Source: an uncultured Pseudohongiella sp.
Lineage (GTDB): Bacteria; Pseudomonadota; Gammaproteobacteria; Pseudomonadales; Pseudohongiellaceae
Assembly: GCA_965221015.1 (NCBI GenBank)
Contig: OZ244859.1
Coordinates: forward strand, 922,046-986,045
Reading direction: 5' to 3'
DNA: 64,000 bases
Part shown: piece after piece, positions 1 to 64,000 of the stretch
How the letters are laid out: each line of letters starts with the position of its first letter
How positions within the stretch are numbered: the stretch's first letter is position 1
Made by a program: the position numbers and the translations under genes
The notes under the pieces: generated by a model
Databases searched by the model: none
Told to the model about the DNA's origin: nothing
Seen by the model: the letters and a program-made list of their open reading frames with translations, nothing else

Positions 1-1
1 A

Positions 2-418
2 TTGGGCGCGCTCGACCCGGACAGCATGGAAGTGCGCTACTTTGAAGTCCCCGACAACCGCACCCGCATCCGCCGCCTTGGCATCGACAGCAACGACATC
101 GTCTGGTTCGTCAACTCCTCCATGGGCAAAATCGGCCGGCTCGACCCGGCCACGGGCGAAATCACCCAGTGGGATTCACCCAGCGGGCCGGATTCGCATC
201 CCTACTCCCTGGCGGTGATCGACGACGTAATCTGGTACAACGAATCGGGCAAGCGCCCCGACGCCCTCGTGCGCTTCAATCCCCGCACCGAATCGTTCCA
301 GAGCTGGGCGATCCCCTCGGGCGTCGGCATTGTGCGCCACGTCTGGGTGACCGAAGACAACAACCTGCTCATCCACCAAAGCAGCTCCAACCAAATCGGC
401 CTGGTTAAAATCAACTAG
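2..418 (+). CDS. C-terminal fragment of a beta-propeller protein (Vgb/streptogramin-lyase-like blades). The 5' end lies outside the window.
   Basis: The frame is open from the window edge to TAG at 416-418. Repeated ~40-aa blades show patterns such as 'IGRLDPATGEITQW' and 'DDVIWYNE'. The family call is from motif memory only. Confidence 0.5.
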   Translation: MGALDPDSMEVRYFEVPDNRTRIRRLGIDSNDIVWFVNSSMGKIGRLDPATGEITQWDSPSGPDSHPYSLAVIDDVIWYNESGKRPDALVRFNPRTESFQSWAIPSGVGIVRHVWVTEDNNLLIHQSSSNQIGLVKIN

Positions 419-472
419 GGGCAGGGGAGTGGCCCCGCCCGCCCGCGGACCCGTTCGGAGCCACAGCGCGCT

Positions 473-1075
473 TCATTCCCCGTTAGCCGGATTCTGGGCC
501 AATCTGTCCTCAAGATTGCCGACCCGGGTCTCGACCCGCGCCGTGCGTTCGCGCAAGTCGCTTCTGTCCGCGCGAATCTGGGCCCTTTCCTCCCGCGCCT
601 GCTCGAACCGCTGGTCCATGCGATCTTCGGACTGCTCAATCCGCTGGTCCATGCGATCTTCGGACTGCTCGAACCGCTGGTCCATGCGTTCTTCGAACTG
701 CTCAATCCGCGCGTCCACGCGTTCTTCGGACTGCTCAAACCGCGCGTCCACGCGTTCTTCGGACTGCTCGAATCGCGCGTTCACGCGTTCTTCGAACTGA
801 GCGAACCGCTGGTCCATGCGTTCTTCGAACTTCTCAAACCGCGCGTTCACGCGTTCTTCGGACTGCTCGAAGCGCGCATCCACACTTTCCTCGGACTGCT
901 CGAACCGCGCATCCACGCGTTCTTCGGACAGCTCGAACCGTTCGTACACGCGATCAAACTGACGATTCATGCTGGAATACATCGCGCCCGTCAGCGCGAT
1001 CACACAAACCAGCAACACGTTCGGCGCCGAAGCCTTCGCCATCGCAATTGTCGATTCCAGGTTGGTCTCCATCAC
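473..1075 (-). CDS. Membrane-anchored hendecad (11-residue) repeat protein, paralog 1. It has ~11 repeat units.
   Basis: N-terminal hydrophobic segment APNVLLVCVIALTGAMY, then ERVDARFEQSE-type 11-aa units, then a conserved tail IRAD.SDLRERTARVETRVGNLEDRLA. The ORF-track start is GTG at 1075. A conserved ATG (METNLE) lies 3 nt downstream. Confidence 0.6.
   Translation of the reverse strand: MMETNLESTIAMAKASAPNVLLVCVIALTGAMYSSMNRQFDRVYERFELSEERVDARFEQSEESVDARFEQSEERVNARFEKFEERMDQRFAQFEERVNARFEQSEERVDARFEQSEERVDARIEQFEERMDQRFEQSEDRMDQRIEQSEDRMDQRFEQAREERAQIRADRSDLRERTARVETRVGNLEDRLAQNPANGE
605..967. repeat. 33-bp tandem repeat, 11 units, coding (inside paralog 1)
   Basis: I checked unit boundaries by position at 605, 638, 671 and 704. 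Unit consensus on the + strand is gaaccgcgcgtccacgcgttcttcggactgctc. The last unit is degenerate. Confidence 0.85.
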
Positions 1076-1115
1076 ATTAATCCATTCATTTTCCGATCCG
1101 CCATCTCACACTTCG

Positions 1116-1484
1116 TCAAATGGAGTCTGGGGCCAATCTGCCTTCAAGATTGCTGACCCGGGTCTCGACCCGCGCCGTGCGCTCCCGCAAGTCGCTTATG
1201 TCCGCGCGAATCTGGGCTCTTTCCTCCCGCGCCTGTTCGAACCGCTGGTCCATGCGATCTTCTAACTGTTCAAAGCGCGCGTTCACGCGTTCTTCGGACT
1301 GTTCGAAGCGCGCATCCACGCGTTCTTCGGACTGCTCGAACCGTTCGTACACGCGATCAAACTGACGATTCATGCTGGAATACATCGCGCCCGTCAGCGC
1401 GATCACACAAACCAGCAACACGTTCGGCGCCGAAGCCTTCGCCATCGCAATTGTCGATTCCAGGTTGGTCTCCATCGCTTTCAC
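1116..1484 (-). CDS. Membrane-anchored hendecad repeat protein, paralog 2. It has ~4 repeat units.
   Basis: The N-terminus MKAMETNLESTIAMAKASAPNVLLVCVIALTGAMYSSMNRQFDRVYERFE is identical to that of paralog 1. Four 33-bp units lie at 1239-1370, and the C-terminal tail is the same. The start is GTG at 1484, or ATG at 1475. Confidence 0.6.
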   Translation of the reverse strand: MKAMETNLESTIAMAKASAPNVLLVCVIALTGAMYSSMNRQFDRVYERFEQSEERVDARFEQSEERVNARFEQLEDRMDQRFEQAREERAQIRADISDLRERTARVETRVSNLEGRLAPDSI

Positions 1485-1546
1485 CCCATCATTCCCTCAT
1501 TTCATATCCCATGCCCCCGAAAACCGTGGGGAGCCTGCAGAAAACC

Positions 1547-1576
1547 ATTGTAGAAACGAAAATTCGGCAATGCCAA
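1547..1576 (-). promoter_or_regulatory. Sigma70-like promoter candidate for paralog 2 (TTGGCA-N18-TACAAT)
   Basis: The -35 ttggca is the reverse complement of 1571-1576. The -10 tacaat is the reverse complement of 1547-1552. The spacer is 18 nt. The same arrangement is conserved upstream of paralog 3. Confidence 0.45.
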
Positions 1577-1625
1577 GTTTTCGGCGAAAATAATCGATGG
1601 CCGATGCGACCCTCGCCCCACAAAT

Positions 1626-2075
1626 TCACTCTCCGTTGACCGGTATCTGGGCCAATCTGTCCTCAAGATTGCCGACCCGGGTCTCGACCCGCGCGGTGCG
1701 CTCCCGCAAATCGCTTATGTCCGCGCGAATCTGAGCCCTTTCCTCCCGCGCCTGCGCGAGTTGCTGTTCGATACGTTCGAAGCGCTCGTCGATACGCGCG
1801 AATTGCGAGTTGATGCGCTCGAACTCCGCGTCCATGCGCGCGAACCCCGCGTCCATGCGCGCGTCCATTCGGTCGAGCCGCTGATCAATCTGCTCGATCC
1901 GGCGGTCCATCCGCTCTTCCAAACGCTCGAACCGTTCGTCCATGCTGTCAAACTGCCGATTCATGCTTGAATACATCGCGCCCGTCAGCGCGATCACACA
2001 AACCAGCAACACATTCGGCGCCGATGCCTTCGCCATCGCAATCGTCGTTTCCAATTTGGTCTCCATCGCTTTCAT
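1626..2075 (-). CDS. Membrane-anchored hendecad repeat protein, paralog 3. Its repeats are more diverged.
   Basis: I trimmed the 235-aa track ORF (1626..2333) to the ATG at 2075, giving MKAMETKLETTIAMAKAS..., because this aligns with the starts of paralogs 1 and 2. The repeats are MDERFERLEERMDRRIEQIDQRLDRMDARMD..., with the same C-terminal tail. Confidence 0.6.
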   Translation of the reverse strand: MKAMETKLETTIAMAKASAPNVLLVCVIALTGAMYSSMNRQFDSMDERFERLEERMDRRIEQIDQRLDRMDARMDAGFARMDAEFERINSQFARIDERFERIEQQLAQAREERAQIRADISDLRERTARVETRVGNLEDRLAQIPVNGE

Positions 2076-2130
2076 TCCGTCATTCCATATCCCGCGCCCC
2101 CGAAAACCGTGGGGGAGCCCACTGAAAACC

Positions 2131-2160
2131 AGTATAGAAACGCAATTGAGGCAATGCCAA
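2131..2160 (-). promoter_or_regulatory. Sigma70-like promoter candidate for paralog 3 (TTGGCA-N18-TATACT)
   Basis: The -35 is the reverse complement of 2155-2160. The -10 is the reverse complement of 2131-2136. The spacer is 18 nt. The downstream leader is homologous to that of paralog 2. Confidence 0.45.
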
Positions 2161-2311
2161 ATTTTCGGCGAAATTAATTCATGGCCGCCGAGATTTCGCG
2201 CGAAACGCCGCCCGCGCCAAGCAGTTCTTGACAATGACGCGGCCAAAGTCCATTTTTGTCGCCCCAAAGGCAATCCAACCGCAACATTCTCCAGATTCCG
2301 CGAGGTGTACG

Positions 2312-3481
2312 ATGAAAAAGACCTGTCCAACAAGCGTCACAGCCAGCTTCATGGCCAAGGCCGGCACCGCGGCCATGCTCTCATCCCTGCTCGCCGCGAC
2401 AGCCCTGGCCCAGCCGCCACGGCCCGGCGCCGTATATCCGGCGGCCCACGCCGGCCAGCAGCCGGTCAACAATCTGCCCAACCCCTATGAGACCCAGCGC
2501 GATTTCGGCACCTTGCCCGACGGCCGCATCTGGGGATCGGTAAGCGCCGTCAACATCGACATAGACGGCGTCCACGTCTGGGCCGGCGACCGTTGCGGCA
2601 CCAACTCCTGCGCGACTTCGAGCGTGGACCCGATCGTCAAGCTCGACCCCAACGGCCGCGTCGTGCAGTCCTTCGGCGGCGGCCTCATCATCTGGCCCCA
2701 CGGCATCGACGTCGACAGCGAAGGCAATGTCTGGATCGCCGACGCGCGCCTGGCCAACGAAAACGAGCTGGCGGAAAATCCCGCCGCGGCCAACCACGGC
2801 AGCGCGGTGCTTAAATTCAGCCCCGATGGCGAGTTGCTGATGACCCTCGGCACCCCCGGCGAAATGGGCGACCCGCCAACGCATTTCACCGAGCCCAACG
2901 ACGTGCTGGTGGCGCCCAACGGCAACATCTTCGTGGCCGAAACCCACAGCGCCCAATTCCAGAACGAGCCCGGCCCCAACGCCAAGAGCCGCATCTCGAT
3001 CTTCGCTCCCGACGGCAGCTTCATCAAAAGCTTCGGCCAATGGGGCTTCGAAGACGGCGAGTTCCGTTCCCCCCATTCCCTGGCGATGGACTCCCAGGGC
3101 CGCCTGTTCGTGGCCGACCGCGGCAACAACCGCATCCAGATTTTCGACCAGGAAGGCGAACATCTGGACACCTGGTACCAGTTCAGCCGCATCAGCGGCA
3201 TCTACATCGACCGCGGCAACGACATGCTGTACGCGATCGATTCCGAGTCCGACCCGAACTACAACCCAGGCGGCTGGCGCAAGGGCCTGCGCGTGGGCAA
3301 CGCGCGCAACGGCCAGGTGCTGTATTTTGTGCCCGAGCATGTTTCCGAACGGTCCTCGGGCATGGGCGGAACCGGCTCGATGGGTGAGGGCGTCACCGTC
3401 GACCGCGACGGCAACGTCTACGCCGGCGAAGTCGGCCCAATCCGCGGCATGACCAAATTCGTGCCCAGGCTCAGCCCCTGA
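2312..3481 (+). CDS. Secreted NHL-repeat / six-bladed beta-propeller protein
   Basis: The start was moved to ATG 2312 (MKKTCPTSV...LLAATALAQ, signal-like). NHL-type blades are visible: 'PHGIDVDSEGNVWIAD', 'PNDVLVAPNGNIFVAE', 'PHSLAMDSQGRLFVADRGNNRIQIF', 'GVTVDRDGNVYAGE'. Confidence 0.75.
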   Translation: MKKTCPTSVTASFMAKAGTAAMLSSLLAATALAQPPRPGAVYPAAHAGQQPVNNLPNPYETQRDFGTLPDGRIWGSVSAVNIDIDGVHVWAGDRCGTNSCATSSVDPIVKLDPNGRVVQSFGGGLIIWPHGIDVDSEGNVWIADARLANENELAENPAAANHGSAVLKFSPDGELLMTLGTPGEMGDPPTHFTEPNDVLVAPNGNIFVAETHSAQFQNEPGPNAKSRISIFAPDGSFIKSFGQWGFEDGEFRSPHSLAMDSQGRLFVADRGNNRIQIFDQEGEHLDTWYQFSRISGIYIDRGNDMLYAIDSESDPNYNPGGWRKGLRVGNARNGQVLYFVPEHVSERSSGMGGTGSMGEGVTVDRDGNVYAGEVGPIRGMTKFVPRLSP

Positions 3482-3487
3482 CCCGGC

Positions 3488-3522
3488 GCGGGCGCCGGCA
3501 ATAGAAAACCGCCGGCGCCCGC
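3488..3522 (+). terminator. GC-rich hairpin after the NHL gene (12-bp perfect stem, 11-nt loop, no U-tract)
   Basis: gcgggcgccggc (3488-3499) pairs perfectly with gccggcgcccgc (3511-3522). It starts 7 nt after the stop codon. Confidence 0.35.
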
Positions 3523-3599
3523 CGCTAAACGAATTCGCGGCTGGCGCGGCCGGCGCGGCTGGCGCGACTGGCACACGAATCAATCGGAAGGAATCGACT

Positions 3600-4856
3600 T
3601 TGGCTTATTTGCAGGCGACGCTGGGAATTTTCGCCTTCATCGGCATCGCCGTCGCTTGCAGCGACGAGCGCCGGCTGCCAGGCTGGCGCCTCGTCGCCGG
3701 CGGCCTTGGCCTGCAATTCCTGTTCGCCTGGCTGGTGTTCCGCTTCGAACTCGTCCAGGCGGGGCTGCGCGGCATCAATCAACTCGTGCAAACCATCACC
3801 GCCGCGGTGGAAACCGGCAGTACTTTCGTCTTCGGTTATCTCGGCGGCGACCCGGCCAACGTCGCCTATCCGTTCGAGCTGAGCGACGCCAACGCCAGCG
3901 TCATCCTCGCCTTCCGCATCCTGCCACTGATTCTGTTTGTGACCGCATTTTCCGCCGTGCTCTGGCATTTGCGCGTTTTGCCCGTCCTGGTGCGCGCCTT
4001 CTCCCTGGTGTTGCGGCGCGGGCTGGGCGTGGGCGGCGCGGTGGGATTGTCCGCCGCGGCCAATGTCTTCATGGGCATGGTGGAATCGCCGGCCCTGATC
4101 CGGCCCTGCCTGCGCTCGCTCACCCGCAGCGAATTGTTCATCATCATGACCTGCGGCATGGCCACCGTCGCCGGCAGCGTGCTGGTGCTGTACTCGGTCG
4201 TGCTGCAAGGCGTGCTCGACAACGCCCTCGGCCACGTGCTCACCGCCTCGGTGATCAGCGCCCCGGCCGCCATCATGTTCGCGCTGGTCATGGTGCCGGA
4301 GAACGGCGAGAGTCAAGCCGACGAAGTGGAATTGCGCAGCGGTTACCAAAGCATCATGGACGCCGTCACCCAAGGCACCGGCGACGGCCTGCGCCTGATG
4401 CTCAATGTCGGCGCGATGTTGATCGTGCTCATCGCCCTGGTGGCGCTGGTCAACAGCCTGCTGGCGCTGCTGCCCGAAATCGGCGGGCAGAGCATCAGCT
4501 TGCAGGGGCTGTTCGGCTGGTTGTTCGCGCCGCTGGTCTGGCTGATGGGCATTCCCTGGAGCGAAGCGCCCGTGGCCGGCGGCCTGATGGGAACCAAAAC
4601 CGTGCTGAACGAGTTGCTCGCATACTTCGCGCTGGCCGAGTTGCCCGCCGGAGCGCTAAGCGAACGTTCCACCGTGATCCTCACCTACGCCCTTTGCGGC
4701 TTCGCCAATTTCGGCAGCCTCGGCATCATGATCGCCGGCCTCAGCGGCATGTGCCCGGAACGCGCCGGCGAAGTCGTCGAACTCGCCATGCCCGCCCTCA
4801 TTTCAGGCACCCTCGCCACCTGCATGACCGGCACCGTCGCGGGATTGCTTGTTTGA
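3600..4856 (+). CDS. NupC/CNT-family concentrative nucleoside transporter
   Basis: 418-aa polytopic membrane protein with a TTG start. Conserved CNT-type stretches include 'GSTFVFGYLGG', 'FAFRILPLILFV', 'GMATVAGSVL' and 'YALCGFANFGSLGI'. Confidence 0.8.
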   Translation: MAYLQATLGIFAFIGIAVACSDERRLPGWRLVAGGLGLQFLFAWLVFRFELVQAGLRGINQLVQTITAAVETGSTFVFGYLGGDPANVAYPFELSDANASVILAFRILPLILFVTAFSAVLWHLRVLPVLVRAFSLVLRRGLGVGGAVGLSAAANVFMGMVESPALIRPCLRSLTRSELFIIMTCGMATVAGSVLVLYSVVLQGVLDNALGHVLTASVISAPAAIMFALVMVPENGESQADEVELRSGYQSIMDAVTQGTGDGLRLMLNVGAMLIVLIALVALVNSLLALLPEIGGQSISLQGLFGWLFAPLVWLMGIPWSEAPVAGGLMGTKTVLNELLAYFALAELPAGALSERSTVILTYALCGFANFGSLGIMIAGLSGMCPERAGEVVELAMPALISGTLATCMTGTVAGLLV

Positions 4857-4893
4857 GACTATGCCAGCGCCTTGCCAAAGCAACCAATGCCGC

Positions 4894-4913
4894 GGGCGGG
4901 GAATTTCCCGCCC
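4894..4913. terminator. Short hairpin between convergent genes (gggcggg-gaattt-cccgccc)
   Basis: A 7-bp stem lies in the 100-bp gap between the NupC stop (4856) and the M28 peptidase stop (4957). Confidence 0.3.
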
Positions 4914-4956
4914 TGGCTGAAGATTTCAAGAATCCATGGAGTAAATTCCGGCTCGT

Positions 4957-6681
4957 TCAATTGCGCGCGTCCGCGCTCGCCTCGCGCGCTTCCTTGAACT
5001 CGTTGCCTTCGTACCAGGCCGGCCAGCTGGAACCGTTCGCCAACCGCCGGCCGACTTCGAAATACAGCATCACGTCTTCCGCCGCGCCGCTGAGATCCCA
5101 TTCCGGGTCGTACTCGTCGCCGGGGGCGTGGTAGCGGTTGGCGACGTAGTCCTCGCTTCGTTCCACGCCCCAGGCATTGCCGTATTCGCGGCTGTCCGTG
5201 CCGCCTTCGGCGTACAGCCCGGGTACCCCGGCGCGGGCGAACATGAAATGGTCCGAGCGGTAATAAAATCCGCGCTCCGGCGTCGGTTCCGGGACGATGA
5301 CGCGATCCTGGGCCGCGGCCGCCTCGGCAAGATAATCTTCCAGCTCGCTGGCGCCATAGCCGATCACCACCACATCGCGCACCCGGCCCCAGGTGTTCAA
5401 GGCGTCCATATTGATGTTCGCCACCGTGGTTTCCAGCGGATACACCGGATGCTCCACATACCATTGCGAACCCAGCAGGCCCGACTCTTCCGCCGTCACC
5501 GCCAGAAAGACCACGCTGCGCTCCGGCGGCGCCGGCTGCGCCAGAAACAACTCGGCCAGGGCGAGCAACGCGCCGGTGCCCGTGGCGTTGTCCACCGCGC
5601 CGTTCCAGATGTTGTCGCCTTCCATGTCGGCCACCATGCCGAGATGGTCCCAGTGCGCGGTGTAAACAATGGCTTCTTCCGGCCGCGAAGCGCCGGGAAT
5701 CGCGGCGATCACATTGTGCGAACTTGAGCCGCGCACCGCGGTTTCCAGCGCCATGCTGGCGCGAATATCGCCCAGCGGCACGGCGCTGAAGCCCGGCGCC
5801 GCCGCTTGCGCCTTCATTTCCGCGTAATCCATTCCGGCCGCCGCGAACAGCGCGTTCGCGGTCTCCAGCGTGAGCCAGCCCTCGATGGGGGCGAGATGCG
5901 CGTTGTCGTTCTCCGCCGCCAGCGTGATTTGCGGGCCGGACCAGCTATTGTCCACCACGTCCCAGCCGTAGCCCGCCGGCCCCGTCTCGTGCACGATCAA
6001 AATGCCCGCCGCGCCTTGGCGCGCCGCTTCCTCGAACTTGTACATCCAGCGGCCATACCAGGTCATCGCGTTGCCGTTGAACAGCGCCGGGTCCTGGGTG
6101 GCGTAGCCCGGGTCGTTCACCAGCACCACAACCGTCTTGCCCGTGGCATCCACCTCCGCATAATCGTTCCAGCCGCGCTCCGGCGCGTTGATGCCATAGC
6201 CGACGAAAACCACTTCGCTGTCTTCCACCACAATCGGCGAGTTGTGGTGGCGGCTGCCAATCACCATTTCCGTTTTGTACGCGGGGCTGGCGTCGAATGC
6301 GCCGCTGAATTGCAGCACCGGCGTCGAAGTGGCGGTGATTTCCACCACATCCACCTGCTGCGTGTACGCCTCGCCATTGCCCGGCCCCACGCCAAGGGCG
6401 CTGAACTGCTCCGTCAAATACGCAATCGTGCGCCGCCCGCCGGCAGTGGCCGGCGCGCGCCCTTCAAACGCATCCGAGGCAAGCACCGCCGTATGCTCAT
6501 GCAGCACCTGTGCAATCCGCTCCAGCCCAACCGCCGGCGCCGCCGCGCCTTCCACCAAAGCCGCACCCGCCGCCTCCGGCGCCGCCACGCTCCCCATCGC
6601 AGGCGCACTGTCCACCCCCGATTCCCCGCAAGCGGCCAACAAAAGCAAAACCCCCAACACCCCCACCAACCGAGCTTTCAT
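4957..6681 (-). CDS. M28-family metallopeptidase (aminopeptidase) with PA domain; probable lipoprotein
   Basis: The start was trimmed to ATG 6681 (MKARLVGVLGVLLLLAACGE, a lipobox-like LAAC). M28 signatures are 'HWDHLGM', 'NGAVDNATGTGALLALAE' and 'FLAVTAEESGLLGSQ'. Confidence 0.8.
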   Translation of the reverse strand: MKARLVGVLGVLLLLAACGESGVDSAPAMGSVAAPEAAGAALVEGAAAPAVGLERIAQVLHEHTAVLASDAFEGRAPATAGGRRTIAYLTEQFSALGVGPGNGEAYTQQVDVVEITATSTPVLQFSGAFDASPAYKTEMVIGSRHHNSPIVVEDSEVVFVGYGINAPERGWNDYAEVDATGKTVVVLVNDPGYATQDPALFNGNAMTWYGRWMYKFEEAARQGAAGILIVHETGPAGYGWDVVDNSWSGPQITLAAENDNAHLAPIEGWLTLETANALFAAAGMDYAEMKAQAAAPGFSAVPLGDIRASMALETAVRGSSSHNVIAAIPGASRPEEAIVYTAHWDHLGMVADMEGDNIWNGAVDNATGTGALLALAELFLAQPAPPERSVVFLAVTAEESGLLGSQWYVEHPVYPLETTVANINMDALNTWGRVRDVVVIGYGASELEDYLAEAAAAQDRVIVPEPTPERGFYYRSDHFMFARAGVPGLYAEGGTDSREYGNAWGVERSEDYVANRYHAPGDEYDPEWDLSGAAEDVMLYFEVGRRLANGSSWPAWYEGNEFKEAREASADARN

Positions 6682-6968
6682 ACCAACCTCCAACCACCAC
6701 GCCAATCCCAAAATTATAGCACTCTCCAAACTCCCCCCTTGAGGGGTGAGGCCCTAAGAAAGCGCAGCTTTCTTAGGGCCGAACGACCCGACAGGATGTC
6801 GGGGCTGGGGGTAATCGAAGCCGAAATTCCCGCGCCAGGGATGGCAAGCACAATCCACCAGAATCCAATTGCAGATTCTGCGACTCCGCTTCGCTCCGCG
6901 CAGAATGACGTGGATTGGGCTTCACGTCATTGCAGAATGACGAGAGGTAGGGGTCGCCCGTAATGCCA

Positions 6969-7107
6969 GGGTCCGCGGGCGGGCGGGGCTTTGCGCGTCG
7001 TAGAGGCGGAGCGTCACAGGGACGTGTTAAGCGACGCCGATTCGATTCCCGGCTCGACAGGATGTCGAGCCGGGATTTAGCGCAAAGCCCCGCCCGCCCG
7101 CGGACCC
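6969..7107. repeat. 139-bp MITE-like palindromic element, copy 1 (28-bp terminal inverted repeats)
   Basis: Left arm gggtccgcgggcgggcggggctttgcgc (6969-6996) pairs with right arm gcgcaaagccccgcccgcccgcggaccc (7080-7107). There is an internal 9-bp hairpin, ggctcgaca-gga-tgtcgagcc. Confidence 0.8.
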
Positions 7108-7263
7108 GATCGAAGCCGAATTCCCCGCGCCAGGGATGGCAAGCACAATCCACCAGAATCCAATTGCAGATTCTGCGACTCCGCTTCGCTCCGCGCAGAA
7201 TGACGTGGATTGGGCTTCACGTCATTGCAGAATGACGAGAGGTAGGGGTCGCCCGTAATGCCA

Positions 7264-7402
7264 GGGTCCGCGGGCGGGCGGGGCTTTGCGCGTCGTAGAG
7301 GCGGAGCGTCACAGGGACGTGTTAAGCGACGCCGATTCGATTCCCGGCTCGACAGGATGTCGAGCCGGGATTTAGCGCAAAGCCCCGCCCGACTGCGGGC
7401 CC
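7264..7402. repeat. 139-bp MITE-like palindromic element, copy 2 (right arm degenerate)
   Basis: It has the same sequence as copy 1, shifted by 295 bp. The right arm reads cgcaaagccccgcccgactgcgggcccgg. Confidence 0.75.
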
Positions 7403-7431
7403 GGTCGAAGCCAACGCGCCACAAAACCACA

Positions 7432-7929
7432 TCAATCAATAATCTCCTCCCTGCGCGGCAAATCCCTTCCCCGGGGCCCATCGCGACCCGCCCGCGGCGG
7501 CCCGCCCCGGCGCACAAACTCCCGCGCCGCGAGCCTTTCCTCCGGGCTCAAGCGCGCCAGAATCTCCACCATCTGCTCATGCGACAGCGTCTGGTACGCC
7601 ATGCTCAACTCGCGCAAGCGCGCCAGCGCCTCCGCCAGCGCTTCGGGGTCGAAATTCTCATCCCCAATCAATTCGTTCACCTGCCGCTGCGCGCGAAACA
7701 TCTCGCGCCGCGCCGGCCGCGCCGATGCAATACCCTCCCGCGCCACCGGCTCCAGCTCCGCGCGCCGCGATTCGGGCAAATCCCGCAAAATCCAGCCCGT
7801 CGAAGGCGGCAGCAGCGACTGCGCGTAATCCCGCCCATTCACCATCCGCCAGCCCATGCCCCCCAGCCAAAACAGATTCAGCGCCAGCGACGCCAGCAGC
7901 GCAATCATCAGCAAACCGCGTTTATTCAT
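7432..7929 (-). CDS. CpxP/Spy/ZraP-like periplasmic protein ('periplasmic heavy-metal sensor' type)
   Basis: The start was trimmed to ATG 7929 (MNKRGLLMIALLASLALNLF, a signal/anchor). The rest is helical with LxxxQ/R-type motifs (LPESRRAEL, LSPEERLAAREF). It overlaps the upstream gene by 8 nt (ATGAATAA). Confidence 0.55.
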   Translation of the reverse strand: MNKRGLLMIALLASLALNLFWLGGMGWRMVNGRDYAQSLLPPSTGWILRDLPESRRAELEPVAREGIASARPARREMFRAQRQVNELIGDENFDPEALAEALARLRELSMAYQTLSHEQMVEILARLSPEERLAAREFVRRGGPPRAGRDGPRGRDLPRREEIID

Positions 7930-8383
7930 TCGCCGCCTCCGTTGCCGTTTCCGCATATTCATACAAAGACAGCAGATAAAGCTCCTGGTCCCAATAGGCG
8001 TAGCCCGGGTCCTCGGCATCGAGCCCAAAACCGAAAAAGCCGGAAAGGGCGATGCCGCACACCAGCGGCAGGCAGGCGGCCAGCGCCGGCCGCCACCATC
8101 CGCCGGGCGAGCTGCCCGGCGTCAACCAGGCGATGACGCCCTCCAGCCCCGTGCCGGCCCGCCGCGGCAAAGCCTGGCCCAGCACTTTCGCTTCCAGGCC
8201 GGCAAATTCGGGCGCCGCGTCCCGCTCCAGCAGGCTTTCCAGCATTTGTTGCCGCCGCAGCAACTCCCGCGCCGCCGAGCTTTCCCGCAACAGCGCCGCC
8301 GCGCCCTCGCGCTCCGGCGCCGGCCAATTGTCGCTGTCGCCGCCGCGGCGGTCGAGCAAATCGGTGAATTCGTCAAGTTTCAT
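7922..8383 (-). CDS. Putative single-pass anti-sigma factor (no zinc-finger motif)
   Basis: The call rests on position downstream of the ECF sigma gene. One TM segment is present (WWRPALAACLPLVCGIALSGFF). I did not recognise an HxxxCxxC motif. Confidence 0.45.
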   Translation of the reverse strand: MKLDEFTDLLDRRGGDSDNWPAPEREGAAALLRESSAARELLRRQQMLESLLERDAAPEFAGLEAKVLGQALPRRAGTGLEGVIAWLTPGSSPGGWWRPALAACLPLVCGIALSGFFGFGLDAEDPGYAYWDQELYLLSLYEYAETATEAANE

Positions 8384-8407
8384 GCTGCCACCCTGTTTGA
8401 CGCCGGT

Positions 8408-8521
8408 TCAGTCGGCCCGCGGTTCCGCCGCCCGCCAGATGTCGCTGCCGCCGCCGCGCCCTCTCATTCCGGCGCCGGCCAGGCGGCTATCCAGCAGAGC
8501 AGGCAATTCGTCAAGTTTCAT
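8408..8521 (-). pseudogene. 37-codon ORF that is a truncated duplicate of the anti-sigma gene 5' end
   Basis: MKLDELPALLDS...GGGSDIWRAAEP compares with MKLDEFTDLLDRRGGDSDNWPAPE in the anti-sigma gene. The DNA string attcgtcaagtttcatgctg occurs at both starts. Its ATG overlaps the sigma-gene stop as ATGA (8518-8521). Confidence 0.35.
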
Positions 8522-9099
8522 GCTGTCCGCCTGTCTGTTCGACTGTTTGCCCCCCGGCTTGCTCCCCCGTCCTTTTCTTCCGCCGGCAGCGCCTCGCGCA
8601 GCGAACGCCTGCCTCTGGCCAGCAGCGACTCCAGCGCTTGCACGGAAAGGTTCATGATCATGGCCGCCTCCTTGTTGGAAAAGCCCTGATAATGGCACAG
8701 CGATATCGCGCCGCGCTGGTTCACGGGCAGCCGCTCCAGCGCCGCCCGCAGCCCCGCCATTTCGCCGTCCGCCAGCGCCGCGTCCAGCGGCCCCGGCCCC
8801 CGCGCCAGCTCTTCCAACTCCGCCGCCGGTTCCTCCCGCCGCTTGCGCAGATGGTCAACGCACAGATTGTGCGCGATGCGGTGAATCCAGGTCGATAGCC
8901 CCGCCTTCGCCGGTTGCCAGCTCGCCGCTTTCACCCAAACCTTGAGGAAGGTCTCCTGGGCGATATCCTCCACATCGCGGGTGTTGCCCAACAAGCGCCA
9001 GGCGTAACGGCTCACCGGCTTCAGATGACGTCGGACGATCGCTTCATAGGCGCCGTGGTTGCCGGCGCAGATCGCGGCCATCAATTCTTCATCGGTCAT
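8518..9099 (-). CDS. ECF-type (sigma-70 family) RNA polymerase sigma factor
   Basis: Region 2 is 'DVEDIAQETFLKVW...STWIHRIAHNLCVDHLRKR'. Region 4 is 'LPVNQRGAISLCHYQGFSNKEAAMIMNLSVQALESLLARGRRSL'. Confidence 0.9.
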   Translation of the reverse strand: MTDEELMAAICAGNHGAYEAIVRRHLKPVSRYAWRLLGNTRDVEDIAQETFLKVWVKAASWQPAKAGLSTWIHRIAHNLCVDHLRKRREEPAAELEELARGPGPLDAALADGEMAGLRAALERLPVNQRGAISLCHYQGFSNKEAAMIMNLSVQALESLLARGRRSLREALPAEEKDGGASRGANSRTDRRTA

Positions 9100-9123
9100 C
9101 AGCCCATCATAACCGCGCCCGCG

Positions 9124-9693
9124 TCAATTCTGCGTGTCTTCATCCGCCTGGTCCGCCTGGTCCGCCCGGCCCGCCGGCCCGCCCGGGCGGGCGCGAAAGC
9201 CCCGTGTCGCCCATTCACTCGCTTGCACCAGGCCGTCTTCGTCCCGGTCGAGGCGGGCGAACACATCGCCGCGGTACTCATCCAAGCTGACCACACCATC
9301 GCGGTCCGCGTCCAGGTTTTCGAATCTGGCGTTCAGCCGCTCCATGAACCGCTCCTGCCGCGCCTCCCGCCGGGCCTGTTCCTCGCTCTCGGCGCTCTCG
9401 TCTTCGTTCGAGGCCGGCGCCGCCTGCGGCCGCGGCGTTCCTCTGCGCACACGGCCGGGAAGGCCGCGGCGCATCGTGTTGCCGTATTCTTCCAGCGACA
9501 CCGCGCCGTCGCCGTCGCGGTCCGCATTGGCGGCCACCGGGGCGGCCATAAACTCCGCAAGGCTCAGCGCTTCGTCGCCATCGGTGTCGAACTGCGAGAA
9601 TCGGTTCTCGCCATCGTTTTCCTGCGCCAGGGCGGATGTGGAAAGCGCCAGCGCCGCGGCGATGGCCAAAGGTATGCTTCGAACTGATTTCAT
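9124..9693 (-). CDS. Secreted EF-hand calcium-binding protein (4 EF loops)
   Basis: The signal peptide is MKSVRSIPLAIAAALALSTSALA. The loops are DTDGDEALSLAEF, DRDGDGAVSLEEY, DADRDGVVSLDEY and DRDEDGLVQASEW. The C-terminal tail is acidic. Confidence 0.8.
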   Translation of the reverse strand: MKSVRSIPLAIAAALALSTSALAQENDGENRFSQFDTDGDEALSLAEFMAAPVAANADRDGDGAVSLEEYGNTMRRGLPGRVRRGTPRPQAAPASNEDESAESEEQARREARQERFMERLNARFENLDADRDGVVSLDEYRGDVFARLDRDEDGLVQASEWATRGFRARPGGPAGRADQADQADEDTQN

Positions 9694-9941
9694 AGTCGTG
9701 TTCCTGTATGGAAATGCGTTATTGCCTAAAGTTCAGATTGCCGGGCGACTGGTCCGCCAAGCGTTCAACTCCCTTTACGCGGCAACCGGCAATTCCCGTC
9801 GCAACCATTTGCGCCCGGCGCCCGCCAGCCGCGGCGCGCGAAACTTGCGCTGAGAATTTTGCCTTGTTTGCGGATAATCACGGTTACCACTTGATATTTC
9901 TGCAAATGCAGTCAGAATGGCGAAGCGTCGCGGGAAAGGCT

Positions 9942-9970
9942 TGACAAGCCAATTAGTACCACTAACAATA
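9942..9970 (+). promoter_or_regulatory. Sigma70-like promoter candidate (TTGACA-N17-AACAAT) in an AT-rich island upstream of the giant gene
   Basis: TTGACA lies at 9942-9947 and aacaat at 9965-9970. The surrounding ~60 bp are visibly AT-rich in an otherwise GC-rich window. If used, it implies a leader of roughly 560 nt. Confidence 0.3.
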
Positions 9971-10360
9971 CCTATTCAATACCATATTAGGTGTGGTTTT
10001 CCGGCAACCGGGCGCGGCAGCGCAGCACGAAGTGTTGGACCGGAATCAATTTGAGCACAGAGCATCTCAGAGCATCACGGAGTAAAGCCAAGCAAAAGCG
10101 AGCAAAAAAGCACCAATGCATGTAAAATGCCGCAGTCGGCCAGCGTTCGGCCGCGGCAAGCCCGGATTTGCCAGAATGAGAACAGAATGACCAGCGTGAA
10201 ACCACTCGCGAAAGAGGGAATTTCAAAATCAGGTTCAACAGCCCGCCGGCTGTTGGCTGCCGTGCGCGCGAAATGCCCGAGTTGGCCGTTCGCGCGCCTT
10301 GGCGCGCACCCGAAACTTCCCGCTCTTCCGCTCGTGCGATTGGCCGCACGCCTTAGCCAG

Positions 10361-10474
10361 CAACAAAAGCCCGCGCAACAAGAGGCCGCGCAACAAGAGG
10401 CCGCGCAACAAAAAGCCGCGCAACAAAAGGCCCCTCAACAAAGAGCCGCACGACAAAACGCCGCGCACAAGAAT
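10361..10474 (+). repeat. 15-bp tandem repeat, ~7.5 units (caacaagaggccgcg), in frame with the giant ORF
   Basis: The units are caacaaaagcccgcg / caacaagaggccgcg x2 / caacaaaaagccgcg / caacaaaaggcccct / caacaaagagccgca / cgacaaaacgccgcg. If translated they give QQ(E/K)AA pentapeptides. Confidence 0.85.
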
Positions 10475-10534
10475 CCAGCCGTCGCGTTTCCCTTCCTTTA
10501 TATACCCGCCGAATCCCGGCCCGGCCCCGCGCCC

Positions 10535-10654
10535 ATGGCCCGGCGATTTGCCCCGCTGAGCGCCGCCAAGCGCGTTCTCTCCAAGGCGGCGGCCACGCTC
10601 GCCTTGTCAGCGCTCGCGCTCGTGTCCTTGGGGATGAGCGCCTCCGCCCAGGCC
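10535..10654 (+). other. Predicted Sec signal peptide of the giant protein
   Basis: It has a basic n-region (MARRF..KR), a hydrophobic core ATLALSALALVSLG, and an A-Q-A cleavage-type motif ending at 10654. Confidence 0.6.
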
Positions 10655-13600
10655 CAGACGCTGACCTTGACCTTCTCCGATGACGGCAGCACCGTGACCA
10701 TCGACGCCGCTGGCAGTTTGGATTTCTCAGCATCCGGTTCCCGGGCTGATGCAACGATCGGATTCCTAAACGCCATTTTTGTCGATGACACTGACATCTG
10801 GGCCATCGGGGCGGACTCGTCCGGCATCAACAGCCCGGTGAGTACGTATCAACTCTCTGCCTTGACGACCACGGTTAATGAGCCTTTCTCAGGTCCCTCT
10901 TCAGCCGAAAACTTGTCCAACTATAGTGCCGAATTCTACCTCCGATTCACCACCTTCTATAACCGGATGCTGGTAGACCAGGACAATCTCACAGGAGACA
11001 TCTACGATCCAACAGGAGACCAAGTCACGTTCACGGGCACCCTGCAAAGCACCTTGGGCGACAACGACTTCGACATCGAACACGCGTTCGGCAATCAGAA
11101 GATCGTTTTCAAAACCGCGACCCCAGCCACAGTCCCCGCCGCGCCAACCGGCCTGGCGGCGACAGCGGGCAATGCCCAGGTTGACTTGGCTTGGGCCAAC
11201 CCGAACGACAGCAACATCACCAAATACCAGGTCCGCTACGGCGCAGGCGCCACCGTCCCCGCCACCGCCAACTGGGAAGACATCAGCGGCAGCGGCGCCG
11301 GCACCACCAGCCACACCGTCTCCGGCCTGACCAACGCCACCGGGTACGCCTTCGAAATCCGGGCCGTGAACGCCCGCGGCAACAGCAGCGCCTCCGCCAC
11401 CGCGACCGCGACGCCGGCGGAGCCCGACACCACGCCCAGTTTCGGCAGCGAGACCATCGCCGACCAGAACTTCACCCAAAACACTGCCATCGCCACCTTG
11501 ACCCTGCCCGAAGCCACCGGCGGCAATGGCACCCTGACCTACAGCCTGACCCCGAACGCTCCGGCGGGCCTGGCCTTCGACGCCACCAACCGCACCCTCA
11601 CCGGCACTCCCACCGCGGTCCAGAGCGCGACGGCCTACACCTACACCGTCACCGACGCCGACAGCGACACGGCCAGCCTGACGTTCAACATCACCGTCGC
11701 GGCGCCGGGACCAACACCGGCCCAGCCGCAGCACTTCACCGCGAGTGTCTCCCGGGACAATAGTCTGACCACCCGCGGCCAGGTCCAATTGAACTGGGCC
11801 GACCCGTCTGACAGCAGCATCACCAAGTACCAGGTTCGGCACAAGGCGGGCACGAGTTTTCTGTCTCCATCGGATGATGGCTTGTGGACCGATATTTCCG
11901 GCAGCAGCGCCAGCCTCACGCATGTTCTGGTGGGGGATCTGAATTTCGGAACGACTTATGTCCTTCAGGTGCGCGCGGTGAACGCGAACGGCGCCGGAAC
12001 ACCGACCGCGGCACTGACCGCGGCGCCGACGCCGCTGCCTTCCCCGCAAGGCGCCAATGGCAGACTGCTTCACCCGCCCACCAATGTGATGACCCAATCG
12101 CCGGAACCCGGCAAGATCAAAATCTCCTGGGATTGGTATGACCCCACCTGCTCCACGGTGGCGGGCGAACCTTACATATTCGAGGTTGTCTTCAGAAAGC
12201 CCTCGGCAAATTGGTCGACTTCGGGGGTAAACAGCAACGCGGGATCCTACAGCCTCACCTACAACGTCAATGCCGGCGGCAACGTGGAAGAGTGGGAGTT
12301 TCCCAGGTGGGGCATCAATCTTGGCTCTGTTGGGCCCGATGTCGTATTGGACGCGGGCCAGTACGAAGTCAGCGTAAGCTATGGCGGCGGCACCTCGCTC
12401 CTGAGATGCAGTGGATATGGTTCCTGGGCCTCGCCGAAGAGCGTCACCGTGGTGCAGCCGACGACGCCCGACTTCGGCACGGGGACGGTTGCGGATCAGA
12501 CCTTCACCCGGAACACGGCCATCACGCCCCTGGTTTTGCCGGCGGCCACCAGCACCGGCACGCCGATTTACACCTTGACTTCAACGCTGCCCGCGGGCCT
12601 GAGCTTTGATCCCGCCACGCGCACCCTCAGCGGCACCCCGACGGCGCTGCAGGCGGCCGCGACCTACACCTACACGGCCTACAACATCCGGGGCGAAAAC
12701 ACTCAGCTCACGTTCACCATCACCGTCGAGGAGCCGGCATCGGCCCCGGCCGCGCCCACCGGCCTGGCCGCCACCGCCGGCGACACCACGGTCACGCTGA
12801 ACTGGACCGACCCGTCCGACACCAGCATCACCAAGTACCAGGTCCGCTACGGCGCGGGCGCCACCGTGCCGGCCACCGCCACCTGGGACGATATCGACCC
12901 CAGTGACGACCAGACCACCAGCCACACGGTCACCGGCCTCACCAACGCCACCCAATACGCTTTCGAAATCCGCGCCGTCAACGCCAACGGCAACAGCGAC
13001 GCCTCGGCCACCGTCACCGCGACGCCGGAGGCCGACACCACGCCCAGCTTCGGCAGCGAGACCATCGCCGACCAGAGCTACACCAAAGACACGGCGATTT
13101 CCACGCTGACGCTGCCCCAGGCAACCGGCGGCGAGGACCCGCTGACCTACAGCCTGACCCCGAACGCCCCGGCGGGCCTGGCCTTCGACGCCACCAACCG
13201 CACGCTCACCGGCACCCCCACCACGGTCCAGAGCGCGACGGCCTACACCTACACCGTCACCGACAACGACGGCGACACGGCCAGCCTGACGTTCAACATC
13301 ACCGTCGAGGCGCCGGCACCCGCGCCCGCCGCGCCCACCGGCCTGGCCGCCACCGCGGGCGACACTGCGGTCACGCTGAACTGGACCGACCCGTCCGACA
13401 CCAGCATCACCGGATACCAGGTCCGCTACGGCGCGGGTTCCACCGTGCCGGCCACCGCCACCTGGGATGATATCGACCCCAGCGACGACCAGACCACCAG
13501 CCACACCGTCACCGGCCTCACCAACGCCACCCAATACGCTTTCGAAATCCGCGCCGTCAACGCCAATGGCAACAGCGACGCCTCCAGCACTGTCACCGCA

Positions 13601-16600
13601 ACACCGGCACTGGCCGTCCCCGACGCGGTGACGAACCTGACCGCCAGCGCTGGCGGCACGCACGTTTACCTGACCTGGACCAACCCGACCAACGCCACCA
13701 TTACCAACATTCAGGTCCGCTACAAGCCCGCGGCTGACCTGCCGTTCGATGACACCACCGACCTTTGGACCAATCTCGCTGCCACGCGCACGGACTTCGA
13801 CGCGTTTGACCCGACCCCCGACACCGAATACAGGTTTCAAGTGCGGGCCATCAACGCCGCCGGCAACGGCCAGGCGAGCGAGGTGAGCGTGACGACGGGC
13901 ACGGTGCCCAGCGTGGAAGACATCACGCGGCACATGCCAACAACCTCCCCGACCAACGCGAACACGTTGACGTGGCAGGTTGTGTTCAGCGAACTGGTGC
14001 TGTACGGGCAGGCCGGCGGGCCGGGGGCATACGAGGTTGCCTACGACCCGCCGATCGCGAACGCGCCGACGCTGGTCGCGGACAGGCTGGGCGCGGCCCG
14101 CAGATGCGTGCGCCGCGGGGATGCGGGGCTGGCTTTCTCCGTCGAGCTTTACGGCGGCGACCTGGCCAACTACAACGGCACGGTGACGATGACGTTGAAG
14201 TCGGACGGGGTTATCCGAAACTGCGACGGCACCGCGGTCCGGGTCCGGACGCCGACCGGCACCAACGACAACACCTTCGTGGTGGACAACGTGGCGCCGA
14301 CAGTGACGGTCACGGGCGTTTCCGGGACGGTCACCGCAGCGGTTGAGGCGACCTTCACGTTCACCGAGGAGGTCACCGGCTTCGACGTCGGCGACATCGT
14401 CCTAACCAACGCCGCCGCATCGGAATTCTCCGGGTCGGGAACGACCTACAAGGCGATGATCACGCCGGCCGTCGGCGGCGCCTTCAGCGTCGGCATTGCG
14501 GCGGGCGCGGCGCAAGACGCCGCCGGCAACGACAATGCGGCGGCGACTACCGTGACCGCGCAGTACGATGCCACGCCCAGCTTCGGCGCCGGTGTCACGA
14601 TTGCCGACCAGACCTACACCCAGAACGCCGCCATCACCACCTTGAACCTGCCTGAGGCCACCAGCGGCAACGGCACCCTGACCTACAGCTTGACCCCGGC
14701 CGCCCCGGCGGGCCTGGCTTTCGACGCCACCGCCCGCACCCTCTCGGGCACCCCGACCACGCTTCAACAAGCCACGGCCTACACCTACACCGCCACGGAC
14801 GAGGATGGCGACACGGTCAGCCTCACGTTCAACATCACCATCGAATCGCTGACGCCGGCCGCGCCCACCGGTCTGAGCGCCACGGCGGGCGACGCCCTGG
14901 TCGCACTGGCCTGGTCCAATCCGCAGGACAGCACAATCACCAAGTACCAGGTTCGCTACGGCGCGGGTTCCGCCGTGCCCGCCACGGCAACCTGGGGTGA
15001 CATCACCGGCAGCGGCGCGGGCACCACCAGCCACACCGTCACCGGCCTCACCAACGGCACCCAATACGCTTTCGAAATCCGCGCCGTCAACGCCGGCGGC
15101 AACAGCAACGCTTCCAGCACCGTCACCGCGACGCCCGCCCAGTCCCAGACCTCGCAAACCAACGCGCCGTCGATCAGCTTGCTGCAAGCGGGACGCGCCG
15201 GCATGGTGGTGAACTGGAACTGGGTCGACACCACCGGCGGCGCCTGTTCCATGGCCGGAGCCAATTCGAGATTCGTGCTCGAATACAAGAAAGCCACGGA
15301 GCCGAACTGGAAGGGAGCCACGCAACTGACCCCCAACACCGCCGACCATGGCGTGTTCGAGTTGTACAACTCCGAGAATTGGAGCCGGGGCCTGGTGCCC
15401 AGCGGCACCTTGCTCACCATGTTCACCATCGACGCGAACTCCCTGGGCAGGGAGCCTGTCTCCCAGTCCGGCGTGGCGCTGGACGCCGTCCAGTACCAGG
15501 TTCGCCTGCTGGCCCAAAGCGACAGCAGTTCCTGCGACGACACCTACAGCCCCTACAGCGCGATCGCCAGCGTGACCGTGCTTGCGGCGAACCAGGCGCC
15601 CACCGTCACCAGCGCCATCGCGGACCAGTCGGTGGTGGCCGAGGCCAGCGTGACGGTGGACATCTCGTCAACGTTCAGCGACCCGGAAAACGACGCCTTG
15701 ACCTACGCGGCGTCCTCGAACGACACGTCCAAGGCCACGGTGGCGCTGTCCGGCACCACGCTGACGCTGACAGGCACGGGGGCCGGCAGCGCGAAAGTCA
15801 CCGTAACCGCCACCGACCCCTACGGCGATTCCGTATCCGACGAATTCGACGTCACCGTCACCAACAACGCGCCCACGGTGGCGAACGCGATTGCGGACCA
15901 GACGGTGAACACGGGTTCGGACGTGACGGTTGCGCTGGAAACCGCCGGCAGTGAAGTGTTCGCGGACCCGGACAGCCACGCCCTGACGTACTCCGCCACT
16001 TCCAGCGACACAACGCTGGCCACCGTGGCGGTGGACAACGCGGCCAACACGGTGACCGTGACCGGCGTCGCCGCGGGCGCGCCGACCATCACCGTGACCG
16101 CGAGCGACGGCTACGGCGGCACGGTCAGCGACGATTTCATCGTCACGGTGAACCAGGGCAACCGGGCGCCGACGGTGGCGAACGCGGTGGACGACCAATC
16201 CGTGGCGGTGAACGCGACGGTGGATGTGGACGTCTCCGCCGTGTTCACCGACCTCGACAACGACACGCTGACGCTGTCAGTGACTTCCTCCGCCACCGCG
16301 ACCGCGACGGCATCGCTGACCGGCACCACCTTGACCCTGACCGGCGTCGCCCAGGGCACGGCCCAGGTGACGCTGACCGCCGACGACGGCAACGGCGGCC
16401 AGGCCTCGGACACCTTCGACGTCACCGTGACCTCCAGCGCGCCGGTGGTGGCGAACCCGATCGCGGATATCAGAATCTCGACGGTCGTTCCGCGCGACAT
16501 CGACCTGACGCCGGTGTTCAGCGACCCGGATGGAGACACCTTGACCTACAGCGCCTCATCCAGCGACACCAGTCTCGCCTCGGTTTCGCTGACGGGCTCA

Positions 16601-19600
16601 ACGCTGACCGTGAGCGGAGCCTTCTCCCTGGGCACCGCGACGGTGACGGTGACGGCAACCGACACGAGCGGCGCTTCGGTCTCGGACCAGTTCGTAGTCA
16701 CGGTCCAGAACACCATCCGGCCCGCGGCGCCGACCAATTTGAGCCTCGTGGCCGGCGTCGGCGAAATCTCGGTGACCTGGAGCTGGGCCGACAACACCGG
16801 CGGGGTCTGCCTGCTCTCCGGAAACCGGTCGGGCTTTGAGGTCGAATACAAGAAAACCTCGCTCGGGGACGATTGGCACCTGGCCCATGACACCCATCCC
16901 AACGACGTCGACCATGGCGTGTTCGAATTGACCGGCCCGGGCCGGGGCGCCCTGCGGCAATTCGTGATCAAGGAGGGTGCTACGGGGAACGGCGAAGGTC
17001 AAATCGGGGTCGCCCTCGACCCGGTGGACTACGACGTTCGCATACTCGCCTACAGCGGGCCTTGTGAAGACAGTTCGGTGGAGCCGCGCGATCCCAACAG
17101 CGACTACTCCGCCATCGCAACCACCGCGTTGAACAACGCGCCGACGGTGGCCAACGCCATCGCCGACCAGACCGTGCAGGTCGGCTCGGACGTGAGCGTG
17201 GCGCTGGAAACCTCCGGCAGCGAAACCTTCACCGACCCCGACGGCGACACCCTGACCTACACGGTGGCGTCCAGCGACACCGCCAAGGCCACGGTGGCGG
17301 TTTCCGGTTCCACGGTAACCGTAACCGGCGTGGCGGAAGGTGAGTCCACCATCACCGTAACCGCCGATGACGGCAAAACGGGCGGCACCGCCTCCACCAC
17401 GTTCAAGGTGACGGTGACCGCCGCCACCCTCGGCTTCGGCACCCAAACCATCGCTGACCAATCCTGGACCCAGTTCGTCCAGATCACCGACGTAACGCTG
17501 CCCCAAGCCACCGGCGGCAGCGGCGCGCTGAGCTACAGCCTGTCGCCGGCGCTGCCCGCGGGCGTCAGCTTCGACACCGCCACCCGCGTCCTGAGCGGCA
17601 CGCCAAGCGCCTCCCTGGCGGAAACCACCTACACCTACACCGCCACCGACGCCGCCAGCACCACCGCCAGCCTGAGCTTCAAGATCACCGTGGCGGCGGG
17701 CAACCGGGCACCGGTGGTGGCGAGGCCGATACCGGATAGCGGCGTGTGGCTAAACACTCCATTTGGCCATGAAGTTTTTGCCCGGCGCTTGGAACTAGCG
17801 GGCGAGGAAATATTCTCCGATGCCGATGGCGATGCGCTGACCTACTCGGCCACCAGCGCCAACCCCGCCGTGGCCAGCATCAGGAATGTGTTAAACGTGG
17901 TGCCCGACGGGTTGGCCAGCTTGGAAGTCCTGGGGGTAACGGTGGGCACTACGGAGATTACGCTCAGGGCGACGGACCCAAGCGGCGCCTGGGCGGAGGA
18001 CAAGTTCAACATCACCGTCATTGATTCGAACGGCTCGGGACATATGACTTCGTTCGATGACGTCACGATCTCTGTCAATGGCGGCAGGCAGTACGTCAAT
18101 CCCCCGTTGCCGGCAGTCGCCAGCGCGGCCACCGCCAGCTCGTTCTCTGGATTGGCTCTAACGGCAACCAGCGCCAACCCGTCCGTGGCCACGGCGGAGA
18201 TTATCAATCGGGTTAATGGCGTTCGCGGATTCTCGTTCGCAACGTTCAACGTGCGTGTGACCGCGGTGGGAACCGGCGTGACAACGGTCACTGTCACCGC
18301 CAATTCCTCCCTTGCCGCCGATGTGACCGAGACCTTCACCGTAACCGTAACCGGCGCCATCGCCCCCGCCCAGCCATCCAACCTCCGGGCAACGCCGGGC
18401 GACGGCCAGGTGACCCTGAACTGGGACAACCCCTCCGACACCAGCATCAGCAAGTACCAGATCCGCCAGGCCCAGGGCACCACCGTGCCCGACAGCACCG
18501 CCTGGACCGACATCACCGGCAGCGGCGCCGCCACCATCAGCCACATCGTCACCGGCCTGACCAACGGCCAGGCCTACGCCTTCCAAATCCGCGCCGTGAA
18601 CGCCACCGGCGACGGCGCCACCTCGGCCACGGTGACCGCAACGCCGCAGGCCGACTCCGCGCCCAGCTTCGCCGCCGGCGTCACGATTGCCGACCAGACC
18701 TACGCCCAGAACGCCGCCATCGCCACCTTGAACCTGCCCGCGGCCACCGGCGGCAACGGCACCCTGACCTACAGCTTGACCCCGGCCGCCCCGGCGGGCC
18801 TGGCCTTCGACGCCACCGCCCGCACCTTGACGGGCACTCCGACCACGGCCCAGAGCGCGACAGCCTACACGTACACCGCCACCGACGCCGACGGCGACAC
18901 GGCCAGCCTCACGTTCAACATCACCGTCACTGCGGACACCCAAGCGCCGCGGGTGGCGAGCATCGTGCGACATGATCCGCCAACTTCGCCCACCAACGCG
19001 GTGTCCTTGACCTGGCGGGTGACGTTCAGCGAGGCGGTGGTGAATGTGACCGACGATGACTTCCACGTTGGGGGTACGGATGGGACGGAGACGGCGACGG
19101 CAGTCGGCACGGACGGCACCACCTGGGACGTGAACGTGGCCGGTGGCAATTTGGTGGTGCTGGCCGGCACGGTGAACCTGGAGTTCGTGCAAGGCCAGGA
19201 CATCGAGGATACCGCCGGCAACGCGCTGACCGACACCACGCCGACGGGGACCAACGACGACACCTACCTGCTGGACAGGACCCCTCCACACGTAACTTCA
19301 ATTCACCGTTACGACAGCGAAACCGGGAACACCGATGCGAAGTCGCCGACCAACCGGGATTCGGTGCAGTGGTCGGTTCAATACAACGAAAGCATGCGCC
19401 ATTCGGGGGCCGGAAGTGCGGCTGCCTATACGGTTACCTTCGTGCCGGCGATCACGCAGGAGCCGACGCTGACCGTGACCCCGGCGGCCGATGATCCGAA
19501 TGTCTGCGGAGATTTAACGCCCTACGTCGTAAACATTTCCGGCGGCGCGTTGGCTGGCTACAACGGCACGGCCACCTTGACGCTGAATCATGCGCAGGTC

Positions 19601-22600
19601 ACGGACTGCGTTGGCAATACGCTCCGTAACCGGACCCCGCCCCGCGGCAATCAGATTACGTACGAGCTGGACAACACGGCGCCGACGGTGGCCATCACGG
19701 GCGTTTCCGGAACGGTCAACGCAGCGGTGGATGCCACCTTCACCTTCAGCGAGTCCGTCACCGGCTTCGAGGCCGGCGACATCACATTGACCAATGCCGA
19801 CGCTTCGGACTTCGCCCAGCCGGACCCGGCGGCGCCGGTCTACACGGCGAAGATCACGCCGAAGGCCGAGGGCGAGTTCAGCGTCGCCGTGGCGGCGGCC
19901 GTGGCCCAGGACGCCGCCGGCAACGACAACGCCGCCGCGACCACGGTCACCGCGATCTACGACGAACTGGAGCCGCCCGCCAAGCCGAGGAGCCTGGTCG
20001 CCATAGCCGGTGACGCGGAAGTCACCCTGATCTGGGCCAACCCCGGTGACGACAGCATCACCAAGTACCAGATTTTCAATTCTGAAACCGTGGGGATCAA
20101 CCTGTGGGATGACATTCCGGGCAGCGGCGCCGACACCATTACCCACACGGTGACCGGCCTGACCAACGGCACCGAGTACACCTTCCAGATCCGCGCCGTG
20201 GCCGGCAGCCTGCTGGGCGAAGCCTCCGACGCGGTCAAGGCGACGCCGCAAGTGGCGGTCCCGGACGCCCCGGACAACCTGACGGCCACCGCGGGCGACC
20301 GCTCGGTGAGCCTGAGCTGGGACCTGCCCACCAACGCCAGCGCGCTGGACAAGGTGCAGGTGCGCCACCAGGCCCGGGGCGAGACGACCTGGGAGCCCTG
20401 GACCGACCTGGCGGCGGACGCCACCACCCACACCGTGACCAACCTGAAGAACGGCCAGGACTACCTCTTCGAAGTGCGCGCGGAGAGCGCGTCCGGCGCC
20501 GGCCCGGCGGCGCGGACGGCCGGAACGCCGGAGCTGGCGGTCCCCGGCGCCCCGACCGGGCTCAGCGCCACGGCGGGCAACGCCGAAGTGGACCTGGCCT
20601 GGACGCTGCCCACCAACACCAGCGAGATCGACGCCGTGCAGGTGCGCTGGAAGGCCACGGCGGACCTGCCCTTCGACGACGCCCGCGACAAGTGGACCGA
20701 CCTGCCGTCCGCCGACGCCACCAGCCACAAGGTCACCGGCCTGACCAACGGCACCGGCTACACCTTCCAGGTGCGCGCCACCAACAGCGCCGGCAACGGC
20801 GACCCCGCCACCGGCGCGGCGACGCCCCGCGCGCCCCCGCTGGTGACGCCGGGCGCGCCGACCAACCTGAGCACGGTGCCCGGCGACACCGAGGTGGTGG
20901 TGCTGTGGACCCTGCCCACGAACACCAGCCAGATCGACAGCGTCGAGCTGCGCCACAAGGTGAAGACGGACCCCGACACCGGCTGGAGCCAGTGGACCTC
21001 CCTGGCCGGCACGGCGGACCGTTCCCGGGTGACGGGCCTGGTCAACGGCACCGACTACCTGTTCGAGGTCCGCGCGGTGAACACCGCGGGCACCGGCCCG
21101 TCGGCCAGCGTCGAGGGCACGCCGAATCTGGCGAAGCCCTCGTCCCCCAGCAACCTGCAGGCCAGCGCTGGCGACACACAAGTGACCCTGACCTGGGACC
21201 TGCCGGACAAGGGCACCGTGGACAGCATCGACGTGCGCCACAAGAAGAAGACGGACACAAGCTGGGGCCAATGGACCCTGCTGGCGGCGGACGCCACCAC
21301 CAGCACCGTGACCGGCCTCGACAACGGCGTGACCTACGAGTTCGAAGTCCGCGCCACCAACGCCGCCGGCAGCAGCGACCCGGTGGCCGTGGACGCCCAG
21401 CCGAAGCTGGCGGTCCCGGACGCCCCCGGCAACCTGACCGCGGCGCCCGGCGACGGCAAGGTCGGCCTGACCTGGGACCTGCCCACCAACACCAGCGAAA
21501 TCGACAGGATGCAGGTGGCATACAAGCTGAAGAGCGCGGCGAACTTCCAGCCCTGGGTTGACCTGGCGAAAGACGCCACCAGTTACGAAGTCACCGGCCT
21601 GACCAACGGCAGCGAGTACACGTTCATCGTGCGCGCGCTGAACGGCGCCGGCCGCGGCGCCGTGGCGGAGGTGGATTCGACGCCGGTGGCGGTGCCGACC
21701 GCGCCGACCGGCCTGGCGGCCACCCCCGGCGACACCCAGGTCGTCCTGAGCTGGACCCTGCCGGCAAACTCCGGCGTTCTGACCAGGGTGCAGGCGCGCC
21801 ACAAGGCGGACACGGCGAAGGACTGGGAGGCCTGGGTTGACTTGGCCGCGAACGCCACCACCCACACCGTGACGGGGCTGACCAACGGCCAGCTGTACAA
21901 CTTCGAGGTGCGGGCGGAGAACGCCTCCGGCCCCGGCGCGGCGGCGTCGGTCTCGGCCACCCCGGTTCCCCCGCTGGTGGCGCCTGGCGCGCCGACCAAC
22001 CTGAGCACGGTGCCCGGCGACACCGAAGTGGTGGTGCTGTGGACCCTGCCCACCAACACCAGACAAATCGACAGCGTCGAACTGCGCCACAAGGTGAAGT
22101 CGGCCCCCGACACCGGCTGGAGCCAGTGGACCTCCCTGGCCGGCACGGCGGACCGTTCCCGGGTGACGGGCCTGGTCAACGGCACCGACTACCTGTTCGA
22201 GGTCCGCGCGGTGAACACCGCGGGCACCGGCCCGTCGGCCAGCGTCGAGGGCACGCCGAATCTGGCGAAGCCCTCGTCCCCCAGCAACCTGCAGGCCAGC
22301 GCCGGCGACACACAAGTGACCCTGACCTGGGACCTGCCGGACAAGGGCACGGTCGACACCATCGACGTGCGCCACAAGAAGAAGACGGACACGGCCTGGA
22401 GCCAATGGACCTTGCTGGCCAAGGACGCCACCACCCACACCGTGACCGGCCTCGACAACGGCGTGACCTACGAGTTCGAAGTCCGCGCCACCAACGCCGC
22501 CGGCAGCAGCGACTCGGTGGCCGTGGACGCCCAGCCGAAGCTGGCGGTCCCCGAAGCCCCGACGAGCCTGACGGCAACCGGCGGCAACGCCCAGGTCGAA

Positions 22601-25600
22601 TTGAGCTGGACCCTGCCCACCAACGCCAGCGTGATCGGCGCGGTGCAGGTGCGCTGGAAGGCCACGGCGGACCTGCCGTTCACCGCCAGCGACGCCTGGA
22701 CCGACCTCGCCGGCACGGCCACCGCCTACACGGCCACCGGCCTGACCAACGGCACCGGCTACACCTTCGCGGTGCGCGCCACCAACACCGCCGGCGACGG
22801 CCCCGCAGCCACCACCGCGGCCACACCGGCGGCGGGGGCGGGTCTCGATGTTTCCGAGACCTTCCTCCGGGTGCCCGGAGGCGGCAGCGATACCTTCACC
22901 GTGAAGTTGGCAGCCGCGCCCAGCGGTCCGGTGACGGTGGCGGTGGCCAGCAACGAGTCCGACGTGACCGTGAGCCCGGTCATCCTCAACTTCGACGCCA
23001 CGAACTACGCCACGCCGCAAACCGTGACCGTCAACATGGCCGAGTATCGCAGGCCGTTGGGCGGCAATGGCACAGTGGCCCTGAGCGCCGCCGCCGGCGG
23101 CTACGACGGCATCACCGCGTCGGTGGAAGTCGCGTCCGTGCCCGTCCTGAAATCGATCAAGCGCCAGGACCCGACCGCCTCGCTCACCAACGCGGATCAA
23201 GTGCGCTGGAGAGTCACCTTCAGCGAGCGCGTGGACTTCGACGACGCATCCAAGTCCGCGTCCTACGCAACTTCGTTCAGCCCGAATTTGGCAAACCCGC
23301 CCGCGCCAGTGGTCTCTCCAGGGGCTATCCTGCCCGGTTGCAATGGCAGCCAGTACTTTGATGTGGACCTCGGCGACACCAACGCAATCACCACGCTGGA
23401 CGACTACAACGGCACGGTCACGCTAACGCTGAAATCGGATGCAAGAATCCAAAGCTGCACCGGCGTCGCAATTGGAGACCGAACGCCAACCGAACCGGTT
23501 GAGTCGTTCACTTTGGACAATATCGCGCCCACGGTGACCATCACCGGCGTTTCCGGCACGGTCACCGCGGCGGTGGACGCCACTTTCACCTTCAGCGAGC
23601 CGGTCACCGGCTTCGAGATCAGCGACATCAAGCTGACCAACGCCAACCCGTCGGATTTCGCCGAAGCGGGCAGCGCGGACGGGACCACCTACACCGCCAA
23701 GATCACCCCGAAGGCCGCCGGCGAATTCAGCGTTGGCGTGGAGGCGGATAAGGCCGAGGACGCCGCCGGCAACGGCAACACGGCCGCGACAACAGTCACC
23801 GCGACCTACCAATCGCCGAACAACCCGCCGGTGGTGGCCAACCCAATCCCGGACGTGGATCTGAACGAGGGCGTTTCCGAAACCGTGGACCTGTCGACGG
23901 TGTTCAGCGACCCGGACAACGACCCGCTGACCTTCAGCGCGGTGTCGAGCGACACCGACCTGGTGTCGGCGTCTGTGAATGGCAACACGCTCACCTACAA
24001 GGCGCTGGTGCCCGGCGGCGCGGCCACGGTGACGGTGACGGCCGACGACGGCAGAGGCGGCACCGTGGACGATGTGTTCGAGGTGACCACCCTCGTGCCG
24101 CCGAACGATCCGCCGACCCTGGACAATCCGCTCGCCGACCTGACGCTGACCGCGGGCGAAACGCGGGATGTGGATGTTTCGAAGGTGTTCAGCGACCCGG
24201 ACAACGACCCGCTGACCTACCTGGCAACTTCGGCCGACCCGTCGAAGGCGACCGTGTCGGTGAAGGACGCGATAGTCACGGTTGAAGGCGTTGCGGCGGG
24301 CACCTCGACGGTGACCGTGACGGCGGACGACGGCAAAGACGGCAAGGTGGACGATGAGTTCACCGTCACCGTGGAAGCGGACCTTGCGCCGGACTTCGGC
24401 ACGGCGACCATCGACAACCAGCTCTACACGCAGGGCGTGGCCGTCACGAAGCTGACCCTGCCCGAAGCGAGCGGCGGCAATGGCACCTTGAGCTACACGC
24501 TCCAGCCGTCGCTGCCAGCCGGCCTGGCGTTCGACGCGAACAGCCGGGAGATTACGGGAACGCCCACGGCCGTGAGCGCGGCGGCTTCCTACGACTACAC
24601 GGCGACGGACGCGGACGGCGACACGGCAACCCTGAAGTTCATCATCGAAGTCAAGGCGAACACTGCGCCCAGCTTCGGCACGGCGACGGTGCCGGCGCAG
24701 ACCTACACGCGGGGCGAGGCGATCACCGCCCTGCAGTTGCCCGCCGCGACCGGCGGCAACGGTGCGCTGACCTACGGAATAGAGCCGGCGCTGCCGAACG
24801 GCCTGGCATTCAACGCCAGCAAACGGGATATCACCGGAACGCCGACGGTGGTGACAGCGCAGGCGACCTACAGCTACACGGCGACGGATGCGGACGGCGA
24901 CGCGGCGACCTTGACGTTCACCATTGAAGTGGTGGCGGCGGTGAACCAACCGCCGGTGGTGGACAATCCGATCCCGGACCAGACGCTGAGTGAGGGCAAG
25001 TCCGGCACCGTGGACCTGTCTACGGTGTTCAGCGACCCGGAGAACGACCCGCTGACCTTCGGCGCGGTGTCGAGCGACACGGCCCAGGTGACGGTGGCGG
25101 TAGTAGGTTCCACGCTCACGTTCACGGCCGTGTCGGCCGGCGCGCCGACGCTGACGGTGACCGCGGACGACAACAAAGGCGGCAAGGTCAACGATGTGTT
25201 CGTTGTGACGGTGGTGGCGAACGAGTTGCCCAGCTTCGGCACCGAGACCATCGCCCACCAGCACTACACCTTGAACACGGCCATCGCCACGCTGAACTTC
25301 CCCGCAGCCACCGGCGGCAACGCCCCGCTGACCTACAGCCTGAGCCCGGTCGCCCCCGCGGGCCTGACCTTCGACGCCGACGCCCGCACGCTGACCGGCA
25401 CGCCCACCGCGGCCCGGCCCGCCACGGCCTACACCTACACCGCCACCGACGCCGACGGCGACACGGCGAGCCTCAGTTTCAACATCACCATCAGGGACCC
25501 GCAGGCGCCGCCCGCCAAGCCCGGCAACCTCACCGCCACGGCCGGCGACACCGAAGTCACCTTGAACTGGGATAACCCCAACGACGCCAGCATCACCAAG

Positions 25601-28600
25601 TACCAGTATGTCTCCCGGGAAGGCCTGGGGATTGGTCTGTGGCAGGACATTCCGGGCAGCGGCGCCGGCACCACCAGCTACACGGTGACCGGCCTGACCA
25701 ACGGCACCGAGTACAGCTTCCAGATCCGGGCGGTGAACAACGGCGGCAACAGCGACGACTCCGACACCGTCACCGCAACGCCGCGGGCCGACACCACGCC
25801 CAGCTTTGGCACCGAGACCATCGCCGACCAGAACTACACCCAGAACACGGCCATCGCCACGCTGAACCTGCCCGCTGCCACCGGCGGCAACGCCCCGCTA
25901 ACCTACAGCCTGAGCCCGGCCGCCCCCGCGGGCCTGCTGTTTGACGCCGTCAACCGCACCTTGACGGGCACGCCCACAACGGCCCAGAGCCAGGCGGCCT
26001 ACACCTACACCGCCACCGACGCCGACGGCGACGCAGTCAGCCTCACCTTCAACATCACCATTGCCCAGGCCCCGACCCAGGCGCGCACGTTGACCTTCAC
26101 CTTCTCCGATGACGGCACCACCACCACCATTGCCGCTTCGGGCAGTTTGGATGTCTCGGGCTTCAATTATCTCCAGGATACGACGCCGCAAGGTGAGGGA
26201 TTCTCAGGTCTGCTTATAGACGATACGGAGATATGGCAAATTATGCCTCAGTCGGATACCACACCACTTAGCTGGTATGGCTCGCTCCCGAACTTTGTGA
26301 CCACCGGCACGAGCACCTACACGGGTAATGCGAAAGTCGAAACACTGAGCAACTACAGCCACGATTTTGCCATCCGGTTCAGCACTTATCTTCCGAGGCT
26401 GTACATAGATAAAACCAATCTCACCGGAAACATTTATGACCTGACGGGCAAGAATGTGACGTTCACCGGCACCCTGTCCGGGACTCTTGGGGACAATGAC
26501 TTCCATATCGAACATGCGTTTGGCAATCAGAAGATCATCTTCAAGGCAACACCGCCGCCGGTACCCGCCGCGCCCGCCAACCTGGCCGCCGCGCCCGGCG
26601 ACACCGAAGTCACCCTGAGCTGGAACAACCCGAACGATTCCAGCATCACCAAGTACCAGCTCCGCCAGGCGCAAGGCGCAAGCGTGCCCGGCAGCACCGT
26701 CTGGGCCGACATCACCGGCAGCGGCGCCGGCACCACCAGCCACACGGTCACCGGCCTGACCAACGGCCAGCAATACGCCTTCCAGATCCGGGCGGTGAAC
26801 AACGCCGGCAACAGCGACGCCTCCGACACCGTCACCGCGACGCCGCGGGTCGACACTGATCCCAGCTTCGGCACCGAGACCATCGCCGACCAGAACTACA
26901 CCCGCAACACGGCCATCGCCACGCTGACCCTGCCCGAAGCCACCGGCGGCAACGGCACCCTGACCTACAGCCTGAGCCCGAACGCCCCGGCCGGCCTGAA
27001 CTTCGACGCCACCAACCGCACCCTCACCGGCACCCCGAGCGCGGTCCAGGATGCGACGCAGTACACCTACACCGCCACCGACGCCGACGGCGACACGGCC
27101 AGCCTGACGTTCAACATCACCGTCGCCGAGGCGGTCGAGCCGCCCGCCAGCCCCAGCAACCTGATCGCCATAGCCGGCGACACCAGGGTCACCCTGGTCT
27201 GGATCGACCCGAACGACCCCACCATCACCGGCTACGAGGTTCTCTACCAGTACGGCTCCGATCCCTGGGAGCCCATCGAGGGCAGCGACGCCACGACCAC
27301 CCGCCACACCGTGGAGAACCTGGTCAACGGCACGGAGTACACCTTCCAGATCCGCGCCGTGGCCGGCAAAGTCCCGGGCGATCCCTCGATCGCGGTCAAG
27401 GCGACGCCGCAAGTGGCGGTTCCCGACGCCCCGGAGAACCTGACGGCCACCGCGGGCGACCGCTCGGTGAACCTGAGCTGGGACCTGCCCACCAACGCCA
27501 GCGTGCTCGACAAGGTGCAGGTGCGCCACCAGGCCCGGGGCGAGACCACCTGGGAGCCCTGGACCGACCTGGCCGCGGACGCCACCACCCACACCGTGGC
27601 CAACCTGAAGAACGGCCAGGACTACTTCTTCGAAGTGCGCGCGGAGAGCGCGTCCGGCGCCGGCCCGGCGGCGCGGACGGCCGGACGGCCGGAGCTGGCG
27701 GTTCCCGAAGCCCCCGGCAACCTGACCGCGGCGCCCGGCGACGGCGCGGTGGGCCTGACTTGGGACCTGCCGACCAACACCAGCGAAATCGACAAGATGC
27801 AGGTGGCTTACAAGGTGAAGAGCGCGGCGAACTTCCTGCCTTGGGTTGACCTGGCGAAGGACGCCACCAGCCACGACGTCACCGGCCTCACCAACGGCAC
27901 CGAGTACACGTTCGTCGTGCGCGCGCTGAACGACGCCGGCCGCGGCGCCGAGGCGGAGGTGGACGCGACGCCGGTGGCGGGGCCGGGCAAGGTGCCGTCC
28001 GCGCCGGCCGACCTGGCGGCGACGGCGGGCGACACCCAAGTGACGTTGACTTGGACCCATGCGCGGGACAACAGCATCACCAAGTACCAGGTCCGCCACA
28101 TTGAAGGCGCCAGCGTGCCCGACAGCGAGCCTTGGACCGACATAGCCGGCAGCAACGCCGGCACCACCGGTCACACGGTGACCGGCCTGACCAACGACAC
28201 CCTGCACGCCTTCGAAATCCGCGCGGTGAACGCCAACGGCGCGGGCGCGGCCTCGGCGGTGACGGCGACGCCGAAGCTGGCGATCCCCGAAGCTCCCGGC
28301 AACCTGACCGCGGCGCCCGGCGACGGCAAGGTCGGCCTGACCTGGGACCTGCCCACCAACACGAGCGAAATCGACAGGATGCAGGTGGCATACAAGCTGA
28401 AGAGCGCGGCGAACTTCCAGCCCTGGGTTGACCTGGCGAAAGACGCCACCAGTTACGAAGTCACCGGCCTGACCAACGGCAGCGAGTACACGTTCATCGT
28501 GCGCGCGCTGAACGGCGCGGGCCGCGGCGCCGTGGCGGAGGTGGATTCGACGCCGGTGGCGGTGCCGACCGCGCCGACCGGCCTGGCGGCGGCCCCCGGC

Positions 28601-31600
28601 GATACCCAGGTCGTCCTGAGCTGGACCCTGCCGGCAAACTCCGGCGCGCTGACCAGGGTGCAGGCGCGCCACAAGGCGGACACGGCGAAGGACTGGGAGG
28701 CCTGGGTTGACCTGGCGGCGAACGCCACCACCCACACCGTGACCGGCCTGACCAACGGCGAGCTGTACAACTTCGAGGTGCGGGCGGAGAACGCCTCCGG
28801 CCCCGGCGCGGCGGCGTCGGTCTCGGCCACTCCGGTGCCCCCGCTGGTTGCCCCTGGCGCGCCGACCAACCTGAGCGCGGTGCCCGGCGACACCGAGGTG
28901 GTGGTGCTGTGGACCCTGCCCACGAACACCAGCCAGATCGACAGCGTCGAACTGCGCCACAAGGTGAAGTCGGCCCCCGACACCGGCTGGAGCCAGTGGA
29001 CCTCCCTGGCGGGCACGGCGGAGCGCTCCCGGGTGACGGGCCTGGCCAACGGCACCGACTACCTGTTCGAGGTCCGCGCGGTGAACACCGCGGGCACCGG
29101 CCCGTCGGCCAGCGTCGAGGGCACGCCGCAGCTGGCGAAGCCCTCGTCCCCGAGCAACCTGCAGGCCAGCGCCGGCGACACACAAGTGACCCTGACCTGG
29201 GACCTGCCGGACAAGGGCACCGTGGACACCATCGACGTGCGCCACAAGAAGAAGACGGACACAAGCTGGAGCCTCTGGACCCGGCTGGCGGCGGATGCCA
29301 CCACCACCACCGTGACCGCCCTCGACAACGGCGTGACCTACGAGTTCGAGGTCCGCGCCAGCAACGGCGCCGGCAGCAGCGACCCGGTGGCCGTGGACGC
29401 TCAGCCGAAGCTGGCGGTCCCCGAAGCCCCGACGAGCCTGACGGCAACCGGCGGCAACGCCCAGGTCGAATTGAGCTGGGCCCTGCCGACCAACGCCAGC
29501 GTGATCGGCGCGGTGCAGGTGCGCTGGAAGGCCACCGCCGACCTGCCGTTCAGCGCCGGCGACGCCTGGACCGACCTCGCCGGCACGGCCACCGCCTACA
29601 CGGCGACGGGCCTGACCAACGGCACCGGCTACACCTTCGAAGTGCGCGCCACCAACACCGCCGGCGACGGCCCCGCGGCCACCGCCGCGGCCACACCGAT
29701 GGCGCCCTCGACCCCGGCGCGCACATTGACCCTCACTTTCTCCGATGACGGCAGCACCGTGACCGTTGCGGCCTCGGGCAGCTTGGACGTGTCGGGCTTC
29801 AGTGATCGAGGGGATACAACAAGGCAAAGGATTGGGGGGGCGGGAACACTTATCCTAATAAATGATGAATTTGAGAAGTGGCAAGTTTCTGTACCATTCG
29901 AAGATCCCACACCGCTTCGCGAGTACCGTTCGCTCCCGGCCTTCGTGATAACTGGATTGAGCTCTTACTCCGGTTATTCGGCACTCGAATTCCTGAATGA
30001 CTACAGCACTGAGTTCACCATCCGACTTAACAGTTACTATAAGTTGCTATTCATAGACAAGGCCAATCTCACCGGAAACATCTACGACCCAACAGGAGAC
30101 GTGGCGACGTTCTCGGGCACCCTGCTCACCACGTTGCAAGACAACGACTTCCACATCGAGATCGCCATCGGCAATCAAAAGGTTATTTTCAAGACAGCAT
30201 CCCCAGCCACGGTGCCGGACGCGCCAACCGGACTGGCCGCGGCCGCGGGCAATGCCCAGGTTGACCTGGCTTGGACCAACCCGAACGACAGCAACATCAC
30301 CAGGTACCAGGTGCGCTACGGCTCGGGTTCCACCGTGCCCGCCACCGCCACCTGGGAAGACATCACCGGCAGCGGCGCCGGCACCACAACCCACACCGTC
30401 GCCGGCCTCACCAACGACACCGAGTACGCCTTCGAAATCCGCGCGGTGAACGCCCGCGGCAACAGCGCCGCCTCCGCCACGGTGACGGCGACGCCGGAGG
30501 CCGACACCACGCCGAGCTTCGGCACCGAGACCATCGCCGACCAGAACTACACCCGCAACACGGCCATCGCGACCCTGACCCTGCCCGAGGCCACCGGCGG
30601 CAACGGCACCCTGACCTACAGCCTGAGCCCCAACGCCCCCGCGGGCCTGAACTTCGACGCCACCAACCGCACCCTCACCGGCACGCCGAGCGCGGTCCAG
30701 GATGCGACGCAGTACACCTACACCGCCACCGACGCCGACGGCGACACGGCCAGCCTGACGTTCAACATCACCATCGCCGAGGCGGTCGAGCCGCCCGCCA
30801 AGCCCAGGAACTTCACTGCCGTGGCCGGCGACACGGAAGTCACCCTGAACTGGGAAGATCCCCGGGACGACAGCATCACCAAGTACCAGATTTTCGACTT
30901 TGAAAACGTGGGCTTTGACCTGTGGGATGACATTCCCGGCAGCGGCGCCACCACCACCACCCACACGGTGACCGGCCTGACCAACGGCACCGAGTACAGC
31001 TTCCAGATCCGCGCCGTGGCCGGCAGCCTCCCGGGCGACGCCTCCGACGCGGTCAAGGCGACGCCGCAACTGGCGGTCCCCGACGCGCCGACCGGGCTCA
31101 GCGCCACGGCGGGCAACGCCGAAGTGGACCTGAGCTGGAAGCTGCCCACCAACACCAGCGAGATTGTCGCCGTGCAGGTGCGCTGGAAGGCCACAGTGGA
31201 CCTGCCGTTCGACAACGCCAGCGACAAATGGACCGACCTTCCGTCCTCCGATGCGACCGACCACAAGGTCACCGGCCTGACCAACGGCACCGGCTACACC
31301 TTCCAGGTGCGCGCCACCAACAAGGCCGGCAACGGCCAGCCGGCCACCGGCGCGGCGACGCCGCGGGCGCCTCCGGGCAAGGTGCCGTCCGCGCCCGCCG
31401 ATCTGGCGTCGACCCCCGGCGACACACGGGTCACCCTGAACTGGACCCTGCCGACCGACGGGGGCGCGCTGACCAAGGTGCAGGTGCGCCACCAGGCCCG
31501 GGGCGAGACCACCTGGGAGCCTTGGACCGACCTGGCCGCGGACGCCACCACCCACACCGTGGCCAACCTGAAGAACGGCCAGGACTATCTGTTTGAAGTG

Positions 31601-34600
31601 CGCGCGGAGAGCGGGGCCGGCGCCGGCCCGGCGGCGCGGGTGACCGGAAGGCCGGAGCTGGCGGTCCCCGGCGCCCCGACCGGGCTCAGCGCCACGGCGG
31701 GCAACGCCGAAGTGGACCTGGCCTGGACGCTGCCCACCAACACCAGCGAGATTGTCTCCGTGCAGGTGCGCTGGAAGGCCACAGTGGACCTGCCGTTCGA
31801 CGACGCCCGCGACAAGTGGACCGACCTTCCGTCCTCCGCGGCCACCGACCACAAGGTCACCGGCCTGACCAACGGCACCGGCTACACCTTCCAGGTGCGC
31901 GCCACCAACAAGGCTGGCAACGGCGAGCCGGCCACCGGCGCGGCGACGCCGCGGGCGCCGCCGCTGGTGACGCCGGGCGCGCCGACCAACCTGAGCACGG
32001 TGCCCGGCGACACCGAGGTGGTGGTGCTGTGGACGCTGCCCACGAACACCAGCCAGATCGACAGCGTCGAGCTGCGCCACAAGGTGAAGACGGCCCCCGA
32101 CACCGGCTGGAGCCAGTGGACCTCCCTGGCCGGCACGGCCGAGCGTTCCCGGGTGACGGGCCTGGTCAACGGCACCGACTACCTGTTCGAGGTCCGCGCG
32201 GTGAACACCGCGGGCACCGGCCCGTCCGCCAGCGTCGAGGGCACGCCGCAGCTGGCGAAGCCCTCGTCCCCGAGCAACCTGCAGGCCAGCGCCGGCGACA
32301 CACAAGTGACCCTGACCTGGGACCTGCCGGACAAGGGCACCGTGGACAGCATCGACGTGCGCCACAAGAAGAGGGCGGACACAAGCTGGGGCCAATGGAC
32401 CCTGCTGGCGGCGGATGCCACCACCCACACCGTGACCGGCCTCGACAACGGCGTGCCCTACGAGTTCCAGGTCCGCGCCACCAACGCCGCCGGCAGCAGC
32501 GACCCGGTGGCCGTGGCCGGAACGCCGAAGCTGGCGGTCCCGGACGCCCCCGGCAACCTGACCGCCTCCGCGGGCGACGGCGCGGTGGCCCTGACCTGGG
32601 ACCTGCCCACCAACACCAGCGAAATCGACAATATGCAGGTGGCATACCGGGAGTCCGGCGCGGCCAACTACCTGCCCTGGGTCGACCTGGCGAAGGACGC
32701 CACCAGCTACGACGTTACCGGCCTGACCAACGGCACCGAGTACAACTTCATCGTGCGCGCGCTGAACGGCGCGGGCCGCGGCGCCGAGGCGCGGGTGGAC
32801 GCGACGCCCGAGGCGGGGCCGGGCAAGGTGCCGTCCGCGCCGGCCGACCTGGCGGCGACGGCGGGCGACACCAAGGTTTCGCTGGCGTGGATCCAGTCCC
32901 GCGACAATAGCATCACCAAGTACCAGTTCCGCTACGCCGAAGGCGCGTCCGTGCCCGGCACCGAGAGCTGGACCGACATCGCCGGCAGCGGCGCCGGCAC
33001 CACCGGCCACGAAGTGACCGGCCTGACCAACGACACCCTGCACGCCTTCGAGATCCGCGCGGTGAACGCCAACGGCGCCGGCGCGGCCTCGGCGGTGACG
33101 GCGACGCCGAAGCTGGCGATCCCCGAAGCTCCCGGCAACCTGACCGCGGCGCCCGGCGACGGCAAGGTCGGCCTGACCTGGGACCTGCCCACCAACACGA
33201 GCGAAATCGACAGGATGCAGGTGGCATACAAGCTGAAGAGCGCGGCGAACTTCCAGCCCTGGGTTGACCTGGCGAAAGACGCCACCAGTTACGAAGTCAC
33301 CGGCCTGACCAACGGCAGCGAGTACACGTTCATCGTGCGCGCGCTGAACGGCGCGGGCCGCGGCGCCGTGGCGGAGGTGGATTCGACGCCGGTGGCGGTG
33401 CCGACCGCGCCGACCGGCCTGGCGGCGGCCCCCGGCGATACCCAGGTCGTCCTGAGCTGGACCCTGCCGGCAAACTCCGGCGCGCTGACCAGGGTGCAGG
33501 CGCGCCACAAGGCGGACACGGCGAAGGACTGGGAGGCCTGGGTTGACCTGGCGGCGAACGCCACCACCCACACCGTGACCGGCCTGACCAACGGCGAGCT
33601 GTACAACTTCGAGGTGCGGGCGGAGAACGCCTCCGGCCCCGGCGCGGCGGCGTCGGTCTCGGCCACTCCGGTGCCCCCGCTGGTTGCCCCTGGCGCGCCG
33701 ACCAACCTGAGCGCGGTGCCCGGCGACACCGAGGTGGTGGTGCTGTGGACCCTGCCCACGAACACCAGCCAGATCGACAGCGTCGAACTGCGCCACAAGG
33801 TGAAGTCGGCCCCCGACACCGGCTGGAGCCAGTGGACCTCCCTGGCGGGCACGGCGGAGCGCTCCCGGGTGACGGGCCTGGCCAACGGCACCGACTACCT
33901 GTTCGAGGTCCGCGCGGTGAACACCGCGGGCACCGGCCCGTCGGCCAGCGTCGAGGGCACGCCGCAGCTGGCGAAGCCCTCGTCCCCGAGCAACCTGCAG
34001 GCCAGCGCCGGCGACACACAAGTGACCCTGACCTGGGACCTGCCGGACAAGGGCACCGTGGACACCATCGACGTGCGCCACAAGAAGAAGACGGACACAA
34101 GCTGGAGCCTCTGGACCCGGCTGGCGGCGGATGCCACCACCACCACCGTGACCGCCCTCGACAACGGCGTGACCTACGAGTTCGAGGTCCGCGCCAGCAA
34201 CGGCGCCGGCAGCAGCGACCCGGTGGCCGTGGACGCCCAGCCGAAGCTGGCGGTCCCCGAAGCCCCGACGAGCCTGACGGCAACCGGCGGCAACGCCCAG
34301 GTCGCCCTGAGCTGGACCCTGCCGACAAACGCCAGCGTGATCGGCGCGGTGCAGGTGCGCTGGAAGGCCACCGCCGACCTGCCGTTCAGCGCTGGCGACG
34401 CCTGGACCGACCTCGCCGGCACGGCCACCGCCTACACGGCCACCGGCCTGACCAACGGCACTGGCTACACCTTCGCAGTGCGCGCCACCAACACCGCCGG
34501 CGACGGCCCCGCGGCCACCGCCGCGGCCACACCGATGGCGCCCTCGACGCCGGCGCGCACGTTGACCTTCACCTTCTCCGATGACGGCACCACCACCACC

Positions 34601-37600
34601 ATTGCCGCCTCCGGAAGCCTGGATATGTCCAGCTTTAGAGAAGTCGGGGATACGGTGCCGGAAGACATCATCTACATCAAGATAGACGACACCGAAGACT
34701 GGGCATTTCATCCGTCGTCGGTAGGCGGGATCCCGTCGAAGCGCTACGACCAGCTGCCGGACTTCAACATAATCGGAAGGAATACCTACACGGGTACTAC
34801 GTCTATCGACAGCGCGCAAAACTACAGCAACGAGTTCACCATCCGGTTCAGCACCTTCCGCAAGTACATGGTCGTGGACAAGGCCAGCCTCAACGGGGAC
34901 ATCTATAACCCGACGGGCAAAAAGGTCACGCTCTCGGGCACCGTGCTCGGCACCTTCGGCGACAACGACTTCCGCATCGAGCTTGGGATTGGCAACCAGA
35001 AGATCGTTTACACGGCAACACCGCCGCCGGTACCCGCCGCGCCCGCCAACCTGGCCGCCGCGCCCGGCGACACCGAAGTCACCCTGAGCTGGAACAACCC
35101 GAACGATTCCAGCATCACCAGGTACCAGCTCCGCCAGGCCCAGGGCCAAACCGTGCCCGGCAGCACCGCCTGGACCGACATCGCCGGCAGCGGCGCCGCC
35201 ACCACCAGCCACACGGTGTCGGACCTCATCAACGGCCAGCAATACGCCTTCCAGATCCGGGCCGTGAACAACGCCGGCAACAGTGACGCCTCCGACACCG
35301 CCACCGCGACGCCGCGGGCCGATACTGATCCCAGCTTCGGCACCGAGACCATCGCCGACCAGAACTACACCCGCAACACGGCCATCGCCACGCTGACCCT
35401 GCCCGAAGCCACCGGCGGCAACGGCACCCTGACCTACAGCCTGAACCCGGCCGCCCCCGCGGGCCTGAATTTCGACGCCACCAACCGCACCCTCACCGGC
35501 ACCCCGAGCGCGGTCCAGGATGAGACGGCCTACACCTACACGGTCACCGACGCCGACGGCGACACGGCGACACTCACGTTCAACATCACCGTCGCCGAGG
35601 CGGTCGAACCGCCCGCCAAGCCCAGGAACTTCACCGCCGTGGCCGGCGACACGGAAGTCACCCTGAACTGGGAAGATCCCAGGGACGACAGCATCACCAA
35701 GTACCAGATATTCGACTTTGAAAACGTGGGCTTTGACCTGTGGGATGACATTCCGGGCAGCGGCGCCACCACCGCCACCCACACGGTGACCGGCCTGACC
35801 AACGGCACCGAGTACACCTTCCAGATCCGCGCCGTGGCCGGCAGCCTCCCGGGCGACGCCTCCGACGCGGTCAAGGCGACGCCGCAAGTGGCGGTTCCGG
35901 ACGCCCCGGACAACCTGACGGCCACCGCGGGCGACCGCTCCGTGAGCCTGAGCTGGGACCTGCCCACCAACACCAGCGCGCTGGACAAGGTGCAGGTGCG
36001 CCACCAGGTCCGGGGCGAGACCACCTGGGAGCCCTGGACCGACCTGGCCGCGGACGCCACCACCCACACCGTGGCCAACCTGAAGAACGGCCAGGACTAC
36101 CTGTTCGAAGTGCGCGCGGAGAGCGCGTCCGGCGCCGGCCCGGCGGCGCGGGTGGCCGGAACGCCGAAGCTGGCGGTCCCGGACGCCCCCGGCAACCTGA
36201 CCGCCTCCGCGGGCGACGGCGCGGTGGCCCTGACCTGGGACCTGCCCACCAACACCAGCGAAATCGACAATATGCAGGTGGCATACCGTGAGTCCGGCGC
36301 GGCCAACTACCTGCCCTGGGTCGACCTGGCGAAGGACGCCACCAGTTACGACGTCACCGGCCTGACCAACGGCACCGAGTACAACTTCATCGTGCGCGCG
36401 CTGAATGGCGCGGGCCGCGGCGCCGAGGCGCGGGTGGACGCGACGCCCGAGGCGGGGCCGGGCAAGGTGCCGTCCGCGCCGGCCGACCTGGCGGCGACGG
36501 CGGGCGACACCAAGGTTTCGCTGGCGTGGACCCAGTCCCGCGACAACAGCATCACCAAGTACCAGTTCCGCTACGCCGAAGGCGCGTCCGTGCCCGGCAC
36601 CGAGAGCTGGACCGACATCGCCGGCAGCGGCGCCGGCACCACCGGCCACACGGTGACCGGCCTGACCAACGACACCCTGCACGCCTTCGAAATCCGCGCG
36701 GTGAACGCCAACGGCGCCGGCGCGGCCTCGGCGGTGACGGCCACGCCGAAGCTGGCGATCCCCGAAGCCCCCGGCAACCTGACCGCGGCACCCGGCGACG
36801 GCAAGGTCGGCCTGACCTGGGACCTGCCCACCAACACCAGCGAAATCGACAGGATGCAGGTGGCATACAAGCTGAAGAGCGCGGCGAACTTCCAGCCCTG
36901 GGTTGACCTGGCGAAAGACGCCACCAGTTACGAAGTCACCGGCCTGACCAACGGCAGCGAGTACACGTTCATCGTGCGCGCGCTGAACGGCGCCGGCCGC
37001 GGCGCCGTGGCGGAGGTGGATTCGACGCCGGTGGCGGTGCCGACCGCGCCGACCGGCCTGGCGGCGGCCCCCGGCGACACGCAAGTCGTGCTCAGCTGGA
37101 CCCTGCCGACCAACTCCGGCGCGCTGACCAGGGTGCAGGCGCGCCACAAGGCGGACACGGCGAAAGACTGGGAGGCCTGGGTTGACCTGGCCGCGAACGC
37201 CACCACCCACACCGTGACCGGCCTGACCAACGGCGAGCTGTACAACTTCGAGGTGCGGGCGGAGAACGCCTCCGGCCCCGGCGCGGCCGCGTCGGTCTCG
37301 GCCACCCCGGTGCCCCCGCTGGTTGCCCCTGGCGCGCCGACCAACCTGAGCACGGTGCCCGGCGACACCGAGGTGGTGGTGCTGTGGACCCTGCCCACCA
37401 ACACCAGGCAGATCGACAGCGTCGAGCTGCGCCACAAGGTGAAGGCGGCCCCCGACACCGGCTGGAGCCAGTGGACCTCCCTGGCCGGCACGGCGGAGCG
37501 TTCCCGGGTGACGGGCCTGGTCAACGGCACCGACTACCTGTTCGAGGTCCGCGCGGTGAACACCGCGGGCACCGGCCCGTCGGCCAGCGTCGAGGGCACG

Positions 37601-40600
37601 CCGCAGCTGGCGAAGCCCTCGTCCCCGAGCAACCTGCAGGCCAGCGCCGGCGACACAACGGTGACCCTGACCTGGGACCTGCCGGACAAGGGCACCGTGG
37701 ACACCATCGACGTGCGCCACAAGAAGAAGACGGACACAAGCTGGAGCCTCTGGACCCGGCTGGCGGCGGATGCCACCACCACCACCGTGACCGCCCTCGA
37801 CAACGGCGTGACCTACGAGTTCGAGGTCCGCGCCAGCAACGGCGCCGGCAGCAGCGACCCGGTGGCCGTGGACGCCCAGCCGAAGCTGGCGGTCCCCGAA
37901 GCCCCGACGAGCCTGACGGCAACCGGCGGCAACGCCCAGGTCGCCCTGAGCTGGACCCTGCCGACAAACGCCAGCGTGATCGGCGCGGTGCAGGTGCGCT
38001 GGAAGGCCACCGCCGACCTGCCGTTCAGCGCCGGCGACGCCTGGACCGACCTCGCCGGCACGGCCACCGCCTACACGGCCACCGGCCTGACCAACGGCAC
38101 TGGCTACACCTTCGCAGTGCGCGCCACCAACACCGCCGGCGACGGCCCCGCGGCCACCGCCGCGGCCACACCGGCGCTGCCGCCGGGTATTGCGGTGTCG
38201 CCGGACAGCCTCCAGATCAGGCCGGGTGCCAGCGCCACCTTCACCGCGGCGCTGTCCACCGAGCCGAGCGGCACGGTGACCGTGGCCGTGACCAGCAACG
38301 ACAGCGACGTGACGGTGGATTCGGCTTCCTCCAGCCTGACCTTCACCGCCGCGAATTACGCCACGCCGCAAACGGTGACCGTGAACATGGTTGCGAACCC
38401 GGACGACGGCAACGCGACCATCAATCTGGCCGCCAGCGGCGGCGGCTACGCCGGCGTGACCGCCTCGGTGGCGGTGAGCCTGGAGCCCGCGCCCAGCTTC
38501 GGCACGCAGACGGTGGCCGACCAGACCTACAGCCAGGATCTGGCCATCACCACCTTGAACCTGCCCGAAGCCACCGGCGGTGACACTCCGCTGACCTACA
38601 CGCTGACGCCAACGCCCCCGGCGGGATTGGTCTTCGACGCCGCAAACCGCACCCTCGCCGGCACGCCGACCGCGGTCCAGGTTGCGACGCCATACACCTA
38701 TACCGTCACCGATGACAATGGCGACGCGGCAAGCCTCACGTTCAACATCACAATCACCTTGCCGCCGGCGCCGGACGCGCCCACAGGCTTGGCCGCGGTG
38801 GGCAGCGACACCAAGGTCACATTGACCTGGACGGACCCGGGCAACACCTCCATCACCAAGTACCAGCTGCGCTACCGTGAAGGTCCCACCGTGCCCGGCA
38901 CCGCCGACTGGGAGGACATCCCCGGCAGCGATGACACGACCACAACGCACCAAGTGAGCGGCCTTCTCAACGGATACGAATACGCGTTCCAGATTCGCGC
39001 GGTGAACGCCGGCGGCGAGAGCGACCCCTCGGCAACGGTGACGGCAAGGCCGTCGATCGAAGGCCGACCGCCCCCCGCAACCATAGTCAGCGTGGGTCCG
39101 GGCACCAACGACAAAGACCTCGACATTGTCTGGAACTGGAGCCTCGGCGATTCGCCATGCACCATGAATTCCTACACGATCGAATACAAGAGAAGCGATG
39201 CTTCCGAGTGGAACGACCACGCCGCAACTAAGCCGAACTCGCCCGAGCATGGCGTGTTTGAAATCTACGAGGATCTTGGTACCGGGGTCACCAACAAGCG
39301 CAACACGATCAACTTGCAGACCGTTGGTCGCAATCCCGGTGAGGTCGGCGTATCGCTGGATGACACCACTTACGATGTCCGTATCCGCATGTGGTCACTG
39401 GTCTGCTTTGAGTTGGACCAAGACTTTCCAGACCATGAAAGCGGCAGGCCGTTCTACCTGTTGGGCAAGCCGACCAGCTTCACCGCAACGGCGGGTGACG
39501 CGAAGGCGACGCTGGCGGCAACCGTGGCGCAGCGCGGCCCGGCGATCCAGAAGTGGCAGTACACCTACAAAGAGGGCGCCGCCGGCACCTTCATCGACTG
39601 GACCGACATCGCCGACAGCGCTTCCTTGACGATTTCCGACAAGGATGTGGCGGGCCTGACCAACGGCACCACCTATACCTTCAAGGTGCGCGGGGTCCAC
39701 GAGCAAGGCGCGGGCGCCGAGTCGGATGAAGTGATGGTGACGCCGGTGTCCGCGGTGAACACGCCGCCGACGGCTTCCGACAATACCGTCACCACGGATG
39801 AGGACACCGCCTACACCTTTGACGCCGCCGACTTCAACTTCAGTGACGTGGACAGCGGCGACACCCTCGCCAGTGTGAAGATCACCGGCCTTGAAACCGC
39901 CGGCGCGTTGCAGCTGAGCGGCGCCGACGTGACCCTGGACCAGGTGATCACCGCCGCCGATATTGACGGCGACAACCTGACCTTCACCCCGGCGGCCAAC
40001 GCCAACGGCGACCCCTACGCCAGCTTCGGGTTCTCGGTCAACGACGGCACCGACGACAGCACGGCGTCCTACACCATGACCATCGACGTGACGCCGGTGA
40101 ACGACGCGCCCACCGTGGCCAACGCCATCGGCGCCCGTTCGGTGGCCGCCGGCTCGAACCTGACCGTGGCGCTGGAAACCGACGGCAGCGAAGTGTTCAA
40201 CGACGTTGACGGCGACGCGCTGACCTATACGGCCACGTCCGCCACCGAAACCGCGGCGACGGTAACCGTGGACAACGACGCCAACACGATCACGCTGACC
40301 GGCGTCGCGGCTGGCACTTCGGAGATCACTGTGACCGCGGCCGACGGCAACGGCGGTACGGTGAACGACACGTTCACGCTGACGGTCACGGCCGCGCCGC
40401 CGACCAACACCCCGCCGACGGCTTCCGACAATACCGTCACCACGGATGAGGACACCGCCTACACCTTCGACGCCGCCGACTTCAACTTCAGCGACGTGGA
40501 CAGCGGCGACACCCTCGCCAGCGTGAAGATCACCGGTCTTGAAACCGCCGGCGCGTTGCAACTCAGCGGCGCCGACGTGACCCAGGACCAGGTGATCACC

Positions 40601-43600
40601 GCCGCCAGCATAGACGGCGACAACCTGACCTTCACCCCGGTGGCCAACGCCAACGGCGACCCCTACGCAACGTTCCAGTTCAGCGTCAACGACGGCACCG
40701 ACGACAGCACGGCGTCCTACACCATGACCATCGACGTAACCGCCGTGAACGACGCGCCCACCGTGGCCAACGCCATCGGCGCCCGCACCGTGGCCGCAGG
40801 CTCGAACCTGACCGTGGCGCTTGAGACATCTGGCAGCGAAGTGTTCAACGATGTTGACGGCGACACGCTGACCTACTCGGCCACTTCCGCCACCGAAACC
40901 GCCGCGACGGTTACGGTGGACAACGACGCGAACACAATCACGCTGACCGGCGTCGCGGCTGGCACTTCGGAGATCACTGTGACCGCGGCCGACGGCAACG
41001 GCGGTACGGTGAACGACACGTTCACGCTGACGGTCACGGCCGCGCCGCCGACCAACACCCCGCCGACGGCTTCCGACAATACCGTCACCACGGATGAGGA
41101 CACCGCCTACACCTTCGACGCCACCGACTTCAACTTCAGCGACGTGGACAGCGGCGACACCCTCGCCAGCGTCAAGATCACCGGCCTCGAAACCGCCGGC
41201 GCCCTGCAACTGAGCGGCGCCGACGTGACCCAGGACCAAGTGATTCCGGTAGCCAACATCGACGGCGACAACCTGACCTTCACCCCGGCGGCCAACGCCA
41301 ACGGCGACCCCTACGCAACGTTCCAGTTCAGCGTCAACGACGGCACCGACGACAGCGCCGCGTCCTACACCATGACCATCGACGTCACGCCGGTGAACGA
41401 CGCGCCCACCGTGGCCAACGCCATCGGCGCCCGCACCGTGGCCGCAGGCTCGAACCTGACCGTGGCGCTTGAGACATCTGGCAGCGAAGTGTTCAACGAT
41501 GTTGACGGCGACACGCTGACTTATACGGCCACGTCCGCCACCGAAACCGCGGCGACGGTAACCGTGGACAACGACGCCAACACAATCACGCTGACCGGCG
41601 TCGCGGCGGGCACTTCGGAGATCACCGTCACCGCGGCCGACGGCAACGGCGGCAGCGTCACCAACACTTTCACCTTGACCGTGACCTCGGACCCCGGCCC
41701 GACCAACACCCCGCCGACGGCTTCCGACAACACCGTCACCACGGACGAAGACACGGCCTACACGTTTGACGCCGCCGACTTCAACTTCAGCGACGTCGAC
41801 TCCGGCGACACCCTCGCCAGCGTCAAGATCACCGGCCTCGAAACCACCGGCGCCCTGCAACTGAGCGGCGCCGACGTGACCCAGGACCAAGTGATTCCGG
41901 TAGCCAACATCGACGCCGACAACCTGACCTTCACCCCGGCCGCCAACGCCAACGGCGACCCCTACGCAACCTTCCGGTTCTCGGTCAACGACGGCGAAGC
42001 CGACAGCGCCGCGTCCTACACCATGACCATCGACGTGACGCCGGTGAACGACGCGCCCACCGTGGCCAACGCCATCGGCGCCCGTTCGGTGGCCGCCGGT
42101 TCGAACCTGACCGTGGCGCTTGAGACATCTGGCAGCGAAGTATTCAACGATGTCGACGGCGACACGCTGACCTACTCGGCCACGTCCGCCACCGAAACCG
42201 CGGCGACGGTAACCGTGGACAACGACGCCAACACAGTCACGCTGACCGGCGTCGCGGCTGGCACCTCGGTGATCACCGTGACCGCAAACGACGGCAACGG
42301 CGGCAGCGTCACCGACACCTTCACCTTGACCGTGACCTCGGACCCCGGCCCGACCAACACCCCGCCGACGGCTTCCGACAATACCGTCACCACGGATGAG
42401 GACACCGCCTACACCTTCGACGCCGCCGACTTCAACTTTAGCGACGTGGACAGCGGCGACACCCTCGCCAGCGTCAAGATCACCGGCCTTGAAACCGCCG
42501 GCGCCCTGCAACTCAGCGGCACCGACGTGACCCAGGACCAGGTGATCACCGCGGCCAACATCGACGGCGACAACCTGACCTTCACCCCGGCCGCCAACGC
42601 CAACGGCGACCCCTACGCAACGTTCCAGTTCAGCGTCAACGACGGCACCGACGACAGCGCCGCGTCCTACACCATGACCATCGACGTCACCGCCGTGAAC
42701 GACGCGCCCACCGTGGCCAACGCCATCGGCGCCCGCACCGTGGCCGCAGGCTCGAACCTGACCGTGGCGCTTGAGACATCTGGCAGCGAAGTGTTCAACG
42801 ATGTTGACGGCGACACGCTGACCTACTCGGCCACTTCCGCCACCGAAACCGCCGCGACGGTTACGGTGGACAACGACGCGAACACAATCACGCTGACCGG
42901 CGTCGCGGCTGGCACTTCGGAGATCACCGTGACCGCAAACGACGGCAACGGCGGCAGCGTCACCGACACCTTCACGCTGACCGTGACTTCGGACCCCGGC
43001 CCGACCAACACGCCGCCGACGGCTTCCGACAACACGGTCACCACGGATGAAGACACCGCCTACACCTTCGACGCCGCCGACTTCAACTTCAGCGACGTGG
43101 ACAGCGGCGACACCCTCGCCAGCGTGAAGATCACCGGCCTTGAAACCGCCGGCGCCTTGCAACTGAGCGGCGCCGACGTGACCCAGGACCAAGTGATTCC
43201 GGTAGCCAACATCGACGCCGACAACCTGACTTTCACCCCGGCCGCCAACGCCAACGGCGACCCCTACGCAACCTTCCGGTTCTCGGTCAACGACGGCGAA
43301 GCGGACAGCGCCGCGTCCTACACCATGACCCTCGACGTGACGCCGGTGAACGACGCACCCACCGTGGCCAACGCCATCGGCGCCCGTTCGGTGGCCGCCG
43401 GCTCGAACCTGACCGTGGCGCTTGAGACATCTGGCAGCGAGGTGTTCAACGACGTTGACGGCGACACGCTGACTTATACGGCCACTTCCGCCACCGAAAC
43501 CGCGGCGACGGTAACCGTGGACAACGACGCCAACACGATCACGCTGACCGGCGTCGCGGCTGGCACTTCGGAGATCACTGTGACCGCGGCCGACGGCAAC

Positions 43601-46600
43601 GGCGGTACGGTGAACGACACGTTCACGCTGACGGTCACGGCCGCGCCGCCGACCAACACCCCGCCGACGGCTTCCGACAATACCGTCACCACGGATGAGG
43701 ACACCGCCTACACCTTCGACGCCGCCGACTTCAACTTCAGCGACGTGGACAGCGGCGACACCCTCGCCAGCGTCAAGATCACCGGCCTCGAAACCGCCGG
43801 CGCCTTGCAACTGAGCGGCGCCGACGTGACCCGGGACCAGGTGATCACCGCCGCCAACATCGACGCCGACAACCTGACCTTCACCCCGGCCGCCAACGCC
43901 AACGGCGACCCCTACGCGACCTTCCGGTTCTCGGTTAACGACGGCGAAGCCGACAGCACGGCGTCCTACACCATGACCATCGACGTGACGCCGGTGAACG
44001 ACGCGCCCACCGTGGCCAACGCCATTCCGGACCAGACCGCGATTGTGGCCAGCGCCTTCAGCTACGCCTTCCCGGCGGACACCTTCACGGACGTCGACAA
44101 CGACAGCTTGACTTACACCGCGCAGCAGTCTAACGGTACCGCGCTGCCGACCTGGTTGAGCTTTACCGCCGCCACGCGCACCTTCTCCGGCACGCCGCAG
44201 ACAGCGGACGAAGGCACGCTCTCGGTGCAAGTGACGGCGAACGACGGCAACAACGGCCAAGTCTCGGATACCTTCGACATCACGGTCGTGGGCACGCCGG
44301 ACGCGCCCACCGGCCTGACCGCGACAGCAGGCGACGGACAGGTCAGCCTGAGCTGGAACAACCCGACCGATTCCAGCATCACCAGGTACCAGCTCCGCTA
44401 CGGCGCCGGCGCCACCGTGCCCGACAGCGCCACCTGGGCGGACATCGGCGGCAGCGGCGCCGCAACCACGTCCCACACGGTGACCGGCCTGTCCAACGGC
44501 ACGCAATACGCCTTCGAGATTCGCGCGGTCAACGCCGCCGGCAACAGCGACGCCTCCGATACCGCAACCGCAACCCCGGCAGCCTCCGGCGGTGGTGGCG
44601 GCGGCGGCGGTGGCGGCACCGACCTGACGCCCACATTTGGCAATGCGGAGATTGCCGACCTGAGCTTCACCAAGGACGAGGCCATCGAAACGCTGACGCT
44701 GCCCCGGGCAACCAGCGGCAACGGTACGCTGACCTACAGCCTCAGCCCGGCCCTGCCGGCGGGCCTCAGCTTCAACGCAGCGACCAGACAGCTATCCGGC
44801 ACGCCGACCGAAGCATTCGCGCAAACCGAGTTCAGCTACACCGCCACCGACGTCGACGGCGACAGCGCCACGTTGACCTTCAACATCACCGTGGTGGAAG
44901 CGGACGTGGCCCCGAGCTTCGGCGACGCATCCATAGCCGACCAGAACTACATCCAAAACGCGGCCATCGATCCGCTGACCCTGCCCGAAGCGACAGGCGG
45001 CAACGGAACCTTGAGCTACAGCCTCGAACCAGCCGCGCCGGCGGGCCTGAGCCTGGATGCCGCCGCGCGAATCCTGAGCGGAACGCCGACCGAAGCCCAA
45101 GCCGCCGGTGGCTACACCTGGACCGCCACCGACGAAGACGGCGACACGGCCAGCCTCAGCTTCAGCATCCGAGTCGCCGCCGCGCTCAGTCTGGCCGGTG
45201 TGGCCGATACCGAGGTCGCGGAGAACAACGCCTACAGCGCCGAGGCCACACTCGAAGGCACCCCGCTGGGCGAAGTCGCCTGGAGCCTGACAGGCGCCGA
45301 CGCGGCCCTGTTCGCACTGACGAATGAAAGCGGCGGTGGCGCAACCGTGTCGCTGGCCGCGCAAGACTTCGAAAACCCGGCCGACGCCGACGGCAACAAC
45401 ACCTATGTCTACAGCCTGAGCGCCACCGACGCCGACGGCAACAGCGTAAGCCGGCGCGCGGTGGTCACCGTGACCGATGTGCGCGAAGCCGTGGAACTGA
45501 CGGTGGCTGGTTTGTCCGGCGGTTCGGCCGACGTGGCGGAAAACGCACCCTACAGCGACACGGCGACATTGGAAGGCACCCCCGTGGGCGCTGTCGAATG
45601 GTCGCTGACCGGCCCCGACGCCGCCCTGTTCAGCCTGTCCGGTGAAAGCGACAGCGGCGTGACAGTTTCGCTGCCCGCCCAGGATTTCGAGAATCCGGCG
45701 GACGCCAATGGCGACAATGCGTACCAGTACACCTTGACCGCCACCGATGCCGACGGCAATGTCGCCACGCTCGAAGTGACCGTCCGCATCACCGACGAAG
45801 CCGACACCGCGACCGTGCCCCAGGCGCCGGCCGCGCCAAGGCTCGAAGCCGGCGACAAGCGCATCGCTGTGGCCTGGTCCGCGCCGGCGGATGACGGCGG
45901 CAGCGCCATCACCGGCTACACCGTGCAGTGGAAGCCGGCCGCCGCCAGCTGGCCGCAGCCCGCGCCGGACAACAGCGCCAACCTGGGCGCCAACGCAAGC
46001 AGCTTCACCATTGACGGCCTGGTCAACGGCACCACCTACGAAGTGCGCGTCCTGGCGCGCAACGCGGTCGGCGACGGCGCCTGGTCCGATGCGTCCCGCG
46101 CCACGCCGATGGCGGTGACGGATGTTTCGCGCCTCTACAGCGACGTGAACGAAGCCCTGCTGCCGCGCATCGGCCAGACCATCCTCGACGGTTCGATCAC
46201 CGCCGTGCGGAACCGGCTCGACTTGGTCGGCCAGCCGACACCCGCGCCCGAAGAAAGCAGCTTCGTGGCGAATTTCGGCGGCTACCGCTTCACCGGCGCG
46301 GCACCGCAAACCTACAACTACAACCAGCCCGCCGCGGGCTTCACCATCGGCGACGACCGGCTCGCGCTCGCGCTCGCGCTGGATGAGCTGGATCTGCCGG
46401 CGGCCAACTCGATGCCGGGCTTGCAAGGCATGCGCGACAGCGGCGTCTTCGGCCTGGCGACCAGCGGTCCAAACTCCGCGGCCAATGTCGAAGGCGCCAG
46501 CAACATGGGCGGCGCGGCCGGCCGGCGCGGAACCTCCGCCGCGGGCGGCATGGGCCGCAGCGGTGGAAGCTCCGGCATGGGTGGCATGGGCCGTTCGGCT

Positions 46601-48163: not shown

Positions 48164-48189
48164 CACCCGAACCGGCGAAACCGGGGCTA

Positions 48190-48730
48190 GTCGAAGCCAA
48201 CTGTCTCGCGCCAGGGACGGCAAGCACACCCCATCAGAACGCCCGTGCGGACTCCCCCCTTGAGGGGGAGTCAAAACTGCGCAAGCAGTTTTGGTGGGGG
48301 GTGAGGCCCGGTCGGCGCAGCCGACGAAAAGCGGAGCTTTTCGAGGGCCGAACGGCTCGCCAAGGATGGCGAGACTGGGGGTAATCGAAGCCAATAGCCT
48401 CGCGCCAGGGACGGCAAGCACACCCCATCAGAACGCCCGTGCGGACTCCCCCCTTGAGGGGTGAGGCCCGGTCGGCGCAGCCGACGAAAAGCGGAGCTTT
48501 TCGAGGGCCGAACGGCTCGCCAAGGATGGCGAGACTGGGGGTAATCGAAGCCAATAGCCTCGCGCCAGGGACGGCAAGCACACCCCACCAGAACGCCCGT
48601 GCGGACTCCCCCCTTGAGGGGGAGTCAAAACTGCGCAAGCAGTTTTGGTGGGGGGTGAGGCCCGGTCGGCGCAGCCGACGAAAAGCGGAGCTTTTCGAGG
48701 GCCGAACGGCTCGCCAAGGATGGCGAGCCG
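48190..48730. repeat. Tandem array of three composite BIME/REP-like units (~194, ~160, ~187 bp)
   Basis: Units begin with (g)tcgaagccaa at ~48190, ~48384 and ~48544. The middle unit lacks the 'ggagtcaaaactgcgcaagcagttttggtggg' palindrome. Each unit carries three or more hairpins (gtcggc-gca-gccgac; gaaaagc-gga-gcttttc; ctcgcc-aaggat-ggcgag). Confidence 0.85.
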
Positions 48731-48731
48731 C

Positions 48732-49916
48732 TCAATACACCTCGAACAATCCCGCCGCGCCCATGCCTCCGCCAACGCACATCGTGCAGACCACGTAACG
48801 CGCGCCGCGGCGTTTGCCTTCGATCAGCGCGTGGCCGACAAGGCGCGCGCCGCTCATGCCGTAGGGATGGCCGATGGAAATCGCGCCGCCATTGACATTG
48901 AGCAGTTCATTGGGAATGCCGAGATGGTCCCGGCAGTACACCACTTGCACCGCGAACGCCTCGTTCAGTTCCCACAGGTCAATGTCGTCCATCGTCAGAT
49001 TGAAGCGCTTGAGCAATTTCGGCACCGCGTGAATCGGGCCGATGCCCATCTCGTCCGGGTCGAGCCCGGCGGCGGCCATGCCGCGATAGGCGCCAAGCGG
49101 CTCCAGACCTTTGCGCTCGGCGAGTTTGGCGTCCATCAATAGCGAAGCCGAAGCGCCGTCCGACAACTGGCTGGCGTTGCCGGCGGTGATGACACCGCCT
49201 TCAAACACCGTGCGCAAACCGGCCAGCCCTTCACTGGTCGTCGTGGGCCGGTTGCCCTCGTCCTTCTCCAGCGTGACTTCGTGTTGGCTTTGCTTGCCCG
49301 TCGCCTTGTCTGTGAACAACATGGTGGAGGGGAGCGGTGCGATTTCCGCGTCGAAGCGGCCCGCCTGTTGAGCCGCGGCGGTGCGCTGCTGGCTTTGCAG
49401 GGCGAACGCATCTTGCTGTTCGCGGCTGATGTTGTAGCGCTTGGCGACCACTTCGGCGGTTTCCAGCATCGACATATACGCATACTGCGAGCGCGCCGTC
49501 ACGTTCGGGTCCTGGGCGCGATAGCCGTTGCGATGCTCGTTCTGCACCAGGCTGATCGATTCCACACCGCCGCCGACGACGATGGGCATGCCGTCCTGCA
49601 CGATCTGCTTGGCGGCCGTGGCGATCGCCATCATGCCGGATGCGCATTGCCGATCAATGCTCATGCCCGCCACCGAGGAAGGCAGCCCGGCGGCGATGCC
49701 CGCGGTGCGGCCGATATTCTGTCCGGTCGACCCCTGCTGCATCGCGCAGCCAAGAATCACATCATCCACCTCGCCGGGTTCGATTCCGGCCCGTTCCACC
49801 GCCGCCGCGATGGCGTGTCCCGCCATGGTCGGCCCGTCGGTGTCGTTGAACGCGCCCCGGTAGGCTTTGCCAATGGGGGTTCTTGCGGTGGATACGATTA
49901 CTGCCTCGGTGGTCAT
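48732..49916 (-). CDS. Acetyl-CoA C-acyltransferase / acetyltransferase (thiolase)
   Basis: Motifs are '[18 protein letters not shown]', the active-site region '[13 protein letters not shown]', and the C-terminal '[20 protein letters not shown]...[14 protein letters not shown]'. The start was set to ATG 49916, which is preceded by GGAGAGAG. Confidence 0.9.
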
Positions 49917-50107
49917 GTCTCTCTCCATTTGAATTGCGATGTGATCATTGTTGTGACTTCCCGATTACTTAAAGCTTTACTTCCCGGTGGGAATCGCCAA
50001 TTCGTTGGCCCAAGTCGATGTGGTTCCGAGTAAAACAAGGCCAGACTCAGGTTCGGGGCCGGAGGCGATTTTCCTGAACGCGAGAATACCGCATCAGGTC
50101 GGGTTGT

Positions 50108-50629
50108 TCATGAAACGACGATCAGCGCCGCGATTTCATCGATCGCCTCGCGGGCAAGGACCGCCATTTCGGCGTCGGTACGGTCTTGTATCGGATGCGG
50201 GATAAAGACGCTTTTTGGCGCGATGCCAAGTGATTTGCCCTGGGCCGCGGCCGCTTCCTGGAATTCGCAGGATGCGATATAACCCGCCGGCAAACCCCGG
50301 CGTTCCAAATCGAGCATGTCATGCAAACTGCACGACGTGCAGGAGCCTCAGTCCGCCAGGGCTTCGACCACCGCGTCGCATTCGGCGCCAATCTGCTGCA
50401 GCAGGGGGAGCGGGGCGACCCGGGTGAAAGTGGGTTTGCTGTAGCGCCTCACCTTGGCGCCGCGCTGTTCCAGCCCGGACTGCACTTCGTCGAGGAACTC
50501 CTTGCCCCGCGGCTTGGAAATATCCAGCAGGCCGACCGTGGCGCCTTCCAGACTGGCCAGTCTCGCGTTCAACCCGCGCTCCACCGGCGCCAATTCGCCC
50601 GTGGGATCCAGCAATGTCGTAACGTTCAT
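50108..50629 (-). CDS. Probable selenoprotein with a U-G-S-C motif. The in-frame TGA at 50348-50350 would be read as Sec, joining two track ORFs.
   Basis: Track ORFs 50348..50650 and 50108..50326 are in the same frame, separated only by TGA plus 7 sense codons. The joined sequence reads ...AVVEALAD-U-GSCTSCSLHDMLDLERRG.... The second ORF has only a TTG start and no RBS. ATG 50629 is preceded by GGGAGAGG. Confidence 0.6.
50328..50342 (-). promoter_or_regulatory. Candidate SECIS-like hairpin (CUGCAC-GUC-GUGCAG) starting 5 nt after the UGA
   Basis: It is a perfect 6-bp stem with a GUC loop on the mRNA strand. A second hairpin, CGCCGG-GGUUUG-CCGGCG, lies ~45 nt downstream of the UGA. Confidence 0.35.
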
Positions 50630-50671
50630 GCTTGGCCTCTCCCAAAACAAACCACCATTCTAGCAGCCCCC

Positions 50672-50890
50672 ACGGAGATTCTGCGACTCCGCTTCGCGGC
50701 GCGCAGAATGACGTGGATTGGGTTTCCCGTCATTCCGCGCGCAGTCGCGGAATCTCTTTGGGTTGGCGCCATGGTTGGGAGATTCTGCGACTCCGCTTCG
50801 CTGCGCGCAGAATGACGTGGATTGGGTTTCCCGTCATTGCAGAATGACGTGGGGTAGGGGCCGACACAAATGCCAGGGTCCGCGGGCGCC
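50672..50890. repeat. Two copies of REP module B plus a partial arm of the 139-bp element
   Basis: gattctgcgactccgcttcgc.gcgcgcagaatgacgtggattgggtttcccgtcatt occurs at ~50675 and ~50778. It is followed by gccagggtccgcgggcgcc at 50872-50890. The region sits between two co-oriented genes. Confidence 0.8.
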
Positions 50891-50893
50891 AAA

Positions 50894-52327
50894 TCACGAA
50901 ATCTCCCGCGACACAAGCTGGCTCCCGCGCTCCCCGGCCGCCACCCAGCCGCCAATAATCGCCGAGAACATCCCCGCCGTGCCGCCGAGACTAACGATAT
51001 GCAAGCCGTCGTCGCGAAACTTTTGCAACATCTTCCCGCCCAGGTGCTCCGGCATGCCTTCGGCGATGCCATCAACGCCGCGCAGAATCTGCCGCCCCGG
51101 CACAAGCAGCCGCTCGTACAGCGCTTCGCGCAAATCGGCCTTGGACCAGCCGCCCTCGCGCAGCACACGGCGGTGTTCCGGGCTGATCACCAGCACCGCG
51201 TCCGCCATGCCGAACAACTTGCAATGCGCCACCGCGCACAGACTCGCGGCCAAGCTGCCGGCAAGCGATTCCGGGGTGCGCGATCTCTGGTCCACTATCC
51301 CCTGCAAGCCTTCCCCGGCGAACAGGCTGACCACCGAGTCTCCGCGGGCGAAGCCGCGGTCCATCGCCAGGCTCGGCCAGTCGAGGTCGGATTCGTCTTC
51401 GGCGAAACAATAGCTGTATTTGCCGGGATTGCCCAGCGCCGCGCGGTCGATGCCGCCGGGAATGCCGCCGCCGACATTGCGGATGATCAATTGCAGCGCC
51501 CGGCCAATCGTGGCGTTGGCGCGATTGCCCTGGCCCAGGGCGTTGACCCCGGAGTTCATGCCAACGCGCTGCGCCGCCGGGCCATTGACGATGACCACCG
51601 GCGCGGAAAAATACGTCGTGCAAAGCAAGCCATGCATGCAGAATCGGTCGTCCAGGGCCGCTTCCAGCGCGGCGATGACCAGCGGCATGTATTCCGGCTT
51701 GCAGCCCGCCATGACCGCGTTGATGGCGACTTTTTCAATGCTGCAATGAACCCGGTTCGGCGGCACCGCGCCGATAATCTCGCCGGCATCGCGGTCCGTG
51801 CCGCCAAGCATGCGCAAGACCCGCTCCGGCGTCGGCGGCACCACCGGCAGACCGTCGCTCCAGCCGCGCTCGAAGCAGCTTTCCAGCTCGTCCTCGGCGC
51901 TTGCCAATTCCAGCTTGCGTGCGCCGAAATCCGCGTGCCGCGCCGCCAGTTTCTCCGCCACGCCGGGCTCGAGCGTGCGCGAACCGCAGCCCGGCCGATG
52001 CGGCGCAAGTTCCTCGCCGAGGTCCGCGATTCCGGTGAACTCGCGCCATTCGCCCCGGTCCCAACCGACGACCCGCCCTCCGTCGCCGCCAGCGCCATCC
52101 CCGCGCAGCAAAGTGGGCACAATCTCAATCTCGTTGCGCCAGGAAAACTCCAGATCCCGGTCGTCAATCGCCGCAAAATTTCCTGGAAAAGCCGGATCGT
52201 CCTGCACATAAACCGATAAGCCGCCCTCAAGCCGCCGCCCCAACAGCGGAATCAGCGGCGCAATCAATGCGCAAGTGGGGCAGTCCTTCTTCACTACCAA
52301 AGCGTAACCTGTGGCCACAGACACCAT
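50894..52327 (-). CDS. Thioredoxin-fold (CPTC) N-terminal domain fused to a large domain of unknown function
   Basis: The N-terminus 'YALVVKKDCPTCALIAPLI...VPTLL' looks like a Trx-fold CxxC. I did not recognise the remaining ~370 aa (..RPGCGSRTLEP.., ..GWSDGLPVVPPT.., ..NAVMAGCKPEYMP..). Confidence 0.5.
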   Translation of the reverse strand: MVSVATGYALVVKKDCPTCALIAPLIPLLGRRLEGGLSVYVQDDPAFPGNFAAIDDRDLEFSWRNEIEIVPTLLRGDGAGGDGGRVVGWDRGEWREFTGIADLGEELAPHRPGCGSRTLEPGVAEKLAARHADFGARKLELASAEDELESCFERGWSDGLPVVPPTPERVLRMLGGTDRDAGEIIGAVPPNRVHCSIEKVAINAVMAGCKPEYMPLVIAALEAALDDRFCMHGLLCTTYFSAPVVIVNGPAAQRVGMNSGVNALGQGNRANATIGRALQLIIRNVGGGIPGGIDRAALGNPGKYSYCFAEDESDLDWPSLAMDRGFARGDSVVSLFAGEGLQGIVDQRSRTPESLAGSLAASLCAVAHCKLFGMADAVLVISPEHRRVLREGGWSKADLREALYERLLVPGRQILRGVDGIAEGMPEHLGGKMLQKFRDDGLHIVSLGGTAGMFSAIIGGWVAAGERGSQLVSREIS

Positions 52328-52427
52328 CCCCGATTCGAATGCCGGTCAATCGCAAACCAATCGCGCGATTGTCGCAAAACCCACCGCAAGATTCACGGCG
52401 GAAACAAATCGCCGCGATTGCGGCTAG

Positions 52428-52757
52428 CTAGTAGATAAACCCCAGGGTGCAAATACCGACCAGGATGTTGATGATCATGAAGACGGAGGAGGTGCGGGAT
52501 ACCACTTTCCACAGTTGCGGGCCTTTGTATGCCGCGCGGATGGCGACGATGAGCACGGCGGTGTAGGCGAGTTGGGCGAACAGCTCGATGAAATAGAACA
52601 GCCACTCGTCCTGGTCCACGGCGCGGCTGCCGAACACGAAAAACAGGCCCGCGCCGAGGAAATACAGCGCCCAGTAGGTGATCGCGAGGCCGTATTCCCC
52701 GGCCAGCAGCCGGGAAACGAAAGTCCTGTCCTCTGTGGCGGCTTGAGCCAGAATCAT
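52428..52757 (-). CDS. Small integral membrane protein (about 3 TM), function unknown
   Basis: 109 aa with hydrophobic segments LAITYWALYFLGAGLFFVF, FIELFAQLAYTAVLIVAI and VFMIINILVGICTLGFIY. Confidence 0.45.
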   Translation of the reverse strand: MILAQAATEDRTFVSRLLAGEYGLAITYWALYFLGAGLFFVFGSRAVDQDEWLFYFIELFAQLAYTAVLIVAIRAAYKGPQLWKVVSRTSSVFMIINILVGICTLGFIY

Positions 52758-52885
52758 GCTCCTCGTTATGAAGCGCCAAGCGGCGGGGCCGCGGCCGCCC
52801 GGCGGCAGGCCTGGAACCGGGTCGGAACGGATCGGATCAGGTCAACAACCGCTCGGGAGCCAGCCCGGAACCAGCAAATGTCCCG

Positions 52886-53764
52886 TCAGGCTCCCGGCGG
52901 CTTGCCGCCGCCCATCAGGCCGCGCAGGGCGTTGGGCACATCCGCCGGGAAGACCAGAAACTTGGCGTTTTCCGAGTTCGACAGTTGCTGCAGCGAGTTG
53001 ATGTAGCGCTCGCCGAGCAGGTACACCACCGGCATTTCCTTCTCGCCGATGGCTTCGGTGACCAGGGTGATCGCCTTCTTGCTCGCCTCGGCGAGGATTA
53101 CCTGGGCTTCCGCCTCGCGTTTGGAGGCTTCCAGCTCGCCTTCGGCTTGCAGAATCGCCGCCTGCTTGTCGCCGTCGGCGCGGGTGACCGTGGCGCGCCG
53201 CGCGCGTTCCGCCGCCGCCTGCTCCTCCATCGCCTGTTGCATCGTTGGCGACGGGTTGATGTCCTGGATTTCAACCGTCTTCAAGGTGATGCCCCAGTCG
53301 GCGATGTCGTCCGAAATCGCCGCTTTCAGTTTGGCCTTGATGTGGTCCCGCGAGGACAGCGCGTCGTCCAGGGACATTTCGCCGATGATCGAACGCAGCG
53401 AAGTTTGCACCAGGGTTTGAATCGCGATCTCGTAGTTCTCCACGCCATACACCGCCTTTTCCGGATTGACGATGTTGATGTACGCCACGGCGTTGGTGAT
53501 GAGCACCGCGTTGTCCTTGGTGATCACTTCCTGGGAGGGGATGTCGAGCACAATGTCCTTGGTGGTGACCCGGAACGCGACGGCGTCCACATAGGGAATG
53601 ATGAAATTCAGGCCCGGCGTGAGCGAACTGTGGTACTTGCCCAGCCTTTGGATCACCCATTTGTAGCCTTGGGGCACCTGGCGCACGCCTTGACCCAGCG
53701 TGACCAGCAAAAACAAAAGAATTACAACCGAAAGAATCAATCCCGGTGAAACAGCCACAAGCAT
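52886..53764 (-). CDS. SPFH/band-7 (stomatin-like) protein
   Basis: It has an N-terminal TM, then 'VPQGYKWVIQRLGKYHSSLTPGLNFIIPYVD', '..ITKDNAVLITNAVAYINIV..', 'SIIGEMSLDDALSSRD', and a coiled-coil AERARRA...AEGE. Confidence 0.9.
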   Translation of the reverse strand: MLVAVSPGLILSVVILLFLLVTLGQGVRQVPQGYKWVIQRLGKYHSSLTPGLNFIIPYVDAVAFRVTTKDIVLDIPSQEVITKDNAVLITNAVAYINIVNPEKAVYGVENYEIAIQTLVQTSLRSIIGEMSLDDALSSRDHIKAKLKAAISDDIADWGITLKTVEIQDINPSPTMQQAMEEQAAAERARRATVTRADGDKQAAILQAEGELEASKREAEAQVILAEASKKAITLVTEAIGEKEMPVVYLLGERYINSLQQLSNSENAKFLVFPADVPNALRGLMGGGKPPGA

Positions 53765-53769
53765 TCTCC

Positions 53770-54216
53770 TTACATTTTCCTGACAATCAGCGCGTTGCCG
53801 GATAGATCGGTAACATGGGCCCGGTCACCGATGGCGAGCGGATCCTCGGAAATTATCTGCCATTCGTCCGAGCCCAGCACGGGCGCCGGGAAGCGGATCG
53901 TGCCGCGGGTCGCGCCGGCCGGCGGCCGCAGCACCTGGCCGATTTGCCCGATCAATGCTTCCCGCGACAATCCCGCCTTGGTCCGGTCAATCGCCAGGGG
54001 CTTGATGTAACGGAACCAGGCCAGCGCCAGCAGGCCCGACAGGGCCGCCCACATGATGACCTGCCCGGCGACGGGCAATTGCGGCACCAGCAGCACCGCC
54101 ACGCCCACCAGCACGGCGGCGAGGCCGACCCAGAACACGAAAAAGCTGCCGATGAATATCTCGATCATCATCAGCACGGCGCCGACGGAGATCCAAAGCC
54201 AATACGACATGCGCAA
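53770..54216 (-). CDS. NfeD-family membrane protein (partner of the SPFH protein)
   Basis: Hydrophobic N-terminal TM segments are followed by a C-terminal OB-like 'GTIRFPAPVLGSDEWQIISEDPLAIGDRAHVTDLSGNALIVR'. It lies 5 nt upstream of the SPFH gene, which is the classical pairing. Confidence 0.8.
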   Translation of the reverse strand: MRMSYWLWISVGAVLMMIEIFIGSFFVFWVGLAAVLVGVAVLLVPQLPVAGQVIMWAALSGLLALAWFRYIKPLAIDRTKAGLSREALIGQIGQVLRPPAGATRGTIRFPAPVLGSDEWQIISEDPLAIGDRAHVTDLSGNALIVRKM

Positions 54217-54416
54217 ACTCCTGTGCAGACCGGCGTATTATCCGGGGTATGCGCAAGCACGGCAAGCAAGCGGCGCGGCTTGCCGCCCGGATGCCGTTGC
54301 CGGTTGGTAATGCATGAATTGCTGAAGTACTATCAGACCGCTCGGGCAGTCATTCCAGCTCCGGCCGGGGTGGCGCGCGGGCATCGGTTCAGCGGGTCGA
54401 ATTGCGGGAAAAAGCC

Positions 54417-55589
54417 ATGAAGCAAAACACCGTCAAAGTTCTCGTAGTGGATGATGAAGAAGATCTGGAGTTGCTCATCAAACAGAAGTTCCGGCGCCGC
54501 ATCCGCGGCGGCGAGCTTGAATTCATGTTTGCCCGCAACGGCCGCGAAGGGCTGTTGAAGCTGGCGCAAAACCGGGACATTCACCTGGTTTTTTCCGATA
54601 TCAACATGCCGGTCATGGACGGCCTGACCATGCTGCACCAGCTCGCGGAAACCGAGCTCGACGTGCAGGCGGTGATCGTTTCCGCCTATGGCGACATGGG
54701 CAACATCCGCACCGCCATGAACCGCGGCGCTTTCGATTTCCTGACCAAGCCCATCGACTTCGCCGATCTCGAAATCACCCTCGAGAAAGGCATCACCCAT
54801 GTGCGGGACTTGCAGAACTCGCTGGAGACGCGGGACAAACTCGTGTCCATCAAACGCGAACTGGAAGTGGCGAGCCAGGTGCAGATGTCCGCGCTGCCGG
54901 CGGAACTGGCGCCGAATCCGCATTACGACGTCAAGGCGCTGATTTATCCCGCCAAGGAAGTGGGCGGCGATTTCTACGACTATTTCCACATCGACCCGCA
55001 CCGCCTGGCGCTGGTCATCGCCGACGTTTCCGGCAAGGGCATTCCCGCCGCGCTGTTCGCCATGGTGACCCGGGCGCTGCTCAAATCCATGGTCGCCCAA
55101 TACGATACGCCGGCGGAAGCGGTGGACGCCGTCAACCGGCAATTGTGCGACGGCAACGACAGTTGCGTTTTCATCACCCTGTTTTTCGGCCTGCTCGACA
55201 CCCGCACGGGCAACTTTGTCTACACCAACGCCGGCCACAACCCACCGCGGCTGGTGCGCGCCGGAGGCGGCGTCGATGTGGTCGCGCCCACCGGCAATCT
55301 GGTGCTGGGGATTGATCCCGGCCAGAAATACGGCCACGCCGAAGTCGAACTGCAGCCCGGCGATGCCATCGTACTTTACACCGACGGAGTCACCGAGGCG
55401 GAAAACACCGCCGAAGAAGAATACGGCGAACCGCGCTTTGACAAATTGCTGTCGGAGTTGGCCAGCGGCGACGCCCGCGAAATGGTCGAAGGCATTGTCG
55501 CTTCGGTCAGAGACTACGCCGGCGAAGCCGAGCAGTCCGACGACATCACCTGCGTGGTGTCGCGGTATCTGGCGGGACAAAAGTCATGA
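54417..55589 (+). CDS. Response regulator receiver fused to a PP2C/SpoIIE-type phosphatase (RsbU-like)
   Basis: The receiver is 'KVLVVDDEEDLELL...HLVFSDINMPVMDGL...AVIVSAYGD..FDFLTKP'. The PP2C domain is 'PAKEVGGDFYDYF...LVIADVSGKGIPAALF...DAIVLYTDGVTEA...DDITCVV'. The start was set to ATG 54417. Confidence 0.9.
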   Translation: MKQNTVKVLVVDDEEDLELLIKQKFRRRIRGGELEFMFARNGREGLLKLAQNRDIHLVFSDINMPVMDGLTMLHQLAETELDVQAVIVSAYGDMGNIRTAMNRGAFDFLTKPIDFADLEITLEKGITHVRDLQNSLETRDKLVSIKRELEVASQVQMSALPAELAPNPHYDVKALIYPAKEVGGDFYDYFHIDPHRLALVIADVSGKGIPAALFAMVTRALLKSMVAQYDTPAEAVDAVNRQLCDGNDSCVFITLFFGLLDTRTGNFVYTNAGHNPPRLVRAGGGVDVVAPTGNLVLGIDPGQKYGHAEVELQPGDAIVLYTDGVTEAENTAEEEYGEPRFDKLLSELASGDAREMVEGIVASVRDYAGEAEQSDDITCVVSRYLAGQKS

Positions 55590-56758
55590 CCGGGAGCATC
55601 GCGCGGCGCTTGCCGGCGCGCGTGCTGTGCTCCGCGGCCTTGCTGGCCGCGGCCGCCGCCGCGTCCGCGGCGCGGGAGCCGGTCATCCTGTTCGGTCAAT
55701 CCGCGCCGCTCAGCGGCCCCACCCGCGAACTCGGCGAGGGCATGCGGCTCGGCCTGCGCGCCGCATTCGCCGAAATCAACGCCGCCGGCGGCATTCACGG
55801 CCGGCGCTTGCAGCTCGTCTCCCTGGACGACGGCTACGAACCGGAAGCCGCCATCGTCAATACCCGCAGGCTTATCGAAGAAGAACAGGTGTTCGCGCTG
55901 ATCGGCTCCGTGGGCACGCCCACCGCCGCCGCCGCCCAGCCCATCGCCACCGAAGCCGGCGTGCCCTACATCGGCGCTTTCACCGGCGCCGAATTCCTGC
56001 GCGACGCCGAGTCCCTGCCCAATGTGATCAATATCCGCGCCTCTTATTTCCAGGAAACCGAAGAAATGGCCCGGCGCTTGCGCGAAGACCTGAATCTGGA
56101 CGCGGCGAGCATTTTCTTCCAGGACGACTCTTACGGGCGCGCCGGGCTCGCCGGCCTGCGCCGCGCCGTCGCCGGCCAAGGCATGGAAATTGGCGTGGAA
56201 GTGTCCTACCCGCGCAACACCGAGGCGGTGAAGCTGGCGCTGCTCGACCTGCGCCGGGCCGGCGCCGAGGCGGTGGTGATCATCGGCGCCTACCAGCCCG
56301 CGGCGACGCTGATCCGCTGGGCGCGCAAGCTGGATTACAACCCCTGGTTCATCAATATCTCCTTTATTGGCAGCGAAGCGCTGGCCCGCACCTTGGGCGG
56401 CGAGGGCGCCGGCGTTTATGTGACCCAGGTGGTGCCGTTTCCGCAAGACGCCAGCTTGGCGGTGGTGGCCGAATACCAGGCCGCCTTGGGTCTGGTCGAC
56501 CCGGAAGCCAGCGTGGGCTTCATCTCCCTGGAAGGTTATCTGGCCGGCCGGCTGGCGGCGGAAGGTCTGCGCCTGGCGGGCCCGGAACCCGAACCCGCGG
56601 GTTTTCTGCGCGCGCTGAAGAGCGCGGAGGAGATCGACCTGTCCGGCTTCCGCCTGTCCTACGGCTTAAGCGACAACCAGGGATCGGACCAGGTCTACCT
56701 GACGGTGATCGATGAGAACGGAGACTTTGCCTCGGTAAATTCAATCGAGCCCAGATGA
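55586..56758 (+). CDS. Periplasmic substrate-binding protein (type-1 PBP, Leu/Ile/Val-binding-like)
   Basis: The signal peptide is ...LLAAAAAASAA. Then comes 'ILFGQSAPLSGPTRELGEGMRLGLRAAFAEINAAGGIHGRRLQLVSLDDGYEP...ALIGSVGTP'. The start overlaps the upstream stop as ATGA. Confidence 0.8.
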   Translation: MTGSIARRLPARVLCSAALLAAAAAASAAREPVILFGQSAPLSGPTRELGEGMRLGLRAAFAEINAAGGIHGRRLQLVSLDDGYEPEAAIVNTRRLIEEEQVFALIGSVGTPTAAAAQPIATEAGVPYIGAFTGAEFLRDAESLPNVINIRASYFQETEEMARRLREDLNLDAASIFFQDDSYGRAGLAGLRRAVAGQGMEIGVEVSYPRNTEAVKLALLDLRRAGAEAVVIIGAYQPAATLIRWARKLDYNPWFINISFIGSEALARTLGGEGAGVYVTQVVPFPQDASLAVVAEYQAALGLVDPEASVGFISLEGYLAGRLAAEGLRLAGPEPEPAGFLRALKSAEEIDLSGFRLSYGLSDNQGSDQVYLTVIDENGDFASVNSIEPR

Positions 56759-59043
56759 ACGCAGCGGGAAAAAACCTGGCGGGTTCGGCGCTGTCGGCAC
56801 GGCCCGAGATACCCGCGGACGACCATCCGCGGGCGCCGCGGCGCAAGTTTTCGGGCACCATCGCCGCCCGGCTTTCCCTGATCCTGCTTGGCAGCGTGGC
56901 GCTCGTCGCCACGGCCAGCCTGGTGGCCTGGTTCGCCTTGCGCACCACCTTGGGCTACCAGTCGCGCATGGCCGATGTCGACATGCCCAATATTGTGGAT
57001 TCGGTGCAAATCGCGCGCCAGAGCGCGAACCTGGTGAACGGCGCCTTCCGCATCATTTCGGTGCGGACCCGCGGCGAGCATGAAAGCGAGGTTGCCGCGG
57101 TGGAGCGCGAAAAGATCGCGCTGGAAGGCCTCATCCGCAACCTGGAGTCGCGTTCGGAGTTTGGCGATTCCACGGCGCAAATCAGAGCGCACCTGGACAG
57201 CCTCAGCGCGCAACTGGCCTCGATTCAGGACTCCGCCTTCCGGCGTTTGCAAATCGACGAGCGCGTTGCGGTGCTGTCGGCGGAGCTGGCGGAAATCAAC
57301 CGCGGCATCGAATCGGTGCTGGCGCGGGCGATCGACGACCAGGGCTTTTATCTGGTTGAGGGCTTGCGCGACCTGGACGACGCCCCCGCGCCCATGGCCC
57401 AGCGCGCCTCGGAAACCGAGCTCACCGTGTTCCGCAACCTCACCGTGGTCAACCACCAGGCCAGCCTGGCCTTGCTGATGCTGGACGAGATGCTGGTGCT
57501 CAACGACCGCCAATTCCTGCCGCCCATTGAGGAGCGCTTTTCCAGCGCCCTGGACAACGCGCAACGCGCCCATGGCAGATTGCCCGCTTTCCCGCAAATC
57601 GCGACGCTGGCCGCCAGCCTGCAACAGCTCGCGCGTGTTGGCGCGGGCGAAGAGGGCATTATCGAACTGCGCCGCGAAGCGCTGATGCGCCTGGAGCGGG
57701 AGCGGGAGTCCTTGGCCATGGCCCGCGACGCCGCGGCTTTGCTCGATGCCGAAGTCGGCGCCCTTGGCGCATTGATCAACAACAATGCGCTGGCTTCCAG
57801 CGAAGCCGCCCGCGAGTCCGCCGCCAACGGCATCCTGCTGCTGTTCACAATCAATTTGTTCAGCGCCGTGGGCGCGTTCGTGTTCGCCTACTTTTTCGTC
57901 TGGAAATCCCTGGTCCGGCGCCTGACTTCGCTTTCCGGCGCGATGGGCGAGATGTCCCGCGGCGACCTCGAAGTCGCGGTGGACGTCGGCGGCAAAGACG
58001 AAGTTTCGGACATGGCCCAGGCGCTGGAGAAATTCCGCGGCTACGCCCTGGAAGTGCAACGCTTGAACCTGGTGGAAAAGCTGGCCGGGGAACTCGACGC
58101 CAAGAACGAGAGCTTGCAGCAGACCTTGCGCGAGCTGGAGAGGGCCCAGGAGCAGATCATCGCCGAGGAAAAACTCGCATCGCTCGGCCAATTGGCGGCC
58201 GGCATCGCCCACGAAATCAAGAATCCGCTCAATTTCATTGGCAACTTCTCTGAAATCGCGATGGACTTCGGCAAGGAAATCAATGAGTTGCTGGAAGAAC
58301 TCGAGCAATCCGACGCCCGCGAGGACATCCGCGAGATCGTCGCCGAACTCGACCAGAGCCTGAACAAGATTCGCGACCACAGCAAGCGCGCCGACAACAT
58401 CGTGCGCAGCATGCTGGACCATTCCGGCGGCAGGGAAGGCGAATGGCGCGAGATCGACTTGAACGCGGTGCTGAAGCAGTACGTGGAGTTGGCCTATCAT
58501 GCCATGCGCGCGCTGAACACCGGTTTCAATATGGAGTTGGAGACCGATCTCGACCCGGACATGGGCTTGCTGGAAGTGGTGCCCCAGGACATCTCCCGCG
58601 TGTTTTTGAACCTGGCCACCAATGCTTGCCAGGCATTGGATGAAAAGCGCAATGACGGCGATGGTTTCGAGCCGCTGATCCGGATTTCCAGCAAACGCGG
58701 CGAGCGGTTTGCCGAGTTCTCGTTGCGCGACAATGGCCCCGGCATACCGGAGCAAATTCGGCAGAAAATCTTCGAGCCCTTCTTCACCACCAAGGAAGGC
58801 ACCAAGGGCACGGGTTTGGGCCTGTCGCTGACCTCCGATATCCTGCTGCGCCATGGCGGCTCGATCAATGTGGATTCGGAGGAAGGAAAATTCACGGAAA
58901 TGACAATCCGCCTGCCGCTGGAATCGGTGCGCCAGGCCGAGCAACTAGCCGAGCAAGAGGCCGGGCGGGAAGCCGGTCAGCAAGCCGAAGGAGAGGCTGG
59001 GCGGGAAGCCGGGCAGATTGAGTTGGACGCCGATTCGCAGTAA
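56755..59043 (+). CDS. Sensor histidine kinase: TM, ~310-aa periplasmic helical domain, TM, HAMP, DHp, HATPase
   Basis: The H-box is 'AAGIAHEIKNPLNFI', the N-box 'VFLNLATNACQAL', and the G-boxes 'RDNGPGIP..' and 'GTGLGLSL'. There is no receiver domain. The start overlaps the PBP stop as ATGA. Confidence 0.9.
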   Translation: MNAAGKNLAGSALSARPEIPADDHPRAPRRKFSGTIAARLSLILLGSVALVATASLVAWFALRTTLGYQSRMADVDMPNIVDSVQIARQSANLVNGAFRIISVRTRGEHESEVAAVEREKIALEGLIRNLESRSEFGDSTAQIRAHLDSLSAQLASIQDSAFRRLQIDERVAVLSAELAEINRGIESVLARAIDDQGFYLVEGLRDLDDAPAPMAQRASETELTVFRNLTVVNHQASLALLMLDEMLVLNDRQFLPPIEERFSSALDNAQRAHGRLPAFPQIATLAASLQQLARVGAGEEGIIELRREALMRLERERESLAMARDAAALLDAEVGALGALINNNALASSEAARESAANGILLLFTINLFSAVGAFVFAYFFVWKSLVRRLTSLSGAMGEMSRGDLEVAVDVGGKDEVSDMAQALEKFRGYALEVQRLNLVEKLAGELDAKNESLQQTLRELERAQEQIIAEEKLASLGQLAAGIAHEIKNPLNFIGNFSEIAMDFGKEINELLEELEQSDAREDIREIVAELDQSLNKIRDHSKRADNIVRSMLDHSGGREGEWREIDLNAVLKQYVELAYHAMRALNTGFNMELETDLDPDMGLLEVVPQDISRVFLNLATNACQALDEKRNDGDGFEPLIRISSKRGERFAEFSLRDNGPGIPEQIRQKIFEPFFTTKEGTKGTGLGLSLTSDILLRHGGSINVDSEEGKFTEMTIRLPLESVRQAEQLAEQEAGREAGQQAEGEAGREAGQIELDADSQ

Positions 59044-59097
59044 TGTCGGGTTTTGCCGCACGCGGCAAATCCGCAAAAGCCCAAGGAGGCTGGAATT

Positions 59098-59529
59098 GTG
59101 GCCGAACCCGATCTGAGCATTCGCGTCAAAAACGACCTGTCGGAACTGGCGGTGATCGCCGACCAGGTCGACCAGTTTTGCGAACAGCGGGGCATCGCCG
59201 CCACCGTTGCCTACCAGATCAATCTGTCGCTCGATGAATTGCTCACCAACACCATCAATTATGGCTACGCGGACGACGGAGCCTCCCATGAGATTCGGCT
59301 GGATTTGCGTCTGGATGGGGACCAGTTGACGATTACCATAGAAGACGACGCGAAACAGTTCGACCTGACCGGCTCCGACCCGGACAAGGCGGACACCCAA
59401 TCCAGCCTCGACGAACGCACCCCGGGCGGCCTCGGCATCTTCCTGATCCATCAAATGATGGACTCGGTCAACTACCACCGCGAAAACAACCGCAACGTGG
59501 TGCTGCTGACAAAAAAAGTCGAGAGCTAA
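59098..59529 (+). CDS. RsbW/SpoIIAB-like anti-sigma serine kinase (HATPase_c_2-type)
   Basis: 'INLSLDELLTNTINYGY', 'IEDDAKQFD' and 'GGLGIFLIHQMMDSVNY'. The start was set to GTG 59098, which lies 8 nt after AGGAGG. The track ORF starts at 59053. Confidence 0.75.
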   Translation: MAEPDLSIRVKNDLSELAVIADQVDQFCEQRGIAATVAYQINLSLDELLTNTINYGYADDGASHEIRLDLRLDGDQLTITIEDDAKQFDLTGSDPDKADTQSSLDERTPGGLGIFLIHQMMDSVNYHRENNRNVVLLTKKVES

Positions 59530-59530
59530 C

Positions 59531-59988
59531 CCACCACCAAAACTGCTGCGCTTTCTGTCGGCTTCGAGCGGGTCCGCGGGCGGGCGGGGCTTTGCGCTAA
59601 ATCCCGTCTCGACATCCTGTCGAGCCGGGAATCGAATCGGCGTCGCTTAACACATCCCTGTGACGCTCCGCCTCTACGACGCGCAAAGCCCCGCCCGCCC
59701 GCGGACCCTGGCACCAACTGCGCCCTGTTGATCTGGACGTCGAAAAGGATAAGGACTGCCGGCGTTGTGGTGCGGAATTCCCATCGGGTCTCCCGGGCAG
59801 CGAAGCCACACTCCCCCCTTGAGGGGGAGTCGGCAAGGCAAGGGCGCAGCCCGCAGTCGCGCCGGAGGGGGGAACTGAGTTGCGAGTCGGCAAGGTGGTT
59901 GGAGAGACAGTCCAACCGGCGTTCGTGGAGGGCCGCACCTCCCACCAAAACTGCTGCGCAGTTTTGACTCCCCCTCAAGGGGGGAGTG
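59531..59988. repeat. Composite BIME/REP-like region between convergent genes
   Basis: It contains the 139-bp element in inverted internal orientation. It also has a perfect 23-bp inverted repeat, cactccccccttgagggggagtc (59809-59831) / gactccccctcaaggggggagtg (59966-59988). Confidence 0.85.
59570..59708. repeat. 139-bp MITE-like palindromic element, copy 3 (core inverted relative to copies 1-2)
   Basis: It has the same 28-bp arms. The internal sequence is the reverse complement of the core at 6997-7079. Confidence 0.8.
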
Positions 59989-59990
59989 TT

Positions 59991-60335
59991 TTATTCGGAG
60001 CCCAGGGAGGCGAGGGCTTGGTCGCGGTTGGGTTGGATGTTGATGATTTTGTCGAAGCCGCTGACCTCGAAGACTTCGCGGATGGATTTGGAAAGCGAGC
60101 AGAGCATGAACTGCGCGTTGCGGTTCTGCAACAGCTTGGCGGTCATCAGAATCGCGCGCAGGCCCGCCGAGCTGATATAGGTCAGATTCTCCATATCCAG
60201 CACGACCGCCCGGTCCCCGTCTTCGATGGCACCCTTTACGGATTCTTCAAACTGCATTACGTTCGAGCCATCAATGCGGCCTTTGATCATGGCCGATACG
60301 ACGCCATCCTGCCTTTCCAGATTAACCTCTATCAT
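59991..60335 (-). CDS. STAS-domain anti-sigma-factor antagonist (RsbV/SpoIIAA-like)
   Basis: 114 aa with 'VVLDMENLTYISSAGLRAILMTAK' (a phosphorylatable Ser context) and 'FMLCSLSKSIREVFEVSGFDKI'. Confidence 0.85.
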   Translation of the reverse strand: MIEVNLERQDGVVSAMIKGRIDGSNVMQFEESVKGAIEDGDRAVVLDMENLTYISSAGLRAILMTAKLLQNRNAQFMLCSLSKSIREVFEVSGFDKIINIQPNRDQALASLGSE

Positions 60336-60396
60336 TGTTCATGCTCCAACTTTGCTTGATGGAAGCCGGGCGAAGCCGTTCTAACTCGTTGCTCCG

Positions 60397-61662
60397 CTAC
60401 AGGTCCGGATCCTGCAGAACCACGAATTCCGGATAGGCTTCAATACCCAATTCTGCCACGTCTTGCCCGTGGCGTTCGACTTCGAGTGCGACCCTGACGC
60501 CCATCGTTTGCCGGATTGCGGCCCATACCAGCATCGACGCGGCAAACACGAACGCGCCAATGGCCAATATACCCACGACCTGAACGAGCAAATTGCCCCC
60601 GGCCGCGATGCACACCGCAAGCGTACCCCAAATTCCGGCGGCGAGGTGGGCGGAAATCGCCCCCACCACGTCGTCAATCCGCAACTGCTCCAGCAATTTC
60701 ATGCCCAGCGCGCAGATTGCTCCACCGGCTGCGCCAATGATTATAGCCCAATAATGCGCAAGAATATCGGGGCCGGCGGTAATCGACACCAAGCCCGCAA
60801 TCGCGCCGTTCAGGCTAGCCATGAGGTCGACGCGGCCGAAAATCGGCCTCGACAGCGCAATCGCGGCGATGAACCCGCCGCAGGCTGCCAAGTTGGTGTT
60901 CACCAGGATATTGCTGATGGCGACCGCGTCCACCACACCGCTCAGCGCCAGTTGCGAACCGCCGTTGAAGGCGAACCAGCCCAGCCAGAGAATAAAAATG
61001 CCCAGCGTCACCACGGGCACATTCGAGGGCGGTGTGAATTTCACCGTGCCGTCTTCGCGGAACTTGCCGTGGCGCGCGCCGACGATGATCGCTCCGGCCA
61101 AGGCGGCCCAGCCGCCGGTGGAGTGGACCACCGTGGAGCCGGCGAAATCCTGGAAGCCCATCTGGCTCAGCCAGCCGCCACCCCAGGTCCAGGCGCCGAC
61201 CACGGGATAGATCACGCCCGTGAGCACGGCGACAAAAGCGAAAAACGACCACAGCCGCACGCGTTCCGCCAGCGTGCCGGAGACAATCGAAGCGGTGGTG
61301 GCGACGAAAACCATCTGGAAAAACCAGTCGGACATCACCGAATTGCCGTTTTCCATGACCGCGCCCAGCGCGCCCTCGTCGCCGCCGAGCAGGGCCTGTT
61401 CGCTGGAAGAGGTACCGTAGGCGAGGTTGAAAGAACCGACCAGATTGCCCACGTCCACATACATCAGGTTGTATCCGACCAGGAAATACATCAGGCCGGC
61501 GATGGCGTACAGGCCAACGTTTTTCAGGCAAATGACGGAAGCGTTCTTGGTGCGGACCGAGCCGGATTCCAGCATCGTGAATCCGGCGCACATCCACATG
61601 ATCAGCACGCCCCAAACGAGGAAAGCGAAACTGTTCAGAACGAACTGGGTTTCCTGCGCCAT
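60397..61662 (-). CDS. amt: Ammonium transporter (Amt family)
   Basis: 421-aa polytopic protein with 'GFTMLESGSVRTKN', 'FQMVFVATTASIVSGTLAER', 'DFAGSTVVHSTGGWAALAGAIIVG' and 'AHLAAGIWGTL'. Confidence 0.9.
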   Translation of the reverse strand: MAQETQFVLNSFAFLVWGVLIMWMCAGFTMLESGSVRTKNASVICLKNVGLYAIAGLMYFLVGYNLMYVDVGNLVGSFNLAYGTSSSEQALLGGDEGALGAVMENGNSVMSDWFFQMVFVATTASIVSGTLAERVRLWSFFAFVAVLTGVIYPVVGAWTWGGGWLSQMGFQDFAGSTVVHSTGGWAALAGAIIVGARHGKFREDGTVKFTPPSNVPVVTLGIFILWLGWFAFNGGSQLALSGVVDAVAISNILVNTNLAACGGFIAAIALSRPIFGRVDLMASLNGAIAGLVSITAGPDILAHYWAIIIGAAGGAICALGMKLLEQLRIDDVVGAISAHLAAGIWGTLAVCIAAGGNLLVQVVGILAIGAFVFAASMLVWAAIRQTMGVRVALEVERHGQDVAELGIEAYPEFVVLQDPDL

Positions 61663-61755
61663 GGCCTTCGCCCGGAGGTATTTTTCTTATGGCGGCCCTG
61701 CTCCGGCGTCGCGCCGGGGCAGGGCAATACCCGTGCTTTTGTCTCGCCGCCGGAG

Positions 61756-62196
61756 TTAGCGGACGGTTTCCACGCCGATCGTCTGCACCGGCCCCATGCC
61801 GCGGATTTCGACGACCACGGGCTCGCCCCGGGAGCCGTCGTAATGCACCGCGCCGGCGGGGTGGAACATGAATCCGCCCGCCGGAATCGGCGTTGTCCGC
61901 GTCATGTCATGGCTGGCGTCGACCCCCGCGTGCCAGGTTCCCTCGATGACTGTGATGAACCGGTCCTGGTCGTGGTAATGTGGATTGCTGGTGCCGCCGG
62001 CGGGAAAGCGTATGCGCATGATGTACAGCCCCTCTTCCTGGGGGTTGCCGTAGAGGATGTGCGACTGGGTGCGGTCGAGGCTTTCGTCCCATTCGATTTC
62101 GTCCAATTGCACGATGACGAAATCATCCCATTCGGCGGCGAATCCGGCCGGCACGAGCAGTGCCAGCGAAGCGATCAGATAGCGAATCTTTGACAT
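61756..62196 (-). CDS. Secreted cupin-domain protein
   Basis: The start was trimmed to ATG 62196 (MSKIRYLIASLALLVPAGFA, a signal). Cupin motifs are 'GGTSNPHYHDQDRFITVIEG' and 'FHPAGAVHYDG'. Confidence 0.65.
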   Translation of the reverse strand: MSKIRYLIASLALLVPAGFAAEWDDFVIVQLDEIEWDESLDRTQSHILYGNPQEEGLYIMRIRFPAGGTSNPHYHDQDRFITVIEGTWHAGVDASHDMTRTTPIPAGGFMFHPAGAVHYDGSRGEPVVVEIRGMGPVQTIGVETVR

Positions 62197-62339
62197 GGGC
62201 TGGTCCTGTGTTTGTGATTGTGGTTTGCAAGCGCGCGTAAACGCGGCACCTTTTGCCGGACTATATAAGTCCGGCATATGCTTGGCAAGGATTGAACACC
62301 ACTTTAGCGCGAACTGACTGAATCCGGGAGAATCTCGCC

Positions 62340-63890
62340 TTGCTGGAAAAATCCACTCCGGTGATCGTGGGCGCCGGGCAATACATGGAACGGGACCTGG
62401 CGCCGCATGAGGCGCTGCCGCCCATGGCCATCGCGGCCAAGGCCGCCGCCGCCGCTTTGGCCGACACCGGTGTGGACAACGGCTTGAGACAGGCGCTTGC
62501 GTCCCAGATCGACACCTTGGCGGTGGTTCGCATCATCCAGGATTCGCGCAACCGGCCCCGGGACGATGTCGCTTTCGGCCGGGCGGAAAATCCGCCCCGC
62601 GCCGTCGCGCGGCGCATTGGCGCGAATCCGGCCCACGCCATCTATGGCTGCATCGGCGGCGATACGCCGCAAACCCTGGTCAATGAAATCGCCCAGGCCA
62701 TCGCCCGGGGCGAGGTTGGCCTGGCGCTGCTGGCCGGCGGCGAGGCCATCGCCACCGCGCGCGCCGCCATGCGCGCCGGGGTCGGTCTTGACTGGCGTGA
62801 GGAAGACCACGGTTCCCTCGACGACCGCGGCATGGGCGCGCAATTGGCGACCGCGCATGAAATGGCCCACGGCATCGGCATTCCCGTGCAAACCTATCCC
62901 TTGTTCGAAAACGCCATCCGCGCCCGGCACGGCCACAGCGTGGCAGCGCATTTGCGCCACATGGGCGCATATATGGCGCCGTTCAGCCGCGTGGCGAGCC
63001 ACAATCCCTTCGCCTGTTACGGCCAGCTTCACACGGCGGCGGAATTGGCCGAAGTGACCGCCGGGAATCGCTACATCTGCCTGCCGTATCCAAAACTGTT
63101 GAACGCCAGGGACAACGTCAATCAGGGCGCCGCCCTGGTGCTGACTTCGGTGGGCAAAGCCATGGAACTGGGCATCGATCCGAACCGCTGGGTTTACCTG
63201 CACGGCTGCGGCGAAGCGCGGGACAAGCTGGTCGGCGAACGCGCCGACTTCCACGTCTCGCCGGCGATTCGCGCCAATGCCGCCACCGCCTTCGCAATGG
63301 CCGGCAAGTCCGCGGCGGACATGGACTATATCGACCTGTACTCCTGTTTTCCTTCCGCCGTGGAAATCGCCTGCGACGAATTGGGGCTGGACCTGGACGA
63401 CCCCCGCGGCTTGACGGTAACCGGCGGGCTGCCTTTTTTCGGCGGCCCCGGCAACAACTACAGCACCCACGCCATCGCCACCATGGTGAACTTGCTGCGC
63501 GAAAGGCCGGGGAGCTTCGGCCTGGTGACCGCCAACGGTGGCCTGCTTTCCAAGCACGCCACGGGAATCTATTCAACGACGCCGGTTTTCGGCAGCTGGT
63601 CCCAGCCCGACTTCAGCGCCGATCAGGCGGCGGTGGACGCCATGCCCAGCCCCATACTCGCGCAACAGGCGCAAGGCCGGGCATTGGTTGAGACCTACAC
63701 GCTGTGCCACACCCGCGGCGTTCCCGCCCGCGGCATCGTCATCGGCCGCCTGCGCGCCGACGGCCGCCGTTTTCTCGCCAACACCCCAAGCGACCCCGCA
63801 ACCCTAGCCCGCCTCGCCACCCAGGACCAAATGGGCCGCGCCGGCTGGGTCAGCACCACCCCCCAAGGCAACACATTCGTCCCCGACTAA
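62340..63890 (+). CDS. Thiolase-like (SCP2-thiolase/'acetyl-CoA acetyltransferase'-type) protein with a C-terminal extension
   Basis: TTG start. The fold is thiolase-like: 'VIVGAGQ', 'DNVNQGAALVLTS', 'DLYSCFPSAVEIACDELGL' and 'TVTGGLPFFGGPGNNYSTHAI'. About 100 extra C-terminal residues follow. Confidence 0.65.
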   Translation: MLEKSTPVIVGAGQYMERDLAPHEALPPMAIAAKAAAAALADTGVDNGLRQALASQIDTLAVVRIIQDSRNRPRDDVAFGRAENPPRAVARRIGANPAHAIYGCIGGDTPQTLVNEIAQAIARGEVGLALLAGGEAIATARAAMRAGVGLDWREEDHGSLDDRGMGAQLATAHEMAHGIGIPVQTYPLFENAIRARHGHSVAAHLRHMGAYMAPFSRVASHNPFACYGQLHTAAELAEVTAGNRYICLPYPKLLNARDNVNQGAALVLTSVGKAMELGIDPNRWVYLHGCGEARDKLVGERADFHVSPAIRANAATAFAMAGKSAADMDYIDLYSCFPSAVEIACDELGLDLDDPRGLTVTGGLPFFGGPGNNYSTHAIATMVNLLRERPGSFGLVTANGGLLSKHATGIYSTTPVFGSWSQPDFSADQAAVDAMPSPILAQQAQGRALVETYTLCHTRGVPARGIVIGRLRADGRRFLANTPSDPATLARLATQDQMGRAGWVSTTPQGNTFVPD

Positions 63891-63967
63891 CCCCCGCGCC
63901 AGTCACCACGGCCCGCAATATCCAAAAACTCCCACTTCCATGGAATATTCTGGGTGCCAACATTGCC

Positions 63968-64000
63968 AGGGTTCGCGGGCGGGCGGAGCTTTGCGCGTCG
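63968..64000. repeat. Left arm of another copy of the 139-bp palindromic element, cut by the window end
   Basis: gggttcgcgggcgggcggagctttgcgcgtcg matches the arm plus the first core bases of copies 1-2, with 2 mismatches. Confidence 0.6.

Follow-up and report, generated by a model that had tools for sequence, protein, structure and literature searches.

Three real, selected genes were found in tandem on the minus strand of the window, the 64,000-nt stretch of contig OZ244859.1 from an uncultured marine Pseudohongiella sp. that was analysed here and to which all coordinates refer. Judged from their sequences, the products would form parallel, probably trimeric, N-out/C-in coiled-coil stalks, in which the repeats would determine how far a conserved tip stands from the membrane; we put the probability of this reading at about 0.6. 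The three tandem ORFs that a preliminary description had placed at 473-2075 were borne out by the ORF list, all of them on the minus strand:

473-1072, minus strand: paralog 1 coding sequence, 199 aa, intact ORF
1116-1475, minus strand: paralog 2 coding sequence, 119 aa from ATG 1475, intact ORF
1626-2066, minus strand: paralog 3 coding sequence, 146 aa from ATG 2066 (149 aa with ATG 2075)

The likely start of paralog 1 is ATG 1072; its entry in the ORF list begins one codon earlier, at GTG 1075. All three paralogs share one architecture, with an N-terminal membrane helix, a variable repeat array and a 35-residue C-terminal heptad segment. The near-identity of the N-termini noted in the preliminary description was confirmed, since residues 1-47 are the same in paralogs 1 and 2, and paralog 3 carries N4K and S7T within residues 1-40. 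The C-terminus was likewise common to all three (QAREERAQIRADxSDLRERTARVETRVxNLExRLA). Genes next to the locus encode a Vgb_lyase-like propeller, an NHL protein, a NupC-type transporter and an M28 peptidase; another species has the same gene neighbourhood.

Selection on the genes was analysed over the conserved ends, where dN/dS was 0.07-0.23 for all paralog pairs. Paralog 1 gave 0.23 with paralog 2 and 0.07 with paralog 3, and comparison of paralog 3 with paralogs 1 and 2 gave dS of 0.27 and dN of 0.02 (dN/dS 0.07-0.09; 12 synonymous and 3-4 non-synonymous differences). Divergence of the paralogs is recent (dS 0.08-0.27). A single functional copy with decaying duplicates, non-coding repeats or genes on the opposite strand would offer a different reading of the locus, one to which paralog 1, having no promoter of its own, and long antisense ORFs on the plus strand (for example, 429-800) could point. 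However, the antisense ORFs mirror the repeats in a Ser/Arg-rich form, just 43 nt separate paralog 1 from the preceding paralog 2 in an operon-like arrangement, the three frames are intact with low dN/dS for paralog 3, and orthologs retain the minus-strand reading frame at dS > 1. We consider this reading hardly credible.

The repeat arrays of the three genes were then compared at the DNA and protein levels:

599-952, minus strand: paralog 1 repeat array, 11 hendecads in 33-bp units, residues 40-160, consensus ERVDARFEQSE
1233-1355, minus strand: paralog 2 repeat array, 4 hendecads, 3.7 copies of 33 bp by Tandem Repeats Finder
1754-1916, minus strand: paralog 3 repeat region, Tandem Repeats Finder periods of 21 and 42 bp, heptads RMDAxFA / RIDERFE

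Tandem Repeats Finder showed 10.7 copies of 33 bp in the paralog 1 array, with 84% matches and a score of 414. Counts of roughly 11, 4 and 7 units of 33 bp had been proposed; these held for paralog 1 (11) and paralog 2 (4) but not for paralog 3, whose protein array consists of 2 hendecads and 6 heptads (21-bp units of the RMDAxFA type). The unit table showed the unit E-R-(V/M)-D-(A/Q)-R-(F/I)-E-Q-(S/F)-E to be correct. Its hydrophobic positions, given earlier as 3, 7 and sometimes 10, correspond to a core of V/M3, F/I7 and S/F/A10, in line with the a, d/e and h positions of an 11/3 coiled coil; the third of these is mostly small and polar, because position 10 is Ser in 7 of the 11 paralog 1 units. 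Identity between units was 76-94% at the DNA level (31/33 bases in the best pair and 25-30/33 in most), and the repeats contained no Pro. Since no two of the 33-bp units are identical, the claim that perfect DNA repeats imply ongoing expansion was overstated.

At 3.67 residues per turn the hydrophobicity power of the paralog 1 repeats was 134.7, compared with a maximum of 47.8 ± 12.8 for shuffled sequences; at 3.50 it was 5.1. The suggested hendecad periodicity was found in paralogs 1 and 2 but not in paralog 3, which is mostly heptads and has its power peak at 3.5-3.6 residues per turn. The orthologs and the family B proteins peaked at 3.5. The hendecad unit can be viewed as a heptad plus four residues (ERVDARF+EQSE) and would introduce one stutter per unit; with a stutter in each unit, the supercoil is predicted to change from left-handed (3.5) to nearly straight or slightly right-handed (3.67). 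On the hendecad helical wheel V3, F7 and S10 fall within 65 degrees, with R2 and R6 on one flank and D4 and E11 on the other, an arrangement of charges that would be compatible with salt bridges between parallel helices. Apolar residues occupy 2-3 of the 11 positions, large apolar residues account for about 25% of the stalk, and the mean hydrophobicity is -0.5.

These data also bear on whether the 11-residue repeats could be a lipid-surface amphipathic helix of the apolipoprotein, alpha-synuclein, LEA or perilipin type, held flat by its anchor and acting in membrane protection or curvature. The exact 11-residue periodicity at 3.67 residues per turn would suit such a helix, as would a hydrophobic moment of 0.43 at 98 degrees in the first ~50 stalk residues of paralog 1. 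The best Pfam match of paralog 1 was Apolipoprotein A1/A4/E (PF01442; 40.4 bits, E 3.3e-10, residues 50-182), but this score was below the gathering cutoff of 90 bits; paralog 2 reached 21.8 bits, and the family was absent among the best 25 matches of paralog 3. Such helices have a wide apolar face, of about one third of the positions or more, in contrast to the stripe here, which spans about 65 degrees. The stripe is bordered by Arg along one edge and by Asp/Glu along the other, with no Lys interface, and Pro-punctuated 22-residue units are absent. With heptads, as in paralog 3, family B and the orthologs, a helix cannot hold a single face against a flat surface, and the conserved C-terminal region shows the canonical a/d pattern of a heptad coil. 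A lipid-surface role, raised as an alternative in the preliminary description, is thus quite unlikely.

The membrane helices were located by sequence inspection:

974-1030, minus strand: paralog 1 transmembrane helix, residues ~15-33, SAPNVLLVCVIALTGAMYS
1377-1433, minus strand: the same transmembrane segment in paralog 2
1968-2024, minus strand: the same transmembrane segment in paralog 3

AlphaFold2 monomer models showed one helix for paralog 1 (residues 3-193, pLDDT 90) and one helix for paralog 2 (residues 2-114, pLDDT 84). These models agree with the earlier proposal of membrane-tethered rods of different lengths, estimated at ~12 nm for paralog 2, ~15 nm for paralog 3 and ~23 nm for paralog 1; the 'ruler' function proposed with it may apply to these rods. 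Each would be a small single-pass protein of the inner membrane, consisting of a 13-residue acidic N-tail, one transmembrane helix and an unbroken coiled-coil stalk without a globular head. The stalk, in effect a cassette of in-frame tandem repeats, is predicted to remain helical to ~4-7 residues short of the C-terminus.

The orientation of the rods was assessed from the charges that flank the membrane helix. The N-tail of the window paralogs has a net acidic charge and only one Lys, the membrane helix is followed by Arg residues, and K+R counted by eye was 1 in the N-side flank and 3 in the C-side flank. Among the best 150 profile matches, 25 were N-anchored small proteins, for which mean K+R was 0.72 before the membrane helix and 3.44 after it, with the higher value on the C side in 22 of the 25. 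The C-flank charge count is raised by the Arg-rich composition of the stalk itself. We infer that the rod lies on the cytoplasmic face, N-out/C-in.

The opposite orientation, N-in/C-out, would make the proteins periplasmic rods, either an i-spanin-like fusion or bridging component or an Lpp-like envelope-distance spacer. Rods 8-23 nm long match the periplasm in scale. The family B proteins, whose membrane helix is preceded by RR and whose C-terminal tail is Pro-rich and ends in ...PVACL, suit the periplasm and speak against N-out/C-in, but the Cys of this tail is not conserved in family B relatives. Paralog 2, and no other paralog, matched PHROG spanin families over its membrane helix and coil (phrog_312, 29 bits, E 1.6e-6; phrog_739, 21 bits; phrog_214, 18 bits); these Rz-like matches, from a collection that has no curated cutoffs, were all weak and at the level expected of any membrane helix followed by a coil. 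Lambda Rz-type i-spanins resemble the window proteins in having an N-terminal membrane helix followed by a charged coiled coil, and in size. However, the window holds three tandem copies, and their distribution of charge, from the net acidic N-tail to the Arg residues after the membrane helix, argues for a cytoplasmic rod. In addition, no outer-membrane spanin, holin, endolysin, lysis cassette or prophage context was found among the locus neighbours, and the non-lysis context is conserved between species. We consider a periplasmic location rather unlikely.

Outside the anchor, the last five heptads are the only conserved part of the proteins. Comparison of the sequences placed them as follows:

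497-601, minus strand: paralog 1 conserved C-terminal heptad segment, QAREERAQIRADRSDLRERTARVETRVGNLEDRLA, with RTARVE and RVGNLE seven residues apart
1131-1235, minus strand: equivalent segment of paralog 2
1650-1754, minus strand: equivalent segment of paralog 3

The columns D, L, R, A, R, V, E and T of D-L-x-x-R-x-A-R-V-E-T were invariant in families A and B. The motif R-hxxhE, Arg(g)-h(a)-x-x-h(d)-Glu(e), directs the formation of parallel trimers and is also known from some dimers and antiparallel trimers (PMC3653964). Two such motifs stand in register in the window paralogs. RVGNLE/RVSNLE fits fully, whereas RTARVE has Thr at position a, outside I/L/V/M; orthologs and family B have RMARVE at this place. 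Coronin-1, cc-beta and the engineered GCN4 and cortexillin trimers likewise have Arg at g and Glu at e, as do RTARVE/RMARVE and RVGNLE (PMC3653964); the window proteins differ from these R-hxxhE trimers in the Thr at a of the first motif, and the motif is not fully trimer-specific. The best Protein Data Bank profile matches were the trimeric coiled coils SadA (2yo3) and reovirus sigma-1 (6gao), at a weak and generic level of coiled-coil similarity. From the tandem in-register R-hxxhE motifs, the stalks are probably parallel homotrimers. The C-terminal segment would act as the nucleation and oligomer-specifying site of the homotrimer, and the repeats as a spacer that fixes the distance of the conserved tip from the membrane; the tip may have a partner. 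In a 69-aa relative with no repeats, the tip would lie at the membrane surface.

The absence of a characterised family, as anticipated in the preliminary description, was confirmed by searches of Pfam, NCBIfam, PADLOC and PHROGs, which gave sub-threshold coiled-coil-type matches only. Among the anti-phage defence profiles of PADLOC these were matches to just the coiled-coil parts of ZorA, JetC, LmuB and DrmD, at 32 bits or less. Haemolysin XhlA (PF10779) scored 23.1 bits with paralog 3 and 15.4 bits with paralog 1, against a cutoff of 34.7, and XhlA has a C-terminal membrane helix, whereas the window paralogs are N-anchored.

Several known systems were compared with the window proteins. Subunit b, which forms the peripheral stalk of the F-type ATP synthase, has ~150 residues, with an N-terminal membrane helix in N-out/C-in orientation and a hendecad right-handed coiled coil. 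The window proteins share with it the N-terminal membrane helix, the long hendecad helix and a similar size. Unlike subunit b, they have near-identical repeats and variable length, their orthologs have heptads, and a trimer rather than a dimer is predicted. Pfam gave no ATP-synt_B match, and the window genes lie outside any atp operon. The Bdr proteins of Borrelia (KID-repeat, PF02524) are small, multi-copy, helical proteins anchored in the inner membrane, with a variable number of central tandem repeats; they are plasmid-encoded and have a C-terminal anchor and a repeat with a KID kinase-like motif. Like Bdr, the window genes form a paralog family with a membrane anchor and variation in repeat number, but the anchor is N-terminal, and the window paralogs had no Pfam match to PF02524.

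DUF1640/CCDC90-like proteins (PF07798; MCUR1, CCDC90B and prokaryotic members) are likewise small, single-pass and mainly a coiled-coil stalk, which in the prokaryotic members is often built of repeats like the window stalks. The window proteins differ in having the anchor at the N-terminus, not the C-terminus, in their conserved element, which is the C-terminal DLRERxARVE, and in lacking both a head domain and the beta-layer motif [aliphatic]-A-T-K-x-[DE] that has been described in DUF1640/CCDC90 proteins (PMC4786415). PF07798 was absent from the 21 Pfam matches of paralog 1 (E <= 1) and from the best 25 listed for paralogs 2 and 3. Two tail-anchored proteins of RFEKID heptads, with a DUF1640-like layout, are encoded in the same genome.

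Orthologs were present in only 4 of the 132 other genomes of the genus, as single-copy, syntenic genes; the gene was triplicated in the window genome. Repeat number varies between species, as the preliminary description led us to expect, the orthologs having 2, 3, 4 or 9 plain heptads (ERIDQQF). A full HMMER search with a profile of families A and B gave 10,257 matches at E <= 1e-3, nearly all of them to the repeats only; full-length matches numbered 4-5 among the best 150 of these, every one family B-like. A word-indexed protein search with paralog 3 found 5 weak matches, which had only RIDERFE heptads in common with it. Matches in the phage collection were at the repeat level and to hypothetical proteins, and the plasmid collection gave none. 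The relatives are annotated at source as 'hypothetical protein' or not at all.

Within the genus, proteins with a like anchor, promoter type and DLRERxARVE tip form a series with 0 repeats, 2-9 heptads, 4 hendecads, a mixed array and 11 hendecads. It is conceivable, though doubtful, that this length series on one scaffold comprises genuine molecular spacers, each keeping a trimeric docking tip at a fixed distance, between 0 and ~23 nm, from the inner face of the membrane, as a branch of a very widespread, unnamed class of bacterial membrane-anchored repeat rods. For coiled-coil research the locus offers a clean natural experiment, with near-identical anchors and tips joined by pure heptad, mixed or pure hendecad stalks. 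For microbiology, it enlarges the growing collection of small membrane-anchored repeat rods by a branch that is N-anchored and has no head; should the conserved tip bind a partner, changes in stalk length would offer a simple genetic means of tuning distance from the membrane. No new mechanism was demonstrated, and the value is moderate because the family is narrow, with 5 of the 133 genus genomes.

Finally, the intergenic regions were examined:

1073-1115, minus strand: gap from paralog 2 to paralog 1, 43 nt, no promoter-like or terminator-like site in the scan
1547-1576, minus strand: paralog 2 sigma-70-like promoter, TTGGCA, 18-nt spacer, TACAAT, 10/12 consensus matches
1578-1590, minus strand: palindrome TTTTCGCCGAAAA, directly 5' of the paralog 2 -35 hexamer, candidate regulator site
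2131-2160, minus strand: paralog 3 sigma-70-like promoter, TTGGCA, 18-nt spacer, TATACT
2161-2173, minus strand: related palindrome ATTTCGCCGAAAT, beside the paralog 3 promoter

Paralogs 2 and 1 are probably co-transcribed, as in an operon, to judge from the layout of their genes. The leader RNAs folded no more stably than shuffled sequences (z = -0.24, +0.43 and -1.52) and had no structure in common, therefore a structured leader is not supported; Rfam gave no match in window positions 1-3000. A sigma-54 promoter (TTGGCA...TTGC) was rejected by eye because the spacing was wrong, and the sigma-70-type scan fits instead. An integron attC site upstream of the family B genes was also rejected, the sequence being a promoter (TTGGAA, 18-nt spacer, TAGAAT) and a ribosome-binding site. 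The paralog 2 promoter is conserved with that of paralog 3, and the region upstream of the ortholog aligns as well, but with a different -35 region. The zero-repeat relative, whose gene lies at another place in the genome, shares this promoter and carries the conserved core motif as D-h-x-x-LRERxARxE. In its extended form, CGAAAAnTTGGCATTGC, the palindrome motif is found at exactly three sites in the genome, which precede paralog 2, paralog 3 and this 69-aa gene.

The preliminary description placed three tandem open reading frames at 473-2075, and all three were found intact on the minus strand:

473-1072, minus strand: paralog 1, 199 aa counted from the ATG
1116-1475, minus strand: paralog 2, 119 aa
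1626-2066, minus strand: paralog 3, 146 aa

The ATG of METNLE/METKLE was taken as the start, because the orthologs start with MEANLE directly 3' of a GGAGG box. The common termini described earlier were recovered in all three paralogs: ME-T-x-LE-x-TIAMAKASAPNVLLVCVIALTGAMYSSMNRQFD at the N-terminus, where a 13-residue tail precedes a single hydrophobic helix, and QAREERAQIRADxSDLRERTARVETRVxNLExRLA, followed by 4-7 residues, at the C-terminus. Comparison of the alignable ends (40 N-terminal and 34 C-terminal codons) gave a dS of 0.08 between paralogs 1 and 2, and a dS of 0.27, a dN of 0.02 and a dN/dS of 0.07-0.09 between paralog 3 and either of them. Against the orthologs of four other species, dS was >1 and dN/dS was 0.13-0.18. 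Decay of some copies had been considered, but the intact frames and low dN/dS gave no sign of it in any of them; the three paralogs are real genes under selection. Long plus-strand ORFs (429-800, 816-962, 1120-1365 and 1761-1970), antisense and rich in Ser, Arg and Cys, mirror the repeat arrays; they are not genes but a trap for gene callers.

The repeats were analyzed with Tandem Repeats Finder, which showed a 33-bp period in paralog 1 (599-952, 10.7 copies, 84% matches) and paralog 2 (1233-1355, 3.7 copies); for paralog 3 (1754-1916) it gave no periods other than 21 and 42 bp. The earlier counts of roughly 11 and 4 units agreed with 11 hendecads (11-residue units, consensus ERVDARFEQSE) in paralog 1 and 4 in paralog 2. 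However, paralog 3, credited with about seven 11-residue units, carries 2 hendecads and then 6 heptads (7-residue units), including RMDAGFA, RMDAEFE, RINSQFA and RIDERFE. The DNA repeats had also been called perfect, but no two 33-bp units were identical; the best pair had 31/33 bases in common and most pairs 25-30/33.

For the repeats of paralog 1, the periodicity was confirmed by the hydrophobicity spectrum, with a power of 134.7 at 3.67 residues/turn versus 5.1 at 3.50 (shuffle maximum 47.8 +/- 12.8). The 11/5 harmonic was stronger still, as expected of an exact repeat. In paralog 3, the orthologs and the distant paralogs, the peak lay at 3.5-3.6 residues/turn. Hendecad positions 3 (V/M), 7 (F/I) and 10 occupy one 65-degree stripe; the proposed hydrophobic character held at positions 3 and 7, but position 10 was Ser in 7 units, Phe in 3 and Ala in 1. 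The stripe is flanked by R2 and R6 on one side and by D4 and E11 on the other, the arrangement required for salt bridges between the helices of a parallel homo-oligomeric coiled coil. The alternative of an amphipathic helix lying on a lipid surface is disfavoured, because large apolar residues make up only ~25% of the stalk, whose mean hydrophobicity is about -0.5. AlphaFold2 monomer models showed a single continuous helix in paralog 1 (residues 3-193, pLDDT 90) and paralog 2 (residues 2-114, pLDDT 84). The a/d register of paralog 1, traced by hand, continues uninterrupted out of the last hendecad and across the C-terminal segment (M152, F156, A159, R163, I166, 170, L173, T177, V180, V184, L187 and L191), position 170 being Arg in paralog 1 and Ile in paralogs 2 and 3. 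Rod lengths were estimated at 0.148 nm per residue of extramembrane helix, by hand for paralogs 1 and 3:

Paralog 1 rod, residues 37-192: about 23 nm
Paralog 2 rod, residues 37-115: about 11.7 nm
Paralog 3 rod, residues 37-139: about 15.2 nm

The rods of the orthologs were estimated at 7.8-14.1 nm.

The paralogs are N-anchored, head-less coiled-coil rods, in which stalk length, and even periodicity, is set by repeat cassettes. That no family could be assigned was upheld by Pfam, NCBIfam, PADLOC and PHROGs, none of which gave a characterised match. In Pfam nothing exceeded the cutoff (best Apolipoprotein, 40 bits vs 90; DUF1664, XhlA and others also below), NCBIfam returned only coiled-coil fragments of SMC, ZorA and DrmD, and PADLOC gave matches of the same kind. 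PHROGs gave families of unknown function and weak Rz-like spanin matches to paralog 2 (29 bits), and public-source names of relatives were none or 'hypothetical protein'.

The most conserved residues were Arg-x-Ala-Arg-Val-Glu, which is RTARVE in the paralogs and RMARVE in the orthologs and in family B, the distant paralogs of the same genome. A second motif, RVGNLE or RVSNLE, lies exactly seven residues further on, and in the orthologs RMDQIE seven beyond that. The hand-traced register puts the motif Arg at g and the Glu at e, so that the tip resembles a known trimerization motif, Arg(g)-h(a)-x-x-h(d)-Glu(e), which when placed in the trigger site specifies parallel three-stranded coiled coils and is present in some dimers too (PMC3653964). 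The best Protein Data Bank profile matches, the trimeric stalks of SadA (2yo3) and reovirus sigma-1, hint at a trimer; nucleation of a parallel trimer is the probable role of the conserved heptads at the C-terminal tip. The short N-tail carries a net acidic charge (E2, E6, K13), with Arg residues after the membrane helix. K+R was higher in the C-flank than in the N-flank in 22/25 N-anchored relatives (means 3.44 vs 0.72), a count partly fed by the stalk's own Arg content. By the positive-inside rule these flank charges would place the rod on the cytoplasmic side; against this, family B has RR before the membrane helix and a Pro-rich tail. Because of these two points, the cytoplasmic placement is held as fairly likely, at odds of roughly two or three to one.

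Two sigma-70-like sites, both preceded by a TTTTCGCCGAAAA-type palindrome, were found:

2160-2131, minus strand: sigma-70-like site, 10/12 consensus matches
1576-1547, minus strand: sigma-70-like site, 10/12 consensus matches

Paralog 1 follows paralog 2 by 43 nt without its own promoter, and the two are probably co-transcribed. The leaders had no Rfam match and did not fold beyond shuffles. The genome has exactly one further occurrence of CGAAAAnTTGGCATTGC, the extended promoter motif of paralogs 2 and 3, and it lies 5' of a small gene:

718,998-719,207 of the same chromosome (G000:C1): 69-aa gene; 718917-719207 with its promoter, motif TTTTCGCCGAAAAcTTGGCATTGC...CATACT

This gene lies ~90 nt 3' of a nitrile hydratase operon. 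Its product (MDGQIIATIAVAIPVLGFLWTIHRDVSGLRERIARMEGLI...) has a membrane helix followed immediately by DVSGLRERIARMEGLI, the same motif as in the paralogs, without repeats. Its 17 homologue clusters (65-75% identity) keep the 69-aa length, and TM-HRDVSGLRERMARVEGLIEG is almost invariant. Given this zero-repeat protein and the invariant motif, what the group as a whole conserves is the anchor plus D-h-x-x-LRERxARxE, with the repeats as a variable-length insert between them. Since the layout combines a conserved anchor, a variable stalk, a conserved tip and a zero-repeat relative, the most economical reading is a putative spacer or 'ruler' role.

An unrestricted HMMER search (E <= 1e-3) gave 10,257 proteins, almost all of which matched in the repeats alone; the best 150 included 25 small N-anchored and 11 C-anchored proteins. 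Two tail-anchored proteins of the same chromosome (G000:C1:863264-863716, plus strand, and 5045-5779, minus strand) each combine a head at the N-terminus, arrays of RFEKID/RFEKVD heptads and a membrane helix at the C-terminus. They had no DUF1640 Pfam match at E <= 1e-5, but by eye resemble DUF1640 in layout.

When 185,579 species genomes were scanned by pattern, family A (the paralogs and their orthologs) appeared in only four besides the source genome (3.4 Mb, single contig); all four are complete chromosomes, labelled as MAGs of uncultured Pseudohongiella or Pseudomonadales. Among 133 genomes of the genus, full-length profile matches were confined to the same four and the source genome. Family A is genus-restricted. 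The gene was missing from several complete genomes of the genus; many of the other assemblies are in fragments, and repeat regions tend to be lost in assembly, so that 'not found' says less than 'absent'. The orthologs are single-copy and keep the same chromosomal location, adjoining a Vgb_lyase-like beta-propeller gene, with NHL, NupC-type transporter and M28 peptidase genes nearby. They carry plain heptads (ERIDQQF/ERVDQQF) in 2, 3, 4 or 9 copies, so repeat number, for which a survey had been suggested, differs between species. An 80-aa ORF (L020:6330-6572, plus strand) is called across the ortholog's end in one of the four genomes; it has no Pfam match or window counterpart. Among genomes with family A, triplication and the hendecad unit occur in the source genome only. 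In formal terms a hendecad is a heptad plus four residues, a stutter per unit, and a stutter moves a coiled coil from left-handed towards slightly right-handed (PMC4786415). Among membrane-anchored repeat rods, this case contributes the N-terminal anchor, the common tip motif and the clean heptad-to-hendecad switch.

Family B comprises five intact and one truncated member in the source genome, at two loci:

G000:C1:1327858-1335508 (1.328-1.335 Mb): family B locus
G000:C1:2945265-2947047 (2.945-2.947 Mb): family B locus

The proteins have an N-terminal membrane helix and ARIDQVD heptads and end in RVENRLERIDxQLYDLNGRMARVETGVLGYEPP (...DLNGRMARVETGVLGYEPP); three are extended by the Pro-rich tail, ending PVACL. 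Alignment of both families showed the invariant columns D-L-x-x-R-x-A-R-V-E-T-x-V. The promoter of the family B genes is a different one (TTGGAA, 18-nt spacer, TAGAAT), with a perfect palindrome, GGAAACCGnnCGGTTTCC, inside the spacer. Their neighbours in the source genome and two others are toxin-antitoxin, restriction, transposase and integrase genes, those close to the source-genome loci including PIN, antitoxin, HsdR and ImmA-like genes; this gene content suggests that the region is a genomic island.

Two NHL-repeat paralogs (window 2228-3481, plus strand, and 720280-721464 of the same genome, minus strand) share 43% identity over 337 aa. One adjoins the three-gene locus and the other the 69-aa relative, a pairing that could go back to an ancient segmental duplication or be coincidental.

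Follow-up and report, generated by a model that had tools for sequence, protein, structure and literature searches.

All autotransporter barrels of solved structure are 12-stranded (PMC3419190, PMC6555100), and among 47 reference autotransporters the largest barrel measures 294 aa or fewer (PMC3419190). The type Va passengers characterized to date are nearly always beta-helical, and such 12-strand barrels and beta-helical passengers underlie the models of type V secretion, including those of pore size, hairpin threading, folding-driven export and disulfide-loop limits. Large disulfide-bonded loops block translocation in classical autotransporters. In type Ve systems, the secretion of tandem Ig-like passengers is driven by their folding outside the cell (PMC6555100). 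BigE, a predicted autotransporter of 10,429 aa from Betaproteobacteria, was the largest known in 2012 (Celik et al., 2012; PMC3419190), so that a first-pass annotation of the locus described here was wrong to assume that proteins of type Va are much smaller. Giant autotransporters are therefore already known; our literature search found no description of the long-translocator, beta-sandwich family presented below, nor of C-terminal autotransporter barrels that carry He_PIG, fn3 or cadherin passengers.

We analyzed a window of 64 kb (the whole stretch of DNA under study), most of which is taken up by one giant gene. Our best explanation, to which we assign a probability of about 0.7, is that its product is a giant cell-surface adhesin or fiber of type V with type Va topology, that is, a signal peptide, a passenger and a C-terminal translocator. 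The gene, its leader and its neighbors are as follows.

8521-9099, minus strand: ECF sigma factor gene (Pfam), divergent from the giant gene
9127-9693, minus strand: gene for an EF-hand calcium-binding protein (Pfam), divergent from the giant gene
9941-9969, plus strand: candidate promoter of sigma-70-like type, TTGACA-17-AACAAT, ahead of the giant gene (10/12 consensus matches, pattern match only)
10360-10472, plus strand: ~6 copies of a ~15-nt tandem repeat, GCCGCGCAACAAGAG-like, in the ~570-nt leader (read directly from the sequence)
10535-48163, plus strand: giant gene CDS, 12,542 aa plus stop (open frame, third-position GC, signal peptide)
10535-10654, plus strand: predicted Sec-type signal peptide (positively charged n-region, hydrophobic core, cleavage motif AQA/QT)
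48735-49928, minus strand: thiolase gene, convergent and downstream of the giant gene

The stop-free frame runs from 10127 to 48163 on the plus strand (12,678 codons), and the base composition, from which a stop is expected every ~50 codons, gives a chance of ~1e-111 for a run of this length. Third-position GC is 0.85–0.95 across the 3-kb bins from 13127 to the end of the gene, 0.79 in the first 3-kb bin (from 10127, leader included) and 0.62 for 10127-10534 alone. The ATG at 10535 is the sole start giving a complete signal peptide, MARRFAPLSAAKRVLSKAAATLALSALALVSLGMSASAQA followed by QT, the parts of which read MARRFAPLSAAKRVLSK, AAATLALSALALVSLGM and SASAQA (before QT) in the translation. 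Because of this and of the third-position GC pattern, ATG 10535 is most likely the real start and the product 12,542 aa long. The upstream ATG at 10127 was ruled out by the low third-position GC and the tandem repeats of the DNA there; the repeats at 10360-10472 are probably non-coding, although they are in frame with the ORF. The first-pass annotation had reported a stop-free frame of ~38 kb and ~12.5k codons starting at 10535, with a signal-peptide-like N-terminus. Our analysis upholds the single open frame, its start and its AQA/QT-containing signal, and corrects the extent of the frame, whose 5' boundary lies 408 nt ahead of the actual start. A scan for consensus promoters gave three sites in the region against 0.4 expected.

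The EF-hand protein and the ECF sigma factor are possible regulators of the giant gene. Pfam searches of the 64-kb window found no ABC, MFP or TolC genes of a type I secretion system (T1SS) and no TpsB, BamA or TamA gene; Omp85/POTRA genes were likewise absent from the window, and Rfam and tRNA scans of it were empty. An ECF operon and a thiolase as neighbors, with no T1SS or two-partner genes on either side, is also what had been noticed initially, and this holds across the whole window. The thiolase is 91–94% identical to thiolases of Pseudohongiella and other Pseudomonadales MAGs, a kinship which points to a marine gammaproteobacterium with a diderm envelope as the host. The order orf50897-UGSC-thiolase, on the far side of the thiolase, is retained in related Pseudohongiella genomes; in these genomes, the giant protein, the EF-hand protein and the ECF sigma factor have no match within the 3-kb flanks. 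The giant gene therefore appears to be accessory and, since related Pseudohongiella genomes do not carry it at this locus, conservation cannot support its function.

From N- to C-terminus, the passenger is composed of four regions.

10655-11140, plus strand: N-terminal (distal tip) module, ~162 aa (no Pfam match at E<=0.5)
11141-39757, plus strand: stalk of fn3, He_PIG, Big_12 and Big_9-like modules (Pfam, own HMM map, self-megablast)
39758-44284, plus strand: cadherin array of seven 216-aa double modules, Cadherin_5 + Big_9/Cadherin_4 (648-bp period, ~92% DNA identity)
44285-46087, plus strand: membrane-proximal fn3, He_PIG and Big_9-like modules (Pfam, own HMM map)

Run on three overlapping chunks, Pfam recognized ~56 fn3 domains, ~19 He_PIG stretches, 13 Cadherin_5 and 11 Cadherin_4 domains, plus Big_9, Big_12 and Big_2, in keeping with the dozens of FN3, He_PIG and cadherin-like modules first seen in the translation. 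A domain map built from HMMs trained on the giant protein's own modules contains 103 modules (58 fn3, 18 He_PIG, 17 Big_9-like, 7 Cadherin_5 and 3 Big_12), and about ten to a dozen passenger segments of 70–250 aa match no family in this map. At relaxed thresholds Pfam gave no identity for the 162-aa tip module or the remaining unmatched modules, and the N-terminal 1,000 aa matched only fn3, He_PIG and DUF4998-like entries. Cadherin-like modules are confined to the array at 39758-44284. The super-repeats of the stalk are spaced 3.6–4.8 kb apart and share 77–95% DNA identity (self-megablast); the tip module recurs in diverged form at 26063-26569, 29681-30220 and 34517-35038, each time at the head of a super-repeat, and the copies are mutually 49–60% identical. 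The passenger carries seven Cys pairs with a spacing of 34–96 residues. Pfam found only fn3, He_PIG, Big and cadherin-like families in it, and no Pertactin, AIDA or PATR family; it does not have the beta-helix that is typical of type Va passengers, although not obligatory (EstA is an exception).

The C-terminal part of the protein comprises a junction, a spacer, a linker and the predicted translocator.

46124-46222, plus strand: junction segment VSRLYSDVNEALLPRIGQTILDGSITAVRNRLD, similar to the RVNxxILPxV motif conserved in the family ahead of the translocator
46418-46840, plus strand: Gly/Met-rich low-complexity spacer of 141 aa (58 G, 26 M), inserted before the helix
46853-46921, plus strand: predicted linker, an alpha-helix (46853-46894) and a conserved SSF extended segment (46901-46921) (AlphaFold models)
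46937-48160, plus strand: predicted outer-membrane beta-barrel (PF03797, AlphaFold, Foldseek; 18 strands by DSSP)
47825-47878, plus strand: disordered Gly/Met-rich loop in the predicted barrel (AlphaFold model)
48128-48160, plus strand: C-terminal beta-signal ...VLLDFRMNF, end of the predicted barrel

The Pfam autotransporter family PF03797 matches the last 440 aa at 28.4 bits (E 1.7e-6; cut-off 26) and a 520-aa slice at 25.8 bits, below the cut-off. Because this score is marginal, we examined the family to which the domain belongs. PF03797 matched 23 of the 23 aligned family domains (best E 6.8e-16), and homology to autotransporter barrels, as judged by these profile matches, is solid at the level of the family, the window domain's own score being marginal. 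Word-indexed searches retrieved a single protein with the C-terminal domain alone and three with alignment A1, so that an exhaustive HMMER scan was needed. Covering 1.84 billion representatives (at 50% identity), it returned 2,902 clusters at E<=1e-3, 1,652 at E<=1e-10 and 194 at E<=1e-30, with a family-conserved translocator span of 370–385 aa; in the best 150 of the 2,902 matches the domain is C-terminal and the host proteins reach 6,523 aa. The C-terminal residue is F or W in 132 of 151 retrieved sequences, and the giant protein, the longest member of the family seen here, ends in F with hydrophobic residues at positions 1, 3, 5, 7 and 9 from the end. Searches of the window domain against NCBIfam autotransporter models gave no match, and the C-terminal domain gave low-complexity matches or none among PDB sequences; tblastn of the barrel against PLSDB plasmids found no match, a genome-contig search with the single C-terminal domain found no relative, and an hhalign comparison of alignment A1 with one sequence, the E. 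coli Ag43 beta-domain, yielded nothing informative. On this profile evidence the translocator belongs to a divergent, widespread and uncharacterized branch of the PF03797 superfamily, which exceeds classical barrels in length by ~100 aa.

Thirteen long members were scanned with Pfam, which found fn3, He_PIG, Calx-beta, PKD, Big_5/9/12, cadherin or LRR domains; families of the pertactin or AIDA type, or any other beta-helix family, were absent from them. The combination of beta-sandwich passengers with this translocator is therefore a recurrent architecture. Nor is the giant protein an isolated case: ~2,900 clusters share its translocator, with passengers of fn3, He_PIG, Calx-beta, PKD, cadherin and Big domains.

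Two AlphaFold runs, with alignments of 23 and then 66 sequences, gave identical secondary structure while pLDDT rose from 76 to 83.2 and pTM from 0.70 to 0.77. Both predict a helix at model residues 5–18, an extended segment at 21–27 with the family-invariant SSF, and then strands. Read from the DSSP strings of the models, as is barrel closure, the strand count is 18 over ~405 aa in both, or 20 with the kinked strand 98–117 split and SSF counted. PF03797 aligns model residues 39–251 with HMM positions 6–207 of 255, and the ~190 residues that follow hold eight short strands in the model. With the C-terminus periplasmic, either count would place the N-terminus of the helix outside the cell, which is the autotransporter topology. 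In Foldseek the BrkA beta-domain ranks first (TMt 0.57 across ~270 columns), ahead of EspP, AIDA-I, Hbp and EstA; 22-stranded TonB-dependent receptors match at a TM-score of 0.40–0.45 normalized to query length, and no solved structure matches the whole model in Foldseek (best query-normalized TM-score 0.45). In these models the domain appears to depart from the 12 strands and 250–294 aa of type Va barrels. The barrel-like end proposed from the letters ...LLDFRMNF thus finds support in the terminal F, the alternating hydrophobics, PF03797 and the predicted helix and large beta-barrel, and a PF03797 score of 28.4 bits with a predicted barrel was found where a non-barrel C-terminus had been envisaged as grounds for abandoning the idea. 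A 12-stranded barrel with a lumen-spanning segment had been anticipated; the models retain a helix followed by a barrel and replace the 12 strands by a predicted 18–20 over ~400 aa.

Upstream of the barrel, the family order is an RVNxxILPxV junction motif, the helix and the SSF strand. The motif is conserved ahead of the translocator in homologs (consensus of alignments A2–A4; tail alignment), and the junction of the giant protein at 46124-46222 reads VNEALLPRIG..., a correspondence drawn by eye that the tail alignment put in other columns. F22 of the SSF segment is invariant in alignment A1 and nearly so in A4, and the helix and SSF segment are together a candidate for the lumen-traversing element of the modeled barrel. 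In the tail alignment, the Gly/Met-rich spacer is common to the giant protein and its closest homolog and absent in other family members.

This closest homolog, WP_446830453.1 (P0002, locus L083), comes from Candidatus Foliamicus sp., of which we found no description in the literature, and is named by NCBI only a 'putative Ig domain-containing protein', which indicates that the class is under-annotated. It lies on a 2.45-Mb contig with 94x coverage, near a second giant fn3/He_PIG gene, an IS481 transposase and an aldehyde dehydrogenase. It resembles the giant protein in having the same Gly/Met spacer and loop and the same 162-aa tip module, which is present three times in the locus, and differs in its genomic neighborhood and in being split into three ORFs of 5,502, 116 and 1,872 aa (~7,490 aa in total). 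The two translocators are 65% identical and the cadherin double modules share 91–93% aa identity; the double modules are thus far better conserved than the barrel between these two proteins. Relatives of the giant protein come from marine MAGs.

From the features, the family membership and the predicted fold we infer the following steps of export, together with surface exposure and an adhesive function. Sec would export the protein by means of its N-terminal signal peptide, and BAM would recognize the last ~400 aa through the F-ending beta-signal; these residues would fold as an outer-membrane barrel with the helix and SSF segment inside its lumen. The ~11,800-aa passenger would then be threaded out with its C-terminal end first, probably driven by the successive folding of its 100-plus beta-sandwich modules outside the cell and possibly with Ca2+ stabilizing the modules during export, by analogy with the Ig-like arrays of inverse autotransporters. 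The product would stay tethered through the flexible Gly/Met-rich spacer as a stalk of ~0.4–0.5 µm (at ~4 nm per module) tipped by the 162-aa module. Of the two alternatives offered in the first-pass annotation, the type-V-like protein of exceptional length whose passenger is built of beta-sandwich modules is supported by PF03797, the AlphaFold models, the BrkA match and the lack of RTX and T1SS elements. Nothing here requires the other, an undescribed export route, for which the only grounds are the predicted oversize of the barrel and the length of the passenger.

Two other accounts question either the gene itself or its secretion class. An exact internal repeat of 1,157 bp (28244-29400 = 33080-34236) is accompanied by further exact repeats of 150–371 bp, because of which short reads cannot fix the repeat copy number. 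It is conceivable, although in our view improbable, that no single gene this long exists and that the ORF represents inflated repeats, joined paralogs or a decaying pseudogene-like locus: the exact repeats would fit, the supposedly N-terminal 162-aa module recurs three times internally as if passengers had been concatenated, and the Ca. Foliamicus homolog is in pieces. However, the frame stays open for 38 kb with uniform third-position GC of 0.85–0.95, there is a single signal peptide and a single barrel, and the internal tip-module copies have no signal peptide of their own and sit in frame between fn3 modules. Every listed offset between exact repeats is a multiple of 3 and the majority of internal repeats are 77–95% identical (self-megablast), which fits in-frame duplication and gene conversion. 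The Ca. Foliamicus gene, well covered and on a long contig, also exceeds 7k aa, and BigE has grown by the same replication of its whole passenger, eight-fold (Celik et al., 2012; PMC3419190). Since each copy of the recurring module heads a super-repeat, the giant gene itself appears to have grown by in-frame replication of whole passenger units; its existence is secure, and its exact length less so given the exact internal repeats. The size class and the tandem modules of Ca-binding type (cadherin-like, Big_9, He_PIG) also recall RTX adhesins (PMC7493085) and would suit a LapA/SiiE/MpIBP-type repeat adhesin exported by a T1SS encoded elsewhere in the genome. That origin is very improbable. The protein contains zero full copies of the RTX nonapeptide, with GGxGxD occurring once against 0.7 expected by chance, and HemolysinCabind had no match in any Pfam scan; the lack of RTX repeats had been noticed initially and is confirmed. 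T1SS substrates are not known to carry a cleavable Sec signal peptide, which can be read at the start of this protein, and its C-terminus is a predicted membrane barrel with an outer-membrane-protein beta-signal in a window free of T1SS genes.

Type V secretion accordingly remains the preferred class, and the question shifts to mechanism. The Sec signal (from the translation), PF03797, the predicted helical linker and the C-terminal beta-signal are all those of type Va; the marginal PF03797 score of the window domain and the lack of an NCBIfam or PDB sequence match strain even this assignment. A single helix would not plug an 18–20-strand lumen, and synthesis of a 12.5k-aa chain would reach the barrel only after the preceding part had spent many minutes in the periplasm; both count against our best explanation. 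A purely classical mechanism is strained by the oversized predicted barrel, the seven Cys pairs and the periplasmic wait, which keep alive the idea of a distinct type V subclass. In that reading, which we think unlikely, the barrel is only an anchor or exit collar and the passenger crosses by something other than the type Va hairpin, either partly folded through the wider 18–20-strand lumen or in dependence on TAM or another partner. A translocator of ~400 aa with more predicted strands than the 12 of every solved autotransporter (PMC3419190, PMC6555100), its joining only to beta-sandwich passengers in the 13 long members scanned, Cys pairs 34–96 residues apart and the extreme length of the passenger would all agree with it. 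By contrast, PF03797 homology over the first ~10 strands and the same helix-then-barrel order suggest that the mechanism is the same. Neither in the window nor in the Ca. Foliamicus locus does a partner gene lie next to the giant one, and the strand count is a prediction taken from DSSP strings. A broader proposal, which we advance tentatively as a possibility with the odds still against it, is that the ~400-aa translocator defines a distinct and widespread type V subclass with Va-like topology and a ~18–20-strand barrel dedicated to very long tandem beta-sandwich passengers (Ig, fn3 or cadherin-like), in which a wider pore or a different BAM/TAM hand-over would let modules pass that are partly folded or disulfide-bonded.

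How general the type V rules are could be tested on a large environmental family in which an oversized barrel is joined to Ig-like arrays as long as 12.5k residues; such a family would also be a natural mirror image of the inverse autotransporters, with the same kind of passenger in the opposite topology. At 12,542 aa the giant protein would surpass BigE, the largest autotransporter known as of 2012. An adhesin of about half a micrometer that is rich in fn3 and cadherin-like modules would be a candidate for attaching the cell to hosts or particles.

Among described systems, the RTX/T1SS giant adhesins (LapA, SiiE, MpIBP, FrhA) share with the giant protein their size class, a stalk of tandem Ca-type beta-sandwich modules and a presumably adhesive distal module; unlike them, it has no RTX repeats, T1SS signal or nearby T1SS genes, and possesses a Sec signal and a predicted C-terminal barrel. 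Type Vb (TpsA) finds no counterpart here, as Pfam detected no TPS hemagglutination-activity domain in the N-terminal region and the window contains no TpsB gene. The resemblance to classical type Va proteins (BrkA, EspP, AIDA-I, Hbp, EstA) extends to the Sec signal, passenger, helical linker, C-terminal barrel and aromatic beta-signal; PF03797 covers the first ~210 residues of the barrel and BrkA is the best structural match. In contrast, their translocators have 294 aa or fewer and 12 strands, against ~400 aa and a predicted 18–20 strands here, and their beta-helix is replaced by 100-plus beta-sandwich modules, with no autochaperone-type region. BigE is likewise a giant predicted autotransporter of more than 10k aa with multi-fold replication of the whole passenger unit; it has a BrkA-like beta-helical passenger and an EstA-type barrel of the 12-strand class, whereas the giant protein is ~2,100 aa longer and consists of beta-sandwich modules on a long translocator.

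The passenger itself has its closest parallel in type Ve proteins (intimin, invasin, YeeJ, SinH), which carry long tandem arrays of Ig-like/Big domains. Their 12-strand barrel (IAT_beta) is N-terminal and the passenger C-terminal, whereas the barrel of the giant protein is C-terminal, and Pfam found no inverse-autotransporter barrel in its N-terminal 1,000 aa. By analogy with type Ve, folding is most likely the energy source for secretion of the giant protein too. The best reading of our data is that the giant protein combines the topology of type Va with a passenger like that of type Ve.

The giant adhesin gene carries a perfectly identical direct repeat of 1,157 bp (28244-29400 and 33080-34236), set within repeats that are otherwise ~85–92% identical. 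Judged from the sequence, this exact repeat indicates either recent gene conversion or an ambiguity of the assembly in the copy number of the super-repeats, the units repeated within the stalk. Comparison with the closest homologue, at the Candidatus Foliamicus locus L083, suggests that repeat cassettes have been exchanged or have undergone concerted evolution, because the cadherin-like double modules of the two organisms (window 39758-44284, L083 7681-10265) share 91–93% protein identity and are far closer than the C-terminal translocator (65%) or the junction region (~43%).

At L083, the homologous giant gene (1-13619) consists of three overlapping ORFs (5,502, 116 and 1,872 aa), a split that is due to frameshifts or long-read indel errors. 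Next come genes for an aldehyde dehydrogenase and for a transposase of the IS481 type, and then a second giant fn3/He_PIG gene (16798-21619) of at least 4,442 aa. Both L083 giant genes and the window gene encode copies of a ~165-aa module (TLTFSDDG...GNQKI[IV]FK), for which no Pfam family was found:

Copies of the ~165-aa module
10655-11140, giant gene, N-terminus of the protein
26063-26569, giant gene, start of an internal super-repeat
29681-30220, giant gene, start of an internal super-repeat
34517-35038, giant gene, start of an internal super-repeat
1265-1714, L083
17758-18225, L083
18796-19275, L083

We consider this module a candidate ligand-binding head domain. Two Gly/Met-rich segments are common only to the window protein and its Candidatus Foliamicus homologue:

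Gly/Met-rich segments of the giant gene
46418-46840, low-complexity spacer of 141 aa (58 G, 26 M), directly before the predicted pore helix
47825-47878, second stretch, in a disordered loop of the predicted barrel

The spacer contains MGGMG and GMNGMG repeats, and the segments may act as a flexible tether. The Met-rich motifs are also, speculatively, reminiscent of Cu(I)-binding sequences.

Upstream, a leader of ~570 nt extends from a sigma-70-like promoter candidate (9941-9969, a pattern match) to the start codon, with no obvious Shine-Dalgarno sequence at ATG 10535. It contains about six CAACAA-rich tandem copies of a 15-nt GCCGCGCAACAAGAG-like repeat (10360-10472), which are in frame with the giant ORF and on translation would give QQEAAQQKAA; third-position GC of 10127-10534 is only 0.62 despite the shared frame. 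This repeat region may be a post-transcriptional control element. Divergent to the giant gene, on the minus strand (8521-9693), lie genes for a Ca-binding protein of the EF-hand type and for an ECF sigma factor. Together they may form a unit that regulates the adhesin in response to Ca; neither had a match within 3 kb of the thiolase gene in related genomes. On the other side, a 477-aa ORF without a Pfam match (50897-52327, minus strand) is ~80% identical across Pseudohongiella-like MAGs, where its synteny with a UGSC-family gene and the thiolase is kept.

The 12,542-aa protein has 14 cysteines, all in seven pairs spaced by 34–96 residues (539/625, 1191/1230, 1571/1667, 2092/2177, 2991/3025, 4269/4308 and 9542/9624). 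Five pairs fall within modules lacking an assigned family in our domain map, and two span a module boundary. Disulfide loops of this size are reported to hamper secretion by classical autotransporters.

Follow-up and report, generated by a model that had tools for sequence, protein, structure and literature searches.

A glycine- and methionine-rich tract in the linker of a giant adhesin with an autotransporter-type barrel

Introduction

Among described secretion systems, the type Va autotransporters stand closest to the protein discussed here, with solved structures for NalP (1UYN), EspP (2QOM/3SLJ), BrkA (3QQ2), Hbp (3AEH), EstA (3KVN) and AIDA-I (4MEE). Shared features are a C-terminal barrel that is preceded by a helix, an aromatic end and, judged by eye, a signal-like N-terminus. 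Several traits set our protein apart. Classical barrels continue for about 50 residues after the Pfam match, whereas about 190 residues follow here, and AF2 lists 18 beta segments instead of 12. The short turn between helix and strand 1 is replaced by a gap of about 55 aa in the family and 235 aa in our protein, and the passenger is composed of FN3, He_PIG and cadherin-like repeats and not of a beta-helix.

A second point of comparison is the TpsB protein FhaC, in which the N-terminal helix H1 crosses the lumen and is followed by a periplasmic linker before the barrel strands. FhaC is Omp85-type and 16-stranded, contains POTRA domains and secretes a separate partner protein. The likeness would be one of topology, that is, a putative lumen helix followed by a flexible periplasmic linker in our models, and FhaC is only a weak Foldseek match (TMq 0.18).

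Segments with clustered methionines are known from two further contexts. Methionine-rich Cu(I)/Ag(I) sites occur in CopA/PcoA, the CueO insert, CusF and PcoE/SilE, as well as in the Mets motifs of Ctr1. To our knowledge, the second context, the 'GGM tail' principle, has so far been documented only for cytosolic chaperones. GroEL-type GGM tails of 13-60 aa are C-terminal and lie inside the folding cage. They are flexible or PPII-prone and weakly hydrophobic; both their hydrophobicity and their flexibility matter, and client binding has been reported (PMC11978752, PMC12571646). In the literature searched, 'Gly-Met-rich' led to chaperone papers only, and nothing relevant was found that ties autotransporters to Met-rich or GGM tracts, or that deals with sponge-symbiont autotransporters or Foliamicus.

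A giant adhesin with a divergent autotransporter barrel

The window, by which we mean the whole stretch of 64,000 nucleotides that was analysed, encodes a giant adhesin of FN3 and Ig repeats whose C-terminus is a divergent autotransporter barrel (Table 1). The true start of the ORF is probably Met137 at 10535. The passenger comprises more than 55 FN3 stretches and about 20 He_PIG stretches, in addition to cadherin-like and Big_9 domains, and the last residue of the protein is aromatic (Phe).

Table 1 Features of the giant ORF and its barrel linker (positions in the window).
Feature	Position	Strand	Basis
Giant ORF, 12,678 aa, adhesin with C-terminal autotransporter-type barrel	10127..48163	+	ORF list, domain matches
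Likely Sec signal peptide, MARRFAPLSAAKRVLSKAAATLALSALALVSLGMSASAQA	10535..10654	+	Sequence inspection by eye only
Final passenger FN3 domain	45827..46108	+	Pfam fn3, E 5.8e-10
Linker helix 1, VSRLYSDVNEALLPRIGQTILDGSITAVRNRLD, conserved, presumed lumen-spanning	46124..46222	+	Family HMM positions 15-58 matched
Post-helix segment, LVGQPTPAPEESSFVANFGGYRF, conserved	46223..46291	+	Orthologue conservation; equals family '...SLGG' segment
Hypervariable spacer, first part, non-repetitive, 70 aa	46292..46501	+	Unalignable with orthologue
Gly/Met-rich tract, xGM/GGM-like repeats, 113 aa	46502..46840	+	Translation, composition, repeats
Helix 3 and short strand, DDQDIFDVMRPMLNRMIGDSSFASQSGTASGS, conserved, leading into strand 1	46841..46936	+	Family motif, model
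C-terminal beta-barrel, ends ...LLDFRMNF	46937..48160	+	PF03797, AF2, Foldseek
Second small G/A/M-rich patch, ...GGMGGAAGIFGAA...	47795..47896	+	Within longest predicted barrel loop

Membership in the type Va autotransporter family is supported by the PF03797 score, by the PF03797 domains that many homologues carry, and by Foldseek. When the barrel alone is scanned, PF03797 scores 28.4 bits (cutoff 26; E 1.7e-6) over residues 39-251 and profile positions 6-207 of 255, with about 190 residues beyond the match; within a longer 753-aa piece it is not matched at E<=1. The AF2 model of the barrel has pLDDT values above 90 and 18 beta segments according to DSSP. The model of a canonical homologue, P0001, likewise contains 18. 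In length, the barrel exceeds the Pfam model by about 100-140 aa. The best Foldseek matches of the window barrel are EstA, Hbp, BrkA, EspP, AIDA-I and NalP, so that the top matches in the PDB are all type Va barrels, with a target-normalised TM-score of up to 0.77 (BrkA). P0001 again retrieves type Va barrels at TM 0.50-0.67. Idealised barrels of 14, 16 and 18 strands compared with 12 strands give TM values of 0.79, 0.65 and 0.6, respectively, and the observed values span 0.50-0.77. By sequence search, neither the barrel nor the family profile retrieved a match in the PDB.

The autotransporter-like family to which this barrel belongs is little studied although it is large (over 2,300 cluster representatives), and through it uncultured bacteria of several phyla export giant FN3/Ig adhesins.

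A repetitive Gly/Met tract

A preliminary description of this DNA had pointed to a Gly/Met-rich low-complexity stretch of 113 aa, which is confirmed by translation and composition. It covers aa 12126-12238 of the ORF and reads NMGGAAGRRGTSAAGGMGRS...GMNGMGRG in the frame of the giant protein. The tract consists of G (46%), M (22%, 25 Met), A (11.5%), S (8%), N (6%), R (5%) and one T; D, E, K, H and C are absent, and the net charge is +6. Outside the tract the same protein contains 0.44% M and 8.6% G, and the binomial probability of finding at least 25 Met in 113 residues is 6e-35. Met residues follow one another at intervals of three residues in 14 of 24 cases and of six in another five, and it is this predominant period of three that produces the xGM/GGM-like pattern. 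Six-frame translation of the 64-kb window reveals no further G/M-rich stretch; the tract stands alone.

At the DNA level the tract is made of imperfect tandem units of 9, 18, 21 and 45 bp, for example 4.3 copies of a 21-bp unit at 86% and 1.9 copies of an 18-bp unit at 100%. The codon usage fits copied units: GCA accounts for 6 of the 13 Ala codons in the tract, compared with 6% across the gene.

The triplet periodicity, with up to nine consecutive G-x-y triplets, brings to mind a folded polyproline-II or collagen-like Gly-X-Y bundle instead of a random coil. Such a bundle is in line with GGM tails populating PPII helices (PMC12571646) and with the metagenomic (GMS/GMG)n proteins L111 and L126, which match Pfam Collagen. 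The triplet register is broken repeatedly, however, and AF2 confidence for the tract is below 40. The collagen-like variant was rejected on the lack of any Collagen match for the tract at E<=1 and on a longest run of nine triplets. Including its sister proposal, in which the methionines act as a redox buffer and against which the absence of an Msr gene among the scanned neighbours speaks, we regard this reading as highly improbable.

Composition also invites comparison with metal sites. By analogy with CopA/PcoA, CueO or Ctr1, the tract might be a periplasmic Met-rich tether that binds Cu(I)/Ag(I) and acts as a metal sponge or sensor. It shares with those proteins clustered MxxM spacings, of which there are 14 in 113 aa, within a flexible segment that is probably periplasmic. 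Among metagenomic proteins, a periplasmic one with a Metal_resist domain (PF13801; L127) has a similar GM tract, another protein (L077) pairs GM repeats with His and Asp, and 'MGHMGSMDSGM' is found in the corresponding tract of the orthologue P0084 discussed below. Yet the known sites differ from ours in having co-ligands: the tract lacks His and Asp, and Glu and Cys as well, and is positively charged. A cupredoxin or other known metal domain is absent from the protein, no copper-handling Pfam domain was detected in it or among 20 neighbouring ORFs, and neither a cop, cus or msr gene nor a metal-handling operon was recognised in this neighbourhood. As position and length of the tract are not conserved between orthologues either, we consider metal binding quite unlikely.

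Placement within the barrel linker

The earlier suggestion that the tract is inserted into an autotransporter-type linker is supported. Both of the flanking sequences quoted at that time exist, but the junction helix 'VSRLYSDVNEALLPRIGQTILDGSITAVRNRLD' does not adjoin the tract; it ends 93 aa upstream. On the other side, 32 aa (DDQDIFDVMRPMLNRMIGDSSF...) part the tract from strand 1, 'TRGIWGAGTYLNLGG'. This downstream region contains the family motif 'LL..SSF.LPL', which is nearly invariant, and AF2 places a helix there at model residues 250-261 of the window sequence; the equivalents in P0001 are a helix at 366-370 and a strand at 374-378. Altogether, helix 1 and strand 1 are separated by 235 aa in the window protein compared with about 58 aa in P0001, and canonical homologues contain no counterpart of the non-repetitive first part of the spacer.

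The AF2 model of P0001 illustrates the ordinary arrangement. A 36-aa helix (residues 295-330) is predicted with pLDDT values of 88-97, a level matching that of the barrel, and the next 58 or so residues before strand 1 fall to 37-68; the insertion point, 'DDSMD', lies inside them. For the window protein, the tract has pLDDT values below 40 outside an alignment artefact, in agreement with the flexibility that had been proposed for it. The artefact arose in the first AF2 run, which gave the tract a helix of 29 aa at a pLDDT of about 75; this helix was rejected because MAFFT had aligned the junction helix of the homologues onto the tract.

On which side of the membrane would such a segment be found? 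In the AF2 models all long barrel loops are located on odd-to-even strand connections, which together with the C-terminal Phe indicates that strand 1 begins on the periplasmic side. From confidence values and topology rules we infer that helix 1 fills the barrel lumen and that the tract most likely hangs on the periplasmic side, at the rim of the barrel, because it is located in the variable segment beyond the presumed lumen helix. The word 'periplasmic' in the preliminary description fits this topology, which favours that side, and an ordinary extracellular barrel loop is not what the tract forms. If the barrel truly has 18 strands, its lumen could have room for more than one segment, and a helix 2/helix 3 turn could face outward.

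A family-wide insertion hot spot

We compared the linker in about 270 family members, comprising 39 genome loci, 82 database proteins and the 148 best 50%-cluster representatives. A Met-rich tract occurs in none of the genome loci (0/39), none of the database proteins (0/82) and is missing in 147 of the 148 representatives; the sole exception is P0084. A metagenome scan with exact barrel peptides found no close relatives. In most homologues 83-95 aa lie between the LLP motif and strand 1, compared with 264 aa in the window protein. The family HMM alignment shows where relatives vary: 56 sequences carry inserts of up to 90 aa after match position 69, and a second hot spot follows match position 82 (27 sequences). 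These inserts are of low complexity, consist of G/A/P/S/T/D and are in some cases visibly tandem-repeated.

P0084, from a Candidatus Foliamicus sp., is a 62%-identical orthologue whose flanks are nearly identical to those of the window protein, helix 1 included. Its spacer at the corresponding site measures 125 aa, is G/M/S/A-rich (G 34%, M 10%) and cannot be aligned with the window spacer (189 aa, G 32%, M 14%). At the DNA level, ATG-GGC-type units recur in local tandem arrays in both spacers. The possibility that the tract is a hypervariable slippage product absent from most relatives had been raised beforehand, and this is largely what emerges, because the tract is near-absent and its site is a family-wide low-complexity hot spot; the one relative that has a tract differs in its length and sequence. 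Met has nevertheless been kept at 10-14% in both spacers versus about 0.4% elsewhere, despite a divergence of about 38%, a pattern in the sequences that could reflect selection for Met over neutral slippage.

Both proteins with a tract are giants (P0084 has at least 7,490 aa across split ORFs), and the 32 aa between tract and strand 1 could span the barrel. This is the basis for viewing the tract as a stalk linker, threadable or extracellular, on which the handling of an exceptionally long passenger would depend; the first of the earlier alternatives, a flexible threadable linker by which such a passenger is passed or parked, is the same idea. Against such a role, linker and protein length are not correlated across 138 family representatives (rho 0.08, p 0.37), and members of 3,000-6,523 aa manage with ordinary linkers of 69-96 aa. 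On these two results we rejected the simple rule of a long linker for a long passenger. Moreover, among the linker elements only helix 1, located upstream of the tract, is predicted with the confidence of the barrel. We hold a stalk function to be very unlikely.

Gly/Met tracts elsewhere

GM tracts are widespread; they form the tails of chaperones and also turn up in small proteins that are secreted and in one secretin. Among at least 120 metagenomic stretches with xGM periodicity, most are tails of chaperones or targeting factors: about 45-55 are GroEL C-termini, and Hsp70, SRP54/Ffh, p23-like, Hop-like and ubiquilin-like proteins are also represented. Long versions of the GroEL-type tails dominate the metagenomic matches to the same DNA pattern, and a word-indexed protein search with the tract as sole query gave one weak match, to a GGMP-type tail. 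The GroEL tails have the G/M composition and the Met at every third residue in common with our tract, which in contrast is 113 aa long, internal, part of an envelope protein and contains 32% other residues (A, S, N, R and T). Pfam detects no chaperonin domain in the protein; the two share composition only and no homology. Another parallel is the metagenomic secretin L119 (PF00263), an outer-membrane secretion channel of a different protein family. It has a long internal insert outside its barrel, in the presumably periplasmic part, a GM tract of 172 aa that is almost pure G and M. The strong association of GM tracts with chaperone tails and, in L127, with a periplasmic metal-resistance domain hints that such a composition can be functional.

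These parallels suggest that the tract could mimic a chaperone tail, a flexible, weakly hydrophobic 'methionine brush' in the periplasm that, at the mouth of the barrel, would transiently hold or lubricate the unfolded 12,000-aa passenger or touch BAM or periplasmic chaperones. The predominance of chaperone tails among similar stretches, the secretin, the reported properties of GroEL tails, the Met-rich composition of P0084 and the putative periplasmic location all argue in this direction. Some 270 relatives, however, do without the tract, including proteins of 3,000-6,523 aa, and the site also takes up inserts whose composition is quite different. On balance, a chaperone-like role appears unlikely. 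The broader idea of a selected module of the translocator that faces the periplasm, is common to the Candidatus Foliamicus clade and has its parallel in the GM inserts of secretins, be it a GroEL-tail-like holdase or lubricant or a Cu(I)- or oxidation-responsive tether, is distinctly unlikely as well. If the Met-rich composition is indeed selected, the 'GGM tail' principle would extend to the bacterial envelope and to a secretion device.

A proposed duplication-born spacer

Our preferred reading, to which we give about an even chance, is that the tract is genuine coding sequence and arose when local tandem duplication expanded, in one clade, the hypervariable, intrinsically disordered spacer in the linker of a giant adhesin. 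This reading joins the observed composition, repeats, absence from relatives, insertion hot spot and lack of correlation with passenger length. The family linker runs from a conserved helix of about 33-36 aa through a variable, poorly ordered segment to the conserved 'LL..SSF.LPL' short helix and strand and on to strand 1. The tract sits inside the variable segment and most likely dangles at the periplasmic rim of the barrel, neither threaded through the pore nor displayed in a surface loop. Its role there would be that of a passive and flexible spacer, uncharged to basic, which is tolerated by the fold. Its Gly/Met flavour would most simply stem from a common ancestral seed whose ATG-GGN-NNN units were amplified repeatedly. 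Seen in this way, the tract lends an unusual flavour to a variable segment that is ordinary in other respects, and it is not a conserved device. If it is merely a tolerated, duplication-born spacer, its value is descriptive, in that it marks a permissive, probably periplasmic segment.

The second, smaller patch rich in G, A and M (Table 1) is missing from distant homologues, and 'GGMGGAAGIFGAA' within it is conserved in P0084.

The giant adhesin and its linker insert

The last 440 residues of the giant ORF, scanned alone, reach PF03797 (Autotransporter) with 28.4 bits (cutoff 26), a cutoff that was missed when a longer piece containing the barrel was scanned. The top Foldseek matches in the PDB are classical type Va barrels only, namely EstA, Hbp, BrkA (TM 0.77 by target), EspP, AIDA-I and NalP. 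Taken together, we therefore regard the protein as a divergent autotransporter-type adhesin. Its passenger comprises more than 55 FN3 and about 20 He_PIG stretches as well as cadherin-like and Big_9 domains. Judged by eye, a Sec-type signal sequence follows Met137. The ORF as listed begins upstream of this signal-peptide-like Met with a part that contains a QQEAAQQEAAQQKAAQQKAPQQ repeat; as this part is probably untranslated, the true start is likely 10535.

Coordinates of the features discussed
Feature	Sequence	Position	Strand	Remarks
Giant ORF	window	10127..48163	+	12,678 aa
ORF part 5' of Met137	window	10127-10534	+	136 codons
GM tract	window	46502-46840	+	aa 12126-12238, in frame
Barrel	window	46937-48160	+	AlphaFold2, pLDDT >90
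Smaller G/A/M-rich patch	window	47795-47896		MLGIAGPDQSGGMGGAAGIFGAATGGNG
Orthologous adhesin gene	L161, Candidatus Foliamicus sp. contig	1-8619		5,502 + 116 + 1,872 aa
Secretin (PF00263)	L119	894-4412	-	172-aa GM tract directly after 'VYDISDLV' motif

Translation, composition and repeats all confirm the 113-residue, low-complexity Gly/Met-rich insert (GM tract) of the preliminary description. It consists of 46% G, 22% M (25 Met), 11.5% A, 8% S, 6% N, 5% R and one T, and among its 113 positions there is no acidic residue, K, H or C. Met makes up 0.44% of the protein outside the tract, and the binomial probability of at least 25 Met per 113 residues is 6e-35. Intervals between successive Met are 3 in 14 of 24 cases and 6 in five, so Met falls mostly on every third residue and the tract is GGM/xGM-like. 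It is the sole case in the window, as no second such stretch was found in all six frames. Its DNA is built of imperfect tandem units of 9, 18, 21 and 45 bp (for example 21 bp x 4.3, 86%; 18 bp x 1.9, 100%), and the atypical use of GCA for 6 of 13 Ala codons, compared with 6% gene-wide, fits copied units.

Both flanks quoted in the same description are present, but the junction helix (helix 1, 46124-46222) ends 93 aa before the tract, while 32 aa separate the tract from the first barrel strand (strand 1). The feature can be described as a low-complexity GM stretch inserted into an autotransporter linker, so that the interpretation given in that description is supported in part. The accompanying idea that a very long passenger needs such a linker finds no support: linker length is unrelated to protein length among the 138 representatives with an alignable linker (60–127 aa; Spearman 0.08, p 0.37), and members of 3,000–6,523 aa have linkers of 69–96 aa.

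A family-wide insertion hot spot

Searching species-representative genomes with the barrel gave 39 loci, all at ~30% identity, in MAGs of Nitrospirales, Binatia, Nitrospinales, Thermodesulfobacteriota, Gamma- and Alphaproteobacteria, Vicinamibacterales and 'Poriferihabitaceae'. A profile search gave 82 database proteins. At E<=1e-3, an exhaustive HMMER search yielded 2,308 cluster representatives, the 148 best of which were retrieved. The family is spread over MAGs of many phyla with several paralogues per genome, and its passengers carry FN3, He_PIG, Calx-beta or cadherin-like repeats in proteins of up to 6,523 aa. The names of some of the MAGs point to sponge symbionts.

The Met-rich tract is absent from all 39 loci, all 82 proteins and 147 of the 148 best of the 2,308 representatives; relatives without it reach at most 8 Met per 60 aa. 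In a few distant members (P0201, P0211 and P0215) the corresponding segment of the linker is mildly enriched in Met (6–7 per 60 aa), and no Gly-Met repeats occur there.

The family linker itself is stereotyped: helix 1, [LIV]LPx[VIM]..R....S...A[VI]S.R, is followed by ..SLGG.., a short helix, 'LL..SSF.LPLNA' and 'LWGSGDY' (strand 1). The LLP motif lies 83–95 aa from strand 1 in most members, compared with 264 aa in the window. Split into two pieces, the match of the family HMM leaves 208 window residues between positions 58 and 86, an interval that is an insertion hot spot across the family (56 sequences with inserts of up to 90 aa after match position 69, 27 sequences after position 82). These inserts are of low complexity (G/A/P/S/T/D), some clearly tandem-repeated and some with Cys pairs.

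The closest comparison is offered by P0084 (WP_446830453.1, 'putative Ig domain-containing protein [Candidatus Foliamicus sp.]'), a gammaproteobacterial orthologue with 62% identity across the C-terminus. The two proteins are nearly identical upstream of the spacer (last FN3 domain, helix 1, 'SSFVANxGxYRF') and downstream of it ('DVMRxMLxR..G.S.F' and the barrel). The spacers, 189 aa (G 32%, M 14%) in the window and 125 aa (G 34%, M 10%, S 13%) in P0084, cannot be aligned with each other, and the DNA of the latter holds only one short repeat, (ATGGGCAGC)x4. From such near-identical flanks around unalignable G/M-rich spacers we infer that the clade shares a G/M-rich flavour, but not sequence, length or Met positions. 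Gene calling divides the orthologous gene into three consecutive ORFs with overlaps of a few bases, which points to frameshifts, a pseudogene or errors in the assembly. Within P0084 there are, in addition, tandem repeats of ~220 aa that are nearly identical to one another.

In the best supported reading, a permissive, disordered spacer that would grow by local duplication occurs throughout the family, and the GM tract is its extreme case, with a Met flavour. If the tract has any function, it would be that of a flexible, passive tether at the periplasmic side.

Position relative to the barrel

In the AF2 model of the canonical homologue P0001, helix 1 spans 36 aa (residues 295-330) with a pLDDT of 88-97, equal to the barrel, and the following 58 aa have a pLDDT of 37-68. 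They run through coil, a helix (349-360), 'DDSMD', a second helix (366-370) and a strand (374-378); the 'DDSMD' turn is the counterpart of the large insert in the window. All long barrel loops of the AF2 models lie on odd-to-even strand connections and the last residue of the chain is Phe, so that by the usual rules for outer-membrane proteins strand 1 begins on the periplasmic side. Since the passenger has to lie outside and no linker element other than helix 1 reaches barrel-level confidence, we infer that this helix spans the lumen. On these models the spacer, and with it the GM tract, is fairly likely to lie on the periplasmic side; in principle, return segments could be accommodated by a wide barrel.

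A helix inside the tract in the first AF2 run (model m678d392ac691, residues 147-175, pLDDT ~75) was rejected as an artefact, because MAFFT had placed helix 1 of the homologues onto the tract (alignment A3). That misaligned low complexity can yield a fairly confident false helix calls for caution in automated pipelines.

Gly-Met tracts in other proteins and possible functions

The GM tract alone gave one weak match in a word-indexed search. Periodic xGM runs, sought with a pattern at the DNA level, turned up in at least 120 metagenomic stretches; about half of the matches listed are extended GroEL C-termini, and others are Hsp70, SRP54/Ffh, p23-like, Hop-like and ubiquilin-like tails. In the searchable literature 'Gly-Met-rich' is used for chaperones only, and for GroEL tails, which are PPII-prone, hydrophobicity and flexibility matter (PMC11978752, PMC12571646). 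By analogy, the GM tract may act as a soft hydrophobic brush.

This is one of three functional readings kept alive by the G/M richness common to both orthologous spacers. Another is a putative Met redox buffer, and the third is putative binding of Cu(I)/Ag(I) through the MxxM motifs. Against metal binding speak the lack of His, Asp and Cys in the tract, its net charge of +6, and the failure to find copper or Msr genes nearby.

None of the Pfam-scanned GM-tract matches listed is an autotransporter. They include a GM tract fused to a periplasmic Metal_resist domain (PF13801; L127) and a DsrE-domain protein (L102). Besides the secretin of the table, two VWA-domain proteins (L091, L066) carry long GM tracts after 'VYPVGDLVVP'. 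About 20 of the matches listed are small proteins with a signal peptide in which GM(S/G) repeats make up nearly the whole sequence. Small bacterial proteins with signal peptides that are built nearly throughout of GM(S/G/Q) triplet repeats are L049, L062, L090, L093, L110, L111, L126, L143 and L157; they appear to form a Met-rich class of secreted Gly-X-Y proteins that is so far uncharacterised. The (GMS)n proteins L111 and L126 match the Pfam Collagen model and also contain repeated 'GYF(R/K)I.P.G.I.FYP' modules.

A possibly enlarged barrel

The PF03797 match ends at profile position 207 of 255 with ~190 residues beyond, and the barrel exceeds the 12-strand Pfam model by about 100-140 aa. DSSP assigns 18 beta segments, as distinct from strands counted in the closed barrel, to both AF2 models (window; P0001 residues 389-757). 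The TM of 0.50-0.77 observed against 12-stranded barrels is the range given by idealised larger barrels. Together with the conserved ~58-aa linker between the long helix and strand 1, these models hint at an autotransporter-like class with possibly enlarged barrels. This divergent barrel family may itself deserve more attention than the GM tract.

Of the predicted barrel loops, the longest contains the smaller patch. In contrast to the main tract, the core 'GGMGGAAGIFGAA' of this patch is kept in the orthologue; the patch is not present in distant homologues.

Follow-up and report, generated by a model that had tools for sequence, protein, structure and literature searches.

Minus-strand segment 50629..50108 of the window (the whole 64-kb stretch of DNA that was analyzed) is very probably a single selenoprotein gene of the UGSC family, in which the UGA at codon 94 would be decoded as selenocysteine (Sec) by means of an 8-bp, GUU-loop SECIS hairpin, and the product would work together with a protein encoded immediately upstream. 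The joined product belongs to the UGSC family, the TGA and the hairpin are both conserved in related loci, the hairpin is lost from forms carrying Cys in place of Sec, and the partner gene is linked to the UGSC gene and in some proteins fused with it. As a recoding event it is a textbook case of Sec decoding in bacteria and already known, because the UGSC family has been described since 2008 (PMC2398784) and is covered by a curated NCBI model. Among marine selenoprotein families it is a major one: the Global Ocean Sampling (GOS) metagenomes contain 255 Sec and 21 Cys forms (PMC2398784, Zhang & Gladyshev). It ranks among the most abundant selenoprotein families of ocean metagenomes and appears in current reviews. 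What is added here is twofold. The likely SECIS of the family is pinned down by the freezing of synonymous sites and by the loss of the hairpin where Cys replaces Sec. In addition, the selenoprotein is linked with a large protein family for which there is no family model, which gives a handle on the role of a selenoprotein that is among the most abundant in the ocean. For annotation, the locus should be entered as one 173-residue selenoprotein instead of two hypothetical ORFs; hundreds of database entries are still split.

Joined reading frame and family membership

As the initial annotation described, the 100-aa ORF at 50348..50650 (minus) ends with ...CDAVVEALAD followed by TGA, and the same frame goes on through a 72-aa ORF (50108..50326). 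Past the internal TGA it reads GSCTSCSLHDMLDLERRGLP... (GSCTSCSLHDMLDLERRG...), up to a TGA stop at 50110..50108, and the residues spanning position 94 are ...AVVEALAD-U-GSCTSCSLHDMLDLER. The 72-aa ORF has neither an ATG nor a ribosome-binding site; its TTG "start," the only one that had been noted for it, falls within the joined frame. The complete gene occupies 50108..50629 (minus) and consists of 173 codons plus the terminal TGA, as delimited by its translation, family scores, and homologues aligned end to end. The layout of the joined protein is M1...D93-U94-G95-S96-C97-T98-S99-C100...S173, and the in-frame UGA at 50348..50350 (minus) is assigned as the Sec codon for residue 94 from the TGA column of related loci and the Cys found in full-length homologues. 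The ATG at 50629 is taken as the biological start in preference to the TTG at 50650, because a Shine-Dalgarno sequence recognizable in the DNA (GGGAGAGG, 50636..50643, minus) precedes this ATG with a 6-nt spacer and because homologues begin there. An open frame of 79 codons is by itself weak evidence for a joined gene.

After substitution of C for U, the joined protein scored 139.2 bits against the NCBIfam model NF041046, "UGSC family (seleno)protein" (curated equivalog cut-off, 125), a label that the initial annotation had already named, and 138.3 bits against Pfam PF24696 (cut-off, 25), with 165 of 173 residues covered. It is thus a member of the UGSC-containing selenoprotein family. When the two pieces were searched separately, the N-terminal piece matched UGSC profile positions 2 to 68 (E = 6e-13) and the C-terminal piece matched positions 70 to 145 (E = 4e-19); the TGA therefore marks one profile position within one domain. 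The AF2 model of a Cys homologue likewise places the two sides of the UGA in one compact α/β domain. The window protein shares its U-G-S-C-T-S-C motif and its alternation of Sec and Cys with the described family (NF041046, PF24696; PMC2398784), and its host is of the same kind, aquatic Pseudomonadales-like Gammaproteobacteria; nothing essential differs in the protein.

A search through 5.8 billion proteins identified 17 full-length homologues, 171 to 204 aa long, in which the U column is occupied by Cys (14 proteins), Trp (2), or Arg (1). The initial annotation had suggested looking for Cys-containing homologues that run across the junction, and the 14 Cys forms are such proteins. The same search returned hundreds of gene calls of ~96 aa that end exactly at ...LAD. 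Full-length Cys forms together with calls ending at this point are the picture that would be expected of a Sec/Cys family shortened by gene callers. The identical locus was also assembled independently (a 9.4-kb ENA contig), and there the UGSC gene is split into products of 93 and 69 aa, both assigned to PF24696, which is the kind of division by standard gene callers that had been foreseen.

A genomic scan with one genome per species yielded at least 597 related loci, of which the best 80 served for comparison. The closest of these 80 are Pseudohongiella and Pseudohongiellaceae MAGs with 81 to 83% identity. TGA occupies the Sec column in all 80, which come from Gammaproteobacteria, Acidimicrobiia, Chloroflexota, and Myxococcota, as it does in the window, and tblastn matches cross the TGA in related loci. 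The motif that follows is GSCT[ST]C, namely, GSCTSC in 79 of the best 80 loci and in the window and GSCTTC in the remaining locus. Beyond the TGA, the frame stays open for 78 to 94 more codons in 81 of 81 sequences (the best 80 of the at least 597 loci plus the window) and ends in assorted stop codons. These family scores, Cys homologues, and conserved TGA codons bear out the proposal, made initially from the window sequence, that an in-frame TGA recoded as Sec joins the two ORFs into one U-G-S-C protein. Two further loci carry Cys codons at the Sec column (TGT in L082, TGC in L083). A metagenomic relative (L084) has TGG at this column and an intact hairpin; the sequence lies on a 930-nt contig, and an error or recent mutation may account for the TGG.

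Probable SECIS element

The stem-loop most likely to serve as the SECIS is GUCGUGCA-GUU-UGCAUGAC (50318..50336, minus), an 8-bp helix closed by the apical loop GUU (50328..50326), which lies 19 nt after the UGA. In the minimum free energy (MFE) fold, lower helices (UC/GA and GCA/UGC) surround this upper stem-loop, so that the whole of the probable element spans 50310..50344 (minus), with −15.5 kcal/mol. The upper stem alone contributes −10.6 kcal/mol. According to the bSECIS criteria as quoted in PMC13188914, a bacterial SECIS has a loop of 3 to 9 nt, an upper stem of 4 to 16 bp, a G as the first or second loop nucleotide (generally with G or U after it), a distance of 16 to 37 nt from the UGA, and an MFE of −7.5 kcal/mol or lower. 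The GUU hairpin lies within all of these limits: its 3-nt loop and 8-bp stem are of the size specified and are conserved in relatives, the loop opens with G and its GU is invariant in 65 distinct sequences, and both the 19-nt spacing and the MFE fall in the ranges given. Like the archetypal bacterial SECIS of Escherichia coli fdhF, it is a stem-loop within the coding region, 3′ of the UGA, with a small loop starting with GU; its primary sequence, unlike the bSECIS consensus, is specific to the UGSC family and constrained by the codons for T-S-C-S-L/V-H-D.

Conservation of this hairpin extends through the family. The GUU-loop stem-loop was found in essentially all 81 sequences (the best 80 of at least 597 loci plus the window), and the same architecture occurs in a more divergent locus, L085. 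Aligned over the 65 distinct sequences, the upper stem shows 95.8% pairing and almost no variation, and the changes that it does contain are one-sided only (G-U to G-C or A-U). Covariation proper is for this reason confined to the lower helix, where compensatory changes occur in three pairs among the 65 distinct sequences (19 cells versus 9.2 ± 2.4 in shuffles, 0/500). The lower helix of the window's own clade uses a register other than that of the majority.

The clearest evidence for the putative SECIS hairpin is, in our reading, the freezing of synonymous sites. Synonymous entropy is about zero at codons +5 to +10 in the 81 sequences (the best 80 of at least 597 loci plus the window), and flanking codons vary freely. 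The frozen codons are UCG for Ser (79/80), UGC for Cys (81/81), AGU for Ser (80/80), NUG for Leu or Val, CAY for His, and GAC for Asp (81/81). Elsewhere in the gene, the same amino acids are encoded by mixed codons, for instance, TGT (48) and TGC (33) for Cys and GAC (54) and GAT (27) for Asp. The Cys-form genes L082 and L083 served as controls; they do not have the hairpin, and folding in the same register gave −5.5 and −1.5 kcal/mol, respectively.

The initial annotation had assigned the SECIS role to a different structure, the 6-bp hairpin CUGCAC-GUC-GUGCAG (50328..50342, minus). Its complementarity is real, and it begins 5 nt after the UGA as stated; the role assigned to it did not hold up, since the overlapping stronger hairpin is favored by spacing, loop, and energy. 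That the gene is the same selenoprotein gene with this shorter hairpin (50342..50328) as its functional SECIS is very unlikely, even though its six pairs are 90% maintained in the 65 distinct sequences and its energy in isolation, −7.5 kcal/mol, equals exactly the bSECIS threshold. The pairs are maintained because the codons UGY-ACN-UCG-UGC-A dictate them, and they show zero covariation. The distance from the UGA to the loop is 11 nt, which is outside the 16 to 37 nt of the bSECIS model, and the loop contains no G but reads CUC or AUC in those relatives (20 of 65) that have C or A as the third base of the Thr codon. The two hairpins are mutually exclusive, and RNAfold selects the GUU-loop hairpin (−15.5 versus −7.5 kcal/mol; pair probability, 0.99 versus 0.0001). 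The frozen codons +8 to +10 form the 3′ arm of the longer hairpin and lie outside the shorter one, which leaves them unexplained. The 6-bp hairpin probably arises incidentally from the C-T-S-C codons rather than acting as a SECIS.

Searches with Rfam gave no SECIS or tRNA-Sec match, either at the gathering threshold on the whole window or at E ≤ 10 on positions 50200 to 50450; for the SECIS this result is uninformative, because Rfam has no UGSC-specific SECIS model.

Proposed decoding of UGA codon 94

By analogy with established bacterial Sec decoding, UGA codon 94 would be decoded as Sec when SelB, carrying Sec-tRNA(Sec), binds the stem-loop downstream. The structure offered to SelB would be the 8-bp GUCGUGCA/UGCAUGAC helix with its GUU loop, starting 19 nt after the UGA and standing on the variable lower helix. 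No selA, selB, selD, or tRNA-Sec gene was found in the 64-kb window (SelA, SelB, and SelD domains were sought among the ORFs scanned), and this stretch contains no tRNA gene at all. In a Pseudohongiella single-cell genome (L024), a tRNA-Sec gene is located on the same contig as the UGSC gene, ~9.5 kb away, and was recognized by ARAGORN and by Rfam RF01852 (62 bits versus a gathering threshold of 47 bits); no sel genes were found in the part of that contig beside the tRNA-Sec gene.

Codon 94 could in principle be read through without selenium, with Trp, Cys, or Gly inserted by a near-cognate tRNA or under a reassigned code and with the hairpin acting solely as a stimulator of read-through. We give this possibility still less credence than the use of the shorter hairpin. 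The TGG codon with an intact hairpin in L084 would fit it, as would the finding of no Sec machinery in the 64 kb of the source genome that was examined. The L084 codon, however, comes from a short contig and could be erroneous or recently mutated. Moreover, TGA also terminates the UGSC gene itself and about a third of its orthologues; the standard code therefore applies, and an internal UGA needs a local signal. The alternation of Sec and Cys, a GU-loop hairpin at canonical spacing, and a tRNA-Sec gene in a relative together make up a Sec signature, and UGSC is an accepted selenoprotein family. Least probable of all is a genuine stop, whether in a pseudogene or between two small genes for 93-aa and 72-aa proteins: automatic gene callers do annotate two pieces and the 64-kb window holds no Sec machinery, but nonsense is not expected to be fixed at one column in all of the best 80 of at least 597 loci, in different phyla and with 79 downstream codons conserved at the protein level, so that a pseudogene or two separate genes can be set aside, and besides, the second piece lacks both an ATG and a ribosome-binding site, the two pieces make up successive halves of a single domain, and the Cys forms are continuous.

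Predicted fold and partner protein

Decoding of UGA94 as Sec would give a ~19-kDa protein with a flavodoxin-like α/β fold, in which Sec94 and the motif U-G-S-C-T-S-C would be located at the junction of a β-strand and a helix, as judged from the model of a Cys homologue. This homologue, P0001, is 59% identical to the window protein; its AF2 model (pLDDT, 89) is a five-stranded parallel α/β sandwich of the flavodoxin type, with the Cys/Sec residue placed where a strand ends and a helix begins. The best Foldseek matches of the model were lumazine synthase, flavodoxin, and corrinoid-domain folds, with TM scores of 0.4 to 0.5, and no thioredoxin was matched. A thioredoxin-like fold had been suggested for the UGSC protein in 2008 (PMC2398784); this suggestion is not supported, because the P0001 model is flavodoxin-like and no thioredoxin appears among its Foldseek matches. 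A sequence search of the PDB gave nothing useful for either the UGSC protein or its partner.

The UGSC protein shares with the thioredoxin-fold selenoproteins (Trx-like, Prx-like, and SelW-like; CxxU/UxxC) a redox-type U-x-x-C at the N terminus of a helix and a functional link to a CxxC thioredoxin-like module, which in this case belongs to the partner protein. It differs from them in its predicted five-stranded parallel flavodoxin-like sandwich and in having no thioredoxin family match. With the selenoprotein B subunits of glycine and D-proline reductase (GrdB/PrdB), it has in common the UxxC Sec motif and the possession of a dedicated partner protein, although the UGSC partner does not resemble GrdE or PrdA. 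The GrdB match (TIGR01917 positions 334 to 404 aligned with UGSC residues 81 to 154, across the Sec; E = 0.0013; 17.7 bits against a cut-off of 602) is marginal and may be taken as a lead, not as evidence of membership, and the Pfam GRDB model did not match the UGSC protein at E ≤ 10.

The partner gene (50894..52327, minus) encodes 477 aa and lies upstream of the UGSC gene in the same orientation, with a gap of 264 nt. It had been described initially as a thioredoxin-fold CxxC gene immediately upstream. The orientation and the CxxC are right, the latter being CPTC at residues 16 to 19; the protein, however, is not a simple thioredoxin, as it is 477 aa long and has two domains, and it is 264 nt away. 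The N-terminal thioredoxin-like domain, which contains C16-P-T-C19, is followed by a Cys-rich C-terminal domain of ~340 to 350 aa. Profile searches of the partner found no Pfam or NCBIfam match; its N terminus gave weak thioredoxin-like matches. The AF2 model has an overall pLDDT of 57, and the N-terminal thioredoxin-like domain alone is confident. The C-terminal region is highly conserved, with invariant Cys residues at positions 114, 151, 195, 209, 230, 236, and 307. The window's partner is 100% identical to a protein in public data, and an exhaustive search for this family returned 5,935 representative clusters.

In all of the best 80 of at least 597 loci, the partner is the immediate upstream neighbor on the same strand, with 50 to 84% identity, and it is found beside the UGSC gene in three further loci; it accompanies the UGSC gene at all 84 UGSC loci inspected. 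In two Cys-form loci it is directly upstream, and its stop codon overlaps the start codon of the UGSC gene. It is the only neighbor conserved across clades. Besides, at least six fusion proteins of 533 to 564 aa combine a UGSC-type N-terminal region, with Cys at the U column, and a C-terminal partner domain; their motifs are CGSCTSW (four proteins), CGASSSW (one), and CGTSTSM (one), and family models confirm two of them, P0334 and P0386. They are probably the "UGSC/Unknown_1 fusion" of PMC2398784. Adjacency and fusion argue that the partner and UGSC genes act together. Apparent fusions in L040, L061, L068, and L079 were rejected as chance open frames in GC-rich DNA, because the partner lies in a different frame.

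The core domain of the partner occurs in three arrangements, that is, fused to a thioredoxin-like domain beside a UGSC gene (as in the window), as a stand-alone form beside a UGSC gene, and fused to a Cys-type UGSC domain. Stand-alone forms are ~350 aa long, and one of them precedes a split Sec-type UGSC gene in L085. There are also ~710-aa partner-domain proteins with two or three matched stretches; around the ~710-aa form examined (L086), no UGSC gene was found within 4 kb of DNA.

In the mechanism that we propose, Sec94 would probably cycle with Cys97 through a selenenylsulfide (Se-S bond), and the UGSC protein would work together with the upstream 477-aa protein. The CPTC module of the partner could exchange reducing equivalents with the U-x-x-C center, in a direction of electron flow that we can only infer, and the substrate chemistry may take place on the Cys-rich C-terminal domain of the partner. 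Going further, the UGSC protein and its neighbor may constitute an obligate two-component redox enzyme, widespread in aquatic bacteria, with Sec94 as the catalytic nucleophile of a new selenoenzyme and not part of a generic "thioredoxin-like" redox protein; our confidence in this broader interpretation is evenly balanced. Acyl-CoA-related neighbors give a hint of the substrate area. A downstream thiolase gene, syntenic only within the gammaproteobacterial clade, is present in 42 loci, and a family-III CoA-transferase gene is a neighbor in L085.

Neither a sigma-70 promoter nor an intrinsic terminator was detected in the gap between the partner and UGSC genes. The window copy differs from its UGSC relatives in that a palindromic REP-like repeat of 61 nt is inserted there in two copies (50674..50838; fold z-score, −4.6), widening the gap to 264 nt, compared with tens of nucleotides or less in most relatives.

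The partner protein and the acyl-CoA neighbours of the cassette

The 477-residue partner is encoded directly upstream of the UGSC selenoprotein gene on the same minus strand (50894-52327). Its family, represented here by P0121 (a public protein 100% identical to the partner), alignment A3, and proteins P0241 to P0390 from the partner-family search, is very large: its close members number at least 8,000, and clustering at 50% identity gives 5,935 representative clusters. The ~340-residue cysteine-rich core of the partner is not covered by any Pfam or NCBIfam model, and some family members are named just "thioredoxin" by NCBI. Four architectures are found in the family: thioredoxin fused, stand-alone (~350 residues), multi-stretch (~710 residues), and UGSC fused (533 to 564 residues).

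The immediate downstream neighbour of the two-gene cassette is recurrently an acyl-CoA enzyme. In the window it is a thiolase (48732-49928, minus strand), which occupies the same position in 42 gammaproteobacterial loci with 80 to 93% identity; in the divergent locus L085, a family-III CoA-transferase gene (3857-5104) overlaps the UGSC stop codon. These recurring neighbours may hint at a pathway or may reflect plain synteny.

Selenocysteine column and tRNA-Sec in related loci

In L084, a 930-nt contig (ENA ERZ27254974) encoding the UGSC homologue P0002, the selenocysteine column is occupied by TGG (Trp; codon 603-605), and the SECIS hairpin is still intact (−12.4 kcal/mol). Either UGA changed to UGG very recently here, or the TGG is a sequencing error. 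At the protein level only, the same column reads W in P0004 and R in P0006, two further full-length homologues.

A tRNA-Sec gene is present in a Pseudohongiella single-cell genome (locus L024, 622-717, minus strand), where it lies ~9.5 kb upstream of the UGSC cassette and is adjoined by a DUF547-family gene. The examined part of this contig contains no sel genes.

Repeats, the giant ORF, and other genes of the window

The window has four copies of a palindromic REP-like element of 61 nt (core GATTCTGCGACTCCGCTTCGCNGCGCGCAGAATGACG): two (50674-50734 and 50778-50838) form an insertion in the gap that separates the partner gene from the UGSC gene, and related copies are located at 6874-6910 and 7169-7205. 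The intergenic RNA carrying the inserted copies is strongly structured (z-score of −4.6), and the insertion is absent from relatives.

Distinct from this element is a ~160-nt unit repeated four times in an array (48101-48808), its copies spaced 160 to 194 nt apart and the two central ones 99% identical; the array occupies the gap between the 3' end of the thiolase gene and the point where a giant ORF ends. The giant ORF (10127-48163, plus strand) is single and uninterrupted over 12,678 codons (38 kb), and consists of repeated FN3 and He_PIG (putative Ig) domains with many near-identical long internal repeats and a Gly/Met-rich stretch near the C terminus. Its product resembles a giant protein of the surface or adhesin type.

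The window further contains genes for an ammonium transporter and a cupin together with a sensor kinase/phosphatase cluster (all at 54.4-62.3 kb), and a second thiolase-like gene with TLP1_add_C and Thiolase_C_1 domains (62340-63890, plus strand).
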